Notes under the pieces: model-generated | What the model was told of the DNA's origin: nothing | The model's database searches: none | Seen by the model: only the letters and a program-made list of their open reading frames with translations | Part shown: positions 1-64,000 of the stretch, piece after piece | Layout of the letters: each line of letters starts with the position of its first letter | How positions within the stretch are numbered: the stretch's first letter is position 1 | Assembly: GCA_009729775.1 (NCBI GenBank) | Contig: GCA_009729775.1_4081.1 | DNA: 64,000 nucleotides | Origin: Escherichia coli | GTDB lineage: Bacteria; Pseudomonadota; Gammaproteobacteria; Enterobacterales; Enterobacteriaceae | Reading direction: 5' to 3' (one strand) | Translations under genes and position numbers: made by a program

Positions 1-74
1 TGTTGAACTGTATTGAACAGTGCGTCCTGGATAAAATAATTTGCAGTATCGATGTTTCCTAAAATATCTAACAT
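1..74 (-). CDS. hypothetical protein, 5' part only (continues beyond window start)
   Basis: ATG at 72-74 on minus strand, open to coordinate 1; overlaps stop of upstream gene (ATGTTAG coupling). Confidence 0.3.
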   Translation of the reverse strand, partial: MLDILGNIDTANYFIQDALFNTVQ

Positions 75-604
75 AACTTCTCCTTTATAGCTGTCATATT
101 TAGAAGAAATTCAGTAAGCAATTCCTCCGTAACATGCTCTGTATACCAGAATATCACAATATCTTTTGAAAGTCTAGTATTCATAAAAATATCTACTAAC
201 TCTTTGTAGTACTCTAGCGTTTCGAGATTTGTGAGAATTAACGAGTACTGAAAGAGTAATTCTTCAGTTAGATTAAATTCTGGATAAAGTAAATCATTGA
301 ACTCATGTGATGCAGTTTGAACTTGAATTCGGTCAAAGTTATTGGTTATACAACCGGAATAACTATTTCTGTACAACGCTCTGTACAACGCAGCATAATC
401 TATGAATTTTGCTTTAGGGTTAAAATCAAGAACACTTTCACCTTTATATGACAATCGGTGGAACGCCGAGAACATAGTCACTTCCCACGGTTGCTTAATA
501 TCTAGCTCAGTGATATCAATATTATTGGACAGAAGAACCGTAAAAATCTCACCAATCTTTAATAGTAATTTTGTACGTGCCAGTGCTACCATCGGATCAG
601 ACAT
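68..604 (-). CDS. family A paralog (hypothetical)
   Basis: 178 aa ORF; core motif EELLFQYSLI. Confidence 0.7.
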   Translation of the reverse strand: MSDPMVALARTKLLLKIGEIFTVLLSNNIDITELDIKQPWEVTMFSAFHRLSYKGESVLDFNPKAKFIDYAALYRALYRNSYSGCITNNFDRIQVQTASHEFNDLLYPEFNLTEELLFQYSLILTNLETLEYYKELVDIFMNTRLSKDIVIFWYTEHVTEELLTEFLLNMTAIKEKLC

Positions 605-1017
605 TATACACCTTCATATTCATCAAGAAAATCTTCGATAATCATTTCAGCTTCATCCATATGCATAGCATCAACTTCAATGATGCGAACTTTAGATGCA
701 TCCCAAATCATATAACTAGGAACATTATCAGGCTCGTAGTCATTTTTGTACTGAACAGCATCATAACCTTGAGCAGTGCAATTCTCAATAAGTGAACGCC
801 ACTCATCATCACTGCCTAAATCTTCACACAGAAGCACGTTATCAACATCAACTTCTAAGGTATGCAAGTATACTGTACATGCGTCTACTACGTTCAGTGG
901 GCTTCTCAGCTTGCGTAATGCAGCTTCCAAAGCACTGTGTTTACCTCCCATATGAAGACCACCATACGGGATATAAAAGTTATCAATTTTTACAGTACTC
1001 GCATGATACAGTTTCAT
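604..1017 (-). CDS. hypothetical protein
   Basis: 137 aa ORF in operon context, no family motif. Confidence 0.55.
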   Translation of the reverse strand: MKLYHASTVKIDNFYIPYGGLHMGGKHSALEAALRKLRSPLNVVDACTVYLHTLEVDVDNVLLCEDLGSDDEWRSLIENCTAQGYDAVQYKNDYEPDNVPSYMIWDASKVRIIEVDAMHMDEAEMIIEDFLDEYEGV

Positions 1018-1026
1018 ATTTCATTC

Positions 1027-1611
1027 CTATTTCAGTACTTTAGTCAATGCTTTCACAGCGGTTTCGAGTTGAGCATAGTCGTTAATTGTAAGGTAATGAA
1101 TACCATGTGCCTTCATTTCAGCATCTATTTTACTATATAAATCAAACATGTCAAGGATATGATTGTATGCATATGAAGTATTTGAAACACACAATTCTTG
1201 GAACAAACGTTCTTCCAAGTCATTCACAACTTCTCCATGAATATCAAGTACTACACCATCTTTGTAAGTGTAGTACTCTTCACTCCACTCTTCAGAAAGT
1301 CGGAACAGTAACGGATTCCCGCCGAACACTTCCATGTCATAGGAATTTATCTCACTAAGTAGTGTTTCACCTGGTTCTGGTGTGAAGTCAAAATATGCGA
1401 GTGTTGTACCATCATAGTCCTTGAGTGATATACCAGTATGATTTAAGGTTACTTCACCATAATTATTATTCTTGAACTTGATTTTGATATTAATCTCAAT
1501 GTATTTTATTGTCTCATCATCACTGAAATTGTAATCAACTTTATACTTTTTCCAAAGAAGTTTGATATCTTTGAAGTACTTTAATTTACTTTCAATTTCT
1601 TTAAAGTCCAT
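1027..1611 (-). CDS. hypothetical protein (possible divergent family A)
   Basis: 194 aa ORF, acidic, contiguous with array. Confidence 0.55.
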   Translation of the reverse strand: MDFKEIESKLKYFKDIKLLWKKYKVDYNFSDDETIKYIEINIKIKFKNNNYGEVTLNHTGISLKDYDGTTLAYFDFTPEPGETLLSEINSYDMEVFGGNPLLFRLSEEWSEEYYTYKDGVVLDIHGEVVNDLEERLFQELCVSNTSYAYNHILDMFDLYSKIDAEMKAHGIHYLTINDYAQLETAVKALTKVLK

Positions 1612-2203
1612 CTGGAACCACCATTTCTTGAATGTGCTTACATTTTATATTTGCCATATTGGTATGTAATATAATGCTGTGTTTACGCAATGATTTTACT
1701 TTGTAGCACTCATTGAGTACTGAAATAATTCCCCATAACTCTTCTACACTAATAGTGATAGGTTCACTTGTACTCAGTTGCATCAGTGCTGCTTGAACAT
1801 CATCTTTGTTATTAATAGTGAACTGGATTCCTCTTTTGAGAATTTTAGTTTTTGGATTGTACTCAGCTAATACATCACCTTCTGGATAACCCTCATGAAG
1901 TAATAATGTTGTTTCAAAATCACCGCAGTTGAAGTTAATTTCATCATAATCAGGTACACAAATGTTCCCTTCCCCGTACTCATTAGGTTCAGATTCTAGT
2001 GTTAAAATACGCTGAGTCTCATTGCTCAGGATGATAGAATCATTCCAGTACTGGGTAGTGAATGCTCTACGTTTCTTTTGAAAGCACATACTCGACATTG
2101 AACCATACTTCTTGTATATGGACTTCTTGAACTCAATAGCAGCAGGAGCCACCTTGATAACTTCACGAATTAAGTCAATAGCTTCTTGATAACTTTTTCT
2201 CAT
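1601..2203 (-). CDS. hypothetical protein
   Basis: 200 aa ORF, overlaps neighbours by few nt. Confidence 0.55.
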   Translation of the reverse strand: MRKSYQEAIDLIREVIKVAPAAIEFKKSIYKKYGSMSSMCFQKKRRAFTTQYWNDSIILSNETQRILTLESEPNEYGEGNICVPDYDEINFNCGDFETTLLLHEGYPEGDVLAEYNPKTKILKRGIQFTINNKDDVQAALMQLSTSEPITISVEELWGIISVLNECYKVKSLRKHSIILHTNMANIKCKHIQEMVVPDGL

Positions 2204-2751
2204 TTATCGTATCCATATAAAATATGATCTAGTGTACTTTGTACTTCTTCATGAAAGAATGAAGGGTAAACTTGTATCAATTTATCTTTAAGTTCAAGGG
2301 AATGGCATAGTTCTAATGTTTTGTAACAATCCTCGTACTGTGCCAGATCATGTAATGTACTTAACTGAAAATGTTGTTCTTCGGAGTACAATAAATCATA
2401 AACCATATTATCGGATAAAAGATTAGATTTGATTGAAGGATCAAGTACTGTCTGGTGGTGACCAACCCAAAAGATAGCTTTTGAGTTAATGTTATTACAA
2501 CCCCATCCTTTCCCCATCTTTTGGTGAATAGCAAATACACAGGAATCATACAAATTAATGCTCAGACGTTCTTCGTCTGCATGGATAGTTACACCATCAA
2601 TAGATAGTGTATATTTGAAATCCATAGCCCCCTCACTTCGTGCACGAGAACTAAAGACCAGATATCGATGAATTATGGTATTGATTTTATCTGTCCATCC
2701 ATCAACACATTTGGATGCACATAATGTAAAAAGATCATGATTGTAGTTCAT
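2200..2751 (-). CDS. family A paralog
   Basis: core EEQHFQLSTL. Confidence 0.7.
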   Translation of the reverse strand: MNYNHDLFTLCASKCVDGWTDKINTIIHRYLVFSSRARSEGAMDFKYTLSIDGVTIHADEERLSINLYDSCVFAIHQKMGKGWGCNNINSKAIFWVGHHQTVLDPSIKSNLLSDNMVYDLLYSEEQHFQLSTLHDLAQYEDCYKTLELCHSLELKDKLIQVYPSFFHEEVQSTLDHILYGYDK

Positions 2752-2812
2752 AAAATTCTCCTTTAGGACAATGTATCATACAAAAATACCAGAGTCAACC
2801 CCTGGTACGAAT
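2752..2812 (-). promoter_or_regulatory. putative sigma70-like promoter (TTGACT-17-TACATT) and GGAG RBS
   Basis: read on reverse complement of intergenic gap upstream of 2200..2751. Confidence 0.3.
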
Positions 2813-3394
2813 TTAATCCATCATAAGTGGGATAATTGCCCATATCTTTTTCATAATCATATCTTCAGTAAAAACAAATGTTTTAGGAGCAGTATATGAT
2901 ATTGACACACCAAATGGAAGTTTGATTGCATCATCAATTATATTATGAATATCAAACCATGTTTTAACATAATCATACGGTGGAAGTTCATGAATTGTAC
3001 TTAACTGAAAGTAATTCTCTTCACCAAAATCACTATATTCAATTTCACAAATTTTAGTGAATTGATGATTCCATTTAGATATAATACTATTTTTATTATT
3101 GTACATAGTAGTTCTATGCATAAAACCATTTTTGCTAGTATGATTTGATATTACGTTTTCTTCAATGTCAGTATCTATTTTAAAATTCATATCAAAGTTG
3201 TAGTACGGACTTGACGATTCTTTGAATTTTAAATGTAAATTGCGATTGTTATTAATTTCAATTTCAATACAAAACACATCTGAATCAAAACGATTAAACT
3301 TGTAATCGTTATCTTCCGGTAGATTCTGTATTTTTTTCATAATACTAAGCATAGGGTGTACTACACTTTTAATAAAATCATTTGTTATTTTCAT
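2813..3394 (-). CDS. family A paralog
   Basis: core EENYFQLSTI. Confidence 0.7.
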   Translation of the reverse strand: MKITNDFIKSVVHPMLSIMKKIQNLPEDNDYKFNRFDSDVFCIEIEINNNRNLHLKFKESSSPYYNFDMNFKIDTDIEENVISNHTSKNGFMHRTTMYNNKNSIISKWNHQFTKICEIEYSDFGEENYFQLSTIHELPPYDYVKTWFDIHNIIDDAIKLPFGVSISYTAPKTFVFTEDMIMKKIWAIIPLMMD

Positions 3395-3887
3395 AGTATT
3401 CCTTTAGAACTTTATATGATTCAACAATACTATCTTGTGTATAATTTGAACTATATACAACAGCACTTGTTTTAGTTGACCATAGATATGACATAAAGGT
3501 TATAACACTACTACATGGACTTAATGTATTGTTTTGAAATTCAATTTCTTCAATGTTATCAGTACTGGTATAGATGAATTGGAAAGTATCCATTGATTTA
3601 TTGGACAGCGATACTATAGTAGAATCCGTACCAGGACTATACATGAATGTCTCATTGCTAATAGTACTATCATTAGTATATGATGGTTTAGGAATATAAA
3701 TCAAACGCATGATATCACGCTCCAGACCTGACTTATTACTTTCCACCAAAGAAATCATATCTATATTTGTTATATGTTCAACACTGACATGGAACTTTTT
3801 GTTTAGAATTACATCTTTTGGTGAATTTTTATATGAAGACAAAATCTCATACAGCTCAACCAATTCTCGTGCATTTAATAAACTCAT
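3378..3887 (-). CDS. family A paralog (divergent)
   Basis: core EEIEFQNNTL. Confidence 0.6.
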   Translation of the reverse strand: MSLLNARELVELYEILSSYKNSPKDVILNKKFHVSVEHITNIDMISLVESNKSGLERDIMRLIYIPKPSYTNDSTISNETFMYSPGTDSTIVSLSNKSMDTFQFIYTSTDNIEEIEFQNNTLSPCSSVITFMSYLWSTKTSAVVYSSNYTQDSIVESYKVLKEYYENNK

Positions 3888-4312
3888 GTTTTGTCTCTTA
3901 ATGAAAGAATATCCTTAGTATAAACTGAAACAGAAATATGATTATATTTCATCATTAATTTATACACATAAGAAGCTAGTACTAAATCGTAAATTAATTT
4001 AGTATTATACAGTACTTGGTATTGTAACGCAAGTGAATCAATATCATCTTTACTTTCAATATCCAGAAATGTACCAAAAATTGTAGTACCGTGTAGATGA
4101 AAAGTGGAATTAATGCAATCAATGCATTCATTGTCCAATAGAGTAGATGATGATGCCCTCGGTGAATCCCAAATAGTCACTGCGTGTATGCCCTCAACGA
4201 ACAAATCTATCCATATTTTGTGTCGTTGTCTTTTTTTTGTTTTATAATTTTCTGGATTTGAAAGTGTAGTTTCAATTATATCCCATATGTACAAACAATC
4301 ATCTCTTGTCAT
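3884..4312 (-). CDS. hypothetical protein (possible divergent family A)
   Basis: 142 aa ORF, ATGA overlap with neighbours. Confidence 0.55.
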   Translation of the reverse strand: MTRDDCLYIWDIIETTLSNPENYKTKKRQRHKIWIDLFVEGIHAVTIWDSPRASSSTLLDNECIDCINSTFHLHGTTIFGTFLDIESKDDIDSLALQYQVLYNTKLIYDLVLASYVYKLMMKYNHISVSVYTKDILSLRDKT

Positions 4313-4890
4313 TATAGAACCTTATCCATTGCTGCATTTAATGCTTTTAAACGATCTACATTCAAATTATTGAAGATGTATGTTCCTAACATGTGGAAAT
4401 CGAACTGGTACTTTTTGTATTCATGATAAATTAAACTACAAAAAATAACAGTACTAAGAACCTCTTCAGGTATAACAGTGCTCATCTGGAACAGGTCTTC
4501 TTCAACTGTACTTGATTCTGGATCGATAGCTTTTAACTCATACTCTTCATCACCGAATAGTACTTTAATATTATATAAAACACCAACAGTACTAATATGG
4601 AATGGGTGGTGTGAAAAACTTCCATCATCCTTAATTTGTATATCGGTTCTAATCTCACACTCTTGATTACTTTTATTTTTATTTTTTACAATACAAATAT
4701 TTCTAGCCCCAGAAATAGTAAGAATGCCGTGATCGTAATATTCATTGGACCAACATTTAGATGAAATTGCTACATCACGGATGAGGTATTGTTTTTCAAT
4801 TTCTTTTGAACTACTAACAATTGATAACATTTTTGTACTGATATCATATAATAACTGATGGCGTTCTGTCATATAACTATAAGCGTTCAT
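4312..4890 (-). CDS. family A paralog
   Basis: core EEDLFQMSTV. Confidence 0.7.
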   Translation of the reverse strand: MNAYSYMTERHQLLYDISTKMLSIVSSSKEIEKQYLIRDVAISSKCWSNEYYDHGILTISGARNICIVKNKNKSNQECEIRTDIQIKDDGSFSHHPFHISTVGVLYNIKVLFGDEEYELKAIDPESSTVEEDLFQMSTVIPEEVLSTVIFCSLIYHEYKKYQFDFHMLGTYIFNNLNVDRLKALNAAMDKVL

Positions 4891-5461
4891 ATTTTTCCTT
4901 AACCAATTCTATATTTTGAAGTAGTGTATTCAGAACATCAGTCTTGTAATTGATAAAATCATTGTACATAACTAGTTCACCACAATCAAGAACTTTTGCA
5001 GTATCGTAACAAAGCATTAAGTACTCGAATTCTTTGTAATTGTCCAACAATGATTTCTGGAAAATGAATGCATCTCGAATATCTTCACTTTGGTCTAATT
5101 CTGGTGGAACATCCAACCCAATAAAACCATCATCTTCACTGAAATCAGATTCTACAATTTTATTAATTTTTTCATGTAATGCATTCGCAAATACCATATT
5201 AGAAGAAATAGAACCAATACGTTCACGATTTCTGGATGTGCGAATGTACATAGTAATCGTATCCCATGAACTTTTAATTTTTTTAGAAAATTCATAAGTT
5301 TTATATACATCCAACTGAACTGATCCAAAACGATGTTTGGATTTGTTTTCAATTTTCAATCGATAATCATCAAATTCAACAATTTCTGTAATGTCATGAA
5401 TCTCTGAAAGTTCTGCAATGTCATGCATGAGTCTCAAAATTTTAGTTCTGATATGGTTCAT
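4877..5461 (-). CDS. family A paralog
   Basis: core DAFIFQKSLL. Confidence 0.65.
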   Translation of the reverse strand: MNHIRTKILRLMHDIAELSEIHDITEIVEFDDYRLKIENKSKHRFGSVQLDVYKTYEFSKKIKSSWDTITMYIRTSRNRERIGSISSNMVFANALHEKINKIVESDFSEDDGFIGLDVPPELDQSEDIRDAFIFQKSLLDNYKEFEYLMLCYDTAKVLDCGELVMYNDFINYKTDVLNTLLQNIELVKEKYERL

Positions 5462-6036
5462 TGTGCATCCTCGAATTTAACAGGTACATGTTCATTAATG
5501 AAATTCTTAAGAGCCTGTACTAAATCCTCTAATTCTTTTGTACTGTATTTTAAAATAGTTTTAAAGTGAATCAAATCTTTTCTTTCCATGATCTTTGGAA
5601 TTTTATATGCTAACTCTAAACAGCGTACAGTACTGGCATCATACAAAAGGTTTGCGTTGAACATTAGAACATTGTATTCATCAGATGAAATTTTATAATT
5701 ATATGTATCAATCACTTCATGTGTGTATAAATTCTTATACACAATTTTATTCTCACTGAAGTTTGAGCAAACGCACAGATAATCGTTGTAAAATGAAGAA
5801 CGATAATCTTGTTTACGTTGTACATCTGCTATGATTTGTAATACTGTATATTTTTCTTCAGAATCCAACTCAATGTTAGCATAACTGCTCGCAGTTTCAG
5901 ATACAAGGATATTGATGTTATATTTCTCATTAACTTTAATGTACTGGCGTGAGCCAGTATCAGGAATGAACTTAAAACAATGCTTCAGAAGTAATGTGAC
6001 TTCTTTAATTAATTCAGTACTCATAGATTCCTCCAA
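5458..6036 (-). CDS. hypothetical protein (possible divergent family A)
   Basis: 192 aa ORF; RBS GGAGG upstream. Confidence 0.55.
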   Translation of the reverse strand: MEESMSTELIKEVTLLLKHCFKFIPDTGSRQYIKVNEKYNINILVSETASSYANIELDSEEKYTVLQIIADVQRKQDYRSSFYNDYLCVCSNFSENKIVYKNLYTHEVIDTYNYKISSDEYNVLMFNANLLYDASTVRCLELAYKIPKIMERKDLIHFKTILKYSTKELEDLVQALKNFINEHVPVKFEDAQ

Positions 6037-6041
6037 CTCTA

Positions 6042-6080
6042 GTTAAAATCAAGTATAACACACCTGAATGCTCTTGTAAA
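6042..6080 (-). promoter_or_regulatory. putative sigma70-like promoter (TTTACA-17-TATACT)
   Basis: reverse complement of gap upstream of 5458..6036. Confidence 0.35.
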
Positions 6081-6081
6081 G

Positions 6082-6111
6082 CCATAAACACAAAAAGACC
6101 CATACGGGTCT
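6082..6111 (-). terminator. rho-independent terminator
   Basis: hairpin AGACCC-atac-GGGTCT directly after stop of 6112..6678, followed by U-tract on minus strand. Confidence 0.55.
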
Positions 6112-6678
6112 TTATTTTGGTAAAACACTGTCAATGTACGCTAGAACCTCATCTCGAAGGTACGTTCCATCTATAGTTAGGTAATAGTTCATGGGAATAT
6201 CACTCCCAACCTTCTCATAAATTTTCATACATGATATCACATCTTCATCACAAATGGTACTCAATTGAAAAAGAACTTCATCGGTTAACGGTACGATATC
6301 ATGTTTAGATAGGGGATTTGTATTTTCATTCAACACAATATTAATCAAGTTAGGAGTATTCTTTGACGAAATATAACGATGCTTACTACGAATTACCATT
6401 CTCGATAGTGAAATACTGGAACTCCATCTTGGATCAACATCTTCATATGATAACGATATTAACATCTCGTGAAAATCTTGAAATTTCATTGACGCATAAT
6501 ATGTTTTATCCTCACCGTACATACCAAATGATTTAAATTCAATATCCCCCACTTTGTATGTATCGACATCATTATTTGAGAACTTTATTAAACTATTAAT
6601 TAGTCTAATTAGAATATCATCTTTATCCATTCTTAAATAACTCCAAGTGCATGTCGTATAAATCTCTGAAGTCTTCAT
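6112..6678 (-). CDS. family A paralog
   Basis: core DEVLFQLSTI. Confidence 0.7.
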   Translation of the reverse strand: MKTSEIYTTCTWSYLRMDKDDILIRLINSLIKFSNNDVDTYKVGDIEFKSFGMYGEDKTYYASMKFQDFHEMLISLSYEDVDPRWSSSISLSRMVIRSKHRYISSKNTPNLINIVLNENTNPLSKHDIVPLTDEVLFQLSTICDEDVISCMKIYEKVGSDIPMNYYLTIDGTYLRDEVLAYIDSVLPK

Positions 6679-7186
6679 AGAAATCTTTTTCTTCGAGAAT
6701 ATTCTTTAAACTGGGAATCTCTTCCATAATTTCATCTATATCTGATTCTATGAAAAATCCTGATGGATTATCGTAGTTTTGTAACAGATAACTGAAAGTA
6801 ATAATGTAAAGAAGTTCATTAGGATTGTGAATTAAACTTAGCTGGAACATAGCTGATTCTAAATCTGATTCAGTACTAAGATCAACCCAACGTGAATTTC
6901 TATAATCAACTCGTACTTGACTTGTATTTGGATTCCATGTGAAGCAATGTGTACCAATATGACCTATACAACCAACCCTTGTACTGTCTCCGGTATCAAC
7001 ACTGATATCAACAAATAGTTCAATACCGATATCGGTTGATGTTACACGACCTTTTTTCAGAAATAAATCATTATCCTTACGAAATTGTTTGGATGAAAGA
7101 GTGTCAATGATGCACATCAATGTTTTTGCAAATGCAACACAATGACGAAATTCAAGCCTATGAAATTGGTAATCATTGATATTCAT
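6623..7186 (-). CDS. family A paralog
   Basis: core ESAMFQLSLI; start approximate. Confidence 0.65.
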   Translation of the reverse strand: MNINDYQFHRLEFRHCVAFAKTLMCIIDTLSSKQFRKDNDLFLKKGRVTSTDIGIELFVDISVDTGDSTRVGCIGHIGTHCFTWNPNTSQVRVDYRNSRWVDLSTESDLESAMFQLSLIHNPNELLYIITFSYLLQNYDNPSGFFIESDIDEIMEEIPSLKNILEEKDFYEDFRDLYDMHLELFKNG

Positions 7187-7725
7187 AATTCAACCCTCAA
7201 TATTTTATCAGCAATTGATATAACCTTATCATTGAATACATTACCAATCTCAATCCTTATATACATAGCAGGTGGAATCTTTCCTTGTAGTGAATAATAT
7301 GTTTGTATACCTAAGTACTCATTATCTGATAATGAAAATTTGATTCTCTCCATATCAATGTCTGTTACTGGTAAATCTATCATTTCATAATGGTAGTCAA
7401 CGTTTTCAGTGTATATTTTATCGAAGTAATTTGAATAATCACTACTAATATAGATGCTATCATCACGAATAATCACTTTATAATCAGAAGGTTCAAATTT
7501 ATCTTTAGAAGAAAAGAATGCATCATCTATCTTCTCTTCTCTTATACCGAATAACATTTTACCATCATATTTTACATCAAGAATACTACCTAGTATATTA
7601 ATGGTACAATGCTCATCAATATTATGACGTAAAGAACGAGTCTTGTATTTTGGGTTAATGAAAATTTTCATTAATTTTATACAAATTTCAGTAATGCATT
7701 TTACATTCTCATTTTCTATGTACAT
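7183..7725 (-). CDS. hypothetical protein
   Basis: 180 aa ORF. Confidence 0.55.
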   Translation of the reverse strand: MYIENENVKCITEICIKLMKIFINPKYKTRSLRHNIDEHCTINILGSILDVKYDGKMLFGIREEKIDDAFFSSKDKFEPSDYKVIIRDDSIYISSDYSNYFDKIYTENVDYHYEMIDLPVTDIDMERIKFSLSDNEYLGIQTYYSLQGKIPPAMYIRIEIGNVFNDKVISIADKILRVEL

Positions 7726-8212
7726 TAAAAGCCCTCTTTAATTCTTTTACATTTTTAATGAATACTTTCATTGCAGAAATCTCAAAAGATAATGTATTAA
7801 ATTTGCAGTACTTTTTAAAGTACGACATAATATATAACATTTTGAGTTCTTTTTCTGTATAAATTAAACTGTTTTGAAAGTAACTTTCTTCGGAAATGTC
7901 CGTAAGAAAAGAATAAAATGTATTTTGCTTGTGCACAATTTTAATACTATCAGACCAAGATTTGTAAGAAACGTAATCAGTACGTGCAAAATCATATAGT
8001 GAATTAGATGTATCTGTGTATGTTTCCGAGAACACAATCTTATATATCTTATCTTGAATTCGAGAACATATGTACCTATGGTCATCTGTCTCACTGATTG
8101 CAATGTATCTATGGAGTAAATCTTTATGAGCATTGATGAACTCAAACACTTCTAAACACTCCCTAGCGAACTTCATAGTTTCTCTGTACTTTCGGTTCAT
8201 TAGTCTCTCCAA
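7709..8212 (-). CDS. family A paralog
   Basis: core EESYFQNSLI. Confidence 0.7.
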   Translation of the reverse strand: MERLMNRKYRETMKFARECLEVFEFINAHKDLLHRYIAISETDDHRYICSRIQDKIYKIVFSETYTDTSNSLYDFARTDYVSYKSWSDSIKIVHKQNTFYSFLTDISEESYFQNSLIYTEKELKMLYIMSYFKKYCKFNTLSFEISAMKVFIKNVKELKRAFNVHRK

Positions 8213-8613
8213 ACTTTACCAGGGAAGTGTTTCTCGTAGTACTCATCATCACTTAACATATAATCAGGAGTTTCTACTTCTATGGTTTTGAAGATTGTTT
8301 CTGGAATGTGTGTGACTTTATTGGGTTGTACTTTATGTTCGCGTAAAACCTTCTGTATCGCTCCTAGACGTTGTAAATCGATACATGTAGGAAAGACTAA
8401 GCTGTACTGAAATAACTCATCAGGGGTCATTATAGACACATCTTTAGCTTGTTTGATTTGATAATTAGTACTAATGAATATATCAAATCCTTGTACAGCA
8501 TTATAGCTTACATAGGTTGTTTTATTTTTGTCAATAGGAGCACTTAAACGATATCCATATATCCCGTGTTGGTCAACAACACATCGTTGCATAATTTTAA
8601 TCATTTCGAACAT
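8200..8613 (-). CDS. family A paralog
   Basis: core PDELFQYSLV. Confidence 0.7.
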   Translation of the reverse strand: MFEMIKIMQRCVVDQHGIYGYRLSAPIDKNKTTYVSYNAVQGFDIFISTNYQIKQAKDVSIMTPDELFQYSLVFPTCIDLQRLGAIQKVLREHKVQPNKVTHIPETIFKTIEVETPDYMLSDDEYYEKHFPGKVWRD

Positions 8614-8959
8614 AATTTACCTCGTGTGTGATATAACTCCACGCAGTAAGAATATCTATTTGTATATCCTGTACTTCATGAAAATATTTAAGTACCTTCT
8701 GGTATTCCATTATTTTGTACACATCTTCAGTACTGATAGTGCTCTGCTGAAACAATTCCTCTTCTGATAAAGTACTATAATCAGGGATTTTTATTTCTGA
8801 ATATATATCATTTATCTTTCCATTGTCTTGATAAATCTGGATATAAAATTGATTGTATTCTGGAATATAGGTTACATAATGATTGTGTCTGATTACATAT
8901 CTTGAAACAAAGTATTCAGTACCATCAGTCATGTACTGAATTGTTGTCGTATTTTGCAT
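8597..8959 (-). CDS. family A paralog
   Basis: core EEELFQQSTI. Confidence 0.7.
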   Translation of the reverse strand: MQNTTTIQYMTDGTEYFVSRYVIRHNHYVTYIPEYNQFYIQIYQDNGKINDIYSEIKIPDYSTLSEEELFQQSTISTEDVYKIMEYQKVLKYFHEVQDIQIDILTAWSYITHEVNYVRND

Positions 8960-9419
8960 TCAAATAATCCACGCATTTATAGTATACTACTAAATCTAAA
9001 AAGAATCGTTGTTTGTATTTGTAATGATGAAGTAGTGCACCATAAAATAACATAGCATTAAGTACTTTTACATCATGAATACAAGAACCCTGAAAGTACA
9101 TTTCCTCTGACATGAACACTAAATCATCATACTTAACAAATACTGCTTCTCTATAATTGTCAATATTAATCTTCAAATCAGACCCAGGGCAATATGAAAT
9201 GTATCCGGCTTTGTAATGAAAGTCATTGTCATCAAAGTACTCGGTATAGATTTGATTACCTCTTTCATTAGTAAATGCAAGTCTTCCGTTGGATGAACTA
9301 AACTCATCGTATTCGAACATACCACCAAATGGGTCAGGACTTCTGAACTCCTTTGCAATGCGATAGATATTTTCTGCAAATTCTAAAACACCATCGTAAT
9401 CATATTCTGTAGTAATCAT
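8925..9419 (-). CDS. family A paralog
   Basis: core EEMYFQGSCI; start approximate. Confidence 0.65.
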   Translation of the reverse strand: MITTEYDYDGVLEFAENIYRIAKEFRSPDPFGGMFEYDEFSSSNGRLAFTNERGNQIYTEYFDDNDFHYKAGYISYCPGSDLKINIDNYREAVFVKYDDLVFMSEEMYFQGSCIHDVKVLNAMLFYGALLHHYKYKQRFFLDLVVYYKCVDYLNAKYDNNSVHD

Positions 9420-9892
9420 AAACCATTTTTCTCCAGGTACTCAATAATACAATCGAGATTGTTCAGGTCCAAGTAGAAATGATCACTATCTGAATTTAGT
9501 TCATTTTTAAGGGCAGTGTAAATCACTGAACTGAAAACAATCCTCTCTGGATACACAGTACTGTACTGGAAGAACTCTTCTTCAGTGTTAATTTCAGCCG
9601 TATCAAATCCTTCATTTATAAGATGATGATTGTAGTATTTGAAATTATCTGAACTTGGGAAATGGTATGAAATAAAATCACCACTTGGTACTTCATCAAG
9701 CACTCTAATACTACAAGTTGATTCATCTGAACTATAGAGTAACACATCCATAAAGGAAAGGTATCCATTTCGTTTTTTGACTGTATGTTTGCCTACGGAA
9801 AAATCTTCAGTAACATTTGTAAGGAATTTATAAACCCTGATAATGTCTTTTGCTATTTTTTGTGCATTGCTAAATGATAGGTCTTTGGACAT
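9416..9892 (-). CDS. family A paralog
   Basis: core EEEFFQYSTV. Confidence 0.7.
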   Translation of the reverse strand: MSKDLSFSNAQKIAKDIIRVYKFLTNVTEDFSVGKHTVKKRNGYLSFMDVLLYSSDESTCSIRVLDEVPSGDFISYHFPSSDNFKYYNHHLINEGFDTAEINTEEEFFQYSTVYPERIVFSSVIYTALKNELNSDSDHFYLDLNNLDCIIEYLEKNGL

Positions 9893-9951
9893 TGTGATAT
9901 AACCCTTTACAATTAATATAAAGAGATTATATCACAAAGAATCGGAGGGTG

Positions 9952-10536
9952 TCAAGATGGGTTGCGAAGTTCTACCATTTCTTTCCAAACTAATTGGTAA
10001 TCTTCTAAGTCCAGATAGAAGTCTTCATTCCAGTGCTCATGAAAGTACTTATACATGAATAGAACTCCTAAATCGTATGCAGGAAACAATAATGATAGTT
10101 GAAAGTAGTATTCCTGATTTAAAACTATATCAATAAACTCTAATGTACGTATGCCACCTTTCGATGAACGTATCTCAATGTGTGAGGTATCCTTCATACA
10201 GTAACACATGAAACCACCTCTAAATTCTGGATCATATTCACATTCGAACTGCTCACTGTTGTTATAGAAATCTCTCCCACTTTCTTGATCTTTCGGTCTA
10301 CGTACTGATACATGAATATTTTTATCACGGTACATTGAACGATTTAGTATTTTCAAACATTTGAACTTATCTTCTTTAATGAACTTGATAATATCAATTA
10401 TATCTTGTGCTGTACTGATAGCTGATTCGAATGTATCCAACTTAAGATGATTATATTGGGTTCCAGAGTTCATTTTTTTATCTAACATATAAACCTCATA
10501 ATTCATACATTTTTGATTTGAACTGCATATGACCAC
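9952..10536 (-). CDS. family A paralog
   Basis: core QEYYFQLSLL. Confidence 0.7.
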   Translation of the reverse strand: MVICSSNQKCMNYEVYMLDKKMNSGTQYNHLKLDTFESAISTAQDIIDIIKFIKEDKFKCLKILNRSMYRDKNIHVSVRRPKDQESGRDFYNNSEQFECEYDPEFRGGFMCYCMKDTSHIEIRSSKGGIRTLEFIDIVLNQEYYFQLSLLFPAYDLGVLFMYKYFHEHWNEDFYLDLEDYQLVWKEMVELRNPS

Positions 10537-10837
10537 CTATTTCACATGGATAACAATTCATAATTTTGTTCAATAGAATCTGGTATTTTTTAATAACTTC
10601 TATATCAATTTTTATATTACTATTAAAAACTAATGATTCTTGAAATAATTCCCCCTCGTCAAGTGAAGTAAAATCATTTATCTTCAAGGGTATATTGTTG
10701 CATCGCAAGGAGAATGTATTTTCATCACGAATTAAAGTATAGAAATCATTATGTTTTTTATTATAATCAAATTTAACAAGTAGTAGTTTAATATGAGTAG
10801 CGTACATTACTTTAACTAATTCAGATTCACGTCGCAT
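10496..10837 (-). CDS. family A paralog
   Basis: core EGELFQESLV; start approximate. Confidence 0.65.
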   Translation of the reverse strand: MRRESELVKVMYATHIKLLLVKFDYNKKHNDFYTLIRDENTFSLRCNNIPLKINDFTSLDEGELFQESLVFNSNIKIDIEVIKKYQILLNKIMNCYPCEIGGHMQFKSKMYEL

Positions 10838-11259
10838 ACCATACCTCTCTTATGATGCAAACATTCTTGCATAATGTGTTGTATTTTTCGTAACAGAAAC
10901 ACATCCAGTTCATTAAAAACAGTACTGTACTGGAACATCTCTTCTTCCCCGTACTCAGTTAAATCATCAATTTCATCTCTAGAAACAGCTACAATATTAA
11001 AACCACGTGTACTACAATAACCCTTAGTAAGATAATATATGTACTTGTACTCTCCGTTGATATCTAAGAGATCTTGTGTGATACAGAAGCTTTTGGGTGA
11101 CAGTTTATCATCAGGAACCATATGCCTTGCTTGTACATAGCAACGGATACCATCACCTATACTATATGTAATAACTTCAAATTCAATCTTCATAGGTGAA
11201 TATAATCCTTTTATATTGCTCAGGTGCAGTACTGAAACGTTTGATTGGATAATTATCAA
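10816..11259 (-). CDS. family A paralog
   Basis: core EEEMFQYSTV. Confidence 0.65.
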   Translation of the reverse strand: MIIIQSNVSVLHLSNIKGLYSPMKIEFEVITYSIGDGIRCYVQARHMVPDDKLSPKSFCITQDLLDINGEYKYIYYLTKGYCSTRGFNIVAVSRDEIDDLTEYGEEEMFQYSTVFNELDVFLLRKIQHIMQECLHHKRGMVCDVNLN

Positions 11260-11545
11260 AGATTCTTTTCATTTCTTTCTGGATTAAACATAAGAAATCA
11301 AAGTTACAATCGTACTTATTATCCCATACTAAACTTTCTTGGAATAACTCATCCTCTTGCATTAGTGTAGTGTCAATTACATCTTCACGGACATAGCTAT
11401 ATACTTCATAGCTCTTGAAGCCATCTTCTGATAATTCTAATTCATATGCAGCCATATCAAACATATCATCATGGTTTGTCTTCAAAGATATTAAACAAGT
11501 AACTAATTTTTTAGTTGTATAGTATGTAATACTTAATGTGTTCAT
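11183..11545 (-). CDS. family A paralog
   Basis: core EDELFQESLV. Confidence 0.7.
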   Translation of the reverse strand: MNTLSITYYTTKKLVTCLISLKTNHDDMFDMAAYELELSEDGFKSYEVYSYVREDVIDTTLMQEDELFQESLVWDNKYDCNFDFLCLIQKEMKRIFDNYPIKRFSTAPEQYKRIIFTYED

Positions 11546-11550
11546 TTGTT

Positions 11551-12153
11551 TTATACCTCAGTATATAGCTTACAATAGCTTTCATCGAAATTACAAACAC
11601 TTCTCAAGTACTGACACAGGTCATTGAAAATATTTACATTTGATATATATACATTATCAAATTCTGTTCGTTGAAAGAATGTATGCATAGAATTTGTAAT
11701 ATATCGCATTGCATCTTCACGTCCCATAGTTATATCATTTGTGAACATTGCATCTTCATCAGTACTGATGTGTTCTATTTTAAATGATTTCATAAATGGA
11801 ATACTCTTTCCTAGGGCATAACCATCACCATATGATGCTTCTACTGCACCTTTAGAATAAAGGAATTGATATAAGTCCGAATCACGATTATAAAAAGTAC
11901 GACATACGGAGGAACATAATTTATTATCTATATGAAATAAAAATCTTTTAGCATTTTTGTCTAATACTATTCGCAATGCATCACTCTCTAGAAATATATC
12001 ACCATCAAGCATAAATGAGAACTGTACTAATGCTTTTTCTAAATCCGCTCGTTTGTGATAAATCATTTCCTGCATATATATAATATCATTTGCTAATTTC
12101 TTAAAAAACAAATGCACATCTGCACTACAACATTTATTTGCATTTATTGACAT
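11551..12153 (-). CDS. hypothetical protein
   Basis: 200 aa ORF. Confidence 0.55.
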   Translation of the reverse strand: MSINANKCCSADVHLFFKKLANDIIYMQEMIYHKRADLEKALVQFSFMLDGDIFLESDALRIVLDKNAKRFLFHIDNKLCSSVCRTFYNRDSDLYQFLYSKGAVEASYGDGYALGKSIPFMKSFKIEHISTDEDAMFTNDITMGREDAMRYITNSMHTFFQRTEFDNVYISNVNIFNDLCQYLRSVCNFDESYCKLYTEV

Positions 12154-12704
12154 AATAGTTCCTTATACATATGATGTACTTTACAAATCTCATTATAGTA
12201 TTTCATATCAATGTCATTTGTATTAAAAACGGAAACAGACAATACTGCTAACTTATCAATTAAGTAATTATTATCGGCGTACTCTTTTAACTTATTGAAC
12301 ATATAGATGCATTTTATGCTTAATTCATCATGCAACACACTGTTCTGAAAAATATTCTCTTCAGTATTAGGAGATAAGTAATCTTCAATTATATACGATA
12401 AACTACTATCGCAATCTTTATAGATTGAAATTGATGGATGTAATGTGTCATACATTACACTAAACAGAACACCGTCATATGTGGATATTAAACTATTATT
12501 GGAAACAGTAGGATGATAATATTTCAGTACTGAAAACTTTGAACAATCAGTGCAGTAAAAATGATCCATCCCTCGACGACTTTCGTATGAGAATAGTTTA
12601 CTTGTATATTCAATCCCTTTGGTGCGACGGATTGTTTCATGCATTTCTGCACATTGCATTAAAATTACCATACGTTCAAACGCAATATCTAAATCATCGT
12701 ACAT
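12144..12704 (-). CDS. family A paralog
   Basis: core EENIFQNSVL. Confidence 0.7.
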   Translation of the reverse strand: MYDDLDIAFERMVILMQCAEMHETIRRTKGIEYTSKLFSYESRRGMDHFYCTDCSKFSVLKYYHPTVSNNSLISTYDGVLFSVMYDTLHPSISIYKDCDSSLSYIIEDYLSPNTEENIFQNSVLHDELSIKCIYMFNKLKEYADNNYLIDKLAVLSVSVFNTNDIDMKYYNEICKVHHMYKELLCQ

Positions 12705-12885
12705 AACGGATATCCTTCTTCAGCGAATTAATATATTCCAAAATAACTTGTTCCTGATATTGGGTTCCCAAGTACATCAGGACTTTCAACTCTTTGAATT
12801 CAGTACTATATGAGTCTGTTTGCATCATTCTAGTAGAATATATATTGAATAGTTTAGCAATGTCATTTTGGTCTATTATTTTCAT
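12694..12885 (-). CDS. family B paralog (small protein)
   Basis: 63 aa; motif YLGTQYQEQV; isolated inside family A array. Confidence 0.65.
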   Translation of the reverse strand: MKIIDQNDIAKLFNIYSTRMMQTDSYSTEFKELKVLMYLGTQYQEQVILEYINSLKKDIRYVR

Positions 12886-13084
12886 ATATTCTCTTCTGGA
12901 TTAGTTCCTGTAAGTGCTGAATATAACCCTTCATTGCAACATCCTGTTTGTTAGAGCCAACGAAGAACAAGAGCTTAAAGTCATGGTAATCCATTTTTGG
13001 TTTAGTAGTGAACCATATGTCCCACACTGCACTCACAGTTCTCATGTATTCAATTCGATTAAATGTTTTTGAATACTTCATCAA
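12863..13084 (-). CDS. family B-like small protein (divergent)
   Basis: 73 aa; FVGSNKQDVAMKGYIQHL. Confidence 0.5.
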   Translation of the reverse strand: MMKYSKTFNRIEYMRTVSAVWDIWFTTKPKMDYHDFKLLFFVGSNKQDVAMKGYIQHLQELIQKRIYENNRPK

Positions 13085-13595
13085 TGTTAATCGCCAATAA
13101 GTTAATATACAAATTACTGTTAAATGCTATCTGCAATTCCATATAGAACTGAATGATAGCATAGTCAGGGTCAGTACACGATAGTTGAAAACACTGTTCG
13201 TCAAATGCATTGTAATTGTACTTAGGGATGTGAATTTCACGCTTCAAATCAGGTTGACCCCACTTCATCGCATACACACCAATGTTATTGTTCTTTTTCC
13301 TTTTCTTAAATGTTAATTGTTGAATATTTCCAGCGTTGTCTAGGAAAATAGTATTATTCGACACAGGTGCACCAATAGAAAACAATGATGTATCAATTAC
13401 GTGTGTCTCACGCACCTCACACTTCTGGAATGCCCCAGTACCCTGTAATACATAATGAAAATTGTACTTCTCATTAACAACAGTACTAGGATCGATTAAA
13501 CCAGTACTGCATTTTTTGAGTACTGGTACAATGGTGCGAATCTTTTTTGATAAATCTTGTAATGCATCAAAGTCATTGATGTTAACTTTCATCAC
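13059..13595 (-). CDS. family A paralog
   Basis: core DEQCFQLSCT. Confidence 0.65.
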   Translation of the reverse strand: MMKVNINDFDALQDLSKKIRTIVPVLKKCSTGLIDPSTVVNEKYNFHYVLQGTGAFQKCEVRETHVIDTSLFSIGAPVSNNTIFLDNAGNIQQLTFKKRKKNNNIGVYAMKWGQPDLKREIHIPKYNYNAFDEQCFQLSCTDPDYAIIQFYMELQIAFNSNLYINLLAINIDEVFKNI

Positions 13596-14041
13596 TCGAA
13601 TGTAGCCTCTTCAGTAGTAACAAAATTGGTTAGTGTATCCAGTTCAGCAGTGTCAAGATAAAATACATCTAGTACAGATTTCTGATATATTACACTGAAT
13701 GTGCATAGATTGTCAAGTGTCCCTTGTTCATAAACAGTACTACCCTGGAAGTACCCTTCTTCAGTACTCAGGGATAAAATATCTGAAATTTTAAAAGATT
13801 CTTCAGTTGCATGTCTTTCTATATTAACTATATTGCCGTTTCGGTTCAATGAAATATAATCGTATGCTAACTCAATTAGACTATAATTATCCGCATTAGT
13901 GTCAAATAAAGCGACAATTTTTCGTCTCAATCTCTCATCGTGATCATGGTTTTCATCAGCTAAGTATTCAGGATTTTCTTTGAAGAATTTAACGACGCGT
14001 AGAATATCATTTGCTTTCTTGATTGCACTTTCGTAACTCAT
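13592..14041 (-). CDS. family A paralog
   Basis: core EEGYFQGSTV. Confidence 0.7.
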   Translation of the reverse strand: MSYESAIKKANDILRVVKFFKENPEYLADENHDHDERLRRKIVALFDTNADNYSLIELAYDYISLNRNGNIVNIERHATEESFKISDILSLSTEEGYFQGSTVYEQGTLDNLCTFSVIYQKSVLDVFYLDTAELDTLTNFVTTEEATFE

Positions 14042-14346
14042 AATAATTCAACCACTCCATCTCTAAAGTACATATAACTACCACCATTGGATACTGTGAA
14101 TTCTATTGTCCCCAATAATATATTATATTTTTTTATTTCACATGTAGTACTTGTAGTGTAAGGCTCACCATCTCCTAAGTACATTGACATATGACATAGA
14201 ACTTTTCTACCAGCATATTTCTCTTCAAACGATTGTTCAAAACTATGCATAATTTGATTTAAAGCTGAAATGTAATTAATAAAGTCAGGTATTTCTGTTA
14301 ATGAATTATAAACCGTACAAAGTGAATCAAATTCATTTTTAGTCAT
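14038..14346 (-). CDS. hypothetical protein
   Basis: 102 aa ORF. Confidence 0.55.
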   Translation of the reverse strand: MTKNEFDSLCTVYNSLTEIPDFINYISALNQIMHSFEQSFEEKYAGRKVLCHMSMYLGDGEPYTTSTTCEIKKYNILLGTIEFTVSNGGSYMYFRDGVVELL

Positions 14347-14660
14347 TATATTTCTATCTCAATGTAATCCTGTGTGATTAAGTAATTCCAATGATACTTC
14401 ACCTGCTTTTGTAATTCAATTAACGTAAAGAAGTTGATCGATTTATCCCACACGAGCGATTCCTGGAAAATAAATGATTCATGTTCATCGTAATAATCAC
14501 ACTCTAAAAAATCAGGTATATATTCACTATCGTGAATGTATTCAACAAATGAACTAGCTTGGCATTTCTTTACTACTAGTAATAATGAATTATCATGATC
14601 AAACAGATACAATAAACTAATTTCACCAGGGACGTACTGAACACTGAATAAGTTTTTCAT
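14346..14660 (-). CDS. family A paralog
   Basis: core ESFIFQESLV. Confidence 0.7.
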   Translation of the reverse strand: MKNLFSVQYVPGEISLLYLFDHDNSLLLVVKKCQASSFVEYIHDSEYIPDFLECDYYDEHESFIFQESLVWDKSINFFTLIELQKQVKYHWNYLITQDYIEIEI

Positions 14661-15109
14661 TCTATACCTTCTGGATCTTTACGAAGTTCTTCGAAATCCA
14701 AATAAAATCGAGGACAGTTAACACTCTTTAAGTACCACATAATAACTAATGCTTCAAGTACTTCATCATCGTAAACAGTACTGTTTTGGAAGTAATACTC
14801 TTCACTATCCCACGGACCTTCCAGTACTTCATAATTCAAAATTAATGGTTTTTTGCGATTAATAAAACGAATGCTACCATTTTCAACATAACTAATAAAT
14901 TCTGCATCTCTATTGTATTCAGAAAACGATATAGGACTATTGGAATTCAACCCAAGAATAACCCTTACACCAACGGAGTTATTATACATTTCATCCTTGT
15001 AGTAGTTGCCGTTCTCGGCTTTGTACACTTCTTTGAACTTTCCTGCCTTTATATCGTCAAAGTATCCATGTAGTTCTTTTGCTTTTTCAAGAGCACTTTG
15101 TAATGACAT
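14657..15109 (-). CDS. family A paralog, MSLQSAL subfamily
   Basis: N-term MSLQSALEKAK; core EEYYFQNSTV; VIMWYLK. Confidence 0.75.
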   Translation of the reverse strand: MSLQSALEKAKELHGYFDDIKAGKFKEVYKAENGNYYKDEMYNNSVGVRVILGLNSNSPISFSEYNRDAEFISYVENGSIRFINRKKPLILNYEVLEGPWDSEEYYFQNSTVYDDEVLEALVIMWYLKSVNCPRFYLDFEELRKDPEGIE

Positions 15110-15575
15110 TACCTTCTCCTACAGTATTCTCTACATATTCATAATCAAAATAGAAACTACTGGAGTCAATACTTTTGAAATACCACATAATTACAATAAC
15201 ATCTAATTCTTCTTCATTGTACAACGTACTATTCTGGAAGTAATATTCTTCACTATCCCACGGTCCTTCCAGTACTGAATAAGGAATGATAGTGTCATCA
15301 GCATCACTATCTGTGTTGTAGATGGTAATATCTTCATTACGACAATAACTAATGTACTGATTGTACATATGATATTCACAGTTATCACTGTCACCAGTAT
15401 CAGTGTGCAGTACTAATGTTTCTGCACATATCTCGGACTCGTCATAATCGTCACGGTCTTTTACAAAAAATTCAGTATCAGATGTTTTATATACACCTGG
15501 TACTGAACCTTCCTGTACCATAATCATGTACTCATGAATCTTCTTTGCTTCTTTCAATGCACTTTGTAATGACAT
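15087..15575 (-). CDS. family A paralog, MSLQSAL subfamily
   Basis: N-term MSLQSALKEAK; core EEYYFQNSTL. Confidence 0.75.
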   Translation of the reverse strand: MSLQSALKEAKKIHEYMIMVQEGSVPGVYKTSDTEFFVKDRDDYDESEICAETLVLHTDTGDSDNCEYHMYNQYISYCRNEDITIYNTDSDADDTIIPYSVLEGPWDSEEYYFQNSTLYNEEELDVIVIMWYFKSIDSSSFYFDYEYVENTVGEGNVITKCS

Positions 15576-16018
15576 TACAAATCCCCTGTACTTAAATATT
15601 CACATGCTCCCCAGTCAAGAAAGAATGGTTCAAAATTCAATTCCTTAAAGTACCACAACACAACCAAGGAATCAAGAATTTCTTGGTTAAAAATGAGACT
15701 CTGTTGGAAGTAATACTCTTCAGTACCCCACGGGCCATCAAGTACCCCGAAGTCAACAGGTGTATTTGTTGTGTCAAAAGTAATCTTAGTACCTGGAATA
15801 TATACAAAAAAATTAGTATATTGACTACATGAAGAGTACTGTATAGTATTGTCTTTATCCTGTCCCATAAGTAAAATATCATCAGAGTATGTCTTTATAC
15901 CTGATAGATAATACTCATCACCAAATGCACTTACTTTATCACCATAGAAACCACTTTTTATGTTATCGTGGAAGTGATGTATTCTGTGTGCTAGTTCAAG
16001 TGCACTTGCTAAACTCAT
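15575..16018 (-). CDS. family A paralog, MSLQSAL subfamily
   Basis: N-term MSLASALELAH; core EEYYFQQSLI. Confidence 0.75.
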   Translation of the reverse strand: MSLASALELAHRIHHFHDNIKSGFYGDKVSAFGDEYYLSGIKTYSDDILLMGQDKDNTIQYSSCSQYTNFFVYIPGTKITFDTTNTPVDFGVLDGPWGTEEYYFQQSLIFNQEILDSLVVLWYFKELNFEPFFLDWGACEYLSTGDL

Positions 16019-16485
16019 ATATCCTCTTTAATAACTCGTAGTAGATCCAAGTCCAAATAGAAGCTAGGACAATCTGTATTATTAAAGTACCACAGAATGA
16101 CAAGCTTGTCAAGTACATCTTCCTCGTAGATAGTATTCTGCTGGAAGTAGTACTCTTCACTTCCCCAGTCATTATCCAGTACTGAATACGGAAGATGTTT
16201 CTCTGCTGCACCAGATATAATGTCAGAATCTTGTATTAAAATATCAGCATCACGACAGAAGTACATGTAATTATCTTCCAAATTAACATCACACCCATTG
16301 AGTGTTGTTTCAGAAGAATCTAAGTTTTCTTCATACATGTGAATGTACTCACTACTGTCATCGTATCTCATTCGACAATATGATTTACCTTCCTTGAATA
16401 GATATCCATTAAGACAATTTGCTACAATTTCTTTGCTGCATAAATCAATTAACTTCGCAATCTCTAATGCTCTTTCTAAACTCAT
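16015..16485 (-). CDS. family A paralog, MSLQSAL subfamily
   Basis: N-term MSLERALEIAK; core EEYYFQQNTI. Confidence 0.75.
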   Translation of the reverse strand: MSLERALEIAKLIDLCSKEIVANCLNGYLFKEGKSYCRMRYDDSSEYIHMYEENLDSSETTLNGCDVNLEDNYMYFCRDADILIQDSDIISGAAEKHLPYSVLDNDWGSEEYYFQQNTIYEEDVLDKLVILWYFNNTDCPSFYLDLDLLRVIKEDI

Positions 16486-16486
16486 T

Positions 16487-16978
16487 TCAACCCCTGTTAA
16501 TACCGTTATCTACAGTTTTCTTTACGTATTTGTAATCGAAATAGAAGTTCCCAGAACCAATACTTTTAAAGTACCACATAATTATAATAACATCAAGTAC
16601 TTCATTATCATATACAGTACTTTGTTGGAAGTAATACTCTTCACTATCCCACGGACCTTCCAGTACTTCACTCGGAATTATAATGTCATTGGAATCGCTG
16701 TCAGTACTGTTGATGGTATCTGTATCATTAATATAGACCATGTACTCATTATGCATATTAATGAAGCATTCATAATCATTAGGGTCGGTATCTAGTATGC
16801 ACGTTTCTGTATCCAGTACGCACGTTTCTGTATCTGAGCAGTCATTATAAAGGAGGTTATCCGGTACATAATATTGAGTACTTGTGTCTTTGAAAACACC
16901 GTAAACTGAACCTTCTTTTGCCATATTCATGTACTCATGAATCTTCTTTGCTTTTTCCAATGAACTCTGTAATGTCAT
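16487..16978 (-). CDS. family A paralog, MSLQSAL subfamily
   Basis: N-term MTLQSSLEKAK; core EEYYFQQSTV. Confidence 0.75.
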   Translation of the reverse strand: MTLQSSLEKAKKIHEYMNMAKEGSVYGVFKDTSTQYYVPDNLLYNDCSDTETCVLDTETCILDTDPNDYECFINMHNEYMVYINDTDTINSTDSDSNDIIIPSEVLEGPWDSEEYYFQQSTVYDNEVLDVIIIMWYFKSIGSGNFYFDYKYVKKTVDNGINRG

Positions 16979-16987
16979 TTTATAATC

Positions 16988-17347
16988 TCATATATTGAAA
17001 TAATAATTATTCGTTCTTGATGGGGATGGATTAAATACGTTTTCTTTTTCAAATCTCTTCATTTCATTTTGCAAAGAAACCATTTCTTCAAATGTACAGG
17101 AGTACTTATTCTTATCAAACACTAATGCAGCCTGAAATAGTTCACCATCGTCCAGTACTGTATAATCTATAAGACTCTCAGATTCATAGTCATAGTCGTC
17201 ATGTGATACATGAATAAATTTAAAACAAGAATCTTTGTAATGCATATATAAACTCAACTCATGTTCCGAGTCGCCCTTAATAAGATTACAGCACAAGTCC
17301 CATCCTTTAGGTAACTTATAATAGTACATAGAATAATCATATGTCAT
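16988..17347 (-). CDS. family A paralog
   Basis: core DGELFQAALVFDKNKY. Confidence 0.7.
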   Translation of the reverse strand: MTYDYSMYYYKLPKGWDLCCNLIKGDSEHELSLYMHYKDSCFKFIHVSHDDYDYESESLIDYTVLDDGELFQAALVFDKNKYSCTFEEMVSLQNEMKRFEKENVFNPSPSRTNNYYFNI

Positions 17348-17700
17348 TCTTGAATTCCTAAATTGAATTTGTATTCTTGATTAATACTTGCATTGGGTTT
17401 ATGCAAAGCAGCATACTCTTTCATTTCATTTTGTATTGCAATAACTTCTTCAAATGTACACAAGTACTTCTTATCAAATACTAATGATTCTTGGAATAGT
17501 TCTGCGGTATCCATTAATGTATAGTCCGGCATATCTTGGTGTGGATACTGTAATGAACTGTAATCAATGAATGTAAATTTACCCTGAGTGTAATGAATAT
17601 ACTCATTTGCACTGTGCATTAAATCACCTTTGTTTAAATTACAAAAGTACTGATAACTGTGCTTGAAAGTATGTACTGATATTAAAAAATCAAATTCCAT
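17344..17700 (-). CDS. family A paralog
   Basis: core TAELFQESLVFDKKY. Confidence 0.7.
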   Translation of the reverse strand: MEFDFLISVHTFKHSYQYFCNLNKGDLMHSANEYIHYTQGKFTFIDYSSLQYPHQDMPDYTLMDTAELFQESLVFDKKYLCTFEEVIAIQNEMKEYAALHKPNASINQEYKFNLGIQE

Positions 17701-18071
17701 CAGTACTCAACCTCTACATAAATAGATTCAGGAAACTTAGTCATATAATCTTCTGGATAGTTCTGCATTACTTTGATCATTTCTGCCTGTGTAGCACGGA
17801 CGTATTCAATTGGTGCTCCTGGTAAATTCCAGACAGTACTTTCCTGAAAGAATTCCTCTTCTGACAGTACTGTCAGATTTACAAAATCATTACGGTAATT
17901 TTTTGAATCATCATATGTGAAGATTTTAAAAGACCCATTTTCATATAGTACAAGAACAAAATGGGAGAATTTTTGTAATGCACCACCAAGGCTTTCCACG
18001 ACCGCATGATTCAGTGTACAGATGACCTCTTTTTTCCTCATACCGAATTGAATTCTAATTTCTTTTTTCAT
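17700..18071 (-). CDS. family A paralog
   Basis: core EEEFFQESTV. Confidence 0.7.
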   Translation of the reverse strand: MKKEIRIQFGMRKKEVICTLNHAVVESLGGALQKFSHFVLVLYENGSFKIFTYDDSKNYRNDFVNLTVLSEEEFFQESTVWNLPGAPIEYVRATQAEMIKVMQNYPEDYMTKFPESIYVEVEY

Positions 18072-18129
18072 AAAATCTCCTTCAGATTAGTACTGAATTT
18101 GTACAGAATATTAGAACTGTATACAGCCT

Positions 18130-18228
18130 CTGTATCTGTATCCATAATCAAATCACCTTTGTTTAAATTACAAAAGTACTGATAACTGTGCTTAAAAGAA
18201 TGTACTGATATTAAAAAATCAAATTCCA
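18130..18228 (-). pseudogene. truncated duplicate of the 5' end of gene 17344..17700
   Basis: about 85 bp near-identical to 17620-17700 (N-terminal codons MEFDFLISVH...) followed by unrelated sequence and early stop. Confidence 0.5.
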
Positions 18229-18606
18229 TCACTCTTCCCCTAGATTGAAATGATTACAAAAATCATCTTCACCAGTACTGCACCAGATGTCTATACATTC
18301 TCTGTGAATACATTTAATTCTACGCTGTAATTCAATCATCTCTTCTAATGTACAGATGTACTTCTTATCAAATACTAATGCCGCCTGAAACAGTGCAGCA
18401 TCATCAAGTACTGTATAGTCCAACATCTCGGTTGCTTTACCCCTAAACCCAGTACTAAAATCCATCAAATAAAAGTCAGCATTCCAGTACTTTAAAATCT
18501 TGTCCCTAGCGTAGTTTAAATCACCCTTGTATAAGTTAGAGTGCGTAACTAACTCACCAGTGTACATCCATGTCCTTGCACAAAATTCATTATATTTTAT
18601 TTCCAT
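18229..18606 (-). CDS. family A paralog
   Basis: core DAALFQAALVFDKKY; start moved to internal Met (MEIKYNEF); track N-terminal extension runs through an intergenic region. Confidence 0.6.
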   Translation of the reverse strand: MEIKYNEFCARTWMYTGELVTHSNLYKGDLNYARDKILKYWNADFYLMDFSTGFRGKATEMLDYTVLDDAALFQAALVFDKKYICTLEEMIELQRRIKCIHRECIDIWCSTGEDDFCNHFNLGEE

Positions 18607-18801
18607 CTTAATCTCTACTATAATTAATAAGGTAAACTCCAATATAAGGAGAACGTTCGGCGGCGGGGTATTTTTTGTTTCAAGAAACATGAACTGTACT
18701 CTGAAAAACACAATATAAAACTTTATATTAAACATATACCTTAGCATGTTTTTCAGCGGAAATTTTTTTGACCCCCTGCGGCCTGTCAAAATGAAACGTC
18801 T

Positions 18802-19026
18802 CTATTTATTCAGCATAGAAAGCTTGATTTCTTCAATCCTTTTCATTGCACAAAGCCTTCGACTCGTCCTCTCGTATATATTCAATACTCGCTGTAATGC
18901 ATTATCTGTATTATCTGGAACTGCAATCTGAACCAAATATGTATCCTTCAAAATAGAATCCATCATGAATTCAAAACCTTTCACACTAAAGCAATATGCC
19001 ACTTCCGGCTCTTCAAACGTAATCAT
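18802..19026 (-). CDS. hypothetical protein
   Basis: 74 aa ORF. Confidence 0.45.
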   Translation of the reverse strand: MITFEEPEVAYCFSVKGFEFMMDSILKDTYLVQIAVPDNTDNALQRVLNIYERTSRRLCAMKRIEEIKLSMLNK

Positions 19027-19243
19027 AATTCCAATCCCCTATTCCCTCTAACCTTCTAAGATATCTTGCGTAAATTATTTCGAAATATCTGTGCAACGAA
19101 ATTACGGATTGCTCATAATCATCATTCCTGTACATTGTGCATGTCAGAAAATCATTTAACCCAAAATCTAAACTGCACTTGAACTTCTCCTTTGCAATAT
19201 CACTATTACTTGCACTTTTCATAATAAACCCTTTGTACCGCAT
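19013..19243 (-). CDS. hypothetical protein
   Basis: 76 aa ORF. Confidence 0.45.
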   Translation of the reverse strand: MRYKGFIMKSASNSDIAKEKFKCSLDFGLNDFLTCTMYRNDDYEQSVISLHRYFEIIYARYLRRLEGIGDWNYDYV

Positions 19244-19397
19244 TGGTGTACTGTGAACTCAGCACCACTAATAGGTAATCTATATTGTAAGCACGATTTC
19301 CTCGTTGACTAGCACGGCTGGAATAAAGAATATTATCCACATATGTATTGAACTGATCTTCAAATAACTCTTTCATCAGCATTATCCCATCACATAA

Positions 19398-19940
19398 TCA
19401 TACATTAACAACTTTATCGATGTAATCTTCTAACATATCAATATATCTGGTATTGGTTCTAACTAAAAGGTATGCAAATCCAGAAAACTCCTGTGTATAA
19501 TGCTTTACAGCGTACATACAACGAAGCTTATCATTGTCATACATTGTACTGTACTGAAACAAACTCTCGTCTGATAGCTCTAATAACGCTTGGGCTTCAC
19601 TTCTCGTGAACTTCATAGGGTCATGTACTGCATCACAAAAACAAACCTGTGTCTCGCTATTGAAACCCTGTGATAGATATATACCTTCACACTCTGAACG
19701 CACCGATACTGCATTATAACTATGTGTTGCCCCCATCATATCTGAACTCAAAACTAAAATCAACCCATTTTTATTTTTAATCAACAAATCTGACTTAAGG
19801 GATTTGATCTCCGTATGGGAAATATCACCAAATCTTCCTGGAACTTCAAACTTATCAACGTTGTATACAATCTTTTGTACTTGCTCTTTTAAACGCTTAA
19901 TTGCACTTCTGTCTTTTTCTAATGTATCTAATAAACTCAT
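19398..19940 (-). CDS. family A paralog
   Basis: core DESLFQYSTM; start set at MSLLDTLEK by analogy with MSLQSAL subfamily. Confidence 0.6.
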   Translation of the reverse strand: MSLLDTLEKDRSAIKRLKEQVQKIVYNVDKFEVPGRFGDISHTEIKSLKSDLLIKNKNGLILVLSSDMMGATHSYNAVSVRSECEGIYLSQGFNSETQVCFCDAVHDPMKFTRSEAQALLELSDESLFQYSTMYDNDKLRCMYAVKHYTQEFSGFAYLLVRTNTRYIDMLEDYIDKVVNV

Positions 19941-19950
19941 TGTACTTTCC

Positions 19951-20295
19951 TTACATATTTGTACCGAACAAAACGGAACTTTGAATGCCATTAATCGACA
20001 CTTCATGTACATATATATTTTGTCTGAATACCTGAAGCAATTGAACTAAACTTTGTTGCATAATAATATGCATATGTACATTATCAAAGGCCGTTTCGTA
20101 TTGGAATCGTGCAGCTTCATCTTCTATGAAATTCGGAACTTGGACTGGATTTTCAAAATTTGTCCTTGTACTGAACTGTACATCATTGTCCTGTACCTTA
20201 ATACCATATGAATTATCATTGTTATCAACTACATCAAATTCAATTAAACTACCATCTTTACTGACGTTTACTATATAAACCGAAAATCGACTCAT
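19951..20295 (-). CDS. family A paralog (divergent)
   Basis: core EAARFQYETA. Confidence 0.55.
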   Translation of the reverse strand: MSRFSVYIVNVSKDGSLIEFDVVDNNDNSYGIKVQDNDVQFSTRTNFENPVQVPNFIEDEAARFQYETAFDNVHMHIIMQQSLVQLLQVFRQNIYVHEVSINGIQSSVLFGTNM

Positions 20296-20807
20296 AAACC
20301 TATTTCCTCTAAATCTTTGACAAATGTATCATAATCCGATAATGACAAAAATATGTCTGTACTGATGTTTTGACGTAATGTATTAAACAAATTATGTACC
20401 TGTAATAAATCAGGTGCATAAATCAGGGATTGCTGGAAATACGATTCTTCTGTATCTAATATATCCCTGCACTCTATTTCACGAACTCGTTGGTATATTG
20501 AATTTAATAATACATTTTCATCTTTGAGCATTGGAAGGTATCGGATGTACATGTGCTCCATCATCTCATCCTGGATTGAACCCCTGAACTGCAACACGTA
20601 TTCAAAACACATCACTACATCTTGTAGGTAATTGGCACTGTAATTATTGCTGTAAACAATCTTATGACTTCTGAACTCATCATCATTTCTGAACCAATTG
20701 TCACCTACTTTGGTGTACTTATGACTAAGCTTCCCATCCTCCAACGCTCGAATGAACTTCATAATGTTAATTGCAAAATCATATGAATGATGCTTGTGTT
20801 GATGCAT
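20292..20807 (-). CDS. family A paralog
   Basis: core EESYFQQSLI. Confidence 0.7.
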   Translation of the reverse strand: MHQHKHHSYDFAINIMKFIRALEDGKLSHKYTKVGDNWFRNDDEFRSHKIVYSNNYSANYLQDVVMCFEYVLQFRGSIQDEMMEHMYIRYLPMLKDENVLLNSIYQRVREIECRDILDTEESYFQQSLIYAPDLLQVHNLFNTLRQNISTDIFLSLSDYDTFVKDLEEIGL

Positions 20808-20815
20808 TTTTTACC

Positions 20816-21010
20816 TCAATTCTGTCCGAAAAAATAACCAAAATGTTTAAAGCAAGAAAGCATTACTATGTTCATCACTCTATCATCAAATTCATCTTGT
20901 GTTTCTGCACATAATGTTTCACAGATATTCAAATGTAATAATTCAAGCTGGAAACTGTCGGTGAACCAATCAAACTTACGGTATTTTTGTTTAACATCAA
21001 CTGTAAGCAT
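20816..21010 (-). CDS. hypothetical small protein
   Basis: 64 aa ORF. Confidence 0.4.
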   Translation of the reverse strand: MLTVDVKQKYRKFDWFTDSFQLELLHLNICETLCAETQDEFDDRVMNIVMLSCFKHFGYFFGQN

Positions 21011-21011
21011 A

Positions 21012-21635
21012 CTATATATCCAACCCTTTTACAACATCTACGAAATGTTCAAACACTTCTTTTGAAAAATAACCACCTTCACAAAAAAGCATACTAAACG
21101 GTGGCAGCATGTCCGATAACTCTTTAGCTAAATTGATTTCTGCTCTTAACTCTTGAACATCAATGATATCATGTACTAAAGATAATTGAAACATGAATGC
21201 ATCTACATCTTCATTCATTTCTGAATTGTAATATAACTCTTCAGGGAATTTGTCGGTTTCGTAATAATAAAAAACTTTATTGTTGAACACACCACTAATA
21301 GGAACATCATTTTCATCTTTCTTTGAAATGTTTGTTTCCCATGACTCTATATTATTAGGAACAAAAAAATCATAGGCTGACTTTGAACCCTGTACTGAAT
21401 CCAACTTTATTCCATAATATTCCGTATCCATGTATTTCTGCTGTAATGTAATACCACGTGTACTGACATTCACTTGGAATATATCATCTTTATCTGGAAC
21501 ACTAAATGGAATACATAACACTGAATTCTCAGGGTATTTGGCAATGAATGCATCCAGCACTTTATTAAGCACCGGAATGGCAATTTTACTGTACTGCATC
21601 AAATCATACATTTTAATTCTGGTCATATCATTCAC
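21012..21635 (-). CDS. family A paralog
   Basis: core DAFMFQLSLV. Confidence 0.7.
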   Translation of the reverse strand: MNDMTRIKMYDLMQYSKIAIPVLNKVLDAFIAKYPENSVLCIPFSVPDKDDIFQVNVSTRGITLQQKYMDTEYYGIKLDSVQGSKSAYDFFVPNNIESWETNISKKDENDVPISGVFNNKVFYYYETDKFPEELYYNSEMNEDVDAFMFQLSLVHDIIDVQELRAEINLAKELSDMLPPFSMLFCEGGYFSKEVFEHFVDVVKGLDI

Positions 21636-22167
21636 CTGTGTATGTTTTCACCCTTAGCGATTCAAAATCCCATACATCACTGATTGTACCATTGTGCCTG
21701 TAATCATAATATTCTACTAATACATTATACAATAACTTCAACGATACAAATTCATGATTCCACGGAGCTTTATTCTCATGAACACATTTGGTGATATAAG
21801 GTATAATATATAAACTAAACAACACTAATGGTGAATGTATACATTGCATTTGAAAATATTCTTCTTCTTGCATACAATGTTCAGGAATAATTAGATCATA
21901 ATGTGTCTCAAATAAATGTAAACCTATTGTGGTTTTTTTCGTATCACATGCGTACCATATTGTACTATCCGAAATAAATGGAATGATACCATTATTGTTT
22001 GCAATGTACATCATATGGTAAGAGCGATTTGTCTTGTTAAATATCTCGATACTTTCGATATTACTACAAATCATGTATTCAAGGCAATCAATGATCTTAT
22101 CTTTAAATGTACCAATTTCATTGAATGACATTGCTTTCTGTACTTTTGATACTGTTGTACTGCTCAT
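21628..22167 (-). CDS. family A paralog
   Basis: core EEEYFQMQCI. Confidence 0.65.
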   Translation of the reverse strand: MSSTTVSKVQKAMSFNEIGTFKDKIIDCLEYMICSNIESIEIFNKTNRSYHMMYIANNNGIIPFISDSTIWYACDTKKTTIGLHLFETHYDLIIPEHCMQEEEYFQMQCIHSPLVLFSLYIIPYITKCVHENKAPWNHEFVSLKLLYNVLVEYYDYRHNGTISDVWDFESLRVKTYTGE

Positions 22168-22838
22168 ATGTTATCCTTAAAAAAATCCAAATACTCTTCA
22201 TTGAAAGCATATGTATCATCTTTTTTGTTATGCACCACATAATCATAAAGAGCTATGAATGCAGGGATTATGATCTTACATGATTTATTATTGTATTTGT
22301 GGTACTCCAAATCAACGGTGTTCAATTTAGCAATAAGCATAGCAACAAAGATATCTTCATGGCGATGTACTGTACTGTACTGAAAATACTCATCCTCTCC
22401 AATATCTGGATGATATAACGGTATAACCAAATTATTACGAATTGACATCTTATATTTTTGTAATGCAGCTAAATGTATGAACCACAATCTATCTTCATTG
22501 AAATATGGAAAAATAATTTTGTCTGTGCTAATAAAAATTTCTTCATTTCGATTATTTGTCACAAGAGGTGCATACATTTTAATTTTTGCAGATCTAATAA
22601 TTAAATTAAAAATATAATGAATCTTATGAACTGCACTTGATGCATCTTCGTATGTACTTGGGATTATGAAACTCACTATATGTTCTCCTTTAAAATGATT
22701 ACACATGATAACAGCTTTGCACTTCTTTGTCAATACCAAAACGAAAAAAGCCCATATCTTACGATACAGGCGTGCTGGGAATGTTGATTTGGATTTCATT
22801 GTACAAATCATCAATATATAGACATGAAAAAAACACAC
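22164..22838 (-). CDS. family A paralog
   Basis: core EDEYFQYSTV; start probably at an internal Met (track start overlaps upstream gene by about 80 nt). Confidence 0.6.
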   Translation of the reverse strand: MCFFHVYILMICTMKSKSTFPARLYRKIWAFFVLVLTKKCKAVIMCNHFKGEHIVSFIIPSTYEDASSAVHKIHYIFNLIIRSAKIKMYAPLVTNNRNEEIFISTDKIIFPYFNEDRLWFIHLAALQKYKMSIRNNLVIPLYHPDIGEDEYFQYSTVHRHEDIFVAMLIAKLNTVDLEYHKYNNKSCKIIIPAFIALYDYVVHNKKDDTYAFNEEYLDFFKDNI

Positions 22839-23265
22839 TATCTTTTAATATATTGTTGTGATAAAGCATTTTAAATACTACATAAAAAAATAAATCAATA
22901 TCATCGTGGACTAAATTCTGCTGGAACCACCACTCGTCTGTTAAATCTTGTGCATTAAAATCATCAGGAACTTCAATGAACGACATATCACAATCTTCTT
23001 TGTACTCAAACCACATGTCGTCATTCGGATAACGTTCATGCTTCTCTGGGTAACAATTGCTGGGATTAAATGTTAAAATATTAAACCCCGTAGAGCAACG
23101 TTCTTTATTTAAAAATGTATTATTCCATACCTGATATTTTTCACCAACATCAAGCTCTTCTGTTACTGATTTTATTGCACATAATGTACTGTATATTGTT
23201 TCTATCTTGTGAACATATTTAAATGCAGCATCTAAGCTGAACTCTAAATCATACATGTACTGCAT
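22759..23265 (-). CDS. family A paralog
   Basis: core DEWWFQQNLV. Confidence 0.65.
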   Translation of the reverse strand: MQYMYDLEFSLDAAFKYVHKIETIYSTLCAIKSVTEELDVGEKYQVWNNTFLNKERCSTGFNILTFNPSNCYPEKHERYPNDDMWFEYKEDCDMSFIEVPDDFNAQDLTDEWWFQQNLVHDDIDLFFYVVFKMLYHNNILKDSVFFSCLYIDDLYNEIQINIPSTPVS

Positions 23266-23585
23266 AAAATTACCTCAACTAAAGCAAGGACTGTATTGAA
23301 TTCCACTATACTTGTAATTCCTTGAAGGTACATGTACTTTGCTACTACATATTTCTGTACTAAATTATAATTTTTAAATTCCTCAAAATTGTAATTCAAA
23401 ATGAAATTTGTACTCAAAAATAACTTATGCATCTCTAATGCACTCTGATAATATTGGTACAACTCTCTGATATCAATACTTTGTAAATCACTTTGTTCAT
23501 ATGTATGATAAGGAATGGCTTCAATTTCAATACGATGAAACCATTCTCTTAACTTATTAATATCAAATGTATTATTCAGCTTCAT
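23244..23585 (-). CDS. hypothetical protein
   Basis: 113 aa ORF. Confidence 0.5.
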   Translation of the reverse strand: MKLNNTFDINKLREWFHRIEIEAIPYHTYEQSDLQSIDIRELYQYYQSALEMHKLFLSTNFILNYNFEEFKNYNLVQKYVVAKYMYLQGITSIVEFNTVLALVEVILCSTCMI

Positions 23586-24138
23586 AACTCAATATCTCCA
23601 TTAAACACTCATAAACACCATCAATCGCATAAGCACAAAAATTGAAATTAATTTTATGATTCTTGTGTAATGGACTATTGTGTACTGTACTAATAAGGAC
23701 ATTATAAAACAACAAACGCACTGGCACAAGCAATGAACCTTGGAAAAATTCTTCCTCTGATTTATATGTATTGTACTCTATTGTTTTGTTCGTTTCTGTA
23801 TCATATTTTACCATTACTAATGGGGAATTTTTATTATACCATGCGTACTCTAAATCATTCTTTCCAATAACAGCACCAGGTGCGAAATCCAAAAGACCAA
23901 TAACACTATGGGCATTTGGTGTATCAGGTGTATTGAATCGTTTATCAAAATGACTCGTGCACGCAATATATGTATTGTACTTCGATGGAATGATACCAAT
24001 ACATTTGTGGATGTGACGCTTGTAATCTTTCTGGGCATTATATAAGGCTGCAACAATACAAGCTAACTTTTGTCCCATAAGGATTGCATTAGCGTAGGTG
24101 TACTGAATTTCATTGCTGGTACGGTACTTCGAGGTCAT
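23572..24138 (-). CDS. family A paralog
   Basis: core EEEFFQGSLL. Confidence 0.7.
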   Translation of the reverse strand: MTSKYRTSNEIQYTYANAILMGQKLACIVAALYNAQKDYKRHIHKCIGIIPSKYNTYIACTSHFDKRFNTPDTPNAHSVIGLLDFAPGAVIGKNDLEYAWYNKNSPLVMVKYDTETNKTIEYNTYKSEEEFFQGSLLVPVRLLFYNVLISTVHNSPLHKNHKINFNFCAYAIDGVYECLMEILSYEAE

Positions 24139-24421
24139 AATATTTCCTTTGCCATATCATGGGCTTAAAATCAATAACAGCTTTCTGTATCTTTTTTAAT
24201 AATAAGACATCATAACCACCCGTATCAATCACTAATTGCTGTTGGAACAATTCTTCATCGGATAATGTATTGAAATCTACAAAATAATCTGTGACTATCG
24301 AATCATTTAAATGTGCCATGTACCAACCTGAACTTCTTGAATAAATCAAATTCCACCCATCGTCATTGTCTTCTAATTCAACATAAATCATATCTGGGGT
24401 ATACATCATTTTATACTTCAT
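24110..24421 (-). CDS. family A paralog
   Basis: core DEELFQQQLV. Confidence 0.65.
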   Translation of the reverse strand: MKYKMMYTPDMIYVELEDNDDGWNLIYSRSSGWYMAHLNDSIVTDYFVDFNTLSDEELFQQQLVIDTGGYDVLLLKKIQKAVIDFKPMIWQRKYYDLEVPYQQ

Positions 24422-24965
24422 AACTATATCCTTGCATTAATAAATCATAAACTACATGGACTAAATTTAATTGAATATAAAATTTTAAACCTTTAATTAA
24501 TGGATTCAAATGCATTGTACTGAATAACATTAGATACATCATCTCATGCGGTTTTGTGATTAATGATTTTTGAAATACTTCAGCTTCATCATAAGGGTCT
24601 ATGAACTGAAATTTGTCTTCATCATAATTTGTATTGGAATGCTGATATATAAAATAATCATCATTGGTATTGTACCACAAATACCCTTCGAATCCTGTAC
24701 TAACACCTTTGGTCAATGGGGATGCTGATACTGGATTTGAACTGATTAATGCACCTACATCAACAATCCCCGTTGTATCATATTCGATTTCAACATCAAT
24801 GTCAATATCAATGTATTTCCTTGCGATATCTGCGTTTATGGACAAATACAAACTACCACCTGTCCTCTGACTCAGGATTCCATCTATCTGCGATATAGGA
24901 TGGTTGTTATTGAGGATAAGCATTATTGTACTTATCTTGTGTGCTAATAACTCTATCTCATTCAT
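24411..24965 (-). CDS. family A paralog
   Basis: core EAEVFQKSLI. Confidence 0.65.
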   Translation of the reverse strand: MNEIELLAHKISTIMLILNNNHPISQIDGILSQRTGGSLYLSINADIARKYIDIDIDVEIEYDTTGIVDVGALISSNPVSASPLTKGVSTGFEGYLWYNTNDDYFIYQHSNTNYDEDKFQFIDPYDEAEVFQKSLITKPHEMMYLMLFSTMHLNPLIKGLKFYIQLNLVHVVYDLLMQGYSYEV

Positions 24966-25298
24966 AATTTACCTTATGGATTCGGGTGCAATAAATGATC
25001 TTGATAACTTAAATGCTCTTGTGATATTGCACTTAAATAATAACTAAAATTTTCAATACCACCCTTTAAATGTATATTGTAATACAACTTAATACTTACT
25101 AATAAAGAATCATTTAAATCATTTATTGCTTTTGTATTAACCACTTTCATTAATGTTCTTCTCTTAAAAATCGTTTGATAGCATAATCTAAATAAAATTC
25201 ATAACACATGCTATCTCTGTTCTTTATCCATATTTTGTAATCGGATTTTATATTACTTAACAAATAATTTGTATTAATTGTGTAATAATCTAATCGCC

Positions 25299-25688
25299 CT
25301 AATCGTGCCATTTAATAGGATACTCCTTTCCTTGTACTACATAAGATATAATCCATCCGTAATGAATAGGACTATTCTTTTCTCCTTTAGGAATAAAATA
25401 TAAAGATGTACTAGGATTATAACTGAATAAATCATTATTGTCAAATGTAAAATGAGATAACGTTATCTTCCTTGTACTTGGACTAATAACATTCTTAACA
25501 CCAAACACGGTATCTTGATATTTCTCTGAAAATTCAAACAATGCATCTGTAATTAAATCATTGAATTCTATACATAATGGTTTAAAAGAACCATCATTAT
25601 CTTTGAATTCCTTATATAAAGAGCTTCTTGTATTCAAAAGAAATATTACTTTTTTAAGATCCTGAACTATTTCTGGATTCATATTCAT
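25299..25688 (-). CDS. hypothetical protein
   Basis: 129 aa ORF. Confidence 0.5.
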   Translation of the reverse strand: MNMNPEIVQDLKKVIFLLNTRSSLYKEFKDNDGSFKPLCIEFNDLITDALFEFSEKYQDTVFGVKNVISPSTRKITLSHFTFDNNDLFSYNPSTSLYFIPKGEKNSPIHYGWIISYVVQGKEYPIKWHD

Positions 25689-25920
25689 TTATCTCATTCT
25701 GTATCTTAAGCATCAAAATTTGCATATTAATTTTTTGTACAAGGTGCTTGATAAATTTCTGTGCCATTTCTTCTTGTTCTTTTGTACCAAGATAAAATAA
25801 CAGATTAAATTCTGATAATCGCAAAGAAAAATCTTCATCACCACCCTTTAAACAAAAATCCCTGTACTTTGTAGCGTACAAATATTGGTTTACCTTTTTA
25901 TAATACCCTGTGTTTTGCAT
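25654..25920 (-). CDS. family B paralog
   Basis: motif FYLGTKEQEEMA. Confidence 0.6.
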   Translation of the reverse strand: MQNTGYYKKVNQYLYATKYRDFCLKGGDEDFSLRLSEFNLLFYLGTKEQEEMAQKFIKHLVQKINMQILMLKIQNEINEYESRNSSGS

Positions 25921-26108
25921 ACTATCTCCGTTCGCAACGAATTTATATAATAATGAACAAATTGTTCTTGTGAACGTGTTCCAAGAAAAATAAACATATC
26001 AAACTCTGTTGTTTTTAAATTCAATGCATCTTTTGTAAAATTCCTGTTGAATTCCCTGTACTTTTGGGTCTTCCATTCTTGATTAATTGTCTTGTATATC
26101 GATTTCAA
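25890..26108 (-). CDS. family B paralog
   Basis: motif IFLGTRSQEQFV. Confidence 0.6.
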   Translation of the reverse strand: MKSIYKTINQEWKTQKYREFNRNFTKDALNLKTTEFDMFIFLGTRSQEQFVHYYINSLRTEIVCKTQGIIKR

Positions 26109-26409
26109 TGATTCTCCCTGACATACCTTGTATTAGCTTATCATACATATCGAGCATCACTTTTTGAATATTAATTAGTACTGGCATCGTGCAAATATCA
26201 ATGTCGTATACTAAGCTGTACTGGAATAATTCATCTTCCTGCATTTGTACTAAATTAGGTAAAGGATAATTGTCTGCCTCTTCATCCTGATACTTGAAAT
26301 GCATAACACCATCCTTTTTGTACAAAAGAATGTCAATATCACCTAACTCTTCTGCATAACCAAAAATACATATACTCGATGTTTTTGCTATATTAAATTT
26401 CATATACAT
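26083..26409 (-). CDS. family A paralog
   Basis: core EDELFQYSLV. Confidence 0.7.
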   Translation of the reverse strand: MYMKFNIAKTSSICIFGYAEELGDIDILLYKKDGVMHFKYQDEEADNYPLPNLVQMQEDELFQYSLVYDIDICTMPVLINIQKVMLDMYDKLIQGMSGRIIEIDIQDN

Positions 26410-26411
26410 CC

Positions 26412-26753
26412 TTATACATAAATTTGATAGACATTTTGAACAAAATACTTTGGAAGACTACTATATGATATCATCTGCCTTTGTACTTCCTTCATCTCTT
26501 CCAATGTCAATCCCAAAGAATCATCGTGTACTATCATGTACTGAAACTCGTCTTCTTCAGAGATATCAAATAAATTCGGTACTGCAATTATATCAATACC
26601 TACCATCCAAAAAAAAGAATTATTACTTTTTCTGTACTCAAAAAAATTCAAAGAAGAACCACTCTGTAAATCAGATACCATAATGGAACATTCATCGTTA
26701 CGTACAATACAATTGAATTTACGCATTATCTCCACCTCTCTCCGTCTGTACAA
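26412..26753 (-). CDS. family A paralog
   Basis: core EEDEFQYMIV. Confidence 0.65.
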   Translation of the reverse strand: MYRRREVEIMRKFNCIVRNDECSIMVSDLQSGSSLNFFEYRKSNNSFFWMVGIDIIAVPNLFDISEEDEFQYMIVHDDSLGLTLEEMKEVQRQMISYSSLPKYFVQNVYQIYV

Positions 26754-26971
26754 GAGTACTGGTACGTTGTCGTTAGGGTAGGGACCATGTTTGTAATGGG
26801 CATGTTGTTAACAATAACCGTAACAGGCATAAGAATCGTCTCTTCTCTACTCTGTCCTGTCCTTGTGCAATTCATCTTTTGCATTTCATCTGAATCCATG
26901 AAATACAATACAAATGGTGCAATCCCAAGAACAATACACAAGACGATAAGGAAATTTAAAAAATTTAACAT
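26726..26971 (-). CDS. hypothetical small protein, possible membrane protein
   Basis: 81 aa; hydrophobic N-terminus MLNFLNFLIVLCIVLGIAPFVLYF. Confidence 0.4.
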   Translation of the reverse strand: MLNFLNFLIVLCIVLGIAPFVLYFMDSDEMQKMNCTRTGQSREETILMPVTVIVNNMPITNMVPTLTTTYQYSCTDGERWR

Positions 26972-27030
26972 AATTTTTACCCTATGATTAACGTTAGTGT
27001 ACTATATCAGTAATGAAAAGTACTATCAAG

Positions 27031-27417
27031 CTAGTATTGCACTGTTCTAATGAAAGTGCCTGAACTCATGGATTTAAGCTTATGAACCTCTTCCTGTATA
27101 CCCTTGATTAACCCTAAAGGTATAGGTACATCATGTACTAAGCTGTACTGAAAGTATTCTTCTTCAGATAAAGTACTAACATCTGGAACTCCAATTTTAG
27201 TTAGATAATCTTGATGTGTTGACCAATAAATTATATCTTCAGTAGAATTGTACTCCCCATATACTGAACAATATTGATGAATATCTTTCCTGTACCCTTG
27301 AGCAATAAAGAACTTATCTACTGCATTACCAGCATTAATAGAATTCACTTCGATTGTCACAGTACTTGAGCTTGTATAACTCTTAATACTCAACTGTGTG
27401 TTCTTCATAATCACCAT
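27031..27417 (-). CDS. family A paralog
   Basis: core EEEYFQYSLV. Confidence 0.7.
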   Translation of the reverse strand: MVIMKNTQLSIKSYTSSSTVTIEVNSINAGNAVDKFFIAQGYRKDIHQYCSVYGEYNSTEDIIYWSTHQDYLTKIGVPDVSTLSEEEYFQYSLVHDVPIPLGLIKGIQEEVHKLKSMSSGTFIRTVQY

Positions 27418-27727
27418 TAGGCTCCTGTTTAGATTCTTTCATTAGTACTATCATCTTATGTACTAATGGCATAGGGAACTCTAAATCCCATACTAATGAT
27501 TCCTGGAAGTATTCCTCTGGTGATAAAGTACTTAAATCTTTAATATCAACGTGCTTGTATATTTTATTTTCGTAATTAACAAATGATATATATAAATCAC
27601 TAACATAAGAATCATAGGTAATTGTGAATGGCTTACCCTTGTAATCCATTACATCTCTACATAGACTACTTTTGATATATGTATGTTCAAATGATTTATA
27701 TACCTTGAGTTGTATATTAGTTTTCAT
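27383..27727 (-). CDS. family A paralog
   Basis: core PEEYFQESLV. Confidence 0.7.
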   Translation of the reverse strand: MKTNIQLKVYKSFEHTYIKSSLCRDVMDYKGKPFTITYDSYVSDLYISFVNYENKIYKHVDIKDLSTLSPEEYFQESLVWDLEFPMPLVHKMIVLMKESKQEPNGDYEEHTVEY

Positions 27728-27992
27728 ATTTCTCTTTATTAGCTTGTTTGGTTTTATAGTGAATTAAATCTATTAATGTAATCAAGTACAACTTCAAAAA
27801 GTACTCTTGATGGTTCGTACCTAATGATACAAAGAATTTATGCTCATAAATTAAAACCTGTTTCACTTCAAAAGGACACTTAATCCTCTGTATAGGTTTA
27901 AGTAAATGGTAGTACTTGTATAATCTATTATGCATTTCTAATTCAGATAGTACTTTCATATTAAACACATACTCCATTAGCTGTAGCATCAC
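27717..27992 (-). CDS. family B paralog
   Basis: motif FVSLGTNHQEYF. Confidence 0.65.
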   Translation of the reverse strand: MMLQLMEYVFNMKVLSELEMHNRLYKYYHLLKPIQRIKCPFEVKQVLIYEHKFFVSLGTNHQEYFLKLYLITLIDLIHYKTKQANKEKYEN

Positions 27993-28182
27993 GTAAAGCT
28001 GTCAAATACTTCTGTACTGCTTGCTCTTGCTTATTTGTACCTAAAAGTATATACATCCATAATTCACTGTAATGTACATCTTGTGTATAAGGGTTGTTGT
28101 AACTTTTTGATAATATAGCATCAAATTCAGATGCATGAACCCTTGTGAACTTAAGCATATCTTGTTGTGTTATGATTCTCAT
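27961..28182 (-). CDS. family B paralog
   Basis: motif ILLGTNKQEQAV. Confidence 0.7.
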   Translation of the reverse strand: MRIITQQDMLKFTRVHASEFDAILSKSYNNPYTQDVHYSELWMYILLGTNKQEQAVQKYLTALRDATANGVCV

Positions 28183-28394
28183 ATCTTTTCCTGTATAAGC
28201 TTCTTAAGAATCTCAATATATGAATTAACAGTTCTCTCTTGATGCTGTGTTCCTAAGAGTGTCAGTACTATCATATCTGAACGCAAAAGATTTTTTTCAA
28301 GTTCACTTATATCAGTTCTTGAATCAAGTGCCATATATTTGTGATTATTCTTCCTGAATAGTGCCAAGTACTCTTGATTTGATATTTCCTTCAT
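28179..28394 (-). CDS. family B paralog
   Basis: motif LTLLGTQHQERTV. Confidence 0.7.
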   Translation of the reverse strand: MKEISNQEYLALFRKNNHKYMALDSRTDISELEKNLLRSDMIVLTLLGTQHQERTVNSYIEILKKLIQEKI

Positions 28395-28618
28395 AGTCTA
28401 TCCTTGATGCCATTTAAAAGTGCTCTAATATGCTCATTGACAAAACGCTCTTGGGAATCTGTGTTTAGAGTGAGAAGCATTCTTAAATCTGAACTTTTTA
28501 TATGATATTCTAAATCATTCTTTGATTCTCGCATAAGTTTCTGAAAGGATGAGAAGTGTAATCCCATGAGTTCAATGTATTCTGCTGTTCCTAGGGGTTT
28601 GTGTATATGTTTGTGCAT
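28391..28618 (-). CDS. family B paralog
   Basis: motif LTLNTDSQERFV. Confidence 0.65.
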   Translation of the reverse strand: MHKHIHKPLGTAEYIELMGLHFSSFQKLMRESKNDLEYHIKSSDLRMLLTLNTDSQERFVNEHIRALLNGIKDRL

Positions 28619-28830
28619 TTTAATTGTATTACCCTTTTGAGTGTATTAATGTAATTATACACATTGGCTTCTTGATAGTTAGTTCCTAGAGTAGCTTGAA
28701 CGTAGATTTCATTTAACTTAATGATTTTATCAGTATCTGGTAGTTTTGATGTGTTAATGGCAAATAACTTCAAAAACAGTCCATTTATGATTGTTAGGTA
28801 TTCTTCTTCTGTAATGATTTTCATTTGCAT
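28591..28830 (-). CDS. family B paralog
   Basis: motif ATLGTNYQEANV. Confidence 0.7.
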   Translation of the reverse strand: MQMKIITEEEYLTIINGLFLKLFAINTSKLPDTDKIIKLNEIYVQATLGTNYQEANVYNYINTLKRVIQLKCTNIYTNP

Positions 28831-29036
28831 TTTCTCAGTACTGATTCTTTAAGTTCATTGATGTAGTCCTCAATGTATTGCTCTTGTAAGTTAGTTCCAA
28901 CATATAAAAGAACTCTTAAATCGGCTCTAAGTACTTCTTTGTCATCATCATCTATATCAGACAGTGTTATGTTTAAGAATTTACTTGCATTCTCTATAAG
29001 TAATATTACTGAATCACCTTCGCTTAAAATTTTCAT
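28821..29036 (-). CDS. family B paralog
   Basis: motif LYVGTNLQEQYI. Confidence 0.7.
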   Translation of the reverse strand: MKILSEGDSVILLIENASKFLNITLSDIDDDDKEVLRADLRVLLYVGTNLQEQYIEDYINELKESVLRKCK

Positions 29037-29244
29037 AATCTCTTTTTGCTTTCCTCGCCAAAAGGTACATATACGATTCTTCGTATTGTGCTTGATAGTT
29101 TGTGTTTAAGAGTCGAAACAACTTCTGTTCTGCTAGAACGAGTTGCTTATCTTCATAACAACGATAGCGTATCAACTTTTTGTATTCGATGTTGATTACA
29201 TCCATTACTATAAGCCCATGTTCATCATCTGTCAAGTGTTTCAT
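29014..29244 (-). CDS. family B paralog
   Basis: motif RLLNTNYQAQY. Confidence 0.65.
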   Translation of the reverse strand: MKHLTDDEHGLIVMDVINIEYKKLIRYRCYEDKQLVLAEQKLFRLLNTNYQAQYEESYMYLLARKAKRDYENFKRR

Positions 29245-29470
29245 GTATCTTTTCCTTAATAGTGATTTTAAGAGATTTAATTATACGTTCAACGTGATAC
29301 TCCTGTCTATCAGTTCCAAGAAGGTATGGTAGTGCTTGGAATAGAGCTTCCGCATTCTTTTCCTCTGGGGTTTGGTTTGGATCATTAGGAAGTTGATTGG
29401 CATATCTCTTGGCACTAACTAATCTCTCGACGTATTCATTATATGTTAAGTATATCATTTCATTTTGCAT
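29225..29470 (-). CDS. family B paralog
   Basis: motif YLLGTDRQEYHV; near-identical to next gene. Confidence 0.7.
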   Translation of the reverse strand: MQNEMIYLTYNEYVERLVSAKRYANQLPNDPNQTPEEKNAEALFQALPYLLGTDRQEYHVERIIKSLKITIKEKIHETLDR

Positions 29471-29696
29471 TTACTTTTTCCTTAATAGTAATTTTAAGAT
29501 ATTTAATTATACGTTCAATGTGATACTCTTGCCTATCAGTTCCAAGAAGGTATGGTAATCTTTGGAATAAAACTTCTGCACTCCTTTCTGCTGGGGTTTG
29601 GTTTGTGTTGTGAGGAAGTTTATTTGTAAGTCTTTTGGATTTATCTAGTCTTTCTGTTAACTCATCATGTGTTAAGTATATCATTTCCTTTTGCAT
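29460..29696 (-). CDS. family B paralog
   Basis: motif YLLGTDRQEYHI; near-identical to previous gene. Confidence 0.7.
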   Translation of the reverse strand: MQKEMIYLTHDELTERLDKSKRLTNKLPHNTNQTPAERSAEVLFQRLPYLLGTDRQEYHIERIIKYLKITIKEKVNAK

Positions 29697-29923
29697 TTAA
29701 TGTTCCTTACGTAAATTGTCTGGATTAAACAATCAATCCACGTTTGAATATATTGGTTTTGATACTGTGTGCCTAAAAGACTCTGCATTTTAAACTCTGC
29801 TTCAAGTTCATATCTCTTTTCTATAGAAAAGCTTAAATGACCATATTCCCTATCGTATCTTCTATGAGCTTCGCCAAGTCTATCAAATCTTTCTGATAAT
29901 CTGATGTTATTAATTTTATTCAT
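29681..29923 (-). CDS. family B paralog
   Basis: motif SLLGTQYQNQYI. Confidence 0.7.
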   Translation of the reverse strand: MNKINNIRLSERFDRLGEAHRRYDREYGHLSFSIEKRYELEAEFKMQSLLGTQYQNQYIQTWIDCLIQTIYVRNIKCKRK

Positions 29924-30210
29924 CGCTCAGTACACCTTAGTGGACGGGTCATTTGATAAAAGTACAGCTTACCTCTGATTTCCATTAGTAATTCATTTAA
30001 TACGCGTTCTACCTCTTGTTCTTGATAGTTCGTGCCTAACAATGCACCCATCTTTAACTCACGCATCATAATCATCTTCTTACTGTGTTGAATTTCTGGG
30101 TTGTGATAGATTGTATTACGTTTAAGAGTAATTTTTGCCATACGCTCGGTATATTCATCTTTACTTAAATTAATCATTTTCATGTTAATTACCCTTACAT
30201 TTATTTTCAA
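29920..30210 (-). CDS. family B paralog
   Basis: motif ALLGTNYQEQEV; start may be internal Met. Confidence 0.65.
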   Translation of the reverse strand: MKINVRVINMKMINLSKDEYTERMAKITLKRNTIYHNPEIQHSKKMIMMRELKMGALLGTNYQEQEVERVLNELLMEIRGKLYFYQMTRPLRCTER

Positions 30211-30415
30211 TACTATTCATGAGTTCTATAAGATAGTTTTCTACCTTACCTTCCTGATAGTTAGTCCCTAGGAAGTTGCACAACACGGCTTCTATAATTT
30301 TGATTTTCCTGATATCCGACTTCAATCTTTTGTTATTGAATATTTGAATCCTTATATCTCTGGATGCATTTAAACGTTTTTGATAGTCATGGTAAGTTAA
30401 ATGAATCATTTTCAT
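30185..30415 (-). CDS. family B paralog
   Basis: motif NFLGTNYQEGKV. Confidence 0.7.
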   Translation of the reverse strand: MKMIHLTYHDYQKRLNASRDIRIQIFNNKRLKSDIRKIKIIEAVLCNFLGTNYQEGKVENYLIELMNSIENKCKGN

Positions 30416-30630
30416 TTACGTTTAACCTCTCGCTGGAGGGCATCAATTAACATTAGTACAGCATTCTCTTGATAGTTTGTTCCTAAGACTGAAAGCATCT
30501 TTATCTCATTTACTAAAATCAACTTCTTTGAGGGTTCAATAATGTGACTATCATAAACGGCCTTACGTGCTGGATAAGTTTTCGCCAGTATAACATAAAA
30601 TTCGTCTTTACTTAAATTAATCATTTGCAT
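30412..30630 (-). CDS. family B paralog
   Basis: motif SVLGTNYQENAV. Confidence 0.7.
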   Translation of the reverse strand: MQMINLSKDEFYVILAKTYPARKAVYDSHIIEPSKKLILVNEIKMLSVLGTNYQENAVLMLIDALQREVKRK

Positions 30631-30839
30631 TTACTTTTAACCTCTTTCTGTAGAGCGTCAATCCATAGATCTACATACATTTGTTGATAGTTTGTGTCTA
30701 TTAGTGCACCTACATAGAGTTCAGCTACCATTGCGTGCTTTATGTCAATAGGGATGCTCTTATCAGATTGAATCTTTCTCCTTCTGCTTCCACATGTTTT
30801 CAGGAGCCTGATGTATTCAAAACCTTGTAAATTTCTCAT
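30621..30839 (-). CDS. family B paralog
   Basis: motif ALIDTNYQQMYV. Confidence 0.65.
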   Translation of the reverse strand: MRNLQGFEYIRLLKTCGSRRRKIQSDKSIPIDIKHAMVAELYVGALIDTNYQQMYVDLWIDALQKEVKSKCK

Positions 30840-31051
30840 ATTTTGGATACCACCTTGTTACGTAAGGAACTTAATAATACGTCAGTGTAGATGTTTTGAT
30901 AGTTTGTTCCTACGAATGCACCCAACTTCATTTCAGCTATTATAACACATTTGTCCTCTTGTGCAATAGACTTGTCTAAAGAAATACTAACAACTTTCCC
31001 TCTTATAGTTTGTAACCTCCAATGATACTGATACTCATTAAGGATTATCAT
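30836..31051 (-). CDS. family B paralog
   Basis: motif AFVGTNYQNIYT. Confidence 0.7.
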   Translation of the reverse strand: MIILNEYQYHWRLQTIRGKVVSISLDKSIAQEDKCVIIAEMKLGAFVGTNYQNIYTDVLLSSLRNKVVSKI

Positions 31052-31298
31052 TCTCTCGTCTCCAGATTTCGGTTCTCATGTGTTGGCAGTGTGCATCAAT
31101 ATATTGCTCTATCGATCTGGCGATTGCTGTTTTATCAGTGCCTGTCATCAGTACAAGCATCTCTGCCTCACTATGAATTAAACGCATGATATCATAGGGT
31201 AATATTTCAGATACTGTATCATAGTGTTTGTGTGTCAGTGTCTGCAATAGTTTACAATACATTTTGTGATTTAGTCTTTGTCGCATTGTTTCTTCCAT
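31038..31298 (-). CDS. family B paralog (divergent)
   Basis: motif region LMTGTDKTAIA, same size and position in array. Confidence 0.5.
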   Translation of the reverse strand: MEETMRQRLNHKMYCKLLQTLTHKHYDTVSEILPYDIMRLIHSEAEMLVLMTGTDKTAIARSIEQYIDAHCQHMRTEIWRRENDNP

Positions 31299-31543
31299 TC
31301 TCTTCTGGCTTGACGGGTTTTTTCTGATATTTCGTTTCTCAATGCAGAGATATATCGTAGAGTGAACAGTTCTTGATAGTTAGTCCCTATGAATTTATTA
31401 AGATATACATCAGCGTTGACGATATCAGCTTCACGGGAATTATAAAGTTTATTGTTCGTGCGAAGGGTGTTTAGAAGAGAGAAGAGGGCAGTCTGATACT
31501 CAGTGCTTGATAAAGTTTTCATATTTTTCCACAATTCGTTCAT
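31271..31543 (-). CDS. family B paralog
   Basis: motif KFIGTNYQELFT. Confidence 0.65.
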   Translation of the reverse strand: MNELWKNMKTLSSTEYQTALFSLLNTLRTNNKLYNSREADIVNADVYLNKFIGTNYQELFTLRYISALRNEISEKTRQARREWKKQCDKD

Positions 31544-31757
31544 TTAGTTTTATCTGTATAAGATCCATTAGTTGTTCAAGATAATCGGTACAATATTTCT
31601 CTTGATATTGGGTTCCCACAAAGTACAGCAACCATAGCTCATGAACTTTAACTTTCATCTCGTTCCATGAAAGTGCATCGTCATCGTAGATTACTCTTGC
31701 TTCTGGGGTGAGCTTTCTAACTCTAATTGAATATTCATCGTCAGTTAAGTGTTTCAT
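31500..31757 (-). CDS. family B paralog
   Basis: motif YFVGTQYQEKYC. Confidence 0.65.
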   Translation of the reverse strand: MKHLTDDEYSIRVRKLTPEARVIYDDDALSWNEMKVKVHELWLLYFVGTQYQEKYCTDYLEQLMDLIQIKLNERIVEKYENFIKH

Positions 31758-31972
31758 TTACATTTATCCCTTATTAGATTTGTGAGGGCAACTATGTGTG
31801 CAACAACATACTCTTCCTGAAAGTTCGTCCCCAGTACAGCCATCATGCGTATATCGGTGGTGTTTATCCTGTGTTCCCTTACACATAAACCTTCTTTGTG
31901 AGGAAGTGTAAAATATTTGTTTATTGCAGCAATGACAATTTTATTCTTCTCGGTGATACTTAAATGTTTCAT
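31754..31972 (-). CDS. family B paralog
   Basis: motif AVLGTNFQEEYV. Confidence 0.7.
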   Translation of the reverse strand: MKHLSITEKNKIVIAAINKYFTLPHKEGLCVREHRINTTDIRMMAVLGTNFQEEYVVAHIVALTNLIRDKCK

Positions 31973-32181
31973 AGTTTACTCCTGATATAATTCTGAAGTG
32001 CAATTAAGTATTCCCCTACATAATACACCTGAAAGTCTGTATCAAGGAATGCACCCATAAGTAAATCTTTTTCTAATACCCTTGATAAGTTAAGGTCTGC
32101 ATTTGAAAGGTATATAAGTAAGATTTCACCCTGTGCGGAATTGAAACGTTTCTTATATTCTTCTGGTGTTAAAAAAATCAT
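31969..32181 (-). CDS. family B paralog
   Basis: motif AFLDTDFQVYYV; close paralog of next gene. Confidence 0.65.
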   Translation of the reverse strand: MIFLTPEEYKKRFNSAQGEILLIYLSNADLNLSRVLEKDLLMGAFLDTDFQVYYVGEYLIALQNYIRSKL

Positions 32182-32393
32182 AATTTGCTCCTGATATATT
32201 TCTCAAGAGATGACAAATACTTTTCCTCATAATACTTCTGATAGTCTGTTCCTAAGAATGCACCCAATAGTATATCATTTTCCAATACCTCGGCTAAGTT
32301 TAAATCAGAAGTCTCTTCGTATATTATGAGGATTTCAAGTTGTCTGGCAGCGATGCGTTCAGTATATTGATATGAGTTTTCTATAATAATCAT
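32178..32393 (-). CDS. family B paralog
   Basis: motif AFLGTDYQKYYE. Confidence 0.7.
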   Translation of the reverse strand: MIIIENSYQYTERIAARQLEILIIYEETSDLNLAEVLENDILLGAFLGTDYQKYYEEKYLSSLEKYIRSKL

Positions 32394-32599
32394 AATTTAC
32401 TCTTTATATCTTCTATTAAAAATCGAATCCATTCTTCAACATAATCTTCCTGATGGTTTGTGTTCAGTACAGCCAACATGCGGATCTCTGCTCTTGCAAC
32501 TTCAATTTCAGTTTTAGGAAGGTCTTTGCTGATATCCACCATTAAGTCCATGTATTTCAAGATAAGTCCGAATGATTGGGTTCGTGTTATAGTTTTCAT
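32390..32599 (-). CDS. family B paralog
   Basis: motif AVLNTNHQEDYV. Confidence 0.65.
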   Translation of the reverse strand: MKTITRTQSFGLILKYMDLMVDISKDLPKTEIEVARAEIRMLAVLNTNHQEDYVEEWIRFLIEDIKSKL

Positions 32600-32796
32600 T
32601 GTTTCCTCGTGGACAATGTTTTATTTTTCAATGTATCCACATATTTCGTTACCCATGCATCCTGATAGTTAGTTCCCAATGTAATCAAAAGGTATAACTC
32701 CATTCGTTCTACGTGTGAGTCTGTATTATAAATCTTTGTGAAGTTTTTACGTAACAGTGCTTGATATTCTTTTTCGGTTAATTTACGCATTTTCAT
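32596..32796 (-). CDS. family B paralog
   Basis: motif ITLGTNYQDAWV. Confidence 0.7.
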   Translation of the reverse strand: MKMRKLTEKEYQALLRKNFTKIYNTDSHVERMELYLLITLGTNYQDAWVTKYVDTLKNKTLSTRKQ

Positions 32797-32990
32797 AGTT
32801 TACTCGTTACATCTTCAATTAAATACCAAATCCAATCGTTGACATACCTTTCCTGAAAGTTAGTTCCAATGAATAGTGCCATAATTAATTCACGCTTATA
32901 GGCAATACCACGGTCATGGGACTTATACATTATCATAGCCATGTTATTGATAAGTCTTTCGTGGTGTTCTGCTTGAGTTAAAATACGCAT
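32793..32990 (-). CDS. family B paralog (first gene of array)
   Basis: motif LFIGTNFQERYV; start set at internal Met (MRILTQ) with AAGGGAG RBS; the track start at 33020 would lie inside the promoter. Confidence 0.6.
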   Translation of the reverse strand: MRILTQAEHHERLINNMAMIMYKSHDRGIAYKRELIMALFIGTNFQERYVNDWIWYLIEDVTSKL

Positions 32991-33020
32991 AGGGACTCCC
33001 TTAAAATTAATATCAATCAT

Positions 33021-33048
33021 ATTTTATACGATTTGTATAAAAAGTCAA
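33021..33048 (-). promoter_or_regulatory. sigma70-like promoter for the family B array (TTGACT-16-TAAAAT)
   Basis: read on reverse complement immediately upstream of first family B gene. Confidence 0.45.
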
Positions 33049-33239
33049 TAACATTTTATTCGTAATACCCCTTTATCGAAGTCGCTAAGGTTACCCGCCC
33101 TTTAGCCCCCTACGCATTTTGCCATAGTCCAATCCCTTTTATTTCAAAAAAGTCAAGGGATTACCTATGCATTTTTTTAACGCATAATTTTAAAAACGCC
33201 TTGACTTTTTTCTGAATCAGTACTAGATCCCTTTACGCA

Positions 33240-33449
33240 TTAATCCTTCGTTACGCTAACGATTATCTGTGTATCCCCGTAGTCCTGCCATACTTCCACG
33301 CCATCCGTCGCCCTGGTTAGTCGTGCTGTCATCTGCTTAACAGTCTTAGGCTTTAGTGGAACCTGTTGCAGTACTGTACGCATAGCATCACTGACGTTAT
33401 CATGTACGCCAGCAATAGTACCTAGAACGCTGTATACTGTATAGAACAT
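33240..33449 (-). CDS. hypothetical protein
   Basis: 69 aa ORF. Confidence 0.5.
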   Translation of the reverse strand: MFYTVYSVLGTIAGVHDNVSDAMRTVLQQVPLKPKTVKQMTARLTRATDGVEVWQDYGDTQIIVSVTKD

Positions 33450-33517
33450 ATGTATGCCCTCCTGATATAGTTAAGGCCGCTAGAGAGCGGCCTATGATGT
33501 TTGGTGATGTGTAATGC

Positions 33518-33919
33518 TTATAGTCCTAAGATAGTGCGTGCTTCGTTACGTTCCGTCCATAGCTGCATGATGTGAGCAAGTAAGTCCTTACTAATGTATC
33601 CGGTGTTCATAGCTTCACGGATAGATACATCATAAGCACCGAACCCCGTGCGAACGATACGCACATCATTTAGGTTAGTGTTATAGATACCGCCAAGATC
33701 AACGGCTTCGAATACTGCATCAACTGAATACTCATTGTTACCATCGTTGAAGTTTTCTAGTGCAATAGTATTGGATACCGCCCAACGTTTGCAGTTTCCA
33801 ATGATGCGGCATTGTTCCGGTTGGAGAGTGCCATTACTTACAGCGTACTCCAGTGCATCTTTACCAAAAGTCCGAGCCAGTACTAAAACGTCAGCGAAGG
33901 AAGTGATTGAGAAGGTCAT
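33518..33919 (-). CDS. hypothetical protein
   Basis: start at MTFSITSF with GGAG RBS; track MVLP extension is translation of 5' hairpin. Confidence 0.6.
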   Translation of the reverse strand: MTFSITSFADVLVLARTFGKDALEYAVSNGTLQPEQCRIIGNCKRWAVSNTIALENFNDGNNEYSVDAVFEAVDLGGIYNTNLNDVRIVRTGFGAYDVSIREAMNTGYISKDLLAHIMQLWTERNEARTILGL

Positions 33920-33939
33920 GATAAAACTCCTTAATTTAG

Positions 33940-34010
33940 GAGGGAGAACCATTTCCCCCTCTCTATGTAAAACATTATACTTGATTCTAAGTACTATGCA
34001 AGTACTTTTT
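33940..34010 (-). promoter_or_regulatory. early promoter cassette: TTGCAT-16-TATAAT followed by GC-rich 5' hairpin
   Basis: reverse complement reads TTGCAT..TATAAT then GGGGGAAATGGTTCTCCC stem-loop then RBS. Confidence 0.55.
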
Positions 34011-34335
34011 ACATTTTAATACCTGGATTCAGGTAGCGGTGAGATCCGTATTCTGGATCTGTTTCGGTCCAGTACTGTAAATCTATAGTACCCTTTGCGT
34101 TAATCTTGTCTACTAGCTTATTCATCTTAGTGTAGACTACTTCGCTAGGGATGTAGTGTAATCCTTTATTATAGAAGTAGTGGTTAGCTTCACTATCGTT
34201 TAAGATATAGCGTGCACCGTTTGCGGTTTGTGCAACAATGAAAGAGTATTCTACTTCCCGATCATTACCATCAACAGTAATGCGGTCGAAATTGGTACGG
34301 ATGAAAGCTTTAACGATAGCGATTGAAGTACTCAT
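34009..34335 (-). CDS. hypothetical protein
   Basis: 108 aa ORF. Confidence 0.55.
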   Translation of the reverse strand: MSTSIAIVKAFIRTNFDRITVDGNDREVEYSFIVAQTANGARYILNDSEANHYFYNKGLHYIPSEVVYTKMNKLVDKINAKGTIDLQYWTETDPEYGSHRYLNPGIKM

Positions 34336-34469
34336 GGTGAATCTCCTAACTTTGTGGGCCGTCGCACCATTGCCGCCCTACGAGATACATTATTGCAGTA
34401 CTGATATACTTTGTCAATACTTTTTTTGAAATAGTTTTGAGTACTGGAATTACATCCACCAGCAGATAG

Positions 34470-34590
34470 TTACTCACCGTTATGAACTATCTTACAGATA
34501 CTTCTCTGCACCCTGTGGGCTAGTTTTTGTCTATGCGTATATAATAGCAAAGGGACTGACCGGAGTCAATCCCTTTTTTTATTCTTTTTT
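34470..34590. repeat. repeated intergenic composite element (GCACCCTGTGGGCTAG core and AAGGGACTGACCGGAGTCAATCCCTTTTTT hairpin)
   Basis: near-identical copies at about 36390-36510, 39760-39870, 43790-43920. Confidence 0.6.
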
Positions 34591-34591
34591 G

Positions 34592-34792
34592 TTAGATGAT
34601 TCTCCAATCTTCTACCAGGATTTTAATATACCGTACCAGTGATTCGAGTGATTCCACTTCCCGATAATCGGTAGCCGTTTGCACGGAACAAGTACAGCCG
34701 ATCAAGCCATTGCCAAGCTCTTTGATCTGTACATCGATGCAGTTGGCTTTTGCTTCATTCAGTACTGCAACCAATTCGTTAGCGATTGACAT
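34592..34792 (-). CDS. hypothetical protein
   Basis: 66 aa ORF with upstream promoter cassette. Confidence 0.5.
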   Translation of the reverse strand: MSIANELVAVLNEAKANCIDVQIKELGNGLIGCTCSVQTATDYREVESLESLVRYIKILVEDWRII

Positions 34793-34810
34793 AATGTTTT
34801 ACTCCTAAAG

Positions 34811-34875
34811 GTGCGGGAGAACTATTCCCCCGCTCTATGTAAAACATTATACATTATCTTGTAGTACTGTCAAAT
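34811..34875 (-). promoter_or_regulatory. early promoter cassette (TTGACA-16-TATAAT) and 5' hairpin
   Basis: reverse complement of intergenic region. Confidence 0.55.
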
Positions 34876-34880
34876 AGTTT

Positions 34881-35138
34881 TTATGAGATATCTTCGATAT
34901 AGTCGGCCCATGTCATTTGTTCAGTACTATCGAGTGCACCAGGATTATTTGGATCAAACCATTCGCCATCCCCTAAGTACATTGCAGCGGATACCGCTTT
35001 ATAGCCATTATAGGCGTTATTCCACTGCATAGCACGATAGATATGGCCTTTAATTGGTGTTAGTACTGGTAACGTTTTATGGTCTTCTACGTAGGCTGTA
35101 GCGATTGGATTTACCCGATACGTTTTGAACTGTTCCAT
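34881..35138 (-). CDS. hypothetical protein
   Basis: 85 aa ORF. Confidence 0.5.
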   Translation of the reverse strand: MEQFKTYRVNPIATAYVEDHKTLPVLTPIKGHIYRAMQWNNAYNGYKAVSAAMYLGDGEWFDPNNPGALDSTEQMTWADYIEDIS

Positions 35139-35212
35139 GATGTTTCCCCTTTAGTTAGTAAAGTTAATACAACAGTACTATCACGCATTGTCAATAGTAC
35201 TGAAATAAAACT

Positions 35213-35437
35213 TTAGATTAGATTATTGATGCCGTTGATGGTAGACTCGCTTTCTTCTTTCTCCCATTGGCGGTAATACTTCCATGCTTCATGATAGGTG
35301 GCGATCAGTTCATCTTTTTGATCCTGAGTACATGCCAGTACTGAATCACTGTAAGCGGTGTTATAGATAGAATCAAATGATTTCTTCTCTTCTGCCAGGG
35401 TAGCTACTTCCCGCATCAGTTCATCAAAGTTAGCCAT
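35213..35437 (-). CDS. hypothetical protein
   Basis: start at MANFDELM; track extension covers 5' hairpin. Confidence 0.55.
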   Translation of the reverse strand: MANFDELMREVATLAEEKKSFDSIYNTAYSDSVLACTQDQKDELIATYHEAWKYYRQWEKEESESTINGINNLI

Positions 35438-35454
35438 TTTAGTACTCCTTATTA

Positions 35455-35520
35455 GTGGGGGAGGATATCTCCCCCTATGCAAAACATTATACTTTGTTTT
35501 ACTTACAATGCAAGTACTTT
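35455..35520 (-). promoter_or_regulatory. early promoter cassette (TTGCAT-16-TATAAT) and hairpin GGGGGAG-atat-CCTCCCCC
   Basis: reverse complement of intergenic region. Confidence 0.55.
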
Positions 35521-35712
35521 TTAAATTTTATTTCCGATATAGTCCGGCCTGTTCTTTTCGGTCATACGCTTAAGCATTTTTTGCATATGGCTTATTGCTT
35601 GTAGTGTATCCTCTTCCAGCGATGAATCAAGATAATCAGGATCATTCTTCACCTTACAATGATTATGATAGCGTAGTACTGCCAGTACTTTTTTAACTTC
35701 TTCAACTGTCAT
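35521..35712 (-). CDS. hypothetical protein
   Basis: 63 aa ORF. Confidence 0.45.
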   Translation of the reverse strand: MTVEEVKKVLAVLRYHNHCKVKNDPDYLDSSLEEDTLQAISHMQKMLKRMTEKNRPDYIGNKI

Positions 35713-35981
35713 AATAAGTATTCCACTTCGTTTGCTTTCAGGTTAGTATCAATCATCAGTGGCTTTTTGTAGTCCACAAAACGATTAGTTTTTTCGATAG
35801 CGAAGCCCATATAATCCAGCTTGCTTACCGTGCATTCATTCTTAAAAACTTCTTTCGCTGCATTGATGGCTGATTGCAATGTTAACCGACCATCTAAGTT
35901 AATGTTTCCAAATGATCCACCAGCAGAAGTAGGATTACCGTTCATATCTTTAATGATCATAGTTGCGGAGTAGCTAGACAT
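35709..35981 (-). CDS. hypothetical protein
   Basis: 90 aa ORF. Confidence 0.55.
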   Translation of the reverse strand: MSSYSATMIIKDMNGNPTSAGGSFGNINLDGRLTLQSAINAAKEVFKNECTVSKLDYMGFAIEKTNRFVDYKKPLMIDTNLKANEVEYLL

Positions 35982-36002
35982 AATTTTGTTTCCTTTTAGT
36001 AT

Positions 36003-36062
36003 CGGGGAGAACTATTCTCCCCTTGATGTAAACTATTATACAGTACTGATATACTTTGTCAA
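36003..36062 (-). promoter_or_regulatory. early promoter cassette (TTGACA-16-TATAAT) and hairpin GGGGAGAA-tagt-TCTCCCC
   Basis: reverse complement of intergenic region. Confidence 0.55.
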
Positions 36063-36065
36063 TAC

Positions 36066-36287
36066 TTAATTACGTTTAAAATGATATGTACCTTTATCAT
36101 CCTGTACGCCCCATACTGATTTACCATCAACGCCAGTGAAGCCGGATTGCAATTCAATATGGAAACCATTATTATCAACTACAAAAACTTTTTTATTTTC
36201 ATCCCGATAACATTGATATTCTGAATCAACATTAAAGGCCGCATCATTCAGAAGATTGGAAGCGTAAATGCAAGTCATTGTAGTCAT
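36066..36287 (-). CDS. hypothetical protein
   Basis: start at MTTMTCIY; track MVLP extension is hairpin. Confidence 0.55.
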   Translation of the reverse strand: MTTMTCIYASNLLNDAAFNVDSEYQCYRDENKKVFVVDNNGFHIELQSGFTGVDGKSVWGVQDDKGTYHFKRN

Positions 36288-36389
36288 GATTTTATTCCTT
36301 ATTCTTTGAGGGAGAACCATTTCCCCCTCTCGATATAAAACATTATACTTGATTCTAAGTACAATGCAAGTACTTTTTTAAAAATAGTT

Positions 36390-36510
36390 TTCAGTACTGA
36401 ATACTTATATAATAGATACACTTCCGCACCCTATGGGTCAGTGAGTTATCTCTCAATGAATATATAATAGCAAAGGGACTGACTGGAGTCAATCCCTTTT
36501 TTAATCTTTT
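36390..36510. repeat. repeated intergenic composite element, copy 2
   Basis: as above. Confidence 0.6.
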
Positions 36511-37095
36511 TTATCGTGTTATAGTTATCGCGTTAACATCACGTTTTTTATAGTACTGATTCCAGATATTGCGGGTTAAACCGTAATCAAGTACTTTAAT
36601 CAAGCCGTTGCGATCCTGGCCGATATTCTGTTTTCTGATATCTCTTATCGTTAGTGTGGATAATGTATCATCAACGTGATTGAGAGCATCAGCGAAATGG
36701 TGATGGCGTTCAATAGTGTTACGTTTAATATTGTACTTTAACTCATTACATGCGGTTACGTGCTTTACACTGCCTTTGCTTGCAGTACTCAAACGATCCA
36801 TAACAATAAACAGATTATCAGGATCGCATAAATGCATATGCACCTTGGCAAAGAACTGTTTAAGGTGCGGACGGTCATAATCTAAAAAATTCCATACCTT
36901 ACATTCAGTTTCATTTTGTTCTACACCCGCATCACAATTCGCGACCTTAATCACTAACCGATCATTTAAAGCGAATACAATACGGGAAGAACCCGCACCG
37001 ACGATCTCCAGTCCAGCTAACCGACAAGCTGAAAGGATCTCTTTGTTGGTTTCCATTGCATGAAGTGAACGGATGAATTTAGTATAGTTACGCAT
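36511..37095 (-). CDS. putative protein kinase-like protein
   Basis: Gly-rich loop GAGSSRIV, VIKV lysine, IRDIRKQN (HRD-like), DYG (DFG-like); start at MRNYTKF with GGAG RBS. Confidence 0.45.
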   Translation of the reverse strand: MRNYTKFIRSLHAMETNKEILSACRLAGLEIVGAGSSRIVFALNDRLVIKVANCDAGVEQNETECKVWNFLDYDRPHLKQFFAKVHMHLCDPDNLFIVMDRLSTASKGSVKHVTACNELKYNIKRNTIERHHHFADALNHVDDTLSTLTIRDIRKQNIGQDRNGLIKVLDYGLTRNIWNQYYKKRDVNAITITR

Positions 37096-37126
37096 TGTGT
37101 TGACTCCTTGAGTTAATGAAACTATA

Positions 37127-37369
37127 TTACAGTACTTTACTATCAATGGCAACTACTTTTTTTACTTGAACTGCGTGGAATACTTCACGCGTATTTTTAG
37201 TACTGAATACTTTTGCCGTACCTTGTTCGACCGCAATACGATAGCGACCGTTAACGTCCACCATGTTGATAAAGTCCGGTGTACTGAATGGAGTTACCCG
37301 GCATTTAAGAACGGTTAACAGTTCCACCAGCGTGGTAGTCTCTTTGATACGTTTTTCTAAAGTAATCAT
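37127..37369 (-). CDS. hypothetical protein
   Basis: start at MITLEKRIKE downstream of TTGACA-17-TACTAT. Confidence 0.5.
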   Translation of the reverse strand: MITLEKRIKETTTLVELLTVLKCRVTPFSTPDFINMVDVNGRYRIAVEQGTAKVFSTKNTREVFHAVQVKKVVAIDSKVL

Positions 37370-37426
37370 TTTGTTTTCCCCGTGTTGGTATGCATTCATA
37401 GTACTAAAACATTTGAGTACTGTCAA

Positions 37427-37645
37427 TTAGATAATAGAATATTTCTTTAGTGATAATGCGTCTTCTGTCGGTTGATATTCTACACCGTTCCCGTTATCAA
37501 CCTTAGTGAGTAAACCTTTATCAATGAGTTTTTTGATGGTACGGTTTCCCTGTTGAAAACTAGTGAAGTGTGAATCATTACGAAAGGTATAACCGTGCTT
37601 CACTGCTTCATCAATAGTTTTCTTTTCGATTTTAGATAATTTCAT
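37427..37645 (-). CDS. hypothetical protein
   Basis: 72 aa ORF. Confidence 0.5.
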   Translation of the reverse strand: MKLSKIEKKTIDEAVKHGYTFRNDSHFTSFQQGNRTIKKLIDKGLLTKVDNGNGVEYQPTEDALSLKKYSII

Positions 37646-37703
37646 TTTGTTTCTCTCTCTCTGTGTTGGTATAGATACATAATACTAAAACATTTGAGTA
37701 CTG

Positions 37704-37958
37704 TCAACGTGATATTAGTTTTATTTTTTTATTGTATTGTTGGTGTTCATATAGATTAATTTTTCCAGTACTCTCGATCACTATTCTATTGTTAGTGTCT
37801 ACATCGATAACACGTAGTTTCCCGTTGCTTAACTTCCTAGGCAATAGACTACCATTAATAAACTCATTAGCAAGCTGTACGGCCTTTGTGATGATTCTCT
37901 GTGGTGCTTTATAGTGTACCCGCAAGATATTATCTTTAGATAGTTGTACCTTCATCAT
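37704..37958 (-). CDS. hypothetical protein
   Basis: 84 aa basic ORF. Confidence 0.5.
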   Translation of the reverse strand: MMKVQLSKDNILRVHYKAPQRIITKAVQLANEFINGSLLPRKLSNGKLRVIDVDTNNRIVIESTGKINLYEHQQYNKKIKLISR

Positions 37959-37973
37959 TTTAGTTTATCCTAT

Positions 37974-37998
37974 AAAAAAGGCGGGAACTGAACCCGCC
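37974..37998 (-). terminator. rho-independent terminator
   Basis: GGCGGG-aactgaa-CCCGCC hairpin followed by U-tract on minus strand, after stop of 38022..38426. Confidence 0.55.
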
Positions 37999-38021
37999 GT
38001 GTTGTTAGTACTGCAAAGTTA

Positions 38022-38417
38022 TTAGATAACCTGGCGGCGTTTACTGTATACTGTTACACGGTTTCCTTTACGGTCATGACGGATCTCTTTCTGGTTACGA
38101 ATCAGTTCACTTGGACGCTTAAGGTTTGCCAGGTGATCCGCGTGAGTCCATGCATTACTATTCACTTGTACTTGAATATCAGAACCTTCCAAGAAGTCAT
38201 CTTGAGCGTTCAGTACTTCAGCCAGTTCTTGAGCTTTCTTCAGTTCTGCTTCAGTAAGTACTGGTTCAGGTGAATTCACAATATCAGAGATCTCTTTGAA
38301 CTGTACCGCCCAGCGTTGTCCTTTCGGTGCATCTTTGCCCATGTCTTTAAATGTTTCACCTTCTTCACGGGCAACGATGCGAGCTTGTTCACGGGTAGCG
38401 AAGAATTTAGTAATCAT
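38022..38417 (-). CDS. hypothetical protein, paralog of 50213..50479
   Basis: shared FATREQARIVAREEGETFKDMG and HDRKGNRVTVYS segments. Confidence 0.6.
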   Translation of the reverse strand: MITKFFATREQARIVAREEGETFKDMGKDAPKGQRWAVQFKEISDIVNSPEPVLTEAELKKAQELAEVLNAQDDFLEGSDIQVQVNSNAWTHADHLANLKRPSELIRNQKEIRHDRKGNRVTVYSKRRQVI

Positions 38418-38516
38418 GGTGTACATCCTATTAGTTAAGTTAATTAGTACTACAAGTTAGAGTCTATTATAAAGTACTATCTGGGTAATGTCAAATAGTA
38501 CTTTAAATGGATTCTA

Positions 38517-38840
38517 TTACATGTCTTTCTTACGTTTTACATCGTAGTAACGAACTGTAATTTCTTTGTTGATCTCTTCCTCAATTCTGTGTAGTACTTT
38601 CTCTTTCGGGTTGAAACCTATTACAGTTTCTTTAATGATCTCCAAGCCCGTGTATTCGCCTTGTGTACCGTAACCGTAAGTAAAGGTTTCATGTCCCAGG
38701 TCTTCCCAGCGGTCACCAATCAATGCAGACACGTAGCATGAGTGGTAAGTATTGCCGTGGCTATCAGTCCACCGATTAACTTTAATGTCAAAGGAAGTTA
38801 CAATTTTCATTTCTACTTTCTGGGTAAGGATCATAGCCAT
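38517..38840 (-). CDS. hypothetical protein, paralog of 45141..45485
   Basis: shared GNTY, YGYG and C-terminal VKRKKD motifs. Confidence 0.6.
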   Translation of the reverse strand: MAMILTQKVEMKIVTSFDIKVNRWTDSHGNTYHSCYVSALIGDRWEDLGHETFTYGYGTQGEYTGLEIIKETVIGFNPKEKVLHRIEEEINKEITVRYYDVKRKKDM

Positions 38841-38861
38841 TTTAATTTCTCTCTTTTAGTT

Positions 38862-38927
38862 AGGAGGGGAACCATTCCCCTGCCTTGATGTAAACTATTA
38901 TACAGTACTAAGATACTTTGTCAATAC
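38862..38927 (-). promoter_or_regulatory. early promoter cassette (TTGACA..TATAAT) and 5' hairpin
   Basis: reverse complement of intergenic region. Confidence 0.5.
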
Positions 38928-39129
38928 TTATTTGTTTTCTTTTCGTAATTTCTTTTCAGCTTCAACTACATTCTTATTTGTGCAAACTACTTCATCGGAT
39001 AAATCTAACTTCCATCCAGACAGGGGTTTGGTTTGTTTCTTTGCTGCTTTGTTCGCTTTCATGATGTTTCCTTTTTAATTAAGATGTAAACTATTATACA
39101 GTACTAAGATACTTTGTCAATCTATTTTA

Positions 39130-39330
39130 TTAGATAGTTTCCCATTTCATGTTACCCGCTTTACGCTGTGAAACAGGAATAAACATGTTATTAATGTTAC
39201 TAATATAACCGACCTGTAAGTCACGCTGTGAACCATATGCCCGACTTGCTGCATTTTTAGCACCGCGTTCTGATTTATAAACGCCGCTGGATACTGTAAA
39301 GCCTACTACACCGAAAGTAAAATGTTTCAT
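39130..39330 (-). CDS. hypothetical protein
   Basis: 66 aa ORF; two tandem promoters upstream. Confidence 0.5.
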   Translation of the reverse strand: MKHFTFGVVGFTVSSGVYKSERGAKNAASRAYGSQRDLQVGYISNINNMFIPVSQRKAGNMKWETI

Positions 39331-39524
39331 TTTGTATTCCTCTTTGTGGTTGATGTAAGTATTATACTCGTTTACTTTCTATTGTCAATCTTTTTTATCA
39401 GGGGAGTTTTTCGTATGTCTTACTCCTGGACTACTTAACGGGGTTACTTGTTTCGTTCCCCGTCCTGATGTAAAACATTATACTTGATTCTAAGTACAAT
39501 GCAAGTACTTTTTAAAAATAGTTT

Positions 39525-39689
39525 TCACTTACTCATATTAACAGGCTTAAACGGTGGCAATGTAAGATCATGCGGGGTTAAACTGTCATGCTTTGCCCAC
39601 ATACCAGAATCCCTACGGAATAATACCTTATTGTTTTTTATACGATAAAAGTTACCATTATCAGTGTTTTTATACCATACCATTTTCAT
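39525..39689 (-). CDS. hypothetical small protein (not in ORF track, below 60 aa)
   Basis: 54 aa ORF MKMVWYKNTDNG... with TTGCAA-16-TATAAT and GGAG RBS upstream. Confidence 0.4.
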   Translation of the reverse strand: MKMVWYKNTDNGNFYRIKNNKVLFRRDSGMWAKHDSLTPHDLTLPPFKPVNMSK

Positions 39690-39759
39690 TTACTCCTGGT
39701 TATGTCGTTATTAAACATTATACGGGGTTATAGATAGTTTGCAATTAGTTTTTCAGTAC

Positions 39760-39870
39760 TAGCCACCAGCATATAATAGATACATTTATGCACCCTGTGG
39801 GCTGATTTGTTTCTATGCGTATATAATAGCAAAGGGACTGACCGGAGTCAATCCCTTTTTTAATTCTTTT
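39760..39870. repeat. repeated intergenic composite element, copy 3
   Basis: as above. Confidence 0.6.
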
Positions 39871-40019
39871 TAAACTTGTTTTGGGTTGCGATATGTGATA
39901 GCGTTCGGGTACATTTGTTTAATGTTATTCCATGCCTGGTTAACATTGTAACCACTTGAGCGAATCAGTTGGTTACTACCGACACCTTGAAACACTACTT
40001 CGAATAAGAATTCTTTCAT
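39870..40019 (-). CDS. hypothetical small protein (below track cutoff)
   Basis: about 49 aa ORF MKEFLFEVVFQG...; ATGA overlap with upstream ORF. Confidence 0.3.
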   Translation of the reverse strand: MKEFLFEVVFQGVGSNQLIRSSGYNVNQAWNNIKQMYPNAITYRNPKQV

Positions 40020-40189
40020 GCTTTCACCTCGCGATCTGCTTTACCTTTACGCCACGCTGTTGCTAATTGTTCGCGTTGCCATAAGTCGAGTGATACGTAA
40101 AGTTTTGCATTATCACCCTTCGGATACTCGCCAGTAGTACCAATCCGATAAAACAGATCTTTCAGTACTGATAATTCCACCTGGATCAT
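40016..40189 (-). CDS. hypothetical small protein (below track cutoff)
   Basis: about 57 aa ORF MIQVELSVLKDL... Confidence 0.3.
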   Translation of the reverse strand: MIQVELSVLKDLFYRIGTTGEYPKGDNAKLYVSLDLWQREQLATAWRKGKADREVKA

Positions 40190-40297
40190 TGTATTACTCC
40201 TGATTGTGTTAGTACTTCTACGATGGCATGAATGATCATAAGTACAGCTAACACAACAATCATCGGATTCATTTGCATAAGCTGTACTCCTTATATA

Positions 40298-40510
40298 TTA
40301 ATCTTTCAGCCAATGATCTTGAATGAATTTTTCACAGAATCCCTGTTTCATAGATTCTAACAGGCGTTCACGGTGAGCGGCGGCATATTGCTCAGTACTA
40401 TGCGTTACGCCAGGTTGATAACGTGAAACACCGTCTGGTCCGATATATTGAACATCCCACGGTTTTTCGTTAGTATCAGACCATTTACGAACGATTAGTT
40501 GACCTTGCAT
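40298..40510 (-). CDS. hypothetical protein
   Basis: 70 aa ORF with promoter cassette and AGAGGA RBS. Confidence 0.55.
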   Translation of the reverse strand: MQGQLIVRKWSDTNEKPWDVQYIGPDGVSRYQPGVTHSTEQYAAAHRERLLESMKQGFCEKFIQDHWLKD

Positions 40511-40527
40511 GTTTCTTTCCTCTTAGT

Positions 40528-40587
40528 GGGGAGAATCATTTCTCCCCTTCATGTAACTTATTATACAGTACTAGATTACATTGTCAA
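40528..40587 (-). promoter_or_regulatory. early promoter cassette (TTGACA-16-TATAAT) and hairpin GGGGAGAA-tcat-TTCTCCCC
   Basis: -35 at 40582-40587, -10 at 40560-40565, hairpin 40528-40547 (coordinates on plus strand). Confidence 0.6.
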
Positions 40588-40593
40588 TAGTTT

Positions 40594-40917
40594 TTATTCA
40601 CCTTGTTTGAATATAGTTTTCTCCATTGATTCCATGATTGCAACCAATACAGCATGGATCTCACTTAACGCGGCATCACTAAAAGCATTAATGAATAGGC
40701 AATCATTCTCGCGAATATTTTTAATGTACTTATCAGCAGTGGTTGCGAATTCATTCAACGGCAGATCAAATGCTTTATCCCATAATGGATGGCGTAACTG
40801 TAACAGTACTGGATTATCACGGTCACCAGGTGAGAAAGTGCCTGTAATGAAACATACACCAGGGATACTTTCGAATTGACAACGAACTTCTTTTGTGATA
40901 GTAGTATGAATATACAT
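40594..40917 (-). CDS. hypothetical protein
   Basis: 107 aa ORF. Confidence 0.55.
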   Translation of the reverse strand: MYIHTTITKEVRCQFESIPGVCFITGTFSPGDRDNPVLLQLRHPLWDKAFDLPLNEFATTADKYIKNIRENDCLFINAFSDAALSEIHAVLVAIMESMEKTIFKQGE

Positions 40918-40944
40918 TTATTTTTATCCTCTATTAAATTAATA

Positions 40945-41133
40945 TTACAGTTTATGAATCAATTCTTTATCCAAGCGATAGCGAACATTATTGATTGTAA
41001 CTGCATTGTTTTTAATGCTACGCTGTACAGGTCCACCAGCAATAACAAACGTTGCCTTATTGCCCCGAACGATGATAGCACTTCCAGGATTACCGAAATC
41101 ATCTTGTACTAAAATGCTTGATAAGTTTTGCAT
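40945..41133 (-). CDS. hypothetical protein
   Basis: 62 aa ORF. Confidence 0.45.
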   Translation of the reverse strand: MQNLSSILVQDDFGNPGSAIIVRGNKATFVIAGGPVQRSIKNNAVTINNVRYRLDKELIHKL

Positions 41134-41149
41134 TTGTCTTTCCTTGTAG

Positions 41150-41208
41150 TGGGGAGAACTATTCTCCCCTTCATGTAAACAATTATACAGTACTGAAAAC
41201 TAATTGCA
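41150..41208 (-). promoter_or_regulatory. early promoter cassette (TTGCAA..TATAAT) and hairpin
   Basis: reverse complement of intergenic region. Confidence 0.5.
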
Positions 41209-41212
41209 AGTA

Positions 41213-41569
41213 CTATGATAAAATCATTATAGGATATTCACTATCAATCAGTACTTCAAAACCAAAACTTTCATACCATTCTTTAAGATTAAATGAGTTA
41301 TCTTCTCCCGTATCGCATTCTAAGATGATACAATCTGAATCATCGGCCGCATCAATAAAGGCATTCATTAATTCAGTACCTTCACCGTTACCGCGATTAT
41401 CGGGATCAACATAAAGAGAATCAATAAACGCTACACGATCATAATCAAGATCTGGTGCAACAATGCCACGTTTAACAAACCAGTACTGCAATTGTGCTAC
41501 TTTGCCTTGTACTTGATAGCCAGTGATCTCACCATTGTCTGTAGTACGCGTGATATGTTGTATACCCAT
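41213..41569 (-). CDS. possible GNAT-like acetyltransferase (weak)
   Basis: segment VAFIDSLYVDPDNRGNGEGTELMNAFIDAA resembles GNAT acetyl-CoA binding motif. Confidence 0.35.
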   Translation of the reverse strand: MGIQHITRTTDNGEITGYQVQGKVAQLQYWFVKRGIVAPDLDYDRVAFIDSLYVDPDNRGNGEGTELMNAFIDAADDSDCIILECDTGEDNSFNLKEWYESFGFEVLIDSEYPIMILS

Positions 41570-41632
41570 GATTTCAATCCTCAGTTAAGATATAAAATAT
41601 TATACACTAACTAACAGTACTGTCAATACTTT

Positions 41633-41890
41633 TTATCTCATAGATCTATGCCAACAATTACGCGGTTGACGTTTAAAAATACTATCATGATCCTCCTGGC
41701 AAGTTATGCAGTACTTACATCCCTTAACGGCCTGGCGACGTTTCTCAGGGATTATATCACCGCAGTCGAGGCAATGTATCAGTGATTCTATTTGTGCGTT
41801 AATTTGCGTTCTAGCGTGGTTAACAGCGGCCTGAATCACTGCGTTAATCTCGTCTTGCTCGGCCCCATCTTTCGTGAATCCTACAGCCAT
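41633..41890 (-). CDS. TraR/DksA-family C4 zinc-finger protein
   Basis: CLDC-x17-CITCQ (C-x2-C-x17-C-x2-C) signature in 85 aa protein. Confidence 0.6.
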   Translation of the reverse strand: MAVGFTKDGAEQDEINAVIQAAVNHARTQINAQIESLIHCLDCGDIIPEKRRQAVKGCKYCITCQEDHDSIFKRQPRNCWHRSMR

Positions 41891-42119
41891 TATTTTAACC
41901 TCATTATAAAAATACTATAGTACTGTAATGCGACAATAATATTACTTGTTCTTACTTTTTCCAATCCACATGATACAACATATTCATCCCCATATGTTCG
42001 AAACGAAACACCATGAAAATTTTTATACACTTGCACTTCTAATCATAACCTTTTGTCTAACCAACTGCGTAGAATTATACTACTTTACGCAAATTGATCA
42101 AGTATTGATCAGATCATTT

Positions 42120-42200
42120 TTTGATCAATATTATACAGTTACATTTGTGCACCCTATGGGTTAGTGCCTTGTGTCCGGCTTATGTACTTATTATACAGTA
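42120..42200. repeat. variant element with GCACCCTATGGG core and CCGGCTT hairpin
   Basis: similar to 50110-50200. Confidence 0.4.
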
Positions 42201-42221
42201 CTTGATGATATTGTCAATAGT

Positions 42222-42419
42222 TTATTTTAATTTTTTTCTGTCATTGATTAATGCTTTCAGTACTATACTAATAACTTGCAATGATTCATCAATGACTATA
42301 AAATTATTTTCTTTCATTAGATGATAGTTACCATTGATTGTATATTCTAATGAGTACTGTTTACGTTTAATTTTTGATAATGTATCAATTTGTTTTTGTA
42401 CTGATTTCATGCTAATCAT
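42222..42419 (-). CDS. hypothetical protein
   Basis: 65 aa ORF. Confidence 0.45.
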   Translation of the reverse strand: MISMKSVQKQIDTLSKIKRKQYSLEYTINGNYHLMKENNFIVIDESLQVISIVLKALINDRKKLK

Positions 42420-42526
42420 TGTTAAACGTCCTGTAATGCATTCTAACGAGATAAACGGTTTAGTACTGGCATTGTATAGGGTAAATGATTAAAGCCCACC
42501 AGCGTTAACCAGTGGGCTATAATCTT

Positions 42527-42670
42527 ACATCTTGCGGATAATCTTAACAGTATCTTTCACCGATTTACCGTCTTGCTGACATTGTTCGATCATCGCGTAT
42601 TGTTCTGCGGTCAGATCCTCGCCAGTTTTTGCCAGTACTGCGTCGATGAATGAATCCAGTGCGATCATTT
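42527..42670 (-). CDS. hypothetical small protein (below track cutoff)
   Basis: 47 aa ORF MIALDSFIDAVLAK... Confidence 0.3.
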
Positions 42671-42767
42671 TATTTCTCTCTTAGGTTAAGTTAACTACTG
42701 TTGATAAAAGTTATTATACAGTACTATCAAACATTGTCAATAGATTTAATAGTACTGGTAATATATT

Positions 42768-42947
42768 TTAGCGGTAATCGTCGTATGCTTTATTAACCTG
42801 GCGAATGTAACTTTCAAAGGCTTCGTCTACCGTTTCATACTCCCGAACATAATCACCATAGGAAACTACATACATCCCTTTTTGATCTTCAAACGTCATG
42901 ATGATAGAATCCAGTCCGATGATTTCAGTTTTTGCGATAATAGCCAT
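42768..42947 (-). CDS. hypothetical protein
   Basis: start at MAIIAKTEI; repeated promoter cassette upstream. Confidence 0.5.
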   Translation of the reverse strand: MAIIAKTEIIGLDSIIMTFEDQKGMYVVSYGDYVREYETVDEAFESYIRQVNKAYDDYR

Positions 42948-43038
42948 TTTAGTATTCCTTAAATTAATATGCGTTGTCTTGATAAAAGTTATTATGCCAG
43001 TACTATCAAACGTTGTCAATAGTACTGTGATAATATTT

Positions 43039-43251
43039 TTAGTTAATGATAGTCAGTGTAAAATTGTAATCCCCTGCCTGGTATAGTACTTTATCGCCGA
43101 ACGTGCCAACACGTTTCATATTGCAATAGATACCCATAACATTTTTTACATCTTTGATATTCCGAACGCCAGTGATATCCTTGTTGAAATTTTCATGATC
43201 AGAAAATAAAACTTGTTTTGCATTTTTCAGTACAGTGCAGATATTAGCCAT
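43039..43251 (-). CDS. hypothetical protein
   Basis: 70 aa ORF. Confidence 0.5.
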   Translation of the reverse strand: MANICTVLKNAKQVLFSDHENFNKDITGVRNIKDVKNVMGIYCNMKRVGTFGDKVLYQAGDYNFTLTIIN

Positions 43252-43270
43252 TTCGATTTCTCTCTGTTAG

Positions 43271-43338
43271 TAGGGAAGTACTGTTACTTCCCGTGCCTTG
43301 ATGTAAACTATTATACAGTACTATAATCTATTGTCAAA
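43271..43338 (-). promoter_or_regulatory. early promoter cassette (TTGACA-16-TATAAT) and hairpin GGGAAGTA-acag-TACTTCCC
   Basis: reverse complement of intergenic region. Confidence 0.5.
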
Positions 43339-43351
43339 CTATTTTTTAATA

Positions 43352-43693
43352 TTATTCAAAATCTTCTGGACCGGACTGATAATCATCCTCACCGTATGCA
43401 CTTTCTAACTTCTCGCCAGTGTAATCATCAGTTAGTGAGTCATCCTCATAGTTCACGTCTACGCCCGTGATGTAAAACTGGCTATCGTCTGGATCATTGA
43501 AATTAATTTTCTGAATGTTTACAATAACTGTATTGATACCCAGGACACAGCCATCAGCCGTTACAAAGTACTGATATTTTTCACATCCACCACTATTGAA
43601 ACCGTAATTGATTTCGGCCCGACCATCATTTAAACGCAGTGCCTGAGCGATGATTTCGTTTTCAAAGTTAGATTGAGCAATTGCAATAGTCAT
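43352..43693 (-). CDS. hypothetical acidic protein
   Basis: 113 aa ORF. Confidence 0.55.
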   Translation of the reverse strand: MTIAIAQSNFENEIIAQALRLNDGRAEINYGFNSGGCEKYQYFVTADGCVLGINTVIVNIQKINFNDPDDSQFYITGVDVNYEDDSLTDDYTGEKLESAYGEDDYQSGPEDFE

Positions 43694-43789
43694 GATTCGT
43701 TTCCTTATTACCAGGGGAAACCGTTTCCCCTTGCGATGTAAAACATTATACGCCTATTGATATAGTTTGCAAGTACTTTTTATCAAATA

Positions 43790-43920
43790 CTTTAAAATAG
43801 TTTTCAGTACTCAATCATTATACAATAGATACACTTATGCACCCTGTGGGCTAGTGAGCTATCTCTCAATGAATACATAATAGCAAAATGGCTGACCGAA
43901 GTCAACCACTTTTTTTCATT
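43790..43920. repeat. repeated intergenic composite element, copy 4 (more diverged hairpin)
   Basis: as above. Confidence 0.5.
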
Positions 43921-44054
43921 TATTTTTAGCTTTTAGAATCGCCGCCTTTCGCGTCATGCCTTGCTTGATGTACTCCTTTACTTTCGCTTTACGTGCTTTC
44001 GCTTTATCTGCTTTCGTTTTAGGAGTACTGTAAATTAAACCGTTAGGATTCATT
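43917..44054 (-). CDS. hypothetical small basic protein (below track cutoff)
   Basis: 45 aa Lys-rich ORF MNPNGLIYSTPKTKADKAKARKAK... Confidence 0.3.
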
Positions 44055-44139
44055 TAAATCACCATAAAGAATAGATAGGTTACTAACAATGCCGCCAGTA
44101 CTGCACCGACCAGGGCCGAACTATAGTAAGCTAATGATT

Positions 44140-44292
44140 TCATTTTTTAGCCTGAAAGTAATGTTTAATTTGTGCGGCGGTCAGTGCACAATTACGCAGG
44201 AAGTTTTCTGTATAACTTTTACGAGTACTGAAAGAGTACTGACCTTTCCCGTTACCGATAGTAACATCAAACCGAGCGTTATATTGTTTCAT
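44140..44292 (-). CDS. hypothetical small protein
   Basis: start at MKQYNARFD; track MVLP extension is hairpin. Confidence 0.45.
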   Translation of the reverse strand: MKQYNARFDVTIGNGKGQYSFSTRKSYTENFLRNCALTAAQIKHYFQAKK

Positions 44293-44309
44293 TTTGTTTC
44301 TCCTAGTAT

Positions 44310-44382
44310 CGGGGAGAACCATTCCCCCCCTCTATGTAAACAATTATACAGTACTGAAAACTAATTGCAAGTACTTTCTAAG
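44310..44382 (-). promoter_or_regulatory. early promoter cassette (TTGCAA..TATAAT) and 5' hairpin
   Basis: reverse complement of intergenic region. Confidence 0.5.
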
Positions 44383-44567
44383 TAATGTTTATAAGCTGAA
44401 TCAACCACTCTTTCGATAACATACGCTAACGGCACGTATCCAACTACATGACTACAATAAAAAGGACTACGATTAGAATCATCGTATGCAAATACTTTTT
44501 CAGGATCTGCATCAATCACATACATATTAACCTTTAAGATGTCTATCTTATCCTGTACAGTAAGCAT
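44361..44567 (-). CDS. hypothetical protein
   Basis: start at MLTVQDK; upstream part of track ORF overlaps another small ORF in a different frame. Confidence 0.45.
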   Translation of the reverse strand: MLTVQDKIDILKVNMYVIDADPEKVFAYDDSNRSPFYCSHVVGYVPLAYVIERVVDSAYKHYLESTCN

Positions 44568-44571
44568 ATTA

Positions 44572-44742
44572 CGCCGCCTTATCAGTACTGGCAACCGGAC
44601 GGATACGGGCCATTTCATGGGCTTGTTCCACACTGTAACGCTCATAAAGGCGGCATTCTTCCGGTGTAGGAACAGCATCAATACGTTTCATTGGTTTAAT
44701 GATGCTTTCAACTTCATTCAGTACTTGATTAACGTTCATGGT
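44572..44742 (-). CDS. hypothetical small protein (below track cutoff)
   Basis: 56 aa ORF MNVNQVLNEVES..., stop 2 nt before next ATG. Confidence 0.35.
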
Positions 44743-44790
44743 ATAATCCCCAATATAAGCGGCCTAAATCGACCGCTAACGATGTTTTGA

Positions 44791-45060
44791 TTAATAGGTG
44801 TATGGTTGACGCTCAAACAATGATTGCACGTTGTACGCCCCGCTAATGGGCTTTGCTGGCAAATCAATTTTATATTGTTCACGCTTAAAAATAATAAAAC
44901 GGCAATTGTTTTTAACATCAAAATTGATTGAACGTTCCAATAGCTTTCCTTCGTGTACAAATACAAGATAACCGCTTGCTACTTGTTTTGTAGTACTGGT
45001 TGCAACCATTGACCGACGAACATGAGTACCTGCATCGATTAAAGTACTGATATTTTTCAT
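44791..45060 (-). CDS. hypothetical protein
   Basis: 89 aa ORF. Confidence 0.5.
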   Translation of the reverse strand: MKNISTLIDAGTHVRRSMVATSTTKQVASGYLVFVHEGKLLERSINFDVKNNCRFIIFKREQYKIDLPAKPISGAYNVQSLFERQPYTY

Positions 45061-45140
45061 TTTACTATCCTCTTAATTTGATTTAATTTCTTTCCCCTAT
45101 GCAGACACTATATCAAAGTATCTGCATAAAGTAAAGCTAA

Positions 45141-45485
45141 TTAAAGATCTTTTTTGCGTTTAACATCAGTTACCGAACTGTAAACAGTGATATTATTGTC
45201 ACGGCAAAAACGGGAAAGATAAGAACCGCGTAAAAACTCTTTATCTTCCATATTAATAACCTTGCTAAATTCTTCCATTGCTACAGTGTCAAAGTGATCC
45301 CCGTATCCATATTGGAACGGCACGTTTACTACTTCAATAAAATTACCATCAATTTCTACGTCTACACTTAAAGAGAAATAAGTGTTACCATATGAAGCCT
45401 GGAACCAACGCCGAGCGGCAATATGTACAACTTCAACAGAAGACAGGTTGATATTTTGTGCTGAGATAGTGTTGATGTTAGCCAT
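45141..45485 (-). CDS. hypothetical protein, paralog of 38517..38840
   Basis: shared motifs, C-terminal VKRKKDL. Confidence 0.6.
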   Translation of the reverse strand: MANINTISAQNINLSSVEVVHIAARRWFQASYGNTYFSLSVDVEIDGNFIEVVNVPFQYGYGDHFDTVAMEEFSKVINMEDKEFLRGSYLSRFCRDNNITVYSSVTDVKRKKDL

Positions 45486-45566
45486 TTTAATTTCCTCTTA
45501 GTTGTCTTGATAAAATCTATTATGCCAGTACTATCAAACTATGTCAATAGTACTGTGATAATAATT

Positions 45567-45779
45567 TTACTTACTTTGCTTTGATGCTTTATGTTGTGCA
45601 ACTGCCATCACTACATCAGCACGAACAAAGTTAGCAACCGTATCAGTATAATATTTGATTGCATCGTCAATATCTGCGAACATCCGATACATTCCGCACC
45701 ATGATACTTTATAACCCGCTTTCACTTGTTCCAGTTTAACCAGTGAATTGTTTACTTTGATTTTTGTAATGATAGCCAT
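45567..45779 (-). CDS. hypothetical protein
   Basis: 70 aa ORF, N-terminus MAIITK similar to 42768..42947. Confidence 0.5.
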   Translation of the reverse strand: MAIITKIKVNNSLVKLEQVKAGYKVSWCGMYRMFADIDDAIKYYTDTVANFVRADVVMAVAQHKASKQSK

Positions 45780-45862
45780 TTTTGTTTCCTCTTAGTTGTC
45801 TTGATAAAATCTATTATGCCAGTACTATCAATCTATGTCAATAGTACTGTGATAATAATTTT

Positions 45863-46006
45863 ACTTACTTTTTGCTTTCTTTATTGCTTCCACCTGGTCG
45901 GCCCACTCTTTACCCCATACTTGAGCGTTATAGTGATACTGACAAAGAGCAACGCCCCGTTTCAAACCAGTGATAGATTTTTTACCACATTGACAAGTTT
46001 TCATTT
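45863..46006 (-). CDS. hypothetical small Cys-containing protein (below track cutoff)
   Basis: 47 aa ORF MKTCQCGKKS...CQYH with its own promoter-hairpin cassette and RBS. Confidence 0.4.
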
Positions 46007-46020
46007 TTAGTTTCCTCTTA

Positions 46021-46086
46021 GTGGGGAGAATCATTTCTCCCCTTGATGTAATGTATTATACTTTATCCGATTTACTTTGCAAGTAC
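46021..46086 (-). promoter_or_regulatory. early promoter cassette (TTGCAA..TATAAT) and hairpin GGGGAGAA-tcat-TTCTCCCC
   Basis: reverse complement of intergenic region. Confidence 0.5.
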
Positions 46087-46089
46087 TTT

Positions 46090-46317
46090 TTAGTTTAATT
46101 CATCCAGGCATAAGATACGATCTACGCCGAGATCCGTTAAGCTAATGGTTGGCACTTGATAGGTTTCAATGTATTCTACACTAGCCCACTGACCGAACTC
46201 ATTCACCGCCCAGGTATTCATTGCAAAATGTAATTCCGCACCTTTCTTATTAGTAATTACAGCAACAGTAGAAGAATTGCCAGTAGTACCAGATACGCGA
46301 GTGATTACGATAGCCAT
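46090..46317 (-). CDS. hypothetical protein
   Basis: 75 aa ORF. Confidence 0.5.
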   Translation of the reverse strand: MAIVITRVSGTTGNSSTVAVITNKKGAELHFAMNTWAVNEFGQWASVEYIETYQVPTISLTDLGVDRILCLDELN

Positions 46318-46750
46318 TGTTTTGATTCCTATTCAGTAGTTGATGTATGTATTATGTCAGTACTTAAAACTATTGTCAAACTATTTTTTAAAGACTATCT
46401 ACGATAGCTGCCGTTTCAATAATAGACTTACCTTTTTTTGAACATGCAATAACTGCTTTAAATTCCTTTGATGACCATTCTTTTTTACTGCATACTAACA
46501 TTACTTGCATAGTGAAACAATCCAGTTCATAAGTATTCATCTTTAAATCCTCAGTTAGTTAAGGTGTCTTGCCTTGATGTAACTAATTATACGCCTTTCT
46601 CTTAATCGTGCAAGTACTTTTTATTACTTTTTGCAAAATACTTTAAACGCTCTCAATCGCATTCTAACGGCCTTAACTCCACCAGCTAGGGCGATGCATC
46701 AGATAATCAGTTTAATGCGTTAGAATCGATTCTATGAGGTGCTGACGGTC

Positions 46751-46786
46751 TGGAATGCAATAAAAACAAAAAAGCCCACTGCTTAT
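46751..46786 (-). terminator. rho-independent terminator
   Basis: AGCCCAC-N8-GTGGGCT hairpin with long U-tract on minus strand after stop of 46816..47313. Confidence 0.6.
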
Positions 46787-46815
46787 AGTGGGCTAGTGAT
46801 TCAGTACTTTAAATG

Positions 46816-47298
46816 TTATGCTTCAATTTTGCGGTGAGATTCGATCCATTCCTCGCGAGTCATACCGCTTTCTTTGATAGCATCCAGTACTACCGCAATG
46901 CAGTTACCGCGTACAGGAATCAAATGTTCTTCCCCGTTATCAAGGACAACCGTAACACGTTCTTGAATCCATTTTTTAGGCTTAGATTCCGGCTTATCTT
47001 CACCGTACTTAACCGCCAGGGCTTTATGTGCCATTTCAATAACCACTTCCAGATCTAAACCAGACACCGCCGCCTGAATACTTTCTATTGTTGCTTGCAG
47101 TTCTGCTTCACGGGCTTTTTTCTGTTCTTCCAGTTCTGCTACCTTTTTGGCTTGTAGTTCTTTCGCTTCACTGTAAGCAATGTTAAAATTGTTGCGTACT
47201 GCTTTCATGGTATCATTATCCAGGTCAGCCAGCAATTCAGCAGCAATCACAGTATCGTTAGAAATCAGTGCTTTCAGAAATGATTTTACATTAGCCAT
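46816..47298 (-). CDS. hypothetical protein, predicted coiled-coil
   Basis: start at MANVKSFLK; Ala/Glu/Lys-rich heptad-like segment. Confidence 0.55.
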   Translation of the reverse strand: MANVKSFLKALISNDTVIAAELLADLDNDTMKAVRNNFNIAYSEAKELQAKKVAELEEQKKAREAELQATIESIQAAVSGLDLEVVIEMAHKALAVKYGEDKPESKPKKWIQERVTVVLDNGEEHLIPVRGNCIAVVLDAIKESGMTREEWIESHRKIEA

Positions 47299-47482
47299 TT
47301 TATAAATCCTCAATTAAAGTTTAAGTTAGTTTATCAAAGTTTGTTTGACGTGTCCAGTTTTTCATTCGACTTACTGGCGGTCTACTTAATGTTCCCCGTC
47401 TTGATGTAATACATTCTACGCTTTTCCCTGGTAATGTCAACTACTTTTTTAAAACTATTTTCAAAGTATACCAGTACTACGA

Positions 47483-47520
47483 TAATACAAAAACAAAAAA
47501 GCCCACTGTTTAAGGTGGGC
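47483..47520 (-). terminator. rho-independent terminator
   Basis: GCCCAC-N8-GTGGGC hairpin with U-tract on minus strand after stop of 47539..47838. Confidence 0.6.
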
Positions 47521-47538
47521 TAGTGATTCAGTACTAGA

Positions 47539-47838
47539 TTATAAACAGTTAATTACTCCGGTGTGCGTTACTTTCTCAGTATCCATCACAGTGACCGAAC
47601 CGCGTTTAGTACTGGCATCATAATAAATTGTTGTGCTACCGTTTTTGTCTTCTTCATGGAACGGGCCGTTTTTAAATGCTTCCGGCTGGATCTCTAAATC
47701 CTTTAATACAATCTCGCCAGTTCTTTCATCGGTCATTGCAACAGTGCACTGAATGAATTTTTCACTACTTACATCTAATGACGCATTAACAGCGAAAGAG
47801 GAAACAGATAAAGCCAGGGCGATGATTGCAATTTTCAT
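47539..47838 (-). CDS. secreted protein with N-terminal signal peptide
   Basis: MKIAIIALALSVSSFAVNA signal-like N-terminus. Confidence 0.55.
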   Translation of the reverse strand: MKIAIIALALSVSSFAVNASLDVSSEKFIQCTVAMTDERTGEIVLKDLEIQPEAFKNGPFHEEDKNGSTTIYYDASTKRGSVTVMDTEKVTHTGVINCL

Positions 47839-47922
47839 TTGATTATCCTTAGTTACCAGGGGGAACCGCTCCCCCTTGCTATGTAAAATATTATACAGTA
47901 CTAAAAACTAATTGCAAGTACT

Positions 47923-48159
47923 TTATGATTTTTTATAAAACATTTCGGCAGTGATATTTTTACCCGTTGGCTGTACTTTATCCAGAATTTTTTGATGCCC
48001 TGGCCGTCCAAATGAATATGATCCGTAAACCGTAAACCAGTAGTTACCCTCAGTGTTTACATGTACAGCACAATAGGGAACGCCCCGCGATTCATCACTA
48101 GTAAAGTGTGCTACCGTTCCCGTTACATTCGAAGTCGTTGATTTGATTTGTTCAAGCAT
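47923..48159 (-). CDS. hypothetical protein
   Basis: 78 aa ORF. Confidence 0.5.
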   Translation of the reverse strand: MLEQIKSTTSNVTGTVAHFTSDESRGVPYCAVHVNTEGNYWFTVYGSYSFGRPGHQKILDKVQPTGKNITAEMFYKKS

Positions 48160-48266
48160 TTTCTTATTCCTTAGTTACCAGGGGAACCGCTCCCCTATGC
48201 AAAACATTATACGCGTTTAAAAACTATTGTCTAGTATTTTAATAAAAAGTATTTGAAAAATAGTTG

Positions 48267-48396
48267 TTGACAAGTGCATCCAGTACTGGCATAATACTTA
48301 CATAAAGACGAGATAGTCACTAACCCACAGGGTGCATAGATCCGTCTATTAAATGATTCAGTACTGCAAAATAAAGGGGATCAATTGATCCCCTCT
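48267..48396 (+). ncRNA. candidate small RNA unit: plus-strand promoter (TTGACA-17-CATAAT), conserved CCCACAGGGTGCAT core, hairpin
   Basis: promoter at 48267-48295, no ORF, ends at palindromic hairpin; core shared with other copies. Confidence 0.25.
48365..48396. terminator. palindromic hairpin, possible bidirectional terminator
   Basis: GGGGATC-aatt-GATCCCC with T-rich flanks on both sides. Confidence 0.4.
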
Positions 48397-48399
48397 GTA

Positions 48400-48621
48400 T
48401 TACTTAGTAAGGTATAAACAGAAGTCACCTTTATTTGCTACGCCGCCAGTGTAACGCGATGAATAGTTAGAAACGTCCTGGACTTCTGCTATTACCAGTG
48501 TATCATCATTCAATTCGTCGCAGAAGCAAACGGCTGGATCTTTTACGCCGATATTGTCGGCATGTTCCCGCATAGATTTAACCAGTGCTTCAAGTTGGGA
48601 AAGAGTAGTGATATTAGCCAT
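48400..48621 (-). CDS. hypothetical protein
   Basis: start at MANITTLSQ; track MVLP extension is hairpin. Confidence 0.5.
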   Translation of the reverse strand: MANITTLSQLEALVKSMREHADNIGVKDPAVCFCDELNDDTLVIAEVQDVSNYSSRYTGGVANKGDFCLYLTK

Positions 48622-48708
48622 TTTATTTTCCTCATTACCAGGGAGAACCATTTTCTCCCCTCTATGTAAACCATTATACAGTACTAAAAACTAATTGCAA
48701 GTACTTTT

Positions 48709-48912
48709 TTAATTTAATTGCTTTAAAACATACTCAAAGACACCACGCACATCATTGATCATCGCCTGGCGGTTAGCAGGTAACGCATCAGGATCGCCAC
48801 TATCCCAGGCATTGATAAAACTCCCCAAATCATGATAGATTTTATTCTGTAAGCCGATCAACTGCAATTCTTTTTCTTCAAGCTCTTTGATACGTTCAAT
48901 TAAATCACTCAT
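48709..48912 (-). CDS. hypothetical protein
   Basis: start probably at MSDLIERIKE. Confidence 0.5.
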   Translation of the reverse strand: MSDLIERIKELEEKELQLIGLQNKIYHDLGSFINAWDSGDPDALPANRQAMINDVRGVFEYVLKQLN

Positions 48913-48929
48913 TATATAATCCTTAGTAC

Positions 48930-49211
48930 TTAATTGTAAGATCCGCAACGGTCGCAGTAGTGCCCCTCGTCATCGTCAACGAATTGACCAACGAAATTAT
49001 CTACTTTCGCTTTCAGGTTATTATAATCGTTTTCTACTTCCTTTAAACGCTTCTGGTAGTATTCCAGTGCTTTAAGATATGCCGCATCAGTAGTTTTCTC
49101 CTGCATAGCTAAATTCATGCCACGCGTTTCATCATAAAGCCAATAACCATCAGTACATTGGCTAATAGACAATGACTTGCTTAACACTGTATAGTTAATT
49201 ACTTTGCTCAT
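48930..49211 (-). CDS. hypothetical protein
   Basis: start probably at MSKVINYTV; C-terminal CDRC pair. Confidence 0.5.
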   Translation of the reverse strand: MSKVINYTVLSKSLSISQCTDGYWLYDETRGMNLAMQEKTTDAAYLKALEYYQKRLKEVENDYNNLKAKVDNFVGQFVDDDEGHYCDRCGSYN

Positions 49212-49301
49212 TAGATAACCCTCAGTAAAGGCGGGAACCACTCCCCGCCTCGATATAAAGTATTATACGCTTTTAAACTTAGTATGCAAGTACTTTTTAA
49301 A

Positions 49302-49913
49302 TTAATATGCGATAGATTCTACTACATCGTCGATAACGTTAAATTGATATTCGTTACCCTCAATCAGTCCTACAATGTTTTCAGTAGTAAACTGGTCTTC
49401 ATAAGCATTTTCTAAATCACGGTACAGCTTACAAGATAATTCTCGGATAGTATCAGTCAGTAAGTTTTCCAGATCCTCAGCTAATGCAGCCTGTTTTACA
49501 GTTAAATCAGTGTAGCGAGTATCAACGCAACCGCCTACCGTGTTTTCGTGAGCGTAGCGTGATTGGGAACGTTCTACACTCATTTCCAAATCATCTTCGT
49601 TCAACAGGTGACGGATGGAACGATATTTCGTTAACGCCTTAACCTTGCGTAAAAACTTCTCAGCGTCAACGTGGTCAGTACTGATTGATGCACCGTCACC
49701 TTGCGACCAAAAACCACTGTATTGCAATTCAGCTTCATCTATGCCGTATTCTGGCAGTACTGTTTCTTTATAGTATTCCAGTACTGATTCAGCAAAGAAA
49801 TTATCCTCACTTGCACGTTCCCGATCCCGAACCAGTTCGATAGCCGCCGCTTGTTGTTCTGCGTTCAGTTCAGAAAAATCCATAACGAAAGTAGTAGTAG
49901 TGATAGTTTTCAT
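49302..49913 (-). CDS. hypothetical acidic protein
   Basis: 203 aa ORF; promoter TTGACA-16-TATAAT upstream. Confidence 0.6.
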   Translation of the reverse strand: MKTITTTTFVMDFSELNAEQQAAAIELVRDRERASEDNFFAESVLEYYKETVLPEYGIDEAELQYSGFWSQGDGASISTDHVDAEKFLRKVKALTKYRSIRHLLNEDDLEMSVERSQSRYAHENTVGGCVDTRYTDLTVKQAALAEDLENLLTDTIRELSCKLYRDLENAYEDQFTTENIVGLIEGNEYQFNVIDDVVESIAY

Positions 49914-50109
49914 TTTGTAACCCTCATTCAGTAGTTGATGTAAGTATTATACGCTTTTAAAAACAATTGTCAAACTATTTTATCAGGGGAGTTTTTCGTG
50001 TGCCTTACTCCTGGGCTACTTAACGGGAAGTTACTTATTTCGTTCCCCGTCCTGATGTAAAACATTATACGCCTTTAAACATAGTTTGCAAGTACTTTTT
50101 GAAAATAGT

Positions 50110-50200
50110 TTTTATCTCTTTCATATAGATACATTCCCGCACCCTATGGGCTATCGCCTTGTGTCCGGCTTGTAAGTATTATCTCACTAAGCCGGATAAC
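50110..50200. repeat. variant element with GCACCCTATGGGCTA core and CCGGCTT...AAGCCGG hairpin
   Basis: similar to 42120-42200. Confidence 0.4.
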
Positions 50201-50212
50201 GGTCAAGTACTT

Positions 50213-50479
50213 TTATTCAAGTACTGCAATCTTTTTAGTACTGTATACAGTAACGCGGTTGCCCTTTCGGTCGTGCTTTATTTCTACCACTCGACGCGAT
50301 ACACTATCAGGACTTTTTAAAACCGATCTCCAGTACTGAATTGATCGGGCTGTACTTTGCTTTACTACGGCCCAACGTTTACCACGTTCAGAATGTACGC
50401 CCATATCTTTAAACGTCGCCCCGTCCTGGCGTGCGGCAATCCGAGCAAGTTCACGCGTTGCAAAGTATATAATATTCAT
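50213..50479 (-). CDS. hypothetical protein, paralog of 38022..38417
   Basis: start at MNIIYFATREL; shared FATRE..FKDMG..HDRKGNRVTVYS. Confidence 0.6.
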   Translation of the reverse strand: MNIIYFATRELARIAARQDGATFKDMGVHSERGKRWAVVKQSTARSIQYWRSVLKSPDSVSRRVVEIKHDRKGNRVTVYSTKKIAVLE

Positions 50480-50561
50480 GCTGTTACCCCTATCGTTGTT
50501 GTATAAAAGAAATCTATTATAAAGTACTATCACCGTGCAATAGTACTTTTAATCTATTCTC

Positions 50562-50801
50562 TTACATTCCAACCATCGCCGCACGGATCGCAGTAGTGCT
50601 ATACTTAAAGCCGTCCGGTGTTTTATCTTGTCCAGTCTGTTCTAAAAATAGCATCATATGACGGGCCGCATCATTACGATTAGTGTTAGCGGCAATAAAG
50701 TCCTGGGCCAACCGGTATAATGATTCGTCGTTATTAATCCAAAGGCTTACATTCCATTGAGTTTTGTTTTTGTGACCTAAGAACATTTTTGATTTAGCCA
50801 T
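50562..50801 (-). CDS. hypothetical protein
   Basis: start at MAKSKMFLG; track extension covers hairpin. Confidence 0.5.
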   Translation of the reverse strand: MAKSKMFLGHKNKTQWNVSLWINNDESLYRLAQDFIAANTNRNDAARHMMLFLEQTGQDKTPDGFKYSTTAIRAAMVGM

Positions 50802-50814
50802 TTTTTTAATCCTC

Positions 50815-50885
50815 TTATATAGTGGGGAACTATTCCCCACCTGATGTAAAACATTATACGCTTTTAAACTTAGTTTGCAAGTACT
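50815..50885 (-). promoter_or_regulatory. early promoter cassette (TTGCAA-16-TATAAT) and hairpin GGGGAA-tagt-TCCCC
   Basis: reverse complement of intergenic region. Confidence 0.55.
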
Positions 50886-50894
50886 TTATTAAAC

Positions 50895-51257
50895 TTATTC
50901 GTAAATCTTTCCACTATCAGCCCATACCAGGAAACGAGGCATATTATCCCATGCATCTTGTTTTAAATTTAAACCGTGTAATACTTCTGTACTTTCCATT
51001 CCTGGTACTGGTTTACTATACACCGCGAACATTTCGCCCATGTACTGATAAGCCATCGTTAAATCACTGGCGATCATCTTATGAATCATCGCATCAAGCA
51101 TCACGGTAGCGGCGTATTGTTCACGCTTAAGCGGTAACATTGCAATAAGTTCCCGATAAGCTGAAATGTGAATTTTTACCGTTTCAGCCGGAAGATCTTT
51201 CATCTCTTCACGGAAGTTAACCAGGTTAGCAATAATTTTAGTGATTTGAGTAGCCAT
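50895..51257 (-). CDS. hypothetical protein
   Basis: start at MATQITKII. Confidence 0.55.
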   Translation of the reverse strand: MATQITKIIANLVNFREEMKDLPAETVKIHISAYRELIAMLPLKREQYAATVMLDAMIHKMIASDLTMAYQYMGEMFAVYSKPVPGMESTEVLHGLNLKQDAWDNMPRFLVWADSGKIYE

Positions 51258-51280
51258 CGTTTTAATCTCTCTTAAAGTGT

Positions 51281-51345
51281 AGCGGGAAGTGTTCCCGCTC
51301 TCGATGTAAAACATTATACGCCTATCGGGATAGTATGCAAGTACT
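51281..51345 (-). promoter_or_regulatory. early promoter cassette and hairpin GCGGGAA-gtg-TTCCCGC
   Basis: reverse complement of intergenic region. Confidence 0.5.
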
Positions 51346-51563
51346 TTCTACTAATACTTTTAAAATAGTTTTCTTTCTATATAGGAGTACTATCATTCAG
51401 TACTGAATCAACCAAATCACTACTATACCCCATAAAACGGCCTCAGCCGCTTTCTAACGCATTAATACACCTAAGCTATACATTTGCACCGCCACCAGCT
51501 AACCAGGGCTTTATAGGCCGTTTAAGGGCGTTAAATTATTTTCAATTATTTTGTTTTTAGCTA

Positions 51564-51700
51564 TTGACTCAGTACAAAAAAAGCGTATAATTACTACATA
51601 GACGCGAGAAAGCGGATACCCCAGGGGGTGGGAAGATCCGTCCAAAATTCATATAATTTAAAAAGGATACACTCCCGCACCTTAGCAGGTCATAGCACTT
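51564..51700 (+). ncRNA. candidate small RNA unit driven by TTGACT-16-TATAAT
   Basis: promoter 51564-51591 in non-coding region; downstream GACGCGAGAAAGCGG...GATCCGTC element related to 48300 copy. Confidence 0.2.
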
Positions 51701-51778
51701 TCTCAGTACTGAATCATAGTACCATAGTACGCCCCTGGATGGCAAGCAAATTAATTAAAACTTTTTACATCCAGGGTA

Positions 51779-51870
51779 TTGCTTTATTTTTCCAGTACTG
51801 TATAATAGTTTCATCAAGTCGAGAAAGACTCAAGCCCACCGGGTGCATAGTTGTATCTAAAATTCAGTAC
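51779..51870 (+). ncRNA. candidate small RNA unit driven by TTGCTT-16-TATAAT
   Basis: promoter 51779-51806; downstream GTCGAGAAAGACTCAAGCCCACCGGGTGCATAG element. Confidence 0.2.
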
Positions 51871-52029
51871 TGAATTATTTTTTAAAAATATCCATCCAGG
51901 CGGTTGACATATCCATCAAAAAGATAGATAATGATTCCAGATTCAGAAAAATCTAACTCCAGATACTGCGGGGAAACCATCCCCACGCGGTAGGGGAACT
52001 ATTGGAAAAAACAAAATAAAAATTTTGAT

Positions 52030-52150
52030 TTAGCCGTCTGTACTTCCAGACGTGTAACCATCTAGCCGTTTAGCCGTCCAAACGTCTAGCCATCCAGCCG
52101 CCTAGAGGGATAGCCATCTTTACTTCCAGACTTCTGGAGGGCTAGACATA
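52030..52150. repeat. iteron-like short direct repeats (AGCCGTC / AGCCATC / ACTTCCAGAC)
   Basis: at least 7 copies of AGCC[GA]T[CT] within 120 bp, non-coding. Confidence 0.5.
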
Positions 52151-52742
52151 TCTACGTCCAAAATCCACCCAGGGTAACTACGCCCAAAATCCGTCAGTAC
52201 TATACTATAGATCTATCTTTTGAAAGGGAGTATTCAGTACTGCCACAATAGCCCTCACTGTTACTGTAGGAGGATGAAGACTATCATGTAGTACTGAATA
52301 CTGTTAGAGGGAATCCACCAGCTTGTGCTGGTGGCATAATGCATTAGATTAAAATCAGTACTGACACCATTCTGTTAATATCAGTACTGTTTATATTACG
52401 AAAAAAGAGGTTATAAAAAGATGTACCACCCATAGGAGGAACTATCCTTTCAGTACTGTCTCACGACAGGAGGTAGAGTGAATGAATTGTTTGCGGCAAC
52501 TCATCTCTCTATGTAGAACATTATACAGTACTGAATCATAATGTCAATAGCTTTCTTTCATTATTCAGTACTGAAATCGTATAATCTGTATCGCTACAAA
52601 ACTCATTATATCCCACAAATCCTATATGTCCCAACGTAAATTTCAACTTTCGAAGATCCAACTTTTATTTCATAGGTACTCCAAATTTTTTACGATCCAG
52701 ATTTAGGATGGAGTACTAACCAACTTTTTGCTGGAGCCTCAA

Positions 52743-52790
52743 GGGGTAATTGAATTTTACCCCGAATGGTAAAGGGGTAATTGAAATTAA
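52743..52790. repeat. GGGGTAATTGAA direct repeat x2, first copy part of a palindrome
   Basis: GGGGTAAttgaattTTACCCC then aaaGGGGTAATTGAAA. Confidence 0.45.
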
Positions 52791-52820
52791 GGTGAAAGTA
52801 ATAATTCAGTACTAATCATT

Positions 52821-53052
52821 GCGTGATTACTTTTGATTACATTTGATGTAATTTGCAAAATGGAAAAGGAGCTTGGAAACTACAAAGTACGGCAGACTTC
52901 CTCTGCCTACTTAGTGGCATATCAGTACTGCTACGTTCTTGATTAAACGTGAACATTCCTGTACTCTAGTACTCACTACTGATCACTACAGTGATTATAA
53001 ATGATTACTTAAATGTTTATATATGATTACTTATGACTACCTATGATTACGG
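52821..53052. repeat. TGATTAC phased direct repeats (two clusters)
   Basis: TGATTAC x2 plus inverted GTAATC at 52821-52850; 5 copies of TGATTA[CT]/TGACTAC at roughly 10-bp spacing in 52990-53052. Confidence 0.5.
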
Positions 53053-53164
53053 GGTTTAGCCTGGGGAGAATCCTAGTGATCGCATTTGTCCAGGCTGAAT
53101 TTTAACAATTCGCCTGTACATAAAGGTTGTTCACTAGGAGCTTCCCCTGTCTACTTGTGTTTAA

Positions 53165-53356
53165 TTACTTCCTATATATAAGCATTAAGATATAGTAGTA
53201 CTGATTATACTGTACATTCTCTTTAATATTATAAGGGTCTATCGCAATCTCGGTACATCTGTTAAATGCATATCTATTAAATGCCAGTGGAATTATAGAT
53301 CTAATCCATACTTGTTCATTTTCTTTTAGTTTACTTATATAGAAGTTTTTATACAT
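53165..53356 (-). CDS. family D small protein
   Basis: 63 aa; C-terminal YYYILMLIYRK. Confidence 0.55.
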   Translation of the reverse strand: MYKNFYISKLKENEQVWIRSIIPLAFNRYAFNRCTEIAIDPYNIKENVQYNQYYYILMLIYRK

Positions 53357-53371
53357 AGTATTCTCTATTAA

Positions 53372-53599
53372 TTAATATGATAGTACTAGTGTTAGTACTG
53401 AGCACAATTGTTCTTTATAGTTCTTAGGGTATATAGAATCTTTTATGCACTCATTGAAGTGCCATAGGTATAATCTTGGGTCGCATTCTTTATATATTCT
53501 TACGGGGACGAATGTTAGTTTTCGTATATAGAATTCTTTATGTTCTTTATTCATATTAGTACCTGAATATAAGTAGGATAGTGTTATATAGCTGGTCAT
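53372..53599 (-). CDS. family D small protein
   Basis: likely start at MNKEHKEFY; C-terminal LCSVLTLVLSY. Confidence 0.55.
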   Translation of the reverse strand: MTSYITLSYLYSGTNMNKEHKEFYIRKLTFVPVRIYKECDPRLYLWHFNECIKDSIYPKNYKEQLCSVLTLVLSY

Positions 53600-53744
53600 A
53601 TGTACTACTATTTTCTATACTTCGTTCTATGCAGTTATTGAATCCCAGTACTGCCAAATCGTTATCCAGGGGGACTTTGTATCTGGCGTAGTGTTCAAAA
53701 ATGCTGGGGAGAAATTGTTTGTAGTATTCTTTGTGGTTATTCAT
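53556..53744 (-). CDS. family D small protein
   Basis: MNNHKEYY...NNCIERSI...LYNTILLIFRY. Confidence 0.6.
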   Translation of the reverse strand: MNNHKEYYKQFLPSIFEHYARYKVPLDNDLAVLGFNNCIERSIENSSTYDQLYNTILLIFRY

Positions 53745-53745
53745 A

Positions 53746-53991
53746 TTAGTACCTGAATGTTAGCATTACTACGTAGTACAGCATATATGGATTATCATCG
53801 TATATGAGCGTGTACTTAGTACATTGTTGGAACATTATCTTTGCGTGATCTTTTATTCCTATTGGTTCTGTTGGTATATGGTGCTGGAGATGCATAGGGA
53901 TTTTATCCCTGTAGTATTCTTTATGCATAGTTTGTAATATACGTAATGAGGTGATGCATTTTCTTATTAGTACTGATAAGTTCCTGTACAT
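53746..53991 (-). CDS. family D small protein
   Basis: likely start at MHKEYYRDK; C-terminal YVVMLTFRY. Confidence 0.55.
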   Translation of the reverse strand: MYRNLSVLIRKCITSLRILQTMHKEYYRDKIPMHLQHHIPTEPIGIKDHAKIMFQQCTKYTLIYDDNPYMLYYVVMLTFRY

Positions 53992-54580
53992 GTTTTGTTA
54001 GTTTGTACGCGTTTTTATAGAGTCCTGGATTATCGATTACAGTACTGTACATGAATTCTTCTTCTGGTGTTAATTCTTTGTTTTGTAGTTCTTTTAGGAA
54101 TTGCAGTACTGTATCAGTTTCGTTAGTACGTTGCTTTTGGAAGAAGTGCATGTTATCGTGTATTTTTTCTGAACCCATGCAGTACATATCGCCGATTTGG
54201 AATTGTGCAGTACTGATATCATGGGTGCTATTACAATTCCCGAAGAAGTATACATTCCCGAAAGATAGAATTATAGTGCACGGGATATTATCCATGTGTA
54301 TATAGATAGATGCATTCTTTAGTGCTTTTGTGCTGGTATTAGTACTCAATACTTTTAAATCAGTATTATAGATATTAATAAAAGCAAGAGCTATATTATT
54401 TTTCTTCAAGTACGATTTGAGGTTCTTAGATACGAGAACATTTCTGGATTTTTTCTTTTTATTTCGTTTCTTTAGTACATTTGGGTGATACATATATGCA
54501 GATGTAATAGATTCTGCTTGAATACTGTTGAGGTACTTAAAGTGCTTAAGGTATTGTTTGCTGTGTGCATTAAGTTTCAT
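53921..54580 (-). CDS. hypothetical protein with family A-like core
   Basis: 219 aa; EEEFMYSTVI resembles family A core with M in place of Q. Confidence 0.55.
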   Translation of the reverse strand: MKLNAHSKQYLKHFKYLNSIQAESITSAYMYHPNVLKKRNKKKKSRNVLVSKNLKSYLKKNNIALAFINIYNTDLKVLSTNTSTKALKNASIYIHMDNIPCTIILSFGNVYFFGNCNSTHDISTAQFQIGDMYCMGSEKIHDNMHFFQKQRTNETDTVLQFLKELQNKELTPEEEFMYSTVIDNPGLYKNAYKLTKHVQELISTNKKMHHLITYITNYA

Positions 54581-54593
54581 TTGGTTTCCTTTA

Positions 54594-54773
54594 TACAGAT
54601 GCCAGGGCGAGGATTTCCCTGTAGGGATTATCTTGTGTTAGTACAGCATAAATGCAGCTATTGAGATTAATATTTTTAGTACTTTTTGTTCCTAGGTTGT
54701 AGTACTTCACGAAGGTGTCGTACATGAAACGGTCGTTAATGCTTATTCTTTCTATATAGTATTCTTGCATAGT
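54594..54773 (-). CDS. family D-like small protein (below track cutoff)
   Basis: 59 aa ORF MQEYYIERIS...NSCIYAVL. Confidence 0.35.
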
Positions 54774-54778
54774 GTACC

Positions 54779-54961
54779 TTAAATAGCGATTAGTTTCATT
54801 ACTTCTCTGTATGTATACTTTTCGTTTTGTGCATCTCTTGTGACGACATATAGGAAGGTGTGTTTATCTTTTTTGTTCCCGCAATTGTAGAAAATATTGA
54901 ACTTATTGAAGTTGAATCTTTCGGCGTGTTGTAGTTTAGTTAAATAGAATTCTATGTTCAT
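54779..54961 (-). CDS. family D small protein
   Basis: MNIEFYLTKL...YREVMKLIAI. Confidence 0.55.
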   Translation of the reverse strand: MNIEFYLTKLQHAERFNFNKFNIFYNCGNKKDKHTFLYVVTRDAQNEKYTYREVMKLIAI

Positions 54962-54969
54962 TTTATTCC

Positions 54970-55155
54970 TTACATTTCAATAAGTTTCAGTACTGCTCGG
55001 TACGTGTACTTAGTTGTCAGTGCTTCTTTAATAGAAATACAGAAGTAATGTTGTTTGTCTCTTATACTGCCGCGTTTGTAGTACCACACATGGGAGTTGT
55101 GACTGTACTTGTCTCTGTCGGATAGTTGTTGGTAGTAGTAGCTTATATGATTCAT
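54970..55155 (-). CDS. family D small protein
   Basis: MNHISYYYQQL...YRAVLKLIEM. Confidence 0.55.
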   Translation of the reverse strand: MNHISYYYQQLSDRDKYSHNSHVWYYKRGSIRDKQHYFCISIKEALTTKYTYRAVLKLIEM

Positions 55156-55207
55156 TGTAATGCAATTATCCTTACTATATTAAAGTACTCGATCCTTGGT
55201 GTACTTT

Positions 55208-55402
55208 TTAGAACTTAAAGATGAGGTTCAGGATAGAGCGGTACTTAGTTGCAGGGAACGTATGTTCTATTGCATCACGTGTCTCCATCCTGAAATCGTA
55301 ATTGTAATATAGATTATTCTTTCTCATAGGTCGTGCTAAAGAGAATGATAGCTGTTCTTGCTTGTGTAGTTTACTACAATAGAAATCTTTATGATTATTC
55401 AT
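55208..55402 (-). CDS. family D small protein
   Basis: MNNHKDFYCSKL...YRSILNLIFKF. Confidence 0.6.
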   Translation of the reverse strand: MNNHKDFYCSKLHKQEQLSFSLARPMRKNNLYYNYDFRMETRDAIEHTFPATKYRSILNLIFKF

Positions 55403-55604
55403 AGAAGTAGATTAGTCCTATTAAACCTGAGTACATAATATTTTTGTTATTGCATTCGATTGCTTCTAGAGTACTACGTATACAATTATTAAAGCAATCT
55501 CTACCGAAGTGAGTATTGGTACTTACAGGTGATACACTCCTTAGAAACAATTGTTCTTCGTTGCTAAGGTATTTGGTGTAGAATTCTTTATGTTCAGTAT
55601 TCAT
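55395..55604 (-). CDS. family D small protein
   Basis: MNTEHKEFYTKYL...NNCIRSTL...LIGLIYFYE. Confidence 0.6.
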   Translation of the reverse strand: MNTEHKEFYTKYLSNEEQLFLRSVSPVSTNTHFGRDCFNNCIRSTLEAIECNNKNIMYSGLIGLIYFYE

Positions 55605-55605
55605 A

Positions 55606-55809
55606 TTAGTGCTCGATTAATAGGGTCAGGATATAATAGTATTGCATACTTTCTGCCCCTTGTAAAGCATTTCTTATTTTATTATTCCTGTACGAGTTCA
55701 GGAGTTTAGGACAACGTTTGTAGTCTATAAAAGTATTTTGTGTATACAGTAGGCTTTCTCGTAGACCTTTTGTTGGTAGTGCATCGATGTAGTACTGTTC
55801 AATGTTCAT
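55606..55809 (-). CDS. family D small protein
   Basis: MNIEQYYIDAL...YYYILTLLIEH. Confidence 0.55.
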   Translation of the reverse strand: MNIEQYYIDALPTKGLRESLLYTQNTFIDYKRCPKLLNSYRNNKIRNALQGAESMQYYYILTLLIEH

Positions 55810-56033
55810 ATAGATAGCAGTACTAAGATTTTTGATAATTGTTTATTGCTATCCCCGCAGATGTTGCTGTGTAAAATACTCACAATGAGGGTATCAATTG
55901 CATTGTTCATCATAAGGGTGCATCCTGGACTATTATAATTTTTTAGCTCAATTAGCCACGAACTATCCGCGAGAAATTCCCCGTACTCTAGTTCATTTAG
56001 AGTATTGAGGTAGTACTTAAGAGTATTTGTCAT
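55806..56033 (-). CDS. family D small protein (first gene of operon)
   Basis: MTNTLKYYLNTL...; promoter TTGACA-17-TACTAT and GGAG RBS upstream. Confidence 0.55.
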   Translation of the reverse strand: MTNTLKYYLNTLNELEYGEFLADSSWLIELKNYNSPGCTLMMNNAIDTLIVSILHSNICGDSNKQLSKILVLLSI

Positions 56034-56135
56034 GTGTAGTTCTCCTTATATTCCTTCTATAGTACACCAGTACTGAAAGGATGTCAAGGGTTTTCTTTAT
56101 GGGGTAAATATGATATAATGAATAAGGAGGGATTT
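56034..56135. promoter_or_regulatory. divergent promoter region
   Basis: minus-strand TTGACA-17-TACTAT for family D operon; plus-strand TATAAT and AAGGAGG RBS for first RCC1-like gene. Confidence 0.45.

Positions 56136-64000: not shown

What the first reader, a model, noticed from the sequence alone, without database searches (positions are those of the whole stretch)
27717..33020. Array of 24 contiguous small paralogs (family B), 28 in the window
Twenty-four back-to-back minus-strand genes of about 70 aa each carry a central [LV]GT[ND][YFHR]QE..V..[YW]I..L motif. They appear to be driven from one promoter at about 33021-33048 and are translationally coupled. Adjacent pairs such as 29225..29470 with 29460..29696, and 31969..32181 with 32178..32393, are near-identical, indicating ongoing duplication. 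Four further members sit inside the family A array at 12694-13084 and 25654-26108.
Basis: seen in the sequence. Interest (0 to 1): 0.85.

Follow-up and report, generated by a model that had tools for sequence, protein, structure and literature searches.

The report
Tandem small-protein array in jumbo coliphage
A giant E. coli virus carries 24 back-to-back genes for diverged copies of one tiny three-helix protein, placed as the first operon after the genome's terminal repeat; they are real, conserved, non-virion genes of unknown function, most likely a repertoire of early host-manipulating binders.

Summary
Window 27717-32990 (minus strand) holds 24 contiguous genes of 65-87 aa from one family, and the window holds exactly 28 members (HMM >=60 bits; next hit 5.8 bits). 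The window is an Asteriusvirus jumbo coliphage (121Q/PBECO4 group). The family is phrog_4148, function unknown. It is found only in this phage group: 96 clusters among 1.84 billion representative proteins.

AlphaFold gives a three-helix bundle (pLDDT 97.9) with no specific PDB relative. The conserved 'GT-x-x-Q' and 'T/S-x-x-E' motifs look like helix caps that staple the fold, while the surfaces are hypervariable.

Orthologs are syntenic in relatives. Copy number is 23-29, dN/dS is 0.23 on scaffold columns and 0.45 on variable columns, and alleles are mosaic.

The array starts 98 nt after the ~21-kb direct terminal repeat (boundary at 33088), behind a conserved sigma70-like promoter (33048-33021). 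All 23 junctions overlap or abut, and the starts have strong Shine-Dalgarno sites.

- The 'near-identical' pairs are only 68% and 51% identical in protein.
- The first gene starts at 32990, not 33020.
- The regex is a consensus, not a strict pattern.

Best reading, inferred: an immediate-early repertoire of small binding proteins for host takeover or counter-defence. Tandem arrays in 121Q were noted once (Hua 2017) but never characterised.

The parts
27717..32990 (-). The array: 24 contiguous family-B (phrog_4148) genes, 65-87 aa each
   Evidence: ORF list. HMM 60-86 bits each. PHROG match E 1e-9 to 1e-24. Junctions and Shine-Dalgarno sites.
32793..32990 (-). Gene 1 (65 aa). True start is 32990, not 33020
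   Evidence: SD GGGAG, -7.9 kcal/mol. ATG 33020 is AGG in UB. 65-aa calls in L006 and fEgEco12 g057.
32596..32796 (-). Gene 2 (66 aa)
32390..32599 (-). Gene 3 (69 aa)
32178..32393 (-). Gene 4 (71 aa); 51% aa identical to gene 5
31969..32181 (-). Gene 5 (70 aa)
31754..31972 (-). Gene 6 (72 aa)
31500..31757 (-). Gene 7 (85 aa); the member modelled with AlphaFold2
   Evidence: pLDDT 97.9, three helices. Alleles 43-98% identical among 36 phages.
31271..31522 (-). Gene 8 (83 aa; refined start 31522)
31038..31286 (-). Gene 9 (82 aa; refined start 31286); divergent motif MTGTDKT plus a 6-residue insertion
30836..31051 (-). Gene 10 (71 aa)
30621..30839 (-). Gene 11 (72 aa)
30412..30630 (-). Gene 12 (72 aa); no ortholog in 121Q, 100% identical in UB and G17
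30185..30415 (-). Gene 13 (76 aa)
29920..30183 (-). Gene 14 (87 aa; refined start 30183)
29681..29923 (-). Gene 15 (80 aa)
29460..29696 (-). Gene 16 (78 aa); one copy of the youngest duplicate pair
   Evidence: 68% aa / 80.6% nt identical to gene 17
29225..29470 (-). Gene 17 (81 aa); the other copy of the youngest duplicate pair
29014..29244 (-). Gene 18 (76 aa)
   Evidence: Its ortholog, as the second half of the fusion P0001, folds the same way with pLDDT >90.
28821..29036 (-). Gene 19 (71 aa, pI 4.4)
28591..28830 (-). Gene 20 (79 aa)
28391..28618 (-). Gene 21 (75 aa)
28179..28394 (-). Gene 22 (71 aa)
27961..28182 (-). Gene 23 (73 aa)
27717..27959 (-). Gene 24 (80 aa; refined start 27959)
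25654..26108 (-). Outlying pair of family-B genes (88 and 72 aa) inside the downstream gene block
   Evidence: Leave-out HMM 19.5 and 38.2 bits. Orthologs in all relatives.
12694..13084 (-). Second outlying pair of family-B genes (63 and 72-73 aa)
   Evidence: Leave-out HMM 43.8 and 23.0 bits
33021..33048 (-). Sigma70-like promoter of the array (TTGACT-16-TAAAAT; TATTAT in some relatives)
   Evidence: Conserved in 5/5 genomes. It is the last of a series of 20 near-consensus minus-strand promoters.
32994..33001 (-). Shine-Dalgarno site (AAGGGAG) of gene 1
33088..33089 (.). Inner boundary of the ~21-kb direct terminal repeat (...GGGTAACCT | TAGCGACTTCG...). The array is the first transcription unit of the unique region.
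   Evidence: The restriction-verified fEgEco12 repeat end (20,993; PMC13070987) maps to window 33088. The vB_Ec-M-J annotation agrees.
33143..33216 (-). Nested inverted repeat AAAAAAGTCAAGG...CCTTGACTTTTTT; a terminator-like insulator upstream of the promoter
   Evidence: DNA fold z=-2.75. The 220-nt leader is 95% identical in 5 genomes.
29239..29690 (.). The only DNA-level tandem repeat in the array: 2 x 226 nt, about 80% identical
22750..22771 (-). First convincing intrinsic-terminator-like hairpin downstream; the probable end of the transcription unit
   Evidence: 9-bp stem plus T6. G17 has an ARNOLD-annotated terminator at the same place.

Best explanation
Family B is a lineage-specific multigene family (phrog_4148) of real, translated, non-virion proteins of about 70 aa. 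Each folds into the same small three-helix bundle.

The conserved residues are fold staples, not an active site. They comprise an N-terminal beta-bridge to the 'L-G-T' loop, two helix N-capping boxes (T/S-x-x-E before helix 1 and T-x-x-Q before helix 3), a Gly that ends helix 2, and the hydrophobic core. Almost every exposed position differs between paralogs, yet each paralog's own sequence is held by purifying selection.

The 24 genes form the first operon of the unique genome, 40 nt inside the left direct terminal repeat. They are read from a conserved host-type sigma70 promoter and translated by coupling or re-initiation across overlapping stop and start codons.

Most likely mechanism (inferred). 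Host RNA polymerase transcribes the block as soon as the leading genome end enters the cell. This delivers roughly equimolar amounts of about 24 different mini-binders. Each docks onto a different host protein, either a host-takeover target or an anti-phage defence component.

The repertoire was built by local tandem duplication and divergence. It is now maintained by birth-and-death and by exchange of alleles between co-circulating jumbo phages.

Shown: family, fold prediction, selection, position, promoter and junction anatomy, restriction to Asteriusvirus, absence from the virion proteome.
Inferred: early timing, coupling, and the binder or counter-defence role.
For: Real genes:
- 28 members score >=60 bits against 5.8 bits for the next hit.
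- Concatenated orthologs give dN/dS 0.34-0.38 against four genomes.
- Independent gene calls in other assemblies recover the same genes.
- SD sites at the starts have median -5.6 vs -0.9 kcal/mol, p=4e-11.

Fold:
- AF2 gives pLDDT 97.9 and pTM 0.82, with helices at 6-24, 31-45 and 52-84 and a bridge between residues 2 and 49.
- A second member, as the second half of P0001, gives the same fold with pLDDT >90.
- Other members in BFVD match with TM 0.65-0.93.

Scaffold versus surface:
- Low-entropy columns are mostly hydrophobic or cap residues, and 35 of 71 columns have entropy >=3 bits.
- dN/dS is 0.23 on scaffold columns, 0.45 on variable columns and 0.93 on the tails.
- pI ranges from 4.4 to 9.7.

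Position and expression signals:
- The terminal-repeat end is at 33088, the promoter at 33048-33021 and the start at 32990.
- The leader is 95% conserved.
- There are 26 strong sigma70-like sites on the minus strand against 3 on the plus strand.
- An upstream terminator-like hairpin is present, and the next strong terminator-like site is at 22771-22750.

Non-structural: the phAPEC6 array is gp467c-489c, and no virion MS protein lies between gp347 and gp549.

Arms-race-like dynamics:
- Copy number is 23-29, with truncated copies in some genomes.
- Orthologs are 43-100% identical in a mosaic pattern.
- One member shows discrete allele classes of 98, 79, 63, 58 and 43% identity across 36 phages, while neighbouring terminal-repeat genes are 93-100% identical.
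- dN/dS is twice that of the terminal-repeat-side genes (0.17).

Kind: terminal, variable, early multigene families with host-range or immune-evasion roles are established in ASFV and poxviruses, and host-takeover modules sit in or near the terminal repeats of phages T5 and SPO1 (general knowledge).
Against: - No target, phenotype or expression datum exists. No transcriptome or proteome of infected cells was found for any Asteriusvirus.
- No site class has dN/dS >1, so diversifying selection is not demonstrated.
- Most paralogs are ancient and stably inherited, which fits fixed housekeeping roles as well as an arms race.
- No structural or sequence similarity to any known anti-defence protein was found. 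The best Foldseek PDB E-value is 2, and T4 Vs.4/Acb2 scores only prob 0.18.
- The family-A side of the window has the same dN/dS (0.35), so the elevated rate is regional rather than specific to this family.
- Tight coupling and equimolar output would also suit subunits of one assembly.
- Which genome end enters the cell first is not known.
Confidence: 0.45

Rival explanations
1. Subunits of one hetero-oligomeric assembly. The paralogs co-assemble, for example helix-bundle modules stacking into a scaffold or coat used early in infection. Translational coupling would ensure matched stoichiometry.
For: All 23 junctions overlap or abut and the starts have strong SD sites. The fold and core are identical across members. 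Every paralog is individually conserved. Natural fusions of two modules (P0001) and of a module with another domain (P0189) exist.
Against: Copy number varies from 23 to 29, and individual members are missing or truncated in viable phages. Net charge ranges from strongly acidic to strongly basic. Overlapping genes are the norm throughout this genome block, not only in this array. AF2 of the two-module fusion gave no confident packing (pTM 0.52), though with poor alignment depth for one half.
Confidence: 0.15
2. Small DNA- or RNA-binding regulators or nucleoid-remodelling proteins. This would be a lineage-specific expansion of transcription factors, as proposed for the ~35-copy zinc-ribbon family of Bacillus phage G.
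For: 14 of 28 members are basic, with pI >9 for many. Three-helix bundles are a common nucleic-acid-binding architecture. By eye the E-x6-LGT-x2-QE-x2-V-x2-YI-x2-L stretch recalls sigma70 region 4 / LuxR helix-turn-helix motifs. The phage G precedent is described in PMC7824862.
Confidence: 0.15
3. Largely dispensable duplicated DNA. The array would be tandem duplicates that expanded the genome to fill a larger capsid (the Hua et al. ratchet) and that persist with little function.
For: Hua et al. 2017 propose tandem duplication as a route of jumbo-genome expansion and cite an array in 121Q. Copy number is variable and truncated copies occur. dN/dS is twice that of the neighbouring early genes. 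The tails evolve nearly neutrally, at 0.93.
Against: dN/dS is 0.23-0.45 on folded positions, well below 1. In the window all 28 copies are intact with SD sites and start codons preserved. Orthologs are syntenic across the genus despite 24% identity between paralogs, so the copies have been kept for a long time. The promoter and leader are 95% conserved.
Confidence: 0.12
4. Weapons in phage-phage conflict, such as superinfection exclusion or inhibition of co-infecting phages and satellites, rather than anti-host factors.
For: The features are the same as for the best explanation: early position, diversified surfaces and mosaic alleles. Asteriusvirus genomes are frequently carried in E. coli isolates (PMC12768965), where encounters with other phages are likely.
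Against: There is no direct evidence. Known exclusion proteins are mostly membrane proteins, whereas these are soluble (GRAVY -0.9 to +0.1) with no hydrophobic segments.
Confidence: 0.1
5. The ORFs are not genes. They would be chance ORFs, or a non-coding repeat that happens to be open.
For: None beyond the absence of direct expression data.
Against: HMM separation is 60 vs 5.8 bits. There is codon-level purifying selection, high-confidence fold prediction and SD enrichment with p=4e-11. No Rfam hit was found.
Confidence: 0.02

Closest known systems
phrog_4148 (PHROGs v4), 'unknown function'
   Same: All eight members tested match over nearly the full length (E 7e-9 to 2e-24). This is the same family.
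   Different: The PHROG entry carries no function, structure or genomic-context description. The array organisation, fold, selection pattern and position at the terminal-repeat boundary are added here.
Tandem array noted in phage 121Q by Hua et al. 2017 (mBio, PMC5646251)
   Same: It is the same phage genus. [quoted passage not shown]
   Different: That is one sentence with no coordinates, family definition or analysis. It may refer to this array (23 contiguous copies in 121Q), to the neighbouring larger families, or to both. The copies are not 'very similar' (median 24% identity).
African swine fever virus multigene families (MGF100/110/360/505) and poxvirus terminal host-range / Bcl-2-like families
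   Same: They are tandem paralog arrays next to terminal repeats of a large dsDNA virus. Copy number varies between isolates. The fold is conserved while sequence diverges strongly. They are non-structural. (The properties of these families are from general knowledge.)
   Different: They are eukaryotic viruses with unrelated folds and sequences. Their roles in interferon antagonism and host range are shown experimentally; nothing equivalent is shown here. This is a resemblance of kind only.
Host-takeover modules at phage genome ends: T5 pre-early genes in the left terminal repeat; SPO1 gp37-gp60 in the terminal redundancy
   Same: They are clusters of many small early genes at the genome end, read by host RNA polymerase from strong sigma70-type promoters. 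The window's terminal-repeat region, with 19 consensus promoters, fits this pattern, and the array follows it directly.
   Different: Those modules consist of unrelated genes, each mostly with its own promoter. They are not one paralog family in a single 24-gene coupled operon, and family B lies just outside the repeat.
~35-copy zinc-ribbon expansion in Bacillus phage G (Iyer et al. 2021, PMC7824862)
   Same: It is a lineage-specific expansion of a very small protein in a jumbo phage with no demonstrated function.
   Different: The fold is different (a zinc ribbon versus a three-helix bundle with no conserved Cys or His), the phage lineage is different, and a DNA-binding role was proposed there.
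Phage anti-defence loci (anti-CRISPR operons, Ocr/Arn, Acb/Tad/Gad proteins)
   Same: They encode small, early, fast-evolving proteins, often clustered, that are frequently orphan folds and act by binding host immune proteins.
   Different: There is no sequence or fold match to any solved example. Such loci usually hold a few unrelated genes, not two dozen paralogs. No anti-defence activity was tested.

Membership tests
phrog_4148 | Significant full-length match to the family HMM | tested here: met
   8/8 members tested, E 7e-9 to 2e-24, covering profile positions about 1-72 of 74. The fusion proteins P0189 and P0186 also match.
Family B as defined in the window | About 70-aa protein with N-terminal M-K-x-L-[T/S]-x-x-E-Y and central L-G-T-x-x-Q-E-x-x-V-x-x-Y-I-x-x-L at fixed alignment columns | tested here: met
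   28 ORFs at >=60 bits against 5.8 bits for the next hit. T, Q and L columns are >=90% identical. The leave-out test recovers the 4 outliers.
Helix-turn-helix DNA-binding proteins (sigma70 region 4 / LuxR-like) | HTH fold recognisable by structure comparison, or a sequence match to HTH families | tested here: not met
Known anti-defence proteins with solved structures (Acr, Acb2/Vs.4, Tad, Ocr and others) | Fold or sequence similarity to a characterised member | tested here: not met
   T4 Vs.4 appears only at E=3.5, prob 0.18, TM 0.43. There are no PDB sequence hits.
Known anti-defence proteins | Inhibition of a defence system in vivo | not testable with these tools
   This requires plating the phage, or strains expressing single members, against defence-system libraries.
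Bacterial defence-system proteins (PADLOC-DB) | Consistent match of family members to a defence protein model | tested here: not met
   Seven different models each matched by only 1 of 28 members, best E 6e-4. This is noise.
Terminal variable multigene family of a large dsDNA virus (kind, e.g. ASFV MGF) | Tandem paralogs adjacent to the terminal repeat | tested here: met
   The array starts 98 nt after the terminal-repeat end.
Terminal variable multigene family of a large dsDNA virus (kind, e.g. ASFV MGF) | Copy number and allele content vary between closely related isolates | tested here: met
   23-29 contiguous copies in 9 loci, with truncated copies. Ortholog identity is a mosaic of 43-100%.
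Terminal variable multigene family of a large dsDNA virus (kind, e.g. ASFV MGF) | Determines host range or immune evasion | not testable with these tools
   This needs deletion mutants and host panels.
Translationally coupled operon | Stop and start codons overlap or abut, with an SD inside the upstream gene and no internal terminators | tested here: met
   Junctions are -28 to +1 nt, 11/23 are ATGA, and 21/24 SD sites are <=-3.3 kcal/mol. On the coding strand inside the array there is only one terminator-like site, with a 5-bp stem (28134-28118).
Translationally coupled operon | Downstream translation depends on upstream translation | not testable with these tools
   This needs reporter fusions with upstream stop mutations.
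Immediate-early genes read by host RNA polymerase | Conserved sigma70-type promoter upstream | tested here: met
   TTGACT-16-TAAAAT/TATTAT is conserved in 5/5 genomes. It is part of a strand-biased series of 26 sites on the minus strand against 3 on the plus strand. The generic scan alone is not above chance (37 found vs 36.5 expected).
Immediate-early genes read by host RNA polymerase | Transcript present within minutes of infection | not testable with these tools
   No Asteriusvirus transcriptome was found in the literature library.
Virion structural proteins | Detection in purified particles | tested here: not met
   None of phAPEC6 gp467c-gp489c is among the 62 MS-identified virion proteins, although a 4.7-kDa protein was detected (PMC7247149).

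The most novel reading that the evidence does not exclude
The array is a germline-encoded repertoire of about 25 mini-binders built on one three-helix scaffold with hypervariable surfaces. It is injected first and expressed as a single coupled operon. Each member neutralises a different host defence or takeover target, and cassette exchange between jumbo phages re-tunes host range. This would be a phage counterpart of the ASFV and poxvirus terminal multigene families, and a natural library of minimal protein binders.
Probability: 0.3. Interest if true: 0.75.

Novelty: new member of a known kind. Interest (0 to 1): 0.5.

Why it matters
More than 80% of the genes of Asteriusvirus phages are unannotated. 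These phages are globally common, are often carried in E. coli isolates, and are candidates for therapy.

This array accounts for about 25 of those unknown genes in one stroke. It provides a family definition, a confident fold, corrected gene starts, a promoter, and a precise position as the first operon after the terminal repeat.

If the members are diversified binders of host factors or defence proteins, they would be a compact source of new anti-defence activities and of host-range determinants for a therapeutic phage group. They would also give bacterial viruses a clear example of the terminal multigene-family strategy known from large eukaryotic viruses.

If the array instead proves dispensable, it becomes a test case for the idea that jumbo genomes grew by tandem duplication.

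Tried and rejected
- Defence or anti-defence libraries. PADLOC gave only scattered single-member noise.
- Structural relatives in viral models (BFVD). Only other members of the same family were found. AFDB50 was unavailable.
- Wider homologs. The exhaustive profile search found only 96 clusters, and all sampled ones were on ~350-kb Escherichia phage contigs.
- Rosetta-stone hint from fusions. P0189 has a family-B domain plus about 205 aa, and P0186 is similar. Their extensions have no Pfam or PHROG function and no homolog in the window.
- Module-module packing from the natural two-module fusion P0001. AF2 gave pTM 0.52 with the first half poorly supported, so the result is uninformative.
- Positive selection. 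No column class exceeds dN/dS 1.
- Long-range decay of similarity along the array. None was found beyond immediate neighbours.
- Non-coding RNA. There are no Rfam hits in the window.
- Presence in complete RefSeq E. coli genomes. None was found.
- Literature. No paper describes the family. The only mentions are Hua 2017's one sentence and a remark in the phAPEC6 paper.

Full report
**Source of the window.** A 7-kb query around the finding matches 42 phage records, all ~350-kb Escherichia, Salmonella or Klebsiella jumbo phages. The best match is phage UB at 90.7% identity, followed by PBECO4 and 121Q. Their taxonomy is Caudoviricetes; Asteriusvirus. One protein of the array is 100% identical to a protein on 344-kb contigs labelled E. 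coli. That fits the report that 189 Asteriusvirus genomes sit in E. coli assemblies (PMC12768965). No complete RefSeq E. coli genome carries the region.

- The ORF list shows 24 back-to-back minus-strand ORFs from 27717 to 33020.
- A profile of the family, run on all six-frame ORFs of the window, separates 28 members (60-86 bits) from everything else (<=5.8 bits).
- A profile built from the 24 array genes alone still finds the four outlying genes at 19.5-43.8 bits.
- The motif sits in the same alignment columns in all members. T, Q and one L are >=90% identical, and G, E, V, Y/W and I are majority residues.
Read literally, it matches 1 of 28 sequences in full, while the core pattern sits at the same alignment column in 27 of 28.
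- The 'near-identical' pairs are not near-identical. They are 68% aa / 80.6% nt and 51% aa / 69.8% nt identical. Median pairwise identity in the array is 24%.

**Gene starts and junctions.**
- The -10 hexamer of the only good promoter ends at 33021, so ATG 33020 cannot be translated from that transcript.
- The next in-frame ATG, at 32990, has an AAGGGAG Shine-Dalgarno site (-7.9 kcal/mol) and aligns with the N-terminus of the other members.
- In phage UB the 33020 codon is AGG, while the 32990 start and its SD are invariant. fEgEco12 and another assembly annotate the 65-aa form.
- Four other starts were refined in the same way.
- With the refined starts the proteins are 65-87 aa. All 23 junctions lie between -28 and +1 nt, and 11 are ATGA.
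- SD pairing at the starts is far stronger than at other ATGs of the region (median -5.6 vs -0.9 kcal/mol, p=4e-11).
- This is the anatomy expected for translational coupling. Coupling itself is not shown.

**Are they genes?**
- Orthologs in 121Q, UB, G17 and vB_Ec-M-J are syntenic. Concatenated, they give dN/dS of 0.34-0.38.
- Splitting codons by family column gives 0.23 for paralog-conserved columns, 0.36 for intermediate columns, 0.45 for paralog-variable columns and 0.93 for the unaligned tails.
- So both the shared scaffold and each paralog's own surface are under purifying selection, and no class shows dN/dS >1.
- For comparison, neighbouring early genes on the terminal-repeat side give 0.17, and the larger genes downstream give 0.35.

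**What are the proteins?**
- There is no Pfam, NCBIfam, PADLOC or PDB sequence match.
- PHROGs places them in phrog_4148, 'unknown function'.
- An exhaustive profile search of 1.84 billion representative proteins finds only 96 clusters. A word-indexed search finds 102 proteins. Every sampled hit lies on ~350-kb Escherichia phage contigs.
- tblastn of one member hits 36 phage records, all from Escherichia or Salmonella phages of this group.
- AlphaFold2 with the 28 paralogs as alignment gives a very confident model (pLDDT 97.9, pTM 0.82). It has helices at 6-24, 31-45 and 52-84, plus a beta-bridge between residue 2 and the T of the G-T motif.
- A second member shows the same fold, as do family members in BFVD (TM 0.65-0.93).
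- Read against the model, the conserved residues are fold staples: the N-terminal strand pairing with the L-G-T loop, a Gly ending helix 2, T-x-x-Q before helix 3 and T/S-x-x-E before helix 1, and the hydrophobic core. The two T/S motifs are classical N-capping boxes, which is an inference from general helix-capping rules.
- Exposed positions are hypervariable (35 of 71 columns have entropy >=3 bits). Net charge runs from -6.5 to +5.7, with pI 4.4-9.7.

**Genomic position.**
- In vB_Ec-M-J the annotated direct terminal repeat ends about 100 nt before the first family-B gene.
- In fEgEco12 the 20,993-bp repeat was confirmed by restriction digests (PMC13070987). The repeat end maps to window 33088.
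- The order on the coding strand is: last repeat gene (33449-33240), a nested inverted repeat resembling a terminator (33216-33143, z=-2.75), the repeat boundary (33088), the promoter (33048-33021), the SD, and ATG 32990.
- This 220-nt leader is 95% identical in five genomes, which is more conserved than the array's own coding sequence.
- The repeat side of the window carries 19 near-consensus sigma70 promoters on the minus strand. Window-wide the count is 26 on the minus strand against 3 on the plus strand. The array's promoter is the last of that series.
- The first convincing terminator-like hairpin downstream is at 22771-22750, where G17 has an annotated terminator. The unit is therefore probably about 10 kb and includes about 14 further genes.

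**Evolutionary dynamics.**
- Contiguous copy number is 23 (121Q), 24 (the window and three near-identical assemblies), 26 (vB_Ec-M-J), 27 (UB) and 29 (G17, phAPEC6). Truncated copies occur in 121Q and G17.
- Adjacent members are more alike than random pairs (28.5% vs 24.2%, p=0.0004), but there is no longer-range decay. The only DNA-level repeat is the 2 x 226-nt pair.
- Ortholog identity is mosaic. Some members are 100% identical to 121Q, others to UB or G17, and some are only 43-65% identical.
- One member shows discrete allele classes across 36 phages.
- The window's terminal-repeat side is closest to 121Q (dS 0.086), while its downstream side is closest to UB and G17 (dS 0.08). Recombination breakpoints therefore fall within or next to the array.

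**Not structural.** In phAPEC6 the array is gp467c-gp489c. None of these is among the 62 virion proteins found by mass spectrometry, although a 4.7-kDa protein was detected.

**Interpretation.** The best-supported reading is an immediate-early, host-polymerase-transcribed, translationally coupled operon. It would encode a repertoire of small three-helix proteins that share a scaffold and differ in surface, most plausibly protein binders for host takeover or counter-defence.
- The family, fold, selection, position and signals are shown.
- Timing, coupling and the binder role are inferred.
- The rivals are a hetero-oligomeric assembly, nucleic-acid-binding regulators, largely dispensable duplicates, and phage-phage conflict. 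The data do not exclude any of them.
- 'Not genes' is effectively excluded.

**Comparison with the literature.**
- Hua et al. [quoted passage not shown] The phAPEC6 paper echoes this.
- No paper defines or analyses this family.
- The phenomenon, a lineage-specific tandem expansion of small proteins near the end of a large viral genome, is a known kind. Examples are the ASFV and poxvirus multigene families, the phage G zinc ribbons, and the T5 and SPO1 terminal host-takeover modules.
- This is a new, uncharacterised member of that kind. It is moderately interesting as it stands, and more so if the binder-repertoire reading holds.

Noticed in passing
window 33021-33239: The non-coding leader between the last terminal-repeat gene and the array is 95% identical in five genomes, more conserved than the flanking coding sequence. 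It contains the inner boundary of the ~21-kb direct terminal repeat (33088) and a nested inverted repeat (about 33216-33143). It may hold signals for terminal-repeat generation or packaging as well as a terminator and promoter.
   Followed up: partly
window 33100-52600, minus strand: There are 19 near-consensus sigma70 promoters (mostly TTGACA-16-TATAAT with A-rich upstream tracts), each ahead of one or two small ORFs. Window-wide the count is 26 on the minus strand against 3 on the plus strand. The terminal repeat looks like a dense immediate-early region, comparable to the T5 pre-early region.
   Followed up: partly
window about 43960-43800, 39906-39746, 36547-36387, 34624-34464 (minus strand): There are four copies of a ~110-nt cassette. 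Each has a promoter TTGACT-17-TATTAT whose -35 lies inside the palindrome GGGATTGACTCCGGTCAGTCCC, followed by a conserved transcribed segment (...AGCCCACAGGGTGCATAAGTGTATCTATTATA...). It could be an operator-controlled promoter family or small-RNA genes. No Rfam match was found.
   Followed up: partly
window 56118-63443, plus strand: A third tandem paralog family: six ~360-450-aa proteins with RCC1-like repeats (phrog_4219, 'regulator of chromosome condensation', E about 1e-110; paralogs about 28% identical). By position and size they correspond to the ~41-kDa 'DNA condensation proteins' detected in phAPEC6 virions.
   Followed up: partly
window 1-27727, minus strand: The block downstream of the array ('family A' and others, 100-225 aa) is equally tightly packed. 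All sampled genes fall in PHROGs of unknown function with no Pfam hits. Their dN/dS of about 0.35 equals that of family B. Some show presence/absence and 28-60% identity among relatives.
   Followed up: partly
window 20292-38840 compared with L001-L004: The genome is a mosaic. The terminal-repeat side is closest to 121Q (dS 0.086 against 0.33-0.35 to UB, G17 and vB_Ec-M-J). The downstream side is closest to UB and G17 (dS 0.08 against 0.17 to 121Q). Recombination breakpoints therefore lie in or next to the array.
   Followed up: partly
L002 6486-7295 (phage UB, AXC36995.1 = P0195, 269 aa; same 90% cluster as P0189): This is a family-B module fused to a ~205-aa C-terminal region with no Pfam or PHROG function and no homolog in the window. 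It occurs on 13 contigs. P0186 (122 aa) is a similar extended form. These are possible domain-fusion clues to a partner function.
   Followed up: partly
P0001 (154 aa, ENA contig of 3149 nt): A read-through fusion of two adjacent family-B modules; the second half is 99% identical to window gene 29014-29244. It could be a sequencing artefact or a natural fusion.
   Followed up: partly
L001 12782-12931 (121Q gp321); L003 10768-10926 (G17_00606): Truncated family-B copies of about 50 aa that retain only the C-terminal two helices. They indicate gene decay within the array in some relatives.
   Followed up: no
window 29207-29235, minus strand: An 11/12 sigma70-like site (TTGACA-17-TATAGT) lies inside the array. 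Its -35 is formed by the codons for the conserved N-terminal H-L-T of gene 29014-29244. It is possibly an internal promoter, or possibly chance.
   Followed up: no
window 41213-41890; L006 1-545: The terminal-repeat early region of relatives encodes a DksA/TraR-type zinc-finger protein and a GNAT acetyltransferase among the small ORFs. These are among the few early genes there with recognisable domains.
   Followed up: no

What the first reader, a model, noticed from the sequence alone, without database searches (positions are those of the whole stretch)
33060..33240. Long inverted repeat and short direct repeats upstream of the family B promoter
The arms AAAAAAGTCAAGG and CCTTGACTTTTTT are separated by about 45 bp at roughly 33140-33215, and CTACGCATTTT / CTATGCATTTTT / CTTTACGCATTA recur nearby. 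This could be an operator or terminator controlling entry into the 24-gene array.
Basis: seen in the sequence. Interest (0 to 1): 0.4.

Follow-up and report, generated by a model that had tools for sequence, protein, structure and literature searches.

The report
Hairpin beside a jumbo-phage chromosome end
The inverted repeat is real, but it sits 59-124 bp from the physical end of a jumbo phage chromosome (the edge of its 20-kb terminal repeat), inside an end signal shared by several phage genera, where it most likely forms a transcript-ending hairpin.

Summary

The window is an Asteriusvirus (121Q/G17-like jumbo coliphage). The 249-nt gap holding the repeat contains the inner boundary of the 19.8-kb direct terminal repeat (DTR, 33088-52911). 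Published termini of G17, vB_Ec-M-J, fEgEco12 and Sharanji all map to 33087|33088.

From the cut inwards lies a ~90-nt block: CT|TAGC, 33 nt, GGACTATG, ~17 nt, TTGACTTTT. Its sequence and spacing are kept in at least six jumbo-phage lineages (Asteriusvirus, fENko-Kae01 group, Eneladusvirus, CBB, Kaldavass, XbC2). One arm of the repeat is the block's TTGACTTTT element. The other arm is a lineage-specific inverted copy.

On the sense (minus) strand the two arms close a 74-nt stem-loop (-23.6 kcal/mol, z = -5.1) followed by a U run, just after the last DTR gene and before the σ70-type promoter of the small-gene array.

My best reading is a terminator-like 3' hairpin built on the DTR end signal. 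A DNA-level role in packaging is the main rival. Long DTRs are already published for this genus, but I found no description of the end block. Interest is moderate.

The parts
33088..52911 (.). Direct terminal repeat (DTR), 19,824 bp, present once in this collapsed assembly. It carries small early-type genes on the minus strand with σ70-type promoters.
   Evidence: The G17 record starts at AGGTTACCC (= 33088) and ends at ...CTGCCTACT (= 52911). vB_Ec-M-J has the same ends. The fEgEco12 DTR of 20,993 bp and the Sharanji DTR of 20,668 bp map to the same nucleotides.
33081..33095 (.). Inner DTR cut site: plus strand GTCGCTA|AGGTTACC, sense strand ...GGTAACCT|TAGCGAC, cut between 33087 and 33088.
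   Evidence: This is a conserved island in all Asteriusvirus lineages while the flanks outside it differ. The same CT|TAGC cut is seen in fENko-Kae01 (PhageTerm), CBB (annotated repeat ends at 22456) and at the Kaldavass record end.
33088..33178 (-). Conserved DTR end block. In sense orientation: AAAATGCATAGGTAATCCC-TTGACTTTT, 16 nt, GATTGGACTATG, 33 nt, CT|.
   Evidence: It is the only stretch detectable by blastn between genera (79-88% identity), and its spacing to the cut is fixed.
33123..33134 (-). GATTGGACTATG. The GGACTATG core is invariant in the seven sequences of alignment A3; CBB has GCACTATG and Kaldavass AGACTATG. It sits 33 nt from CT|TAGC.
   Evidence: Alignment A3. GGACTATG occurs only twice in the window, which is chance level, so it is not a general promoter motif.
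33146..33158 (.). Inverted-repeat arm 1 (plus strand AAAAAAGTCAAGG; sense strand CCTTGACTTTTTT). It is the 3' arm of the sense hairpin and the TTGACTTTT element of the end block.
   Evidence: It is kept in Kae01, Kaldavass and BF (as TTAACTTTT) and lost in CBB and JNE01.
33199..33211 (.). Inverted-repeat arm 2 (plus strand CCTTGACTTTTTT; sense strand AAAAAAGTCAAGG). It is the 5' arm of the sense hairpin and a lineage-specific inverted copy of the motif.
   Evidence: It is not positionally conserved: Kae01 has AAGTCAAG about 20 nt closer, BF and CBB have the reverse complement CTTGACTT there, and JNE01 has lost it.
33143..33216 (-). The full sense-strand stem-loop. Outer stem 33209-33216/33143-33150, a 2-nt bulge, main stem 33199-33206/33151-33158, inner stem 33179-33187/33165-33173, loop 33174-33178. 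A U run (33150-33146) follows the main stem.
   Evidence: -23.6 kcal/mol, z = -5.1 on the minus strand, against -17.5 and z = -3.9 on the plus strand. RNAalifold finds 23 pairs, none broken, one compensatory.
33110..33120 (+). Direct repeat copy 1, CTACGCATTTT (sense AAAATGCGTAG).
   Evidence: It is conserved in all Asteriusvirus lineages but not beyond the genus.
33165..33176 (+). Direct repeat copy 2, CTATGCATTTTT. It forms the inner stem with AACGCATAA at 33179-33187.
33231..33242 (+). Direct repeat copy 3, CTTTACGCATTA. It overlaps the TAA stop (33242-33240) of the last DTR gene.
33021..33048 (-). σ70-type promoter of the small-gene array: TTGACT, 16 nt, TAAAAT. It is the third TTGACTTTTT copy and lies 40 nt outside the DTR.
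   Evidence: It is conserved in 8 of 9 lineages and deleted in Salmonella phage SD-15.
33240..33449 (-). Last gene of the DTR (69 aa, hypothetical protein).
32793..32990 (-). First gene of the paralogous array. The true ATG is at 32990 and the Shine-Dalgarno sequence AAGGGAG is at 33002-32996.
52892..52918 (.). The other DTR boundary: GGCAGACTTCCTCTGCCTACT|TAGTGGC. The bottom strand reads GCCACTA|AGTAGGC.
   Evidence: It is a conserved island in alignment A1.

Best explanation
The flagged stretch is the non-coding tail of the phage's 19.8-kb direct terminal repeat. The virion chromosome ends at 33088. The roughly 90 bp inside the cut form a conserved end block: CT|TAGC, 33 nt, GGACTATG, ~17 nt, TTGACTTTT. 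I infer that this block positions the packaging enzyme's cut.

The inverted repeat consists of the block's TTGACTTTT element (33146-33158) plus a lineage-specific inverted copy 40 bp further in (33199-33211). In the minus-strand transcript of the last DTR gene, the two arms close a 74-nt extended stem-loop, and a U run follows the main stem.

I commit to this mechanism: the stem-loop acts in RNA as a terminator-like 3' hairpin. It ends or stabilises the last early DTR transcript just before the cut signal, the chromosome end and the array promoter. In the internal DTR copy it damps read-through into the array. In the terminal copy it leaves run-off transcripts with a protective 3' hairpin.

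Shown: the repeat, the DTR boundary by homology to mapped termini, the cross-genus block, and the strand-biased fold. Inferred: that the block is the cut signal (about 0.6) and that the hairpin acts on transcripts (about 0.4).
For: DTR boundary:
- The G17 and vB_Ec-M-J record ends map to 33088 and 52911. The fEgEco12 DTR of 20,993 bp (PhageTerm plus restriction digests) and the Sharanji DTR of 20,668 bp map to the same nucleotides.

End block:
- It has the same order and spacing in Kae01, BF/pEa, CBB and Kaldavass. Independently determined ends fall at CT|TAGC.

Hairpin:
- It starts 24 nt after the stop codon and lies before the next promoter.
- The sense strand folds better than the antisense strand in all three Asteriusvirus lineages: -23.6 vs -17.5, -21.2 vs -19.7, and -26.4 vs -18.6 kcal/mol.
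- In seven main-clade sequences there are 23 pairs, none broken. One pair is compensatory (G·U to U-A) and one is one-sided (G·U to A-U). Three G·U pairs only work on the sense strand. The remaining substitutions fall in unpaired columns.
- Stable hairpins with different 5' partners also occur at the same place in BF (z = -4.3) and Kaldavass (z = -4.1), where TTGACTTTTCT or TTAACTTTTCT follows as a U-rich tail, and in JNE01 (z = -3.2).
- The relative PA5oct uses host RNA polymerase, transcribes its DTR genes early and has factor-independent terminators.
Against: - The stem encloses 40 nt, so it is not a textbook terminator. The tool's terminator scan did not flag it. The ARNold-based G17 annotation marks another hairpin nearby but not this one.
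- Kae01 (z = +0.7) and CBB (z = -0.75) have no stable hairpin here, and the JNE01 hairpin has no U tail.
- The Salmonella SD phages lack the array promoter, which implies read-through.
- The arm sequence TTGACTTTT is conserved as sequence, and in BF the partner motif is flipped to direct orientation. That pattern fits a protein-binding site better than a stem.
- I found no transcript data for this genus.
- The DTR ends of this particular phage are inferred by homology, not from its own reads.
Confidence: 0.42

Rival explanations
1. The repeat acts in DNA as part of the packaging or end signal. The two arms, and perhaps the promoter's -35 as a third copy, are binding sites for the terminase small subunit or an end-binding, portal or neck protein. 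That protein works with GGACTATG to place the cut 59 bp away. On this view the RNA hairpin is incidental.
For: TTGACTTTT keeps a fixed 16-17 nt distance to GATTGGACTATG and 33 nt more to the cut across genera. Extra copies of the motif occur in every lineage but in varying position and orientation: inverted in the window, Kae01 and Kaldavass, direct in BF and CBB. That is typical of binding-site clusters. All three exact TTGACTTTTT copies in 64 kb flank the cut. The arm centres are 53 bp apart, about five helical turns. In phage 812 the last ~85 bp of the right LTR end lie in the neck and tail channel.
Against: JNE01/Turkey5 and CBB have lost the motif but keep G(G/C)ACTATG and the cut site. 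The other DTR boundary has no such motif. The substitution pattern in the main clade preserves pairing, including G·U pairs specific to the sense strand.
Confidence: 0.27
2. The repeat is an operator or a promoter-type element controlling the array. The arms would be -35-like sites that bind or trap host RNA polymerase or a repressor, or weak divergent promoters.
For: Each arm contains TTGACT, identical over 10 nt to the -35 region of the real array promoter 108 bp away.
Against: Neither arm has an acceptable -10 at 16-18 nt (ATTGGA and TAGATC). The arms lie 98-163 bp from the promoter's -35. They are replaced in JNE01/Turkey5 although the promoter is kept, and kept in the SD phages although the promoter is deleted.
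Confidence: 0.07
3. The repeat forms a single-stranded DNA hairpin used in end formation or DNA entry. It could act as a snap-back or structural element on the strand displaced while the 20-kb DTR is duplicated (as in the T7 hairpin model), or as a T5-like injection-stop structure at the inner end of the repeat.
For: The DNA fold has z = -3.6. The repeat lies within 124 bp of the cut. The boundary sites read RCTA| in inverted orientation at both DTR ends in four lineages, which fits nicks on opposite strands followed by strand displacement. From my own knowledge, the long T5 repeat also ends in a non-coding region full of inverted and direct repeats.
Against: The distance of the hairpin from the cut varies (centre +91 in the window, +57 in JNE01), and the hairpin is absent in Kae01 and CBB. 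A 40-nt spacer disfavours cruciform extrusion. There is no evidence of two-step injection in these phages.
Confidence: 0.09
4. The repeat has no function of its own. It is a by-product of local duplication and inversion of the TTGACTTTT motif in an AT-rich spacer.
For: Motif copies turn over between lineages. There is an inversion of the loop piece between JNE01 and Kae01 and an 81-nt tandem duplication in Turkey5. Ten percent of shuffled windows contain some 13-nt inverted repeat.
Against: The arms are unchanged in most of the ~30 main-clade records at 90-98% identity, with one compensatory change. Complementarity to the conserved block has arisen independently in BF, Kaldavass and JNE01.
Confidence: 0.15

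Closest known systems
Long direct terminal repeats of RaK2-like jumbo phages (G17, fEgEco12, vB_Ec-M-J, BF17, Sharanji, fENko-Kae01, CBB, PA5oct)
   Same: The same genome architecture: a repeat of about 20 kb (39 kb in PA5oct) full of small early genes read by host RNA polymerase. The published termini coincide with 33088 and 52911.
   Different: The papers report only the existence and length of the repeat. None that I could read describes the boundary sequences, the conserved end block or the hairpin.
Rho-independent (bidirectional) transcription terminator
   Same: An A tract, a stem containing G+C, then a U tract. It lies right after a stop codon and before the next promoter, and folds better on the sense strand.
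   Different: The stem encloses 40 nt that form a second stem, rather than a 3-8 nt loop. Neither the scan used here nor the ARNold annotation of G17 called it. The U tail is missing in JNE01. The SD phages imply read-through.
T7/T3 concatemer-junction processing signals (own knowledge: Chung, Nardone & Hinkle 1990; Fujisawa & Morita 1997)
   Same: Sequence-specific cuts at both edges of a direct terminal repeat that must be duplicated during packaging, with an inverted repeat or hairpin near one edge.
   Different: The T7 repeat is 160 bp and this one is 19.8 kb. There is no sequence similarity. The T7 hairpin lies outside the repeat and this one lies inside. The T7 mechanism involves the phage's own RNA polymerase.
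T5 long terminal repeat and its injection-stop region (own knowledge: Heusterspreute et al. 1987; Davison 2015)
   Same: A repeat of about 10 kb carrying pre-early genes read by host polymerase. Its inner end is a non-coding stretch rich in inverted and direct repeats.
   Different: Two-step DNA transfer has not been reported for these myoviruses. There is no sequence similarity, and the stretch here is only about 150 bp.
Twort-like Staphylococcus phages K and 812: LTR with early genes, with the right LTR end held in the neck and tail channel
   Same: The LTR genes are the earliest transcribed. The last ~85 bp of the right LTR end sit in the channel and are unusually rich in G tracts for an AT-rich genome. 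The last 45 bp here (GCGTAGGGGGCTAAAGGGCGGGTAACCT) are also rich in G tracts.
   Different: Different phage family, no sequence similarity, and no structural data for Asteriusvirus. The G tracts are absent from Kae01, BF and CBB.

Membership tests
Boundary of a direct terminal repeat (physical chromosome end) | Coincides with experimentally or read-mapped termini in close relatives | tested here: met
   The G17 and vB_Ec-M-J record ends, the fEgEco12 DTR of 20,993 bp and the Sharanji DTR of 20,668 bp all map to 33087|33088 and 52911|52912.
Boundary of a direct terminal repeat (physical chromosome end) | Two-fold read coverage and read-start pile-ups in this phage's own sequencing data | not testable with these tools
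   No reads are available. The window holds a single collapsed copy of the repeat.
Boundary of a direct terminal repeat (physical chromosome end) | The cut-site sequence is conserved while the flanks diverge | tested here: met
   The islands GCTA|AGGTTACCC and TGCCTACT|TAGTG are invariant in alignments A2 and A1. CT|TAGC is kept across genera.
Terminase recognition (pac/cos-type) signal | Conserved motifs at a fixed distance from the cut | tested here: met
   G(G/C)ACTATG lies 32-33 nt from CT|TAGC in the window, JNE01, Kae01, BF, pEa, CBB and Kaldavass. TTGACTTTT lies 16-17 nt further in, in four of them.
Terminase recognition (pac/cos-type) signal | Bound and cut by the phage terminase | not testable with these tools
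   This needs footprinting and an in vitro cleavage assay.
Rho-independent terminator | Compact G+C-rich stem with a 3-8 nt loop | tested here: not met
   The arms enclose 40 nt. The structure is an extended hairpin of 8+8+3+9 pairs with internal loops. The scan did not report it.
Rho-independent terminator | A U tract directly 3' of the stem on the transcribed strand | tested here: inconclusive
   The window has UUUUUGAAAU after the main stem and TH47 has UUUAUGAAU. JNE01 has GGGGGGGCUAG. BF and Kaldavass have UUrACUUUUCU.
Rho-independent terminator | Sits downstream of a stop codon in sense orientation, before the next transcription unit | tested here: met
   The stop codon is at 33242-33240, the hairpin at 33216-33143 and the next promoter at 33048-33021.
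Rho-independent terminator | Transcript 3' ends map to the U tract | not testable with these tools
   I found no RNA data for Asteriusvirus in the paper library.
σ70-type promoter (for each arm) | -35 and -10 hexamers 16-18 nt apart | tested here: not met
   Both arms have TTGACT, but the -10 positions read ATTGGA (minus strand) and TAGATC (plus strand). Neither arm was reported as a promoter.
Operator of the array promoter | Dyad-symmetric site overlapping or adjacent to the promoter it controls | tested here: not met
   The arms are 98-163 bp from the -35 and 40 bp apart. The arms and the promoter are lost independently in different lineages.
Known structured RNA family (Rfam) or tRNA | Match at or above the family's gathering score | tested here: not met
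   The only hit is bglG-cis-reg at 28.4 bits against a gathering score of 80. There are no tRNAs.

The most novel reading that the evidence does not exclude
The end block and the inverted RCTA| sites at both DTR edges are the cis-acting signals for making a 20-kb terminal repeat. The terminase would nick the top strand at 33087/8 and the bottom strand at 52911/2. The 3'-OH ends would then prime strand-displacement synthesis that duplicates the whole repeat. The hairpin next to the cut would be a working part of this machinery, as a folded single-strand element or a paired protein site, rather than a transcription signal. RCTA| is GCTA| at seven of the eight sites and ACTA| at one; the eight sites come from the window, Kae01, BF and CBB. 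This would be the first sequence-level model of DTR formation in RaK2-like jumbo phages.
Probability: 0.2. Interest if true: 0.6.

Novelty: new member of a known kind. Interest (0 to 1): 0.38.

Why it matters
Long terminal repeats are reported for many jumbo phages only as a length from PhageTerm. How the ends are chosen and how 20 kb of DNA is duplicated at each packaging event is unknown.

This region shows that the inner end of the repeat carries a short, spacing-conserved signal shared by at least six lineages infecting Escherichia, Klebsiella/Salmonella, Serratia/Erwinia/Yersinia, Pectobacterium and Xanthomonas. It also shows that the two ends are cut at inverted RCTA sites.

That has three uses:
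- It lets one orient and trim the many unoriented genome records of this group (121Q, PBECO4, JNE01, the SD phages and others).
- It gives a concrete model that can be tested by mutation.
- It explains why a transcript-ending hairpin and a fresh promoter sit back to back here: the internal copy of the repeat continues into the array, while the terminal copy simply ends.

For the original question, the array is not gated by an operator.

Tried and rejected
- **Rfam and tRNA scans of the gap.** Only a sub-threshold bglG-cis-reg hit (28.4 bits against a gathering score of 80) and no tRNA. Rejected as chance.
- **Reading the arms as promoters.** Neither arm has a -10.
- **A 6-codon ORF on the plus strand (MHFFNA) after AAGGGA.** It is not conserved in JNE01 and I consider it implausible.
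- **The 23-nt complementarity between 33155-33177 and the ribosome-binding site and start of the first array gene (32980-33002).** It could occlude the ribosome-binding site in read-through transcripts. The same logic is absent in Kae01, so I treat it as coincidence between two sequences that both resemble a ribosome-binding site.
- **A mirror-image end block at the other DTR boundary.** None was found. Only the RCTA| core is shared.
- **IMG/VR scan with GATTGGACTATG-N-CCTTAG.** It returned 121Q plus two unrelated chance hits.
- **CCCTTT(A/T) repeats flanking the cut.** They are not conserved in JNE01/Turkey5.
- **The second 13-nt inverted repeat (52229/52290).** It is a by-product of the ubiquitous CAGTACTG palindrome.
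- **Kinship between the last DTR gene and the array family.** No similarity.
- **The short direct repeats as an 11-mer family.** Not above chance. Only the ACGCAT core clusters, and it is specific to the genus.

Full report
**The observation**

The flagged inverted repeat exists exactly as described. AAAAAAGTCAAGG lies at 33146-33158 and CCTTGACTTTTTT at 33199-33211, with 13 of 13 bases complementary. The spacer is 40 nt, not about 45.

A perfect inverted repeat of this size with a 3-60 nt spacer occurs twice in the window, against 0.13 expected from dinucleotide shuffles. The 10-mer TTGACTTTTT occurs three times in 64 kb. All three copies lie within 172 nt here: the two arms and the -35 of the downstream promoter.

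The three short direct repeats are at 33110-33120, 33165-33176 and 33231-33242. As an 11-mer family they are not above chance. Their core ACGCAT is locally clustered: three copies in 153 nt, which is unique in the window. Two of the copies are simply parts of nested dyad symmetry.

**Context**

All genes here are on the minus strand. The repeat lies in a 249-nt gap between gene 33240..33449 and gene 32793..32990. The true start of the second gene is the ATG at 32990, preceded by AAGGGAG, which matches the G17 annotation. A good σ70-type promoter sits in the same gap: TTGACT 33048-33043, 16 nt, TAAAAT 33026-33021. It drives a tandem array of paralogous ~70-aa genes.

The window is an Asteriusvirus jumbo coliphage, 97% identical to 121Q over this stretch.

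**The key finding: this is a chromosome end**

- In vB_Ec-M-J the annotated "Direct Terminal Repeats" feature (1..21525) ends inside this gap.
- The G17 record begins with AGGTTACCCGCC, which is window 33088. Both G17 and vB_Ec-M-J have ...CTCTGCCTACT at the other end, which is window 52911.
- The fEgEco12 repeat of 20,993 bp was found by PhageTerm and checked by restriction digests (PMC13070987). The Sharanji repeat is 20,668 bp (PMC11895373). Both map arithmetically to the same two nucleotides.
- BF17 (~20.5 kb) and G17 ("about 20 kb", from coverage) agree.

The window therefore contains one collapsed copy of a 19,824-bp direct terminal repeat, 33088-52911. The inverted repeat lies 59-124 bp inside its inner edge. 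The array promoter lies 40 bp outside it.

**Conservation within the genus**

Alignment of nine lineages shows invariant islands at these places:
- the cut (TCGAAGTCGCTA|AGGTTACCC);
- CCCCNACGCAT;
- CATAGTCCAATCC;
- CAGTACTAAATCCTTTTACGCATTAATC.

Sequence outside the repeat diverges within 13-19 nt of the cut. The block containing the inverted repeat is kept in the main clade, but JNE01 and Turkey5 have a different sequence there. That sequence has its own inverted repeat of 12 nt with a 41-nt spacer, ACGCATAAAAAC/GTTTTTTTGCGT.

The Salmonella SD phages have lost the array promoter. The other boundary is likewise a conserved island (TGCCTACT|TAGTG) within a 1.85-kb non-coding region.

**Conservation across genera**

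Klebsiella phage fENko-Kae01 has a 19,736-bp repeat by PhageTerm (PMC11218385) and shows the same layout at its inner boundary. After the stop codon comes AAGTCAAG, then about 21 nt, GTTGACTTTT, 17 nt, GATTGGACTATG, 33 nt, CT|TAGC, and about 27 nt further a TTGACA/TATACT promoter.

Using that boundary and then the Serratia BF boundary as queries, the only DNA conserved between genera is roughly 100 nt ending at the cut. It is present in six Erwinia pEa phages, Serratia BF, Yersinia fHe-Yen9-03 and -04, Xanthomonas XbC2, Pectobacterium CBB and Erwinia Kaldavass.

The annotated repeat of CBB ends at ...GCCAGTAACGCT|TAGCGAGG. The Kaldavass record physically ends at ...GCCAGTAATGCT. Several independently determined ends therefore confirm the cut at CT|TAGC, 32-33 nt from G(G/C)ACTATG. 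The spacing holds even where the intervening sequence differs. GGACTATG occurs at chance frequency elsewhere in the window, so it is not a general promoter motif.

**Both edges are cut at inverted sites**

Reading from outside into the repeat on the strand whose 5' end starts the repeat, the boundary sites are:

| Lineage | Inner edge | Outer edge (start of repeat) |
|---|---|---|
| Window | AAGTCGCTA\|AGG | ATGCCACTA\|AGT |
| Kae01 | GGGTGGCTA\|AGG | CTTCCGCTA\|TAT |
| BF | GGGGTGCTA\|AGC (by homology) | CTGCCGCTA\|TAT (the record starts there) |
| CBB | CTCGCTA\|AGC | maps to the same GCTA\|TATC junction |

A shared RCTA| in inverted orientation is what staggered nicks on opposite strands would leave, with strand-displacement synthesis then duplicating the repeat. 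The motif is short and the lineages are related, so I treat this as suggestive (roughly p = 0.01), not proven.

**What the inverted repeat is within this frame**

Arm 33146-33158 (sense strand CCTTGACTTTTTT) is the TTGACTTTT element of the conserved block. It is kept in Kae01 and Kaldavass, and as TTAACTTTT in BF. It is lost in CBB and JNE01.

Arm 33199-33211 lies outside the conserved block and is not positionally conserved. Kae01 has an inverted copy about 20 nt closer. Kaldavass has both an inverted copy and an extra direct copy. BF and CBB carry the exact reverse complement (CTTGACTT) at the Kae01 position, which makes a direct repeat there.

**Folding**

- On the minus (sense) strand the window forms a 74-nt extended hairpin, 33216-33143: -23.6 kcal/mol, z = -5.1. 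The plus strand gives -17.5 and z = -3.9. The TH47 and JNE01 lineages show the same strand bias.
- RNAalifold on seven main-clade sequences gives 23 pairs, none broken. One pair is compensatory (G·U to U-A, 4 versus 3 sequences) and one is a one-sided change (G·U to A-U). Three G·U pairs exist only on the sense strand.
- BF (z = -4.3) and Kaldavass (z = -4.1) also have strong hairpins at this place. Their 3' halves are the conserved block, and their 5' halves are unrelated lineage-specific sequence. The TTGACTTTTCT or TTAACTTTTCT element follows as a U-rich tail.
- Kae01 (z = +0.7) and CBB (z = -0.75) have no stable hairpin.

**Interpretation**

Two things are superimposed. The first is a DNA-level end signal that defines the repeat boundary. 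I am confident that this is the boundary (about 0.9). I am fairly confident that the spacing-conserved block is the cut-positioning signal (about 0.6).

The second is a hairpin that several lineages have built, with different partners, onto the inner part of that block. Its position is after a stop codon and before a promoter. It folds preferentially on the sense strand, the substitutions preserve pairing, and a U run follows.

I therefore favour a terminator-like or 3'-stabilising RNA hairpin for the last early transcript of the repeat (about 0.4). The main rival, at about 0.27, is that the arms are paired protein sites of the packaging or end machinery. That view is supported by conservation of the sequence itself and by the orientation flip in BF.

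Arguments against a strong terminator:
- the stem encloses 40 nt;
- neither the scan here nor the ARNold-based G17 annotation calls it;
- the hairpin is absent from two lineages;
- JNE01 has no U tail;
- the promoterless SD phages must read through it.

The operator idea is not supported.

**Comparison with what is known**

Long repeats are already published for this genus and its relatives, and in PA5oct the repeat genes are early and read by host polymerase. None of the papers I could read describes the boundary sequences.

The nearest mechanistic parallels are:
- T7/T3 concatemer processing, and the inner end of the T5 repeat with its many repeats (both from my own knowledge);
- Twort-like phages, where the repeat genes are the earliest transcribed and the last ~85 bp of the right repeat end sit in the neck and tail channel and are rich in G tracts. 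The last 45 bp here are rich in G tracts too.

**Verdict**

The finding is real and non-random, but the inverted repeat is an ordinary kind of element in an interesting place. I file it as a new member of known kinds: a repeat-end signal plus a transcript-end hairpin. Interest is moderate, driven by the cross-genus end block and the inverted cut sites rather than by the repeat itself.

Noticed in passing
whole window; e.g. 33219-33224, 52923-52930: The palindrome AGTACT (mostly cAGTACTg) occurs 253 times in 64 kb. CAGTACT gives 239 strand hits against 7.7 expected. It lies inside genes and between them, at 6.4 per kb in the DTR. It is completely absent from 28931-33218 (the small-gene array) and from about 20-26 kb. 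It is also dense in the Kae01 and BF loci. I found nothing on it in the paper library. A palindromic hexamer this over-represented in a phage is unexplained.
   Followed up: partly
window 29920-32990 (minus strand): A tandem array of overlapping genes of about 70 aa starts 40 nt outside the DTR. Of the 14 ORFs examined, 13 are mutually similar and share an LGTNYQE-like motif. The array has no AGTACT sites, which suggests a different origin or different constraints from the surrounding genome.
   Followed up: partly
window 34549-34576, 36472-36499, 39831-39858 (minus strand): There are three copies of a compact module, AAAGGGATTGACTCCnGTCAGTCCCTTT followed by GCTATTATAT. It is a 12-bp hairpin (with one U·G pair on the sense strand) that contains a TTGACT -35 and is followed by an extended -10. 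It looks like an overlapping terminator and promoter. The G17 record annotates one copy as an ARNold terminator.
   Followed up: partly
window 51315-53164: A 1.85-kb non-coding region spans the other DTR boundary (52911|52912). It contains TGATTAC repeats phased at 10 bp on both sides of the cut (52824, 52834, 52992, 53014, 53024), many TTCAGTACTGAA palindromes, a variable number of CAGTACTG copies just outside the cut in relatives, and the window's only other 13-nt perfect inverted repeat (52229/52290). It is a candidate packaging-initiation or replication-origin region.
   Followed up: partly
L011 (Salmonella phage SD-15_S21), equivalent to window ~33003-33068: The Salmonella SD phages have a deletion that removes the array promoter and the ribosome-binding-site region. 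This leaves the first array gene about 20 nt from the DTR boundary, so it can only be expressed by read-through from the internal DTR copy.
   Followed up: partly
L009 (Turkey5) 570-709; L010 (JNE01) 530-560 versus L022 (Kae01): Turkey5 carries an 81-nt tandem duplication of the segment between the hairpin and the stop codon. In JNE01 the loop piece CCAATACCTTA, flanked by CTAAAC/GTTTAG, is inverted relative to Kae01, as if the hairpin loop had flipped.
   Followed up: no
window 32980-33002 versus 33155-33177: There is 23-nt complementarity (83%) between the hairpin loop region inside the DTR and the ribosome-binding site and start codon of the first array gene outside it. It would pair only in read-through transcripts. 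It is not conserved in Kae01, so it is probably coincidence.
   Followed up: partly
window 33088-33115: The last ~30 bp of the chromosome end are rich in G tracts (sense strand GCGTAGGGGGCTAAAGGGCGGGTAACCT) in a genome of 35% G+C. JNE01 has G7 and G4 runs. Kae01, BF and CBB do not have this feature. It recalls the G tracts at the right LTR end of Staphylococcus phage 812, which lie in the tail channel.
   Followed up: no
public records 121Q, PBECO4, phAPEC6, JNE01, SD phages and others: Many Asteriusvirus records are deposited without the second DTR copy and with arbitrary start points. The CT|TAGC and RCTA| junctions found here would allow them to be re-oriented. The literature already flags the 8.3-kb repeat reported for UE-S1 as probably mis-assigned (PMC13070987).
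   Followed up: no

What the first reader, a model, noticed from the sequence alone, without database searches (positions are those of the whole stretch)
33940..51345. About 20 copies of a promoter plus 5' stem-loop cassette in front of small early genes
Most genes between 33.5 and 51.3 kb are preceded on the minus strand by a near-consensus TTGACA/TTGCAA - 16 or 17 nt - TATAAT promoter, then within a few nucleotides a GC-rich perfect hairpin (for example GGGGAGAA-tcat-TTCTCCCC), then an RBS and ATG. The hairpin has no U-tract, so it is a 5' leader structure, not a terminator. This closely resembles the promoter-early-stem-loop cassettes reported in hyperplastic regions of T4-type phages, which are thought to stabilise transcripts and mediate modular shuffling.
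Basis: partly seen in the sequence, partly recalled or inferred. Interest (0 to 1): 0.75.

Follow-up and report, generated by a model that had tools for sequence, protein, structure and literature searches.

The report
Jumbo-phage early promoter–hairpin gene cassettes
The roughly 20-kb terminal repeat of a 350-kb E. coli "jumbo" phage is built from about 50 tiny genes, most with their own near-perfect host-type promoter and 19 also with a conserved RNA hairpin at the start of the message; related phages gain, lose and reorder these one-gene units by recombining within them, which extends a known kind of phage gene cassette rather than revealing a new system.

Summary
Between 33.9 and 52.5 kb the minus strand carries 36-38 near-consensus sigma70 promoters. 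Nineteen are followed 8-17 nt (mostly 12-13) after the -10 by a 7-10 bp GC hairpin, then 16-24 nt with a Shine-Dalgarno sequence and ATG.

The window is an Asteriusvirus (121Q/PBECO4-like jumbo coliphage). By homology, the region is its ~20-kb direct terminal repeat (window ~33,092-52,915). No such cassette occurs in the rest of the window.

The hairpin behaves like an RNA structure:
- 49 distinct Asteriusvirus (and phage W70) versions keep pairs 1-7 96-100% paired, with compensatory changes.
- All 11 wobble mismatches are G·U on the mRNA strand; none is the antisense equivalent.
- Loops vary and there is no U-tract.
- Klebsiella phage Muenster has different hairpin sequences at the same position.

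Indels relative to four relatives have their endpoints inside the cassettes. Phage W70 (Vequintavirinae) shares ten of the modules in scrambled order.

I read this as a variant of the T4-type PeSL cassette in which the stem-loop lies in the 5' UTR rather than upstream of or within the promoter. It probably protects or insulates the mRNA; this is inferred, not shown. Novelty is moderate.

Side findings: nine co-oriented Chi sites confined to the repeat, a 12-fold excess of AGTACT, and a promoter-driven non-coding repeat family.

The parts
33092..52915 (-). Direct terminal repeat (DTR) of an Asteriusvirus; about 50 small ORFs, all on the minus strand, transcribed inward from the left physical end
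   Evidence: Inner limit: homology to the annotated DTR (1-21,525) of vB_Ec-M-J. Outer limit: records that begin at the physical end align to window 52,577 at their position 336. DTRs of 20.7-21.0 kb are reported for Sharanji and fEgEco12.
51255..51352 (-). Cassette P51340: TTGCAT-16-TATAAT, hairpin AGCGGGAA-cac-TTCCCGCT (51299-51281), ATG at 51257
50799..50892 (-). Cassette P50880: TTGCAA-16-TATAAT, hairpin GGTGGGGAA-tag-TTCCCCACT (50841-50821), ATG at 50801
49209..49301 (-). Cassette P49289: TTGCAT-16-TATAAT, hairpin GAGGCGGGGA-gtgg-TTCCCGCCTT (49251-49228, two G·U pairs), ATG at 49211. The ortholog in G17 is annotated as an ARNOLD terminator.
48619..48712 (-). Cassette P48700: TTGCAA-16-TATAAT, hairpin GGGGAGAA-aatgg-TTCTCCCT (48660-48640), ATG at 48621
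48157..48245 (-). Cassette P48233: TAGACA-16-TATAAT, hairpin TAGGGGAG-cgg-TTCCCCTG (48197-48179), ATG at 48159
47836..47929 (-). Cassette P47917: TTGCAA-16-TATAAT, hairpin AGGGGGAG-cgg-TTCCCCCT (47876-47858), ATG at 47838
46002..46094 (-). Cassette P46082: TTGCAA-16-TATAAT, hairpin GGGGAGAA-atga-TTCTCCCC (46042-46023), ATG at 46004. A near-identical cassette is present in Vequintavirinae phage W70.
44290..44382 (-). Cassette P44370: TTGCAA-16-TATAAT, hairpin GGGGGGAA-tgg-TTCTCCCC (44329-44311, one G·U pair), ATG at 44292
43691..43784 (-). Cassette P43772: TTGCAA-16-TATAAT, hairpin AGGGGAAA-cgg-TTTCCCCT (43731-43713), ATG at 43693
43249..43349 (-). Cassette P43337: TTGACA-16-TATAAT, hairpin GGGAAGTA-acag-TACTTCCC (43292-43273), ATG at 43251
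41131..41221 (-). Cassette P41209: TTGCAA-16-TATAAT, hairpin GGGGAGAA-tag-TTCTCCCC (41169-41151), ATG at 41133
40508..40599 (-).
38838..38936 (-). Cassette P38924: TTGACA-16-TATAAT, hairpin AGGGGAA-tgg-TTCCCCT (38881-38865), ATG at 38840
36285..36381 (-). Cassette P36369: TTGCAT-16-TATAAT, hairpin GAGGGGGAA-atgg-TTCTCCCTC (36329-36308, one G·U pair), ATG at 36287
35979..36074 (-). Cassette P36062: TTGACA-16-TATAAT, hairpin GGGGAGAA-tag-TTCTCCCC (36022-36004), ATG at 35981
35435..35525 (-). Cassette P35513: TTGCAT-16-TATAAT, hairpin GGGGGAG-atatc-CTCCCCC (35475-35457), ATG at 35437. It is a chimera of the two cassettes that flank an extra gene in BF17, with the crossover inside the promoter spacer.
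34790..34885 (-). Cassette P34873: TTGACA-16-TATAAT, hairpin GCGGGGGAA-tag-TTCTCCCGC (34833-34813, one G·U pair), ATG at 34792. The cassette plus its 66-aa ORF form a 288-bp insertion relative to BF17.
34333..34429 (-). Cassette P34417: TTGACA-17-AATAAT, imperfect bulged hairpin GGGCGGCAatggTGCGACGGCCC, ATG at 34335
33917..34013 (-). Cassette P34001: TTGCAT-16-TATAAT, hairpin GAGGGGGAA-atgg-TTCTCCCTC (33961-33940, one G·U pair), ATG at 33919
49911..50103 (-). Long-leader unit: P50091 (TTGCAA-16-TATAAT), then a ~100-nt leader with two hairpins and no ORF, then a second promoter P49973 (TTGACA-16-TATAAT, no hairpin), ATG at 49913
   Evidence: The homologous block is in W70.
39328..39516 (-). Long-leader unit: P39504, structured leader, second promoter P39388, ATG at 39330
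47295..47452 (-). Variant long-leader unit: P47440 (TTGACA-16-TAGAAT) with a ~115-nt leader before the 46816-47313 ORF
45519..45547 (-). Hairpin-less class with an extended -10 (AGTACTA-TTGACA-17-TGgCATAAT, 33-nt leader). Sister copies at 45813-45841 and 42991-43019; related copy at 42713-42740.
46351..46379 (-). Hairpin-less promoter P46379. Others of this kind: P46613 (46586-46613), P41626 (41599-41626), P39744 (39717-39744), P39120 (39093-39120), P38494 (38466-38494), P37707 (37679-37707), P37426 (37398-37426).
34541..34576 (-). Composite terminator/promoter: a 12-bp hairpin AAAGGGATTGACTCCGGTCAGTCCCTTT encloses a -35 TTGACT and is followed by TATTAT. Copies at 36464-36499, 39823-39858 and 43877-43912. 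This is the layout closest to published PeSLs.

Best explanation
The region is the long direct terminal repeat of an Asteriusvirus jumbo coliphage and is built from one-gene expression modules.

**Module layout.** A typical module runs, in order: upstream stop codon; A-tract plus AGTAC; a near-consensus host sigma70 promoter (TTGACA or TTGCAA/T, 16 nt, with AGTACTG abutting TATAAT); a conserved start region (nTTTACAT); a 7-10 bp G-rich/C-rich hairpin; a Shine-Dalgarno sequence; ATG.

**Proposed mechanism.**
1. Host RNA polymerase fires these promoters as soon as the repeat enters the cell.
2. The hairpin forms in the mRNA about 2-7 nt from its 5' end.
3. There it acts as a 5'-UTR structure, not a terminator. 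Most likely it shields the message from 5'-end-dependent decay or scanning by RNase E. It may also keep the ribosome-binding site in a constant context whatever gene follows.
4. Transcripts that read through from upstream would acquire the same protected 5' end after cleavage in the U-rich stretch before the hairpin.
5. Because the ~90-nt cassettes are repeated about 20-40 times, homologous recombination between them deletes, inserts and reorders single genes.

**Status of each step.**
- Shown here: the anatomy, the RNA-type conservation, the location in the repeat, and recombination endpoints inside cassettes.
- Inferred: early timing, the exact start site, and the stabilising/insulating role.
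For: **Anatomy and statistics:**

**Location:** DTR by homology; the DTR of relatives was verified by PhageTerm or restriction digests. No cassette in 1-33 kb or 53-64 kb.

**Early expression (indirect):** the related jumbo phage PA5oct shows high early transcription of its DTR by RNA-seq. RpoD-like promoters with UP-like elements cluster in the early region and terminal repeat of phage CBB.

**RNA-level constraint**
- 49 distinct hairpins from this window, four relatives and W70 keep pairs 1-7 96-100% paired with 2-5 pair types per position. Paired fraction is 0.967 against 0.817±0.011 for shuffled partners.
- On the 23 three-nt-loop hairpins, 96.7% of cells pair against 84.4% in shuffles (0 of 500 reach it). 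Five of 8 pairs change on both sides, 22 cells are compensatory against 5.9 expected (0 of 500), and slid controls give 54-71%.
- With strand-symmetric detection, all 11 transition-type wobble mismatches are G·U in the sense strand, and none is A·C, the antisense equivalent.
- Klebsiella phage Muenster (another genus) has different stems (GGGGATACA/TGTATCCCC, GGGAATGAA/TTCATTCCC, GAGATTCCA/TGGAATCTC). Most start at the same 11-15 nt offset (full range 5-27).
- Loops are not conserved (tag, tgg, cgg, cac, atga, atgg, gcggt, atatc).

**Not a terminator:** 1-4 T (mostly 1-2) in the 8 nt after the stem. Real terminators with T5-7 exist nearby.

**Recombination**
- 61 of 101 homology-block ends against four relatives fall in cassettes, which cover 20% of the region.
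- Many junctions show 17-99 bp overlaps, meaning the indel is flanked by repeated cassettes.
- Two junctions were resolved to the promoter spacer.
- Ten modules are shared with W70 at 70-88% nucleotide identity in scrambled order.
Against: - No transcript data exist for this phage, so the start site and early timing are assumed.
- With a start 6-8 nt after the -10, most hairpins leave 4-7 unpaired 5' nucleotides. That is more than the 0-4 nt reported for classic 5'-terminal protective stem-loops (own knowledge of Emory/Bouvet/Belasco 1992), so protection may be partial or work only by blocking scanning.
- About 17 promoters in the same region manage without a hairpin.
- The hairpin set was selected by folding, so the pairing percentages carry ascertainment bias, and many copies are related by descent. 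The G·U cases reduce to about five independent events.
- Whole-gene indels must end in intergenic DNA to be viable, and here nearly all intergenic DNA is cassette. Enrichment of endpoints alone therefore does not prove that cassettes mediate recombination; the overlapping repeated flanks are the better evidence.
- The PeSL authors measured terminator activity for GGGG...CCCC stem-loops without obvious U-tracts.
Confidence: 0.55

Rival explanations
1. The hairpins are transcription terminators or attenuators, as proposed for PeSLs. They would stop or damp read-through from the upstream module so that each gene is driven mainly by its own promoter.
For: - The PeSL stem-loop of phage RB49/phi1 reduced lacZ expression in a terminator assay.
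- ARNOLD called at least one orthologous leader hairpin a terminator in the G17 record.
- With a promoter every 300-500 bp, cumulative read-through is a real problem.
Against: - The hairpin lies inside the promoter's own transcript at a fixed +5 to +30 position, so efficient termination would abort that promoter's own mRNA.
- No U-tract: 1-4 T (mostly 1-2) in the 8 nt after the stem.
- The region already uses canonical hairpin-plus-T5-7 terminators and four composite terminator/promoter hairpins.
- In PeSLs the stem-loop lies upstream of or within the promoter, which is where a terminator belongs.
Confidence: 0.17
2. The hairpin is the binding or cleavage site of a phage or host RNA-binding protein. 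Candidates are a translational repressor that shuts off early genes, a RegB-like nuclease acting on the GGAG in the 5' arm, or an antiterminator loading site like lambda boxB.
For: - The 5' arm is almost always purine-rich (G-C 242 against C-G 25).
- It often contains GGAG.
- Polarity is conserved in both jumbo-phage genera.
- A fixed position close to the ribosome-binding site would suit a common shut-off factor.
Against: - Loop sequence and length are not conserved.
- Stem sequence differs completely in Muenster.
- There is no boxA-like partner.
- No candidate protein was identified; only 10 of the roughly 50 proteins were scanned, and they gave only GNAT, DksA/TraR zinc-finger and weak kinase hits.
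Confidence: 0.13
3. The inverted repeat works at the DNA level, as a cruciform or a recombinase or structure-specific nuclease target that promotes cassette exchange. Its presence in the RNA would be incidental.
For: - Breakpoints cluster in cassettes.
- The PeSL authors speculated that GGGG...CCCC might be a target for a recombination protein.
- Nine co-oriented Chi sites in the repeat suggest that recombination is important here.
Against: - Wobble mismatches are exclusively G·T on the sense strand (11 against 0), which a double-strand or cruciform signal would not favour.
- The two resolved crossovers lie in the promoter spacer, not in the hairpin.
- The hairpin sits at a constant distance from the -10, which points to a transcript-related constraint.
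Confidence: 0.08
4. The hairpin has no function. It is a passenger carried along because the cassettes are recent duplicates of one ancestral intergenic sequence.
For: Many copies are very similar (GGGGAGAA/TTCTCCCC occurs in four window cassettes), and the flanking leader sequence is also conserved.
Against: - Compensatory changes keep the helix in 49 distinct versions.
- Another genus keeps the structure with unrelated sequence.
- Leaders fold far better than shuffled versions.
Confidence: 0.05

Closest known systems
PeSL (promoter-early stem-loop) cassettes of T4-type phages (Arbiol et al. 2010, PMC2839356; Comeau et al. 2014, PMC4122927)
   Same: - A ~100-bp intergenic composite: AT-rich upstream stretch, strong sigma70-like early promoter, G-run/C-run stem-loop, Shine-Dalgarno sequence and ATG.
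- Many copies among small genes of unknown function.
- Indels and replacements between related phages end in the motifs.
- Four units here (hairpin AAAGGG...CCCTTT around the -35) even match the A3-4G3-loop-C3T3-4 stem form described for phage nt-1.
   Different: - In the 19 main cassettes the stem-loop lies 8-17 nt downstream of the -10, inside the promoter's own transcript. In PeSLs it is upstream of, within, or just before the start site.
- There is no evidence of terminator function here, and the sequence features argue against it.
- The host is a Rak2-like jumbo phage.
- The cassettes are confined to the ~20-kb direct terminal repeat rather than spread over internal hyperplastic regions.
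- Mini-circle formation was not tested.
Host-takeover / pre-early gene blocks in long terminal repeats (SPO1 host-takeover module, T5 first-step-transfer region; own knowledge), and the early-transcribed DTR of jumbo phage PA5oct (PMC7318152)
   Same: A long terminal repeat filled with small genes of unknown function, each or nearly each with a strong host-type promoter, and presumed to be the first DNA expressed.
   Different: To my knowledge and in the papers read, a conserved leader hairpin and a repeated ~90-nt cassette that acts as a recombination substrate have not been described for those systems. Timing was not measured for this phage.
5'-proximal stabilising stem-loops of E. coli mRNAs (ompA, papA; Emory, Bouvet and Belasco 1992, cited in PMC3997798)
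   Same: A stable hairpin close to the 5' end of an mRNA, sequence-independent, followed by an efficient ribosome-binding site.
   Different: Here the predicted single-stranded 5' tail is 2-7 nt rather than 0-4 nt. No half-life data exist. The element is repeated about 20 times as part of a mobile cassette.
RpoD-like promoters with UP-like elements reported in the early region and terminal repeat of Rak2-like phage CBB (PMC5259590)
   Same: The same phage group, the same kind of promoter, and the same clustering among short hypothetical genes.
   Different: That report lists promoters only (18 in CBB). It does not describe the leader hairpin, the cassette homology, the AGTACT flanks or the shuffling.

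Membership tests
PeSL cassette | Strong sigma70-like early promoter with an AT-rich upstream stretch, followed by a Shine-Dalgarno sequence and the start codon of a small gene | tested here: met
   36-38 promoters at 0-1 mismatch, A-tract upstream, SD and ATG 46-58 nt after the -10
PeSL cassette | GC-rich stem-loop (G-run ... C-run) within the same intergenic motif | tested here: met
   19 cassettes with 7-10 bp stems, 5' arm G/A-rich and 3' arm C/T-rich
PeSL cassette | Stem-loop placed upstream of, between or overlapping the -35/-10 boxes, or just before the start site (that is, outside the promoter's own transcript) | tested here: not met
   In the 19 cassettes the stem starts 8-17 nt after the -10. 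The feature is met only by the four composite hairpin-around-the-35 units at 34576, 36499, 39858 and 43912.
PeSL cassette | Stem-loop acts as a transcription terminator/attenuator (lacZ assay in the original work) | not testable with these tools
   Sequence only: no U-tract, and its position would terminate the promoter's own transcript
PeSL cassette | Indel and replacement junctions between related phages lie in the motifs | tested here: met
   61 of 101 block ends fall in cassettes covering 20% of the region; 17-99 bp repeated flanks; two crossovers mapped to the promoter spacer; scrambled shared modules in W70
PeSL cassette | Formation of cassette mini-circles during infection | not testable with these tools
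   Needs inverse PCR on infected cells
Intrinsic (rho-independent) terminator | GC-rich hairpin immediately followed by a U-tract | tested here: not met
   1-4 T (mostly 1-2) in the 8 nt after each hairpin; none of the 19 is among the terminator-like sites
5'-terminal stabilising stem-loop (ompA type) | Hairpin within a few unpaired nucleotides of the mRNA 5' end | tested here: inconclusive
   The start site is not mapped. If it lies 6-8 nt after the -10, the tail is 2-7 nt.
5'-terminal stabilising stem-loop (ompA type) | Removing the stem shortens mRNA half-life | not testable with these tools
   Needs rifampicin-chase experiments
Lambda-type nut site (boxA + boxB) | Conserved loop sequence recognised by an N-like protein, with a boxA partner | tested here: not met
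   Loops vary in length and sequence; no conserved partner motif in the alignment
Long direct terminal repeat carrying early/host-takeover genes | The region lies within the terminal repeat of the virion DNA | tested here: met
   By homology to annotated or experimentally supported DTRs of relatives. Not measured for this genome itself.
Known Rfam RNA family | Match to any of 4227 covariance models | tested here: not met
   No hit up to E=1 in 30-56 kb

The most novel reading that the evidence does not exclude
The leader-hairpin cassette may be the common currency of a gene-exchange pool that spans unrelated large enterobacterial myoviruses: Asteriusvirus, Alcyoneusvirus and Vequintavirinae. 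Under this reading, single early genes travel as ready-to-express modules (promoter, RNA 5' hairpin, ribosome-binding site). The terminal repeat is organised for this exchange: repeated ~90-nt homology patches together with nine co-oriented Chi sites would make it a RecBCD-stimulated recombination arena. The hairpin would be a specific RNA element, recognised or processed by a factor, rather than a generic stabiliser.
Probability: 0.2. Interest if true: 0.7.

Novelty: new variant of a known kind. Interest (0 to 1): 0.5.

Why it matters
- It extends the PeSL idea beyond classical T4-type phages, to the terminal repeats of Rak2-like jumbo phages and to rV5-like phages.
- It shows a version in which the stem-loop is an RNA leader element under structural selection.
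- The cassettes give a direct handle on which of the hundreds of unknown jumbo-phage genes are expressed first. They also explain why this region is the most mosaic part of these genomes.
- They offer compact, strong, portable expression units for E. coli.
- Practical point: several database gene starts are probably wrong, because an ATG in the hairpin loop is read as the start codon, and some leader hairpins are annotated as terminators.

Tried and rejected
- **Rfam:** scan of 30-56 kb at E≤1 found nothing.
- **tRNA/tmRNA:** none.
- **MAFFT alignment of whole cassettes (A1) and of all hairpins (A5):** the 5' arms came out of register when loop lengths differ. I therefore counted pairs outward from the loop in a script and used the formal pair-count tool only on the 23 equal-length hairpins.
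- **First strand-symmetric mismatch count:** the scoring was too strict and found only 2 mismatches. It was redone with a milder penalty.
- **RNAalifold on the CCCAYAGGGTGC units:** no convincing consensus structure. The short 5' stem that seems to covary by eye was misaligned.
- **IMG/VR exact-pattern scan for the GGGGAGAA cassette:** only one contig, of 121Q size, so nothing was learned about wider distribution.
- **Literature:** searches found no description of the leader hairpin in Asteriusvirus, CBB, rV5 or PA5oct papers and nothing on the AGTACT excess.
- **Pfam on 10 of the larger proteins:** only GNAT, DksA/TraR zinc-finger and sub-threshold kinase hits, and no RNA-binding candidate.
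- **Translation from the loop ATG:** considered and rejected. The SD-like arm is only 2-3 nt from it and is base-paired.
- **Recognition by the phage's own sigma factor:** considered but not favoured, because the promoters match the host sigma70 consensus almost perfectly.

Full report
**What the window is**

Megablast of 38-46 kb and of 33.0-52.6 kb against GenBank phages finds only Asteriusvirus jumbo coliphages as long matches (121Q, PBECO4, phAPEC6, G17, BF17, SP27, vB_Ec-M-J and others). Identity is about 90-94%, but at most 74-78% of the query is covered in any one genome. The source is therefore a member of this genus not present in that collection, and this region is strongly mosaic.

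In vB_Ec-M-J the annotated direct terminal repeat (record 1-21,525) ends at a point that aligns to window ~33,092. Several records that start at the physical genome end align to window 52,577 at their position 336, which places the outer end near 52,915. Terminal repeats of 20.7-21.0 kb were found with PhageTerm in Sharanji, and with PhageTerm and restriction digests in fEgEco12. The finding's region is thus the ~20-kb terminal repeat.

Gene organisation changes exactly at its inner border. Below 33.0 kb the small genes overlap stop-to-start with no promoters. Inside the repeat nearly every gene has an intergenic spacer of about 85-100 nt.

**Checking the observation**

A strict consensus scan gives 38 promoters on the minus strand between 33.5 and 52.6 kb. 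There are 13 more on the minus strand in the other 45 kb and 16 on the whole plus strand. All twelve perfect TTGACA-16/17-TATAAT sites in 33-52 kb are on the minus strand.

Twenty of 36 leaders fold at or below -10 kcal/mol. The same threshold is reached by 4.8% of shuffled leaders and 1.7% of 40-nt windows in 1-33 kb.

Eighteen clean hairpins and one bulged one share a uniform geometry:
- stem of 7-10 bp and loop of 3-5 nt;
- start 8-17 nt (mostly 12-13) after the -10;
- end 16-24 nt before the ATG;
- 46-58 nt from the -10 to the ATG.

Conservation extends beyond the hexamers. 'AAAAAGTAC' abuts the -35, 'AGTACTG' abuts the -10, and 'nTTTACAT(A/C)(A/G)AG' follows the -10. The copies are therefore homologous cassettes, not just independent consensus promoters.

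- about 17 promoters have no hairpin, including a distinct extended -10 class (TGgCATAAT) with a 33-nt leader;
- three have a ~100-nt two-hairpin leader followed by a second promoter;
- eight further promoters drive a non-coding repeat (see the last section).

**Is the hairpin under selection, and at which level?**

I collected all promoter-proximal hairpins from the window and from the homologous regions of BF17, vB_Ec-M-J, 121Q and G17, plus W70 and Muenster. There are 61 distinct sequences, most starting 11-15 nt after the -10.

- *Pairing.* Pairs were counted outward from the loop in 49 distinct hairpins from the window, four Asteriusvirus relatives and W70. Pairs 1-7 are 96-100% paired, with several pair types per position. 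Pair 4, for example, is G-C 27, A-U 11, G·U 9, which is the classical route of compensatory change. The paired fraction is 0.967, against 0.817±0.011 when 3' arms are shuffled among sequences.
- *Formal count.* The pair-count tool was run on the 23 hairpins with 3-nt loops. It gives 96.7% paired against 84.4% in shuffles (0 of 500 reach it). Five of 8 pairs change on both sides, 22 cells are compensatory against 5.9 expected (0 of 500), and slid registers give 54-71%.
- *Strand.* With a detection rule that treats both strands alike, 38 of 52 helices are perfect. Of 14 single internal mismatches, 11 are G·T with the G in the 5' arm (G·U in the mRNA). None is A·C, which would be the wobble pair on the other strand. 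These represent about five independent events.
- *Another genus.* In Klebsiella phage Muenster (Alcyoneusvirus) the terminal repeat has 41 such promoters, 14 with leader hairpins. Most sit at the same 11-15 nt offset (full range 5-27), but their stems are unrelated in sequence.
- *Loops.* Loops vary freely.

Together this points to a structure in the sense transcript, with no specific sequence required.

Caveats: the set was chosen by folding, and many copies are related by descent.

**Terminator or leader?**

The 8 nt after each hairpin contain 1-4 T, mostly 1-2. The same region has canonical terminators with T5-7 at 37998, 46794 and 47521.

The hairpin lies inside the transcript of its own promoter, so an efficient terminator there would abort that promoter's own mRNA.

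The G17 record nevertheless annotates the ortholog of the P49289 hairpin as an ARNOLD terminator.

The start site is unmapped. If it is the usual 6-8 nt after the -10 (the conserved TACAT offers two pyrimidine-purine steps), the hairpin begins 2-7 nt from the 5' end.

I therefore favour a 5'-UTR role. The first possibility is protection against 5'-end-dependent RNase E attack or scanning. This is established for 5' stem-loops of ompA and papA; the references are listed in PMC3997798, and the details come from my own knowledge. The second possibility is insulation of the ribosome-binding site from whatever gene follows.

The U-rich stretch between the -10 and the stem (GUUUUAC or AGUUUAC) resembles RNase E sites. 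Read-through transcripts could therefore be cut there and end up with the same protected 5' end. This last step is speculation.

**Module shuffling**

I chained blastn matches between the window and four relatives. This gives 101 homology-block ends inside the repeat, and 61 of them lie in cassettes, which cover 20% of the sequence. Many events are shared between relatives, so there are about 20 distinct junctions.

Typical events are single-gene indels of 240-440 bp, for example:
- P34873 plus a 66-aa ORF;
- the GNAT acetyltransferase gene at 41178-41616;
- the 50-aa ORF at 46330-46573;
- the 79-aa ORF at 48713-48967.

In many junctions the two flanking matches overlap by 17-99 bp. This means the extra gene in one genome is bracketed by two cassette copies.

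Two junctions were inspected base by base:
- The window's P35513 cassette has the upstream half of one BF17 cassette and the downstream half of the next, with the switch inside the 16-nt spacer.
- At the GNAT indel, BF17 carries the -35 of P41626 joined to a different -10 and hairpin.

This is the pattern proposed for PeSL-mediated deletion and insertion. Because almost all intergenic DNA here is cassette, endpoint enrichment alone would also follow from simple viability selection. The repeated flanks and the chimeric cassettes are the positive evidence.

**Spread beyond the genus**

A 116-nt cassette query finds 8-24 places per Asteriusvirus genome. It also finds weaker full-cassette matches (about 75-80% identity) in ~137-145 kb coliphages (W70, A7_1, A5-4, A73, LTH01), of which W70 was retrieved and is classified in Vequintavirinae, and in Alcyoneusvirus.

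W70 carries ten blocks at 70-88% nucleotide identity to window modules. Their order in W70 corresponds to window positions 50.0, 46.1, 43.1, 45.6, 50.7, 49.1, 43.5, 45.3, 48.1 and 34.7 kb. Most of its ~80-100-nt intergenic spacers have the same layout of promoter, CAT(C/A), GC hairpin and Shine-Dalgarno sequence.

One-gene modules have therefore moved between unrelated phage lineages and been reordered.

**Comparison with what is known**

The closest described system is the PeSL of T4-type phages. Shared features are the composite architecture, the G-run/C-run stem polarity, the association with small unknown genes, and breakpoints in the motif.

The defining placement of the stem-loop is not met by the 19 main cassettes. 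In PeSLs it lies upstream of, within, or just before the start of the promoter, and it was assayed as a terminator. Placement is met only by four composite units here, in which a 12-bp AAAGGG...CCCTTT hairpin encloses the -35.

For Rak2-like phages, only RpoD-like promoters with UP-like elements in the early region and terminal repeat had been noted (CBB). For rV5, only 33 sigma70-like promoters were noted.

Early expression of the terminal repeat is shown by RNA-seq only in the distant relative PA5oct.

I therefore class this as a new variant of a known kind. Interest is moderate.

**Other things seen**

- AGTACT occurs 253 times against 21.6 expected. It is found in all three reading frames and at 6.8 per kb in non-coding DNA. 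The excess is 15-21-fold in the Asteriusvirus and Alcyoneusvirus loci but only 2-fold in W70.
- Chi (GCTGGTGG) occurs nine times on the gene strand, all inside the repeat, plus one opposite copy near the outer end. This pattern is conserved in five relatives.
- A non-coding unit with the conserved block RCCCAYAGGGTGC-N4-RTGTATCTAT and its own promoter occurs eight times here and about ten times in Muenster.
- These three observations are unexplained.

Noticed in passing
window 34456, 35917, 37324, 39763, 41033, 42496, 46679, 51492, 52315 (minus strand); 52327 (plus strand): Nine Chi sites (GCTGGTGG) lie on the gene strand, all inside the terminal repeat (about 0.2 expected per strand in 64 kb), and none lies in the other 44 kb. 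One opposite-strand copy forms an inverted pair ~0.6 kb from the presumed left end. The pattern is conserved: 8-9 co-oriented sites in BF17, vB_Ec-M-J, 121Q and G17, and 7 plus 1 in Klebsiella phage Muenster. The orientation suits RecBCD entering from the right physical end. This may protect the DNA ends and/or stimulate recombination in the repeat.
   Followed up: partly
whole window (253 sites); densest at 32-56 kb: The palindrome AGTACT is about 12-fold over-represented (253 against 21.6 expected). It occurs in all three reading frames (55/31/50) and at 6.8 per kb in non-coding DNA. It forms part of the promoters (AGTAC-TTGCAA; AGTACTG-TATAAT). The excess is 15-21-fold in the Asteriusvirus and Alcyoneusvirus loci but only 2-fold in W70. 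No paper was found on this. About 15 GC-containing palindromic hexamers are absent altogether.
   Followed up: partly
minus strand, motif starts at 50150, 43850, 42160, 39801, 36437, 34519; plus strand 48324, 51835 (variant near 51600): This is a promoter-driven non-coding unit. After the promoter come ~21-29 nt with a short stem that seems to covary (GAC/GTC, GTC/GAC, GCC/GGC, TGAG/CTCA). Then comes the conserved block RCCCAYAGGGTGC-N4-RTGTATCTAT, with no ORF. About ten copies occur in the Muenster repeat. There is no Rfam hit, and RNAalifold on a MAFFT alignment found no convincing fold. It is a candidate phage small-RNA family; PA5oct also has abundant non-coding RNAs in its repeat.
   Followed up: partly
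window 34549-34576, 36472-36499, 39831-39858, 43885-43912: A 12-bp hairpin AAAGGGATTGAC...GTCAGTCCCTTT has an A-run before it and T's after it. It looks like a bidirectional terminator, and it also contains the -35 (TTGACT) of the promoter that drives the non-coding unit. G17 annotates the orthologs as terminators.
   Followed up: partly
window 39389-39504, 49974-50091, ~47330-47440; L003 5577-5695: There is a ~100-nt leader with two hairpins (ACGGGG...CCCCGT and CCAGGAG...CTCCCCTG) and no ORF, placed between a first and a second promoter. It is also present in Vequintavirinae phage W70. It could be an attenuator or a small RNA.
   Followed up: no
hairpin loops of P49289, P48700, P46082, P44370, P36369, P34001: The loop often reads ATG(G/A), or GTG. 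In six of nine such cassettes this codon is in frame with the gene and has no intervening stop, so ORF callers start the gene 10-11 codons too early. An example is window 33518-33952 at 144 aa against 133 aa annotated in BF17 and vB_Ec-M-J; 121Q_317 uses the long form. These are probably annotation artefacts.
   Followed up: partly
window 52000-53100: The non-coding stretch around the presumed physical end contains many short direct repeats: TAGCCGTC-type 32-nt units at 52028-52139, TGATTAC(N3) repeats at 52823-53050, and AAGGGGTAATTGAA twice. These may be packaging or terminus signals.
   Followed up: no
window 36511-37152, 41213-41569, 41633-41890 (minus strand): Only a few proteins in the repeat have recognisable domains. 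There is a weak protein-kinase-like match below the Pfam cut-off (its Muenster counterpart is annotated as a putative kinase), a GNAT acetyltransferase that is present or absent among relatives, and a DksA/TraR-type zinc-finger protein. All would fit host takeover.
   Followed up: partly
one search hits H104-H115: The promoter part of the cassette (TTGACA, spacer, AGTACTGTATAAT) matches 48 nt at 86% identity in Bacillus subtilis phages of the phiNIT1/Grass/SPG24 group. This is probably convergence on a consensus promoter; it was not examined.
   Followed up: no
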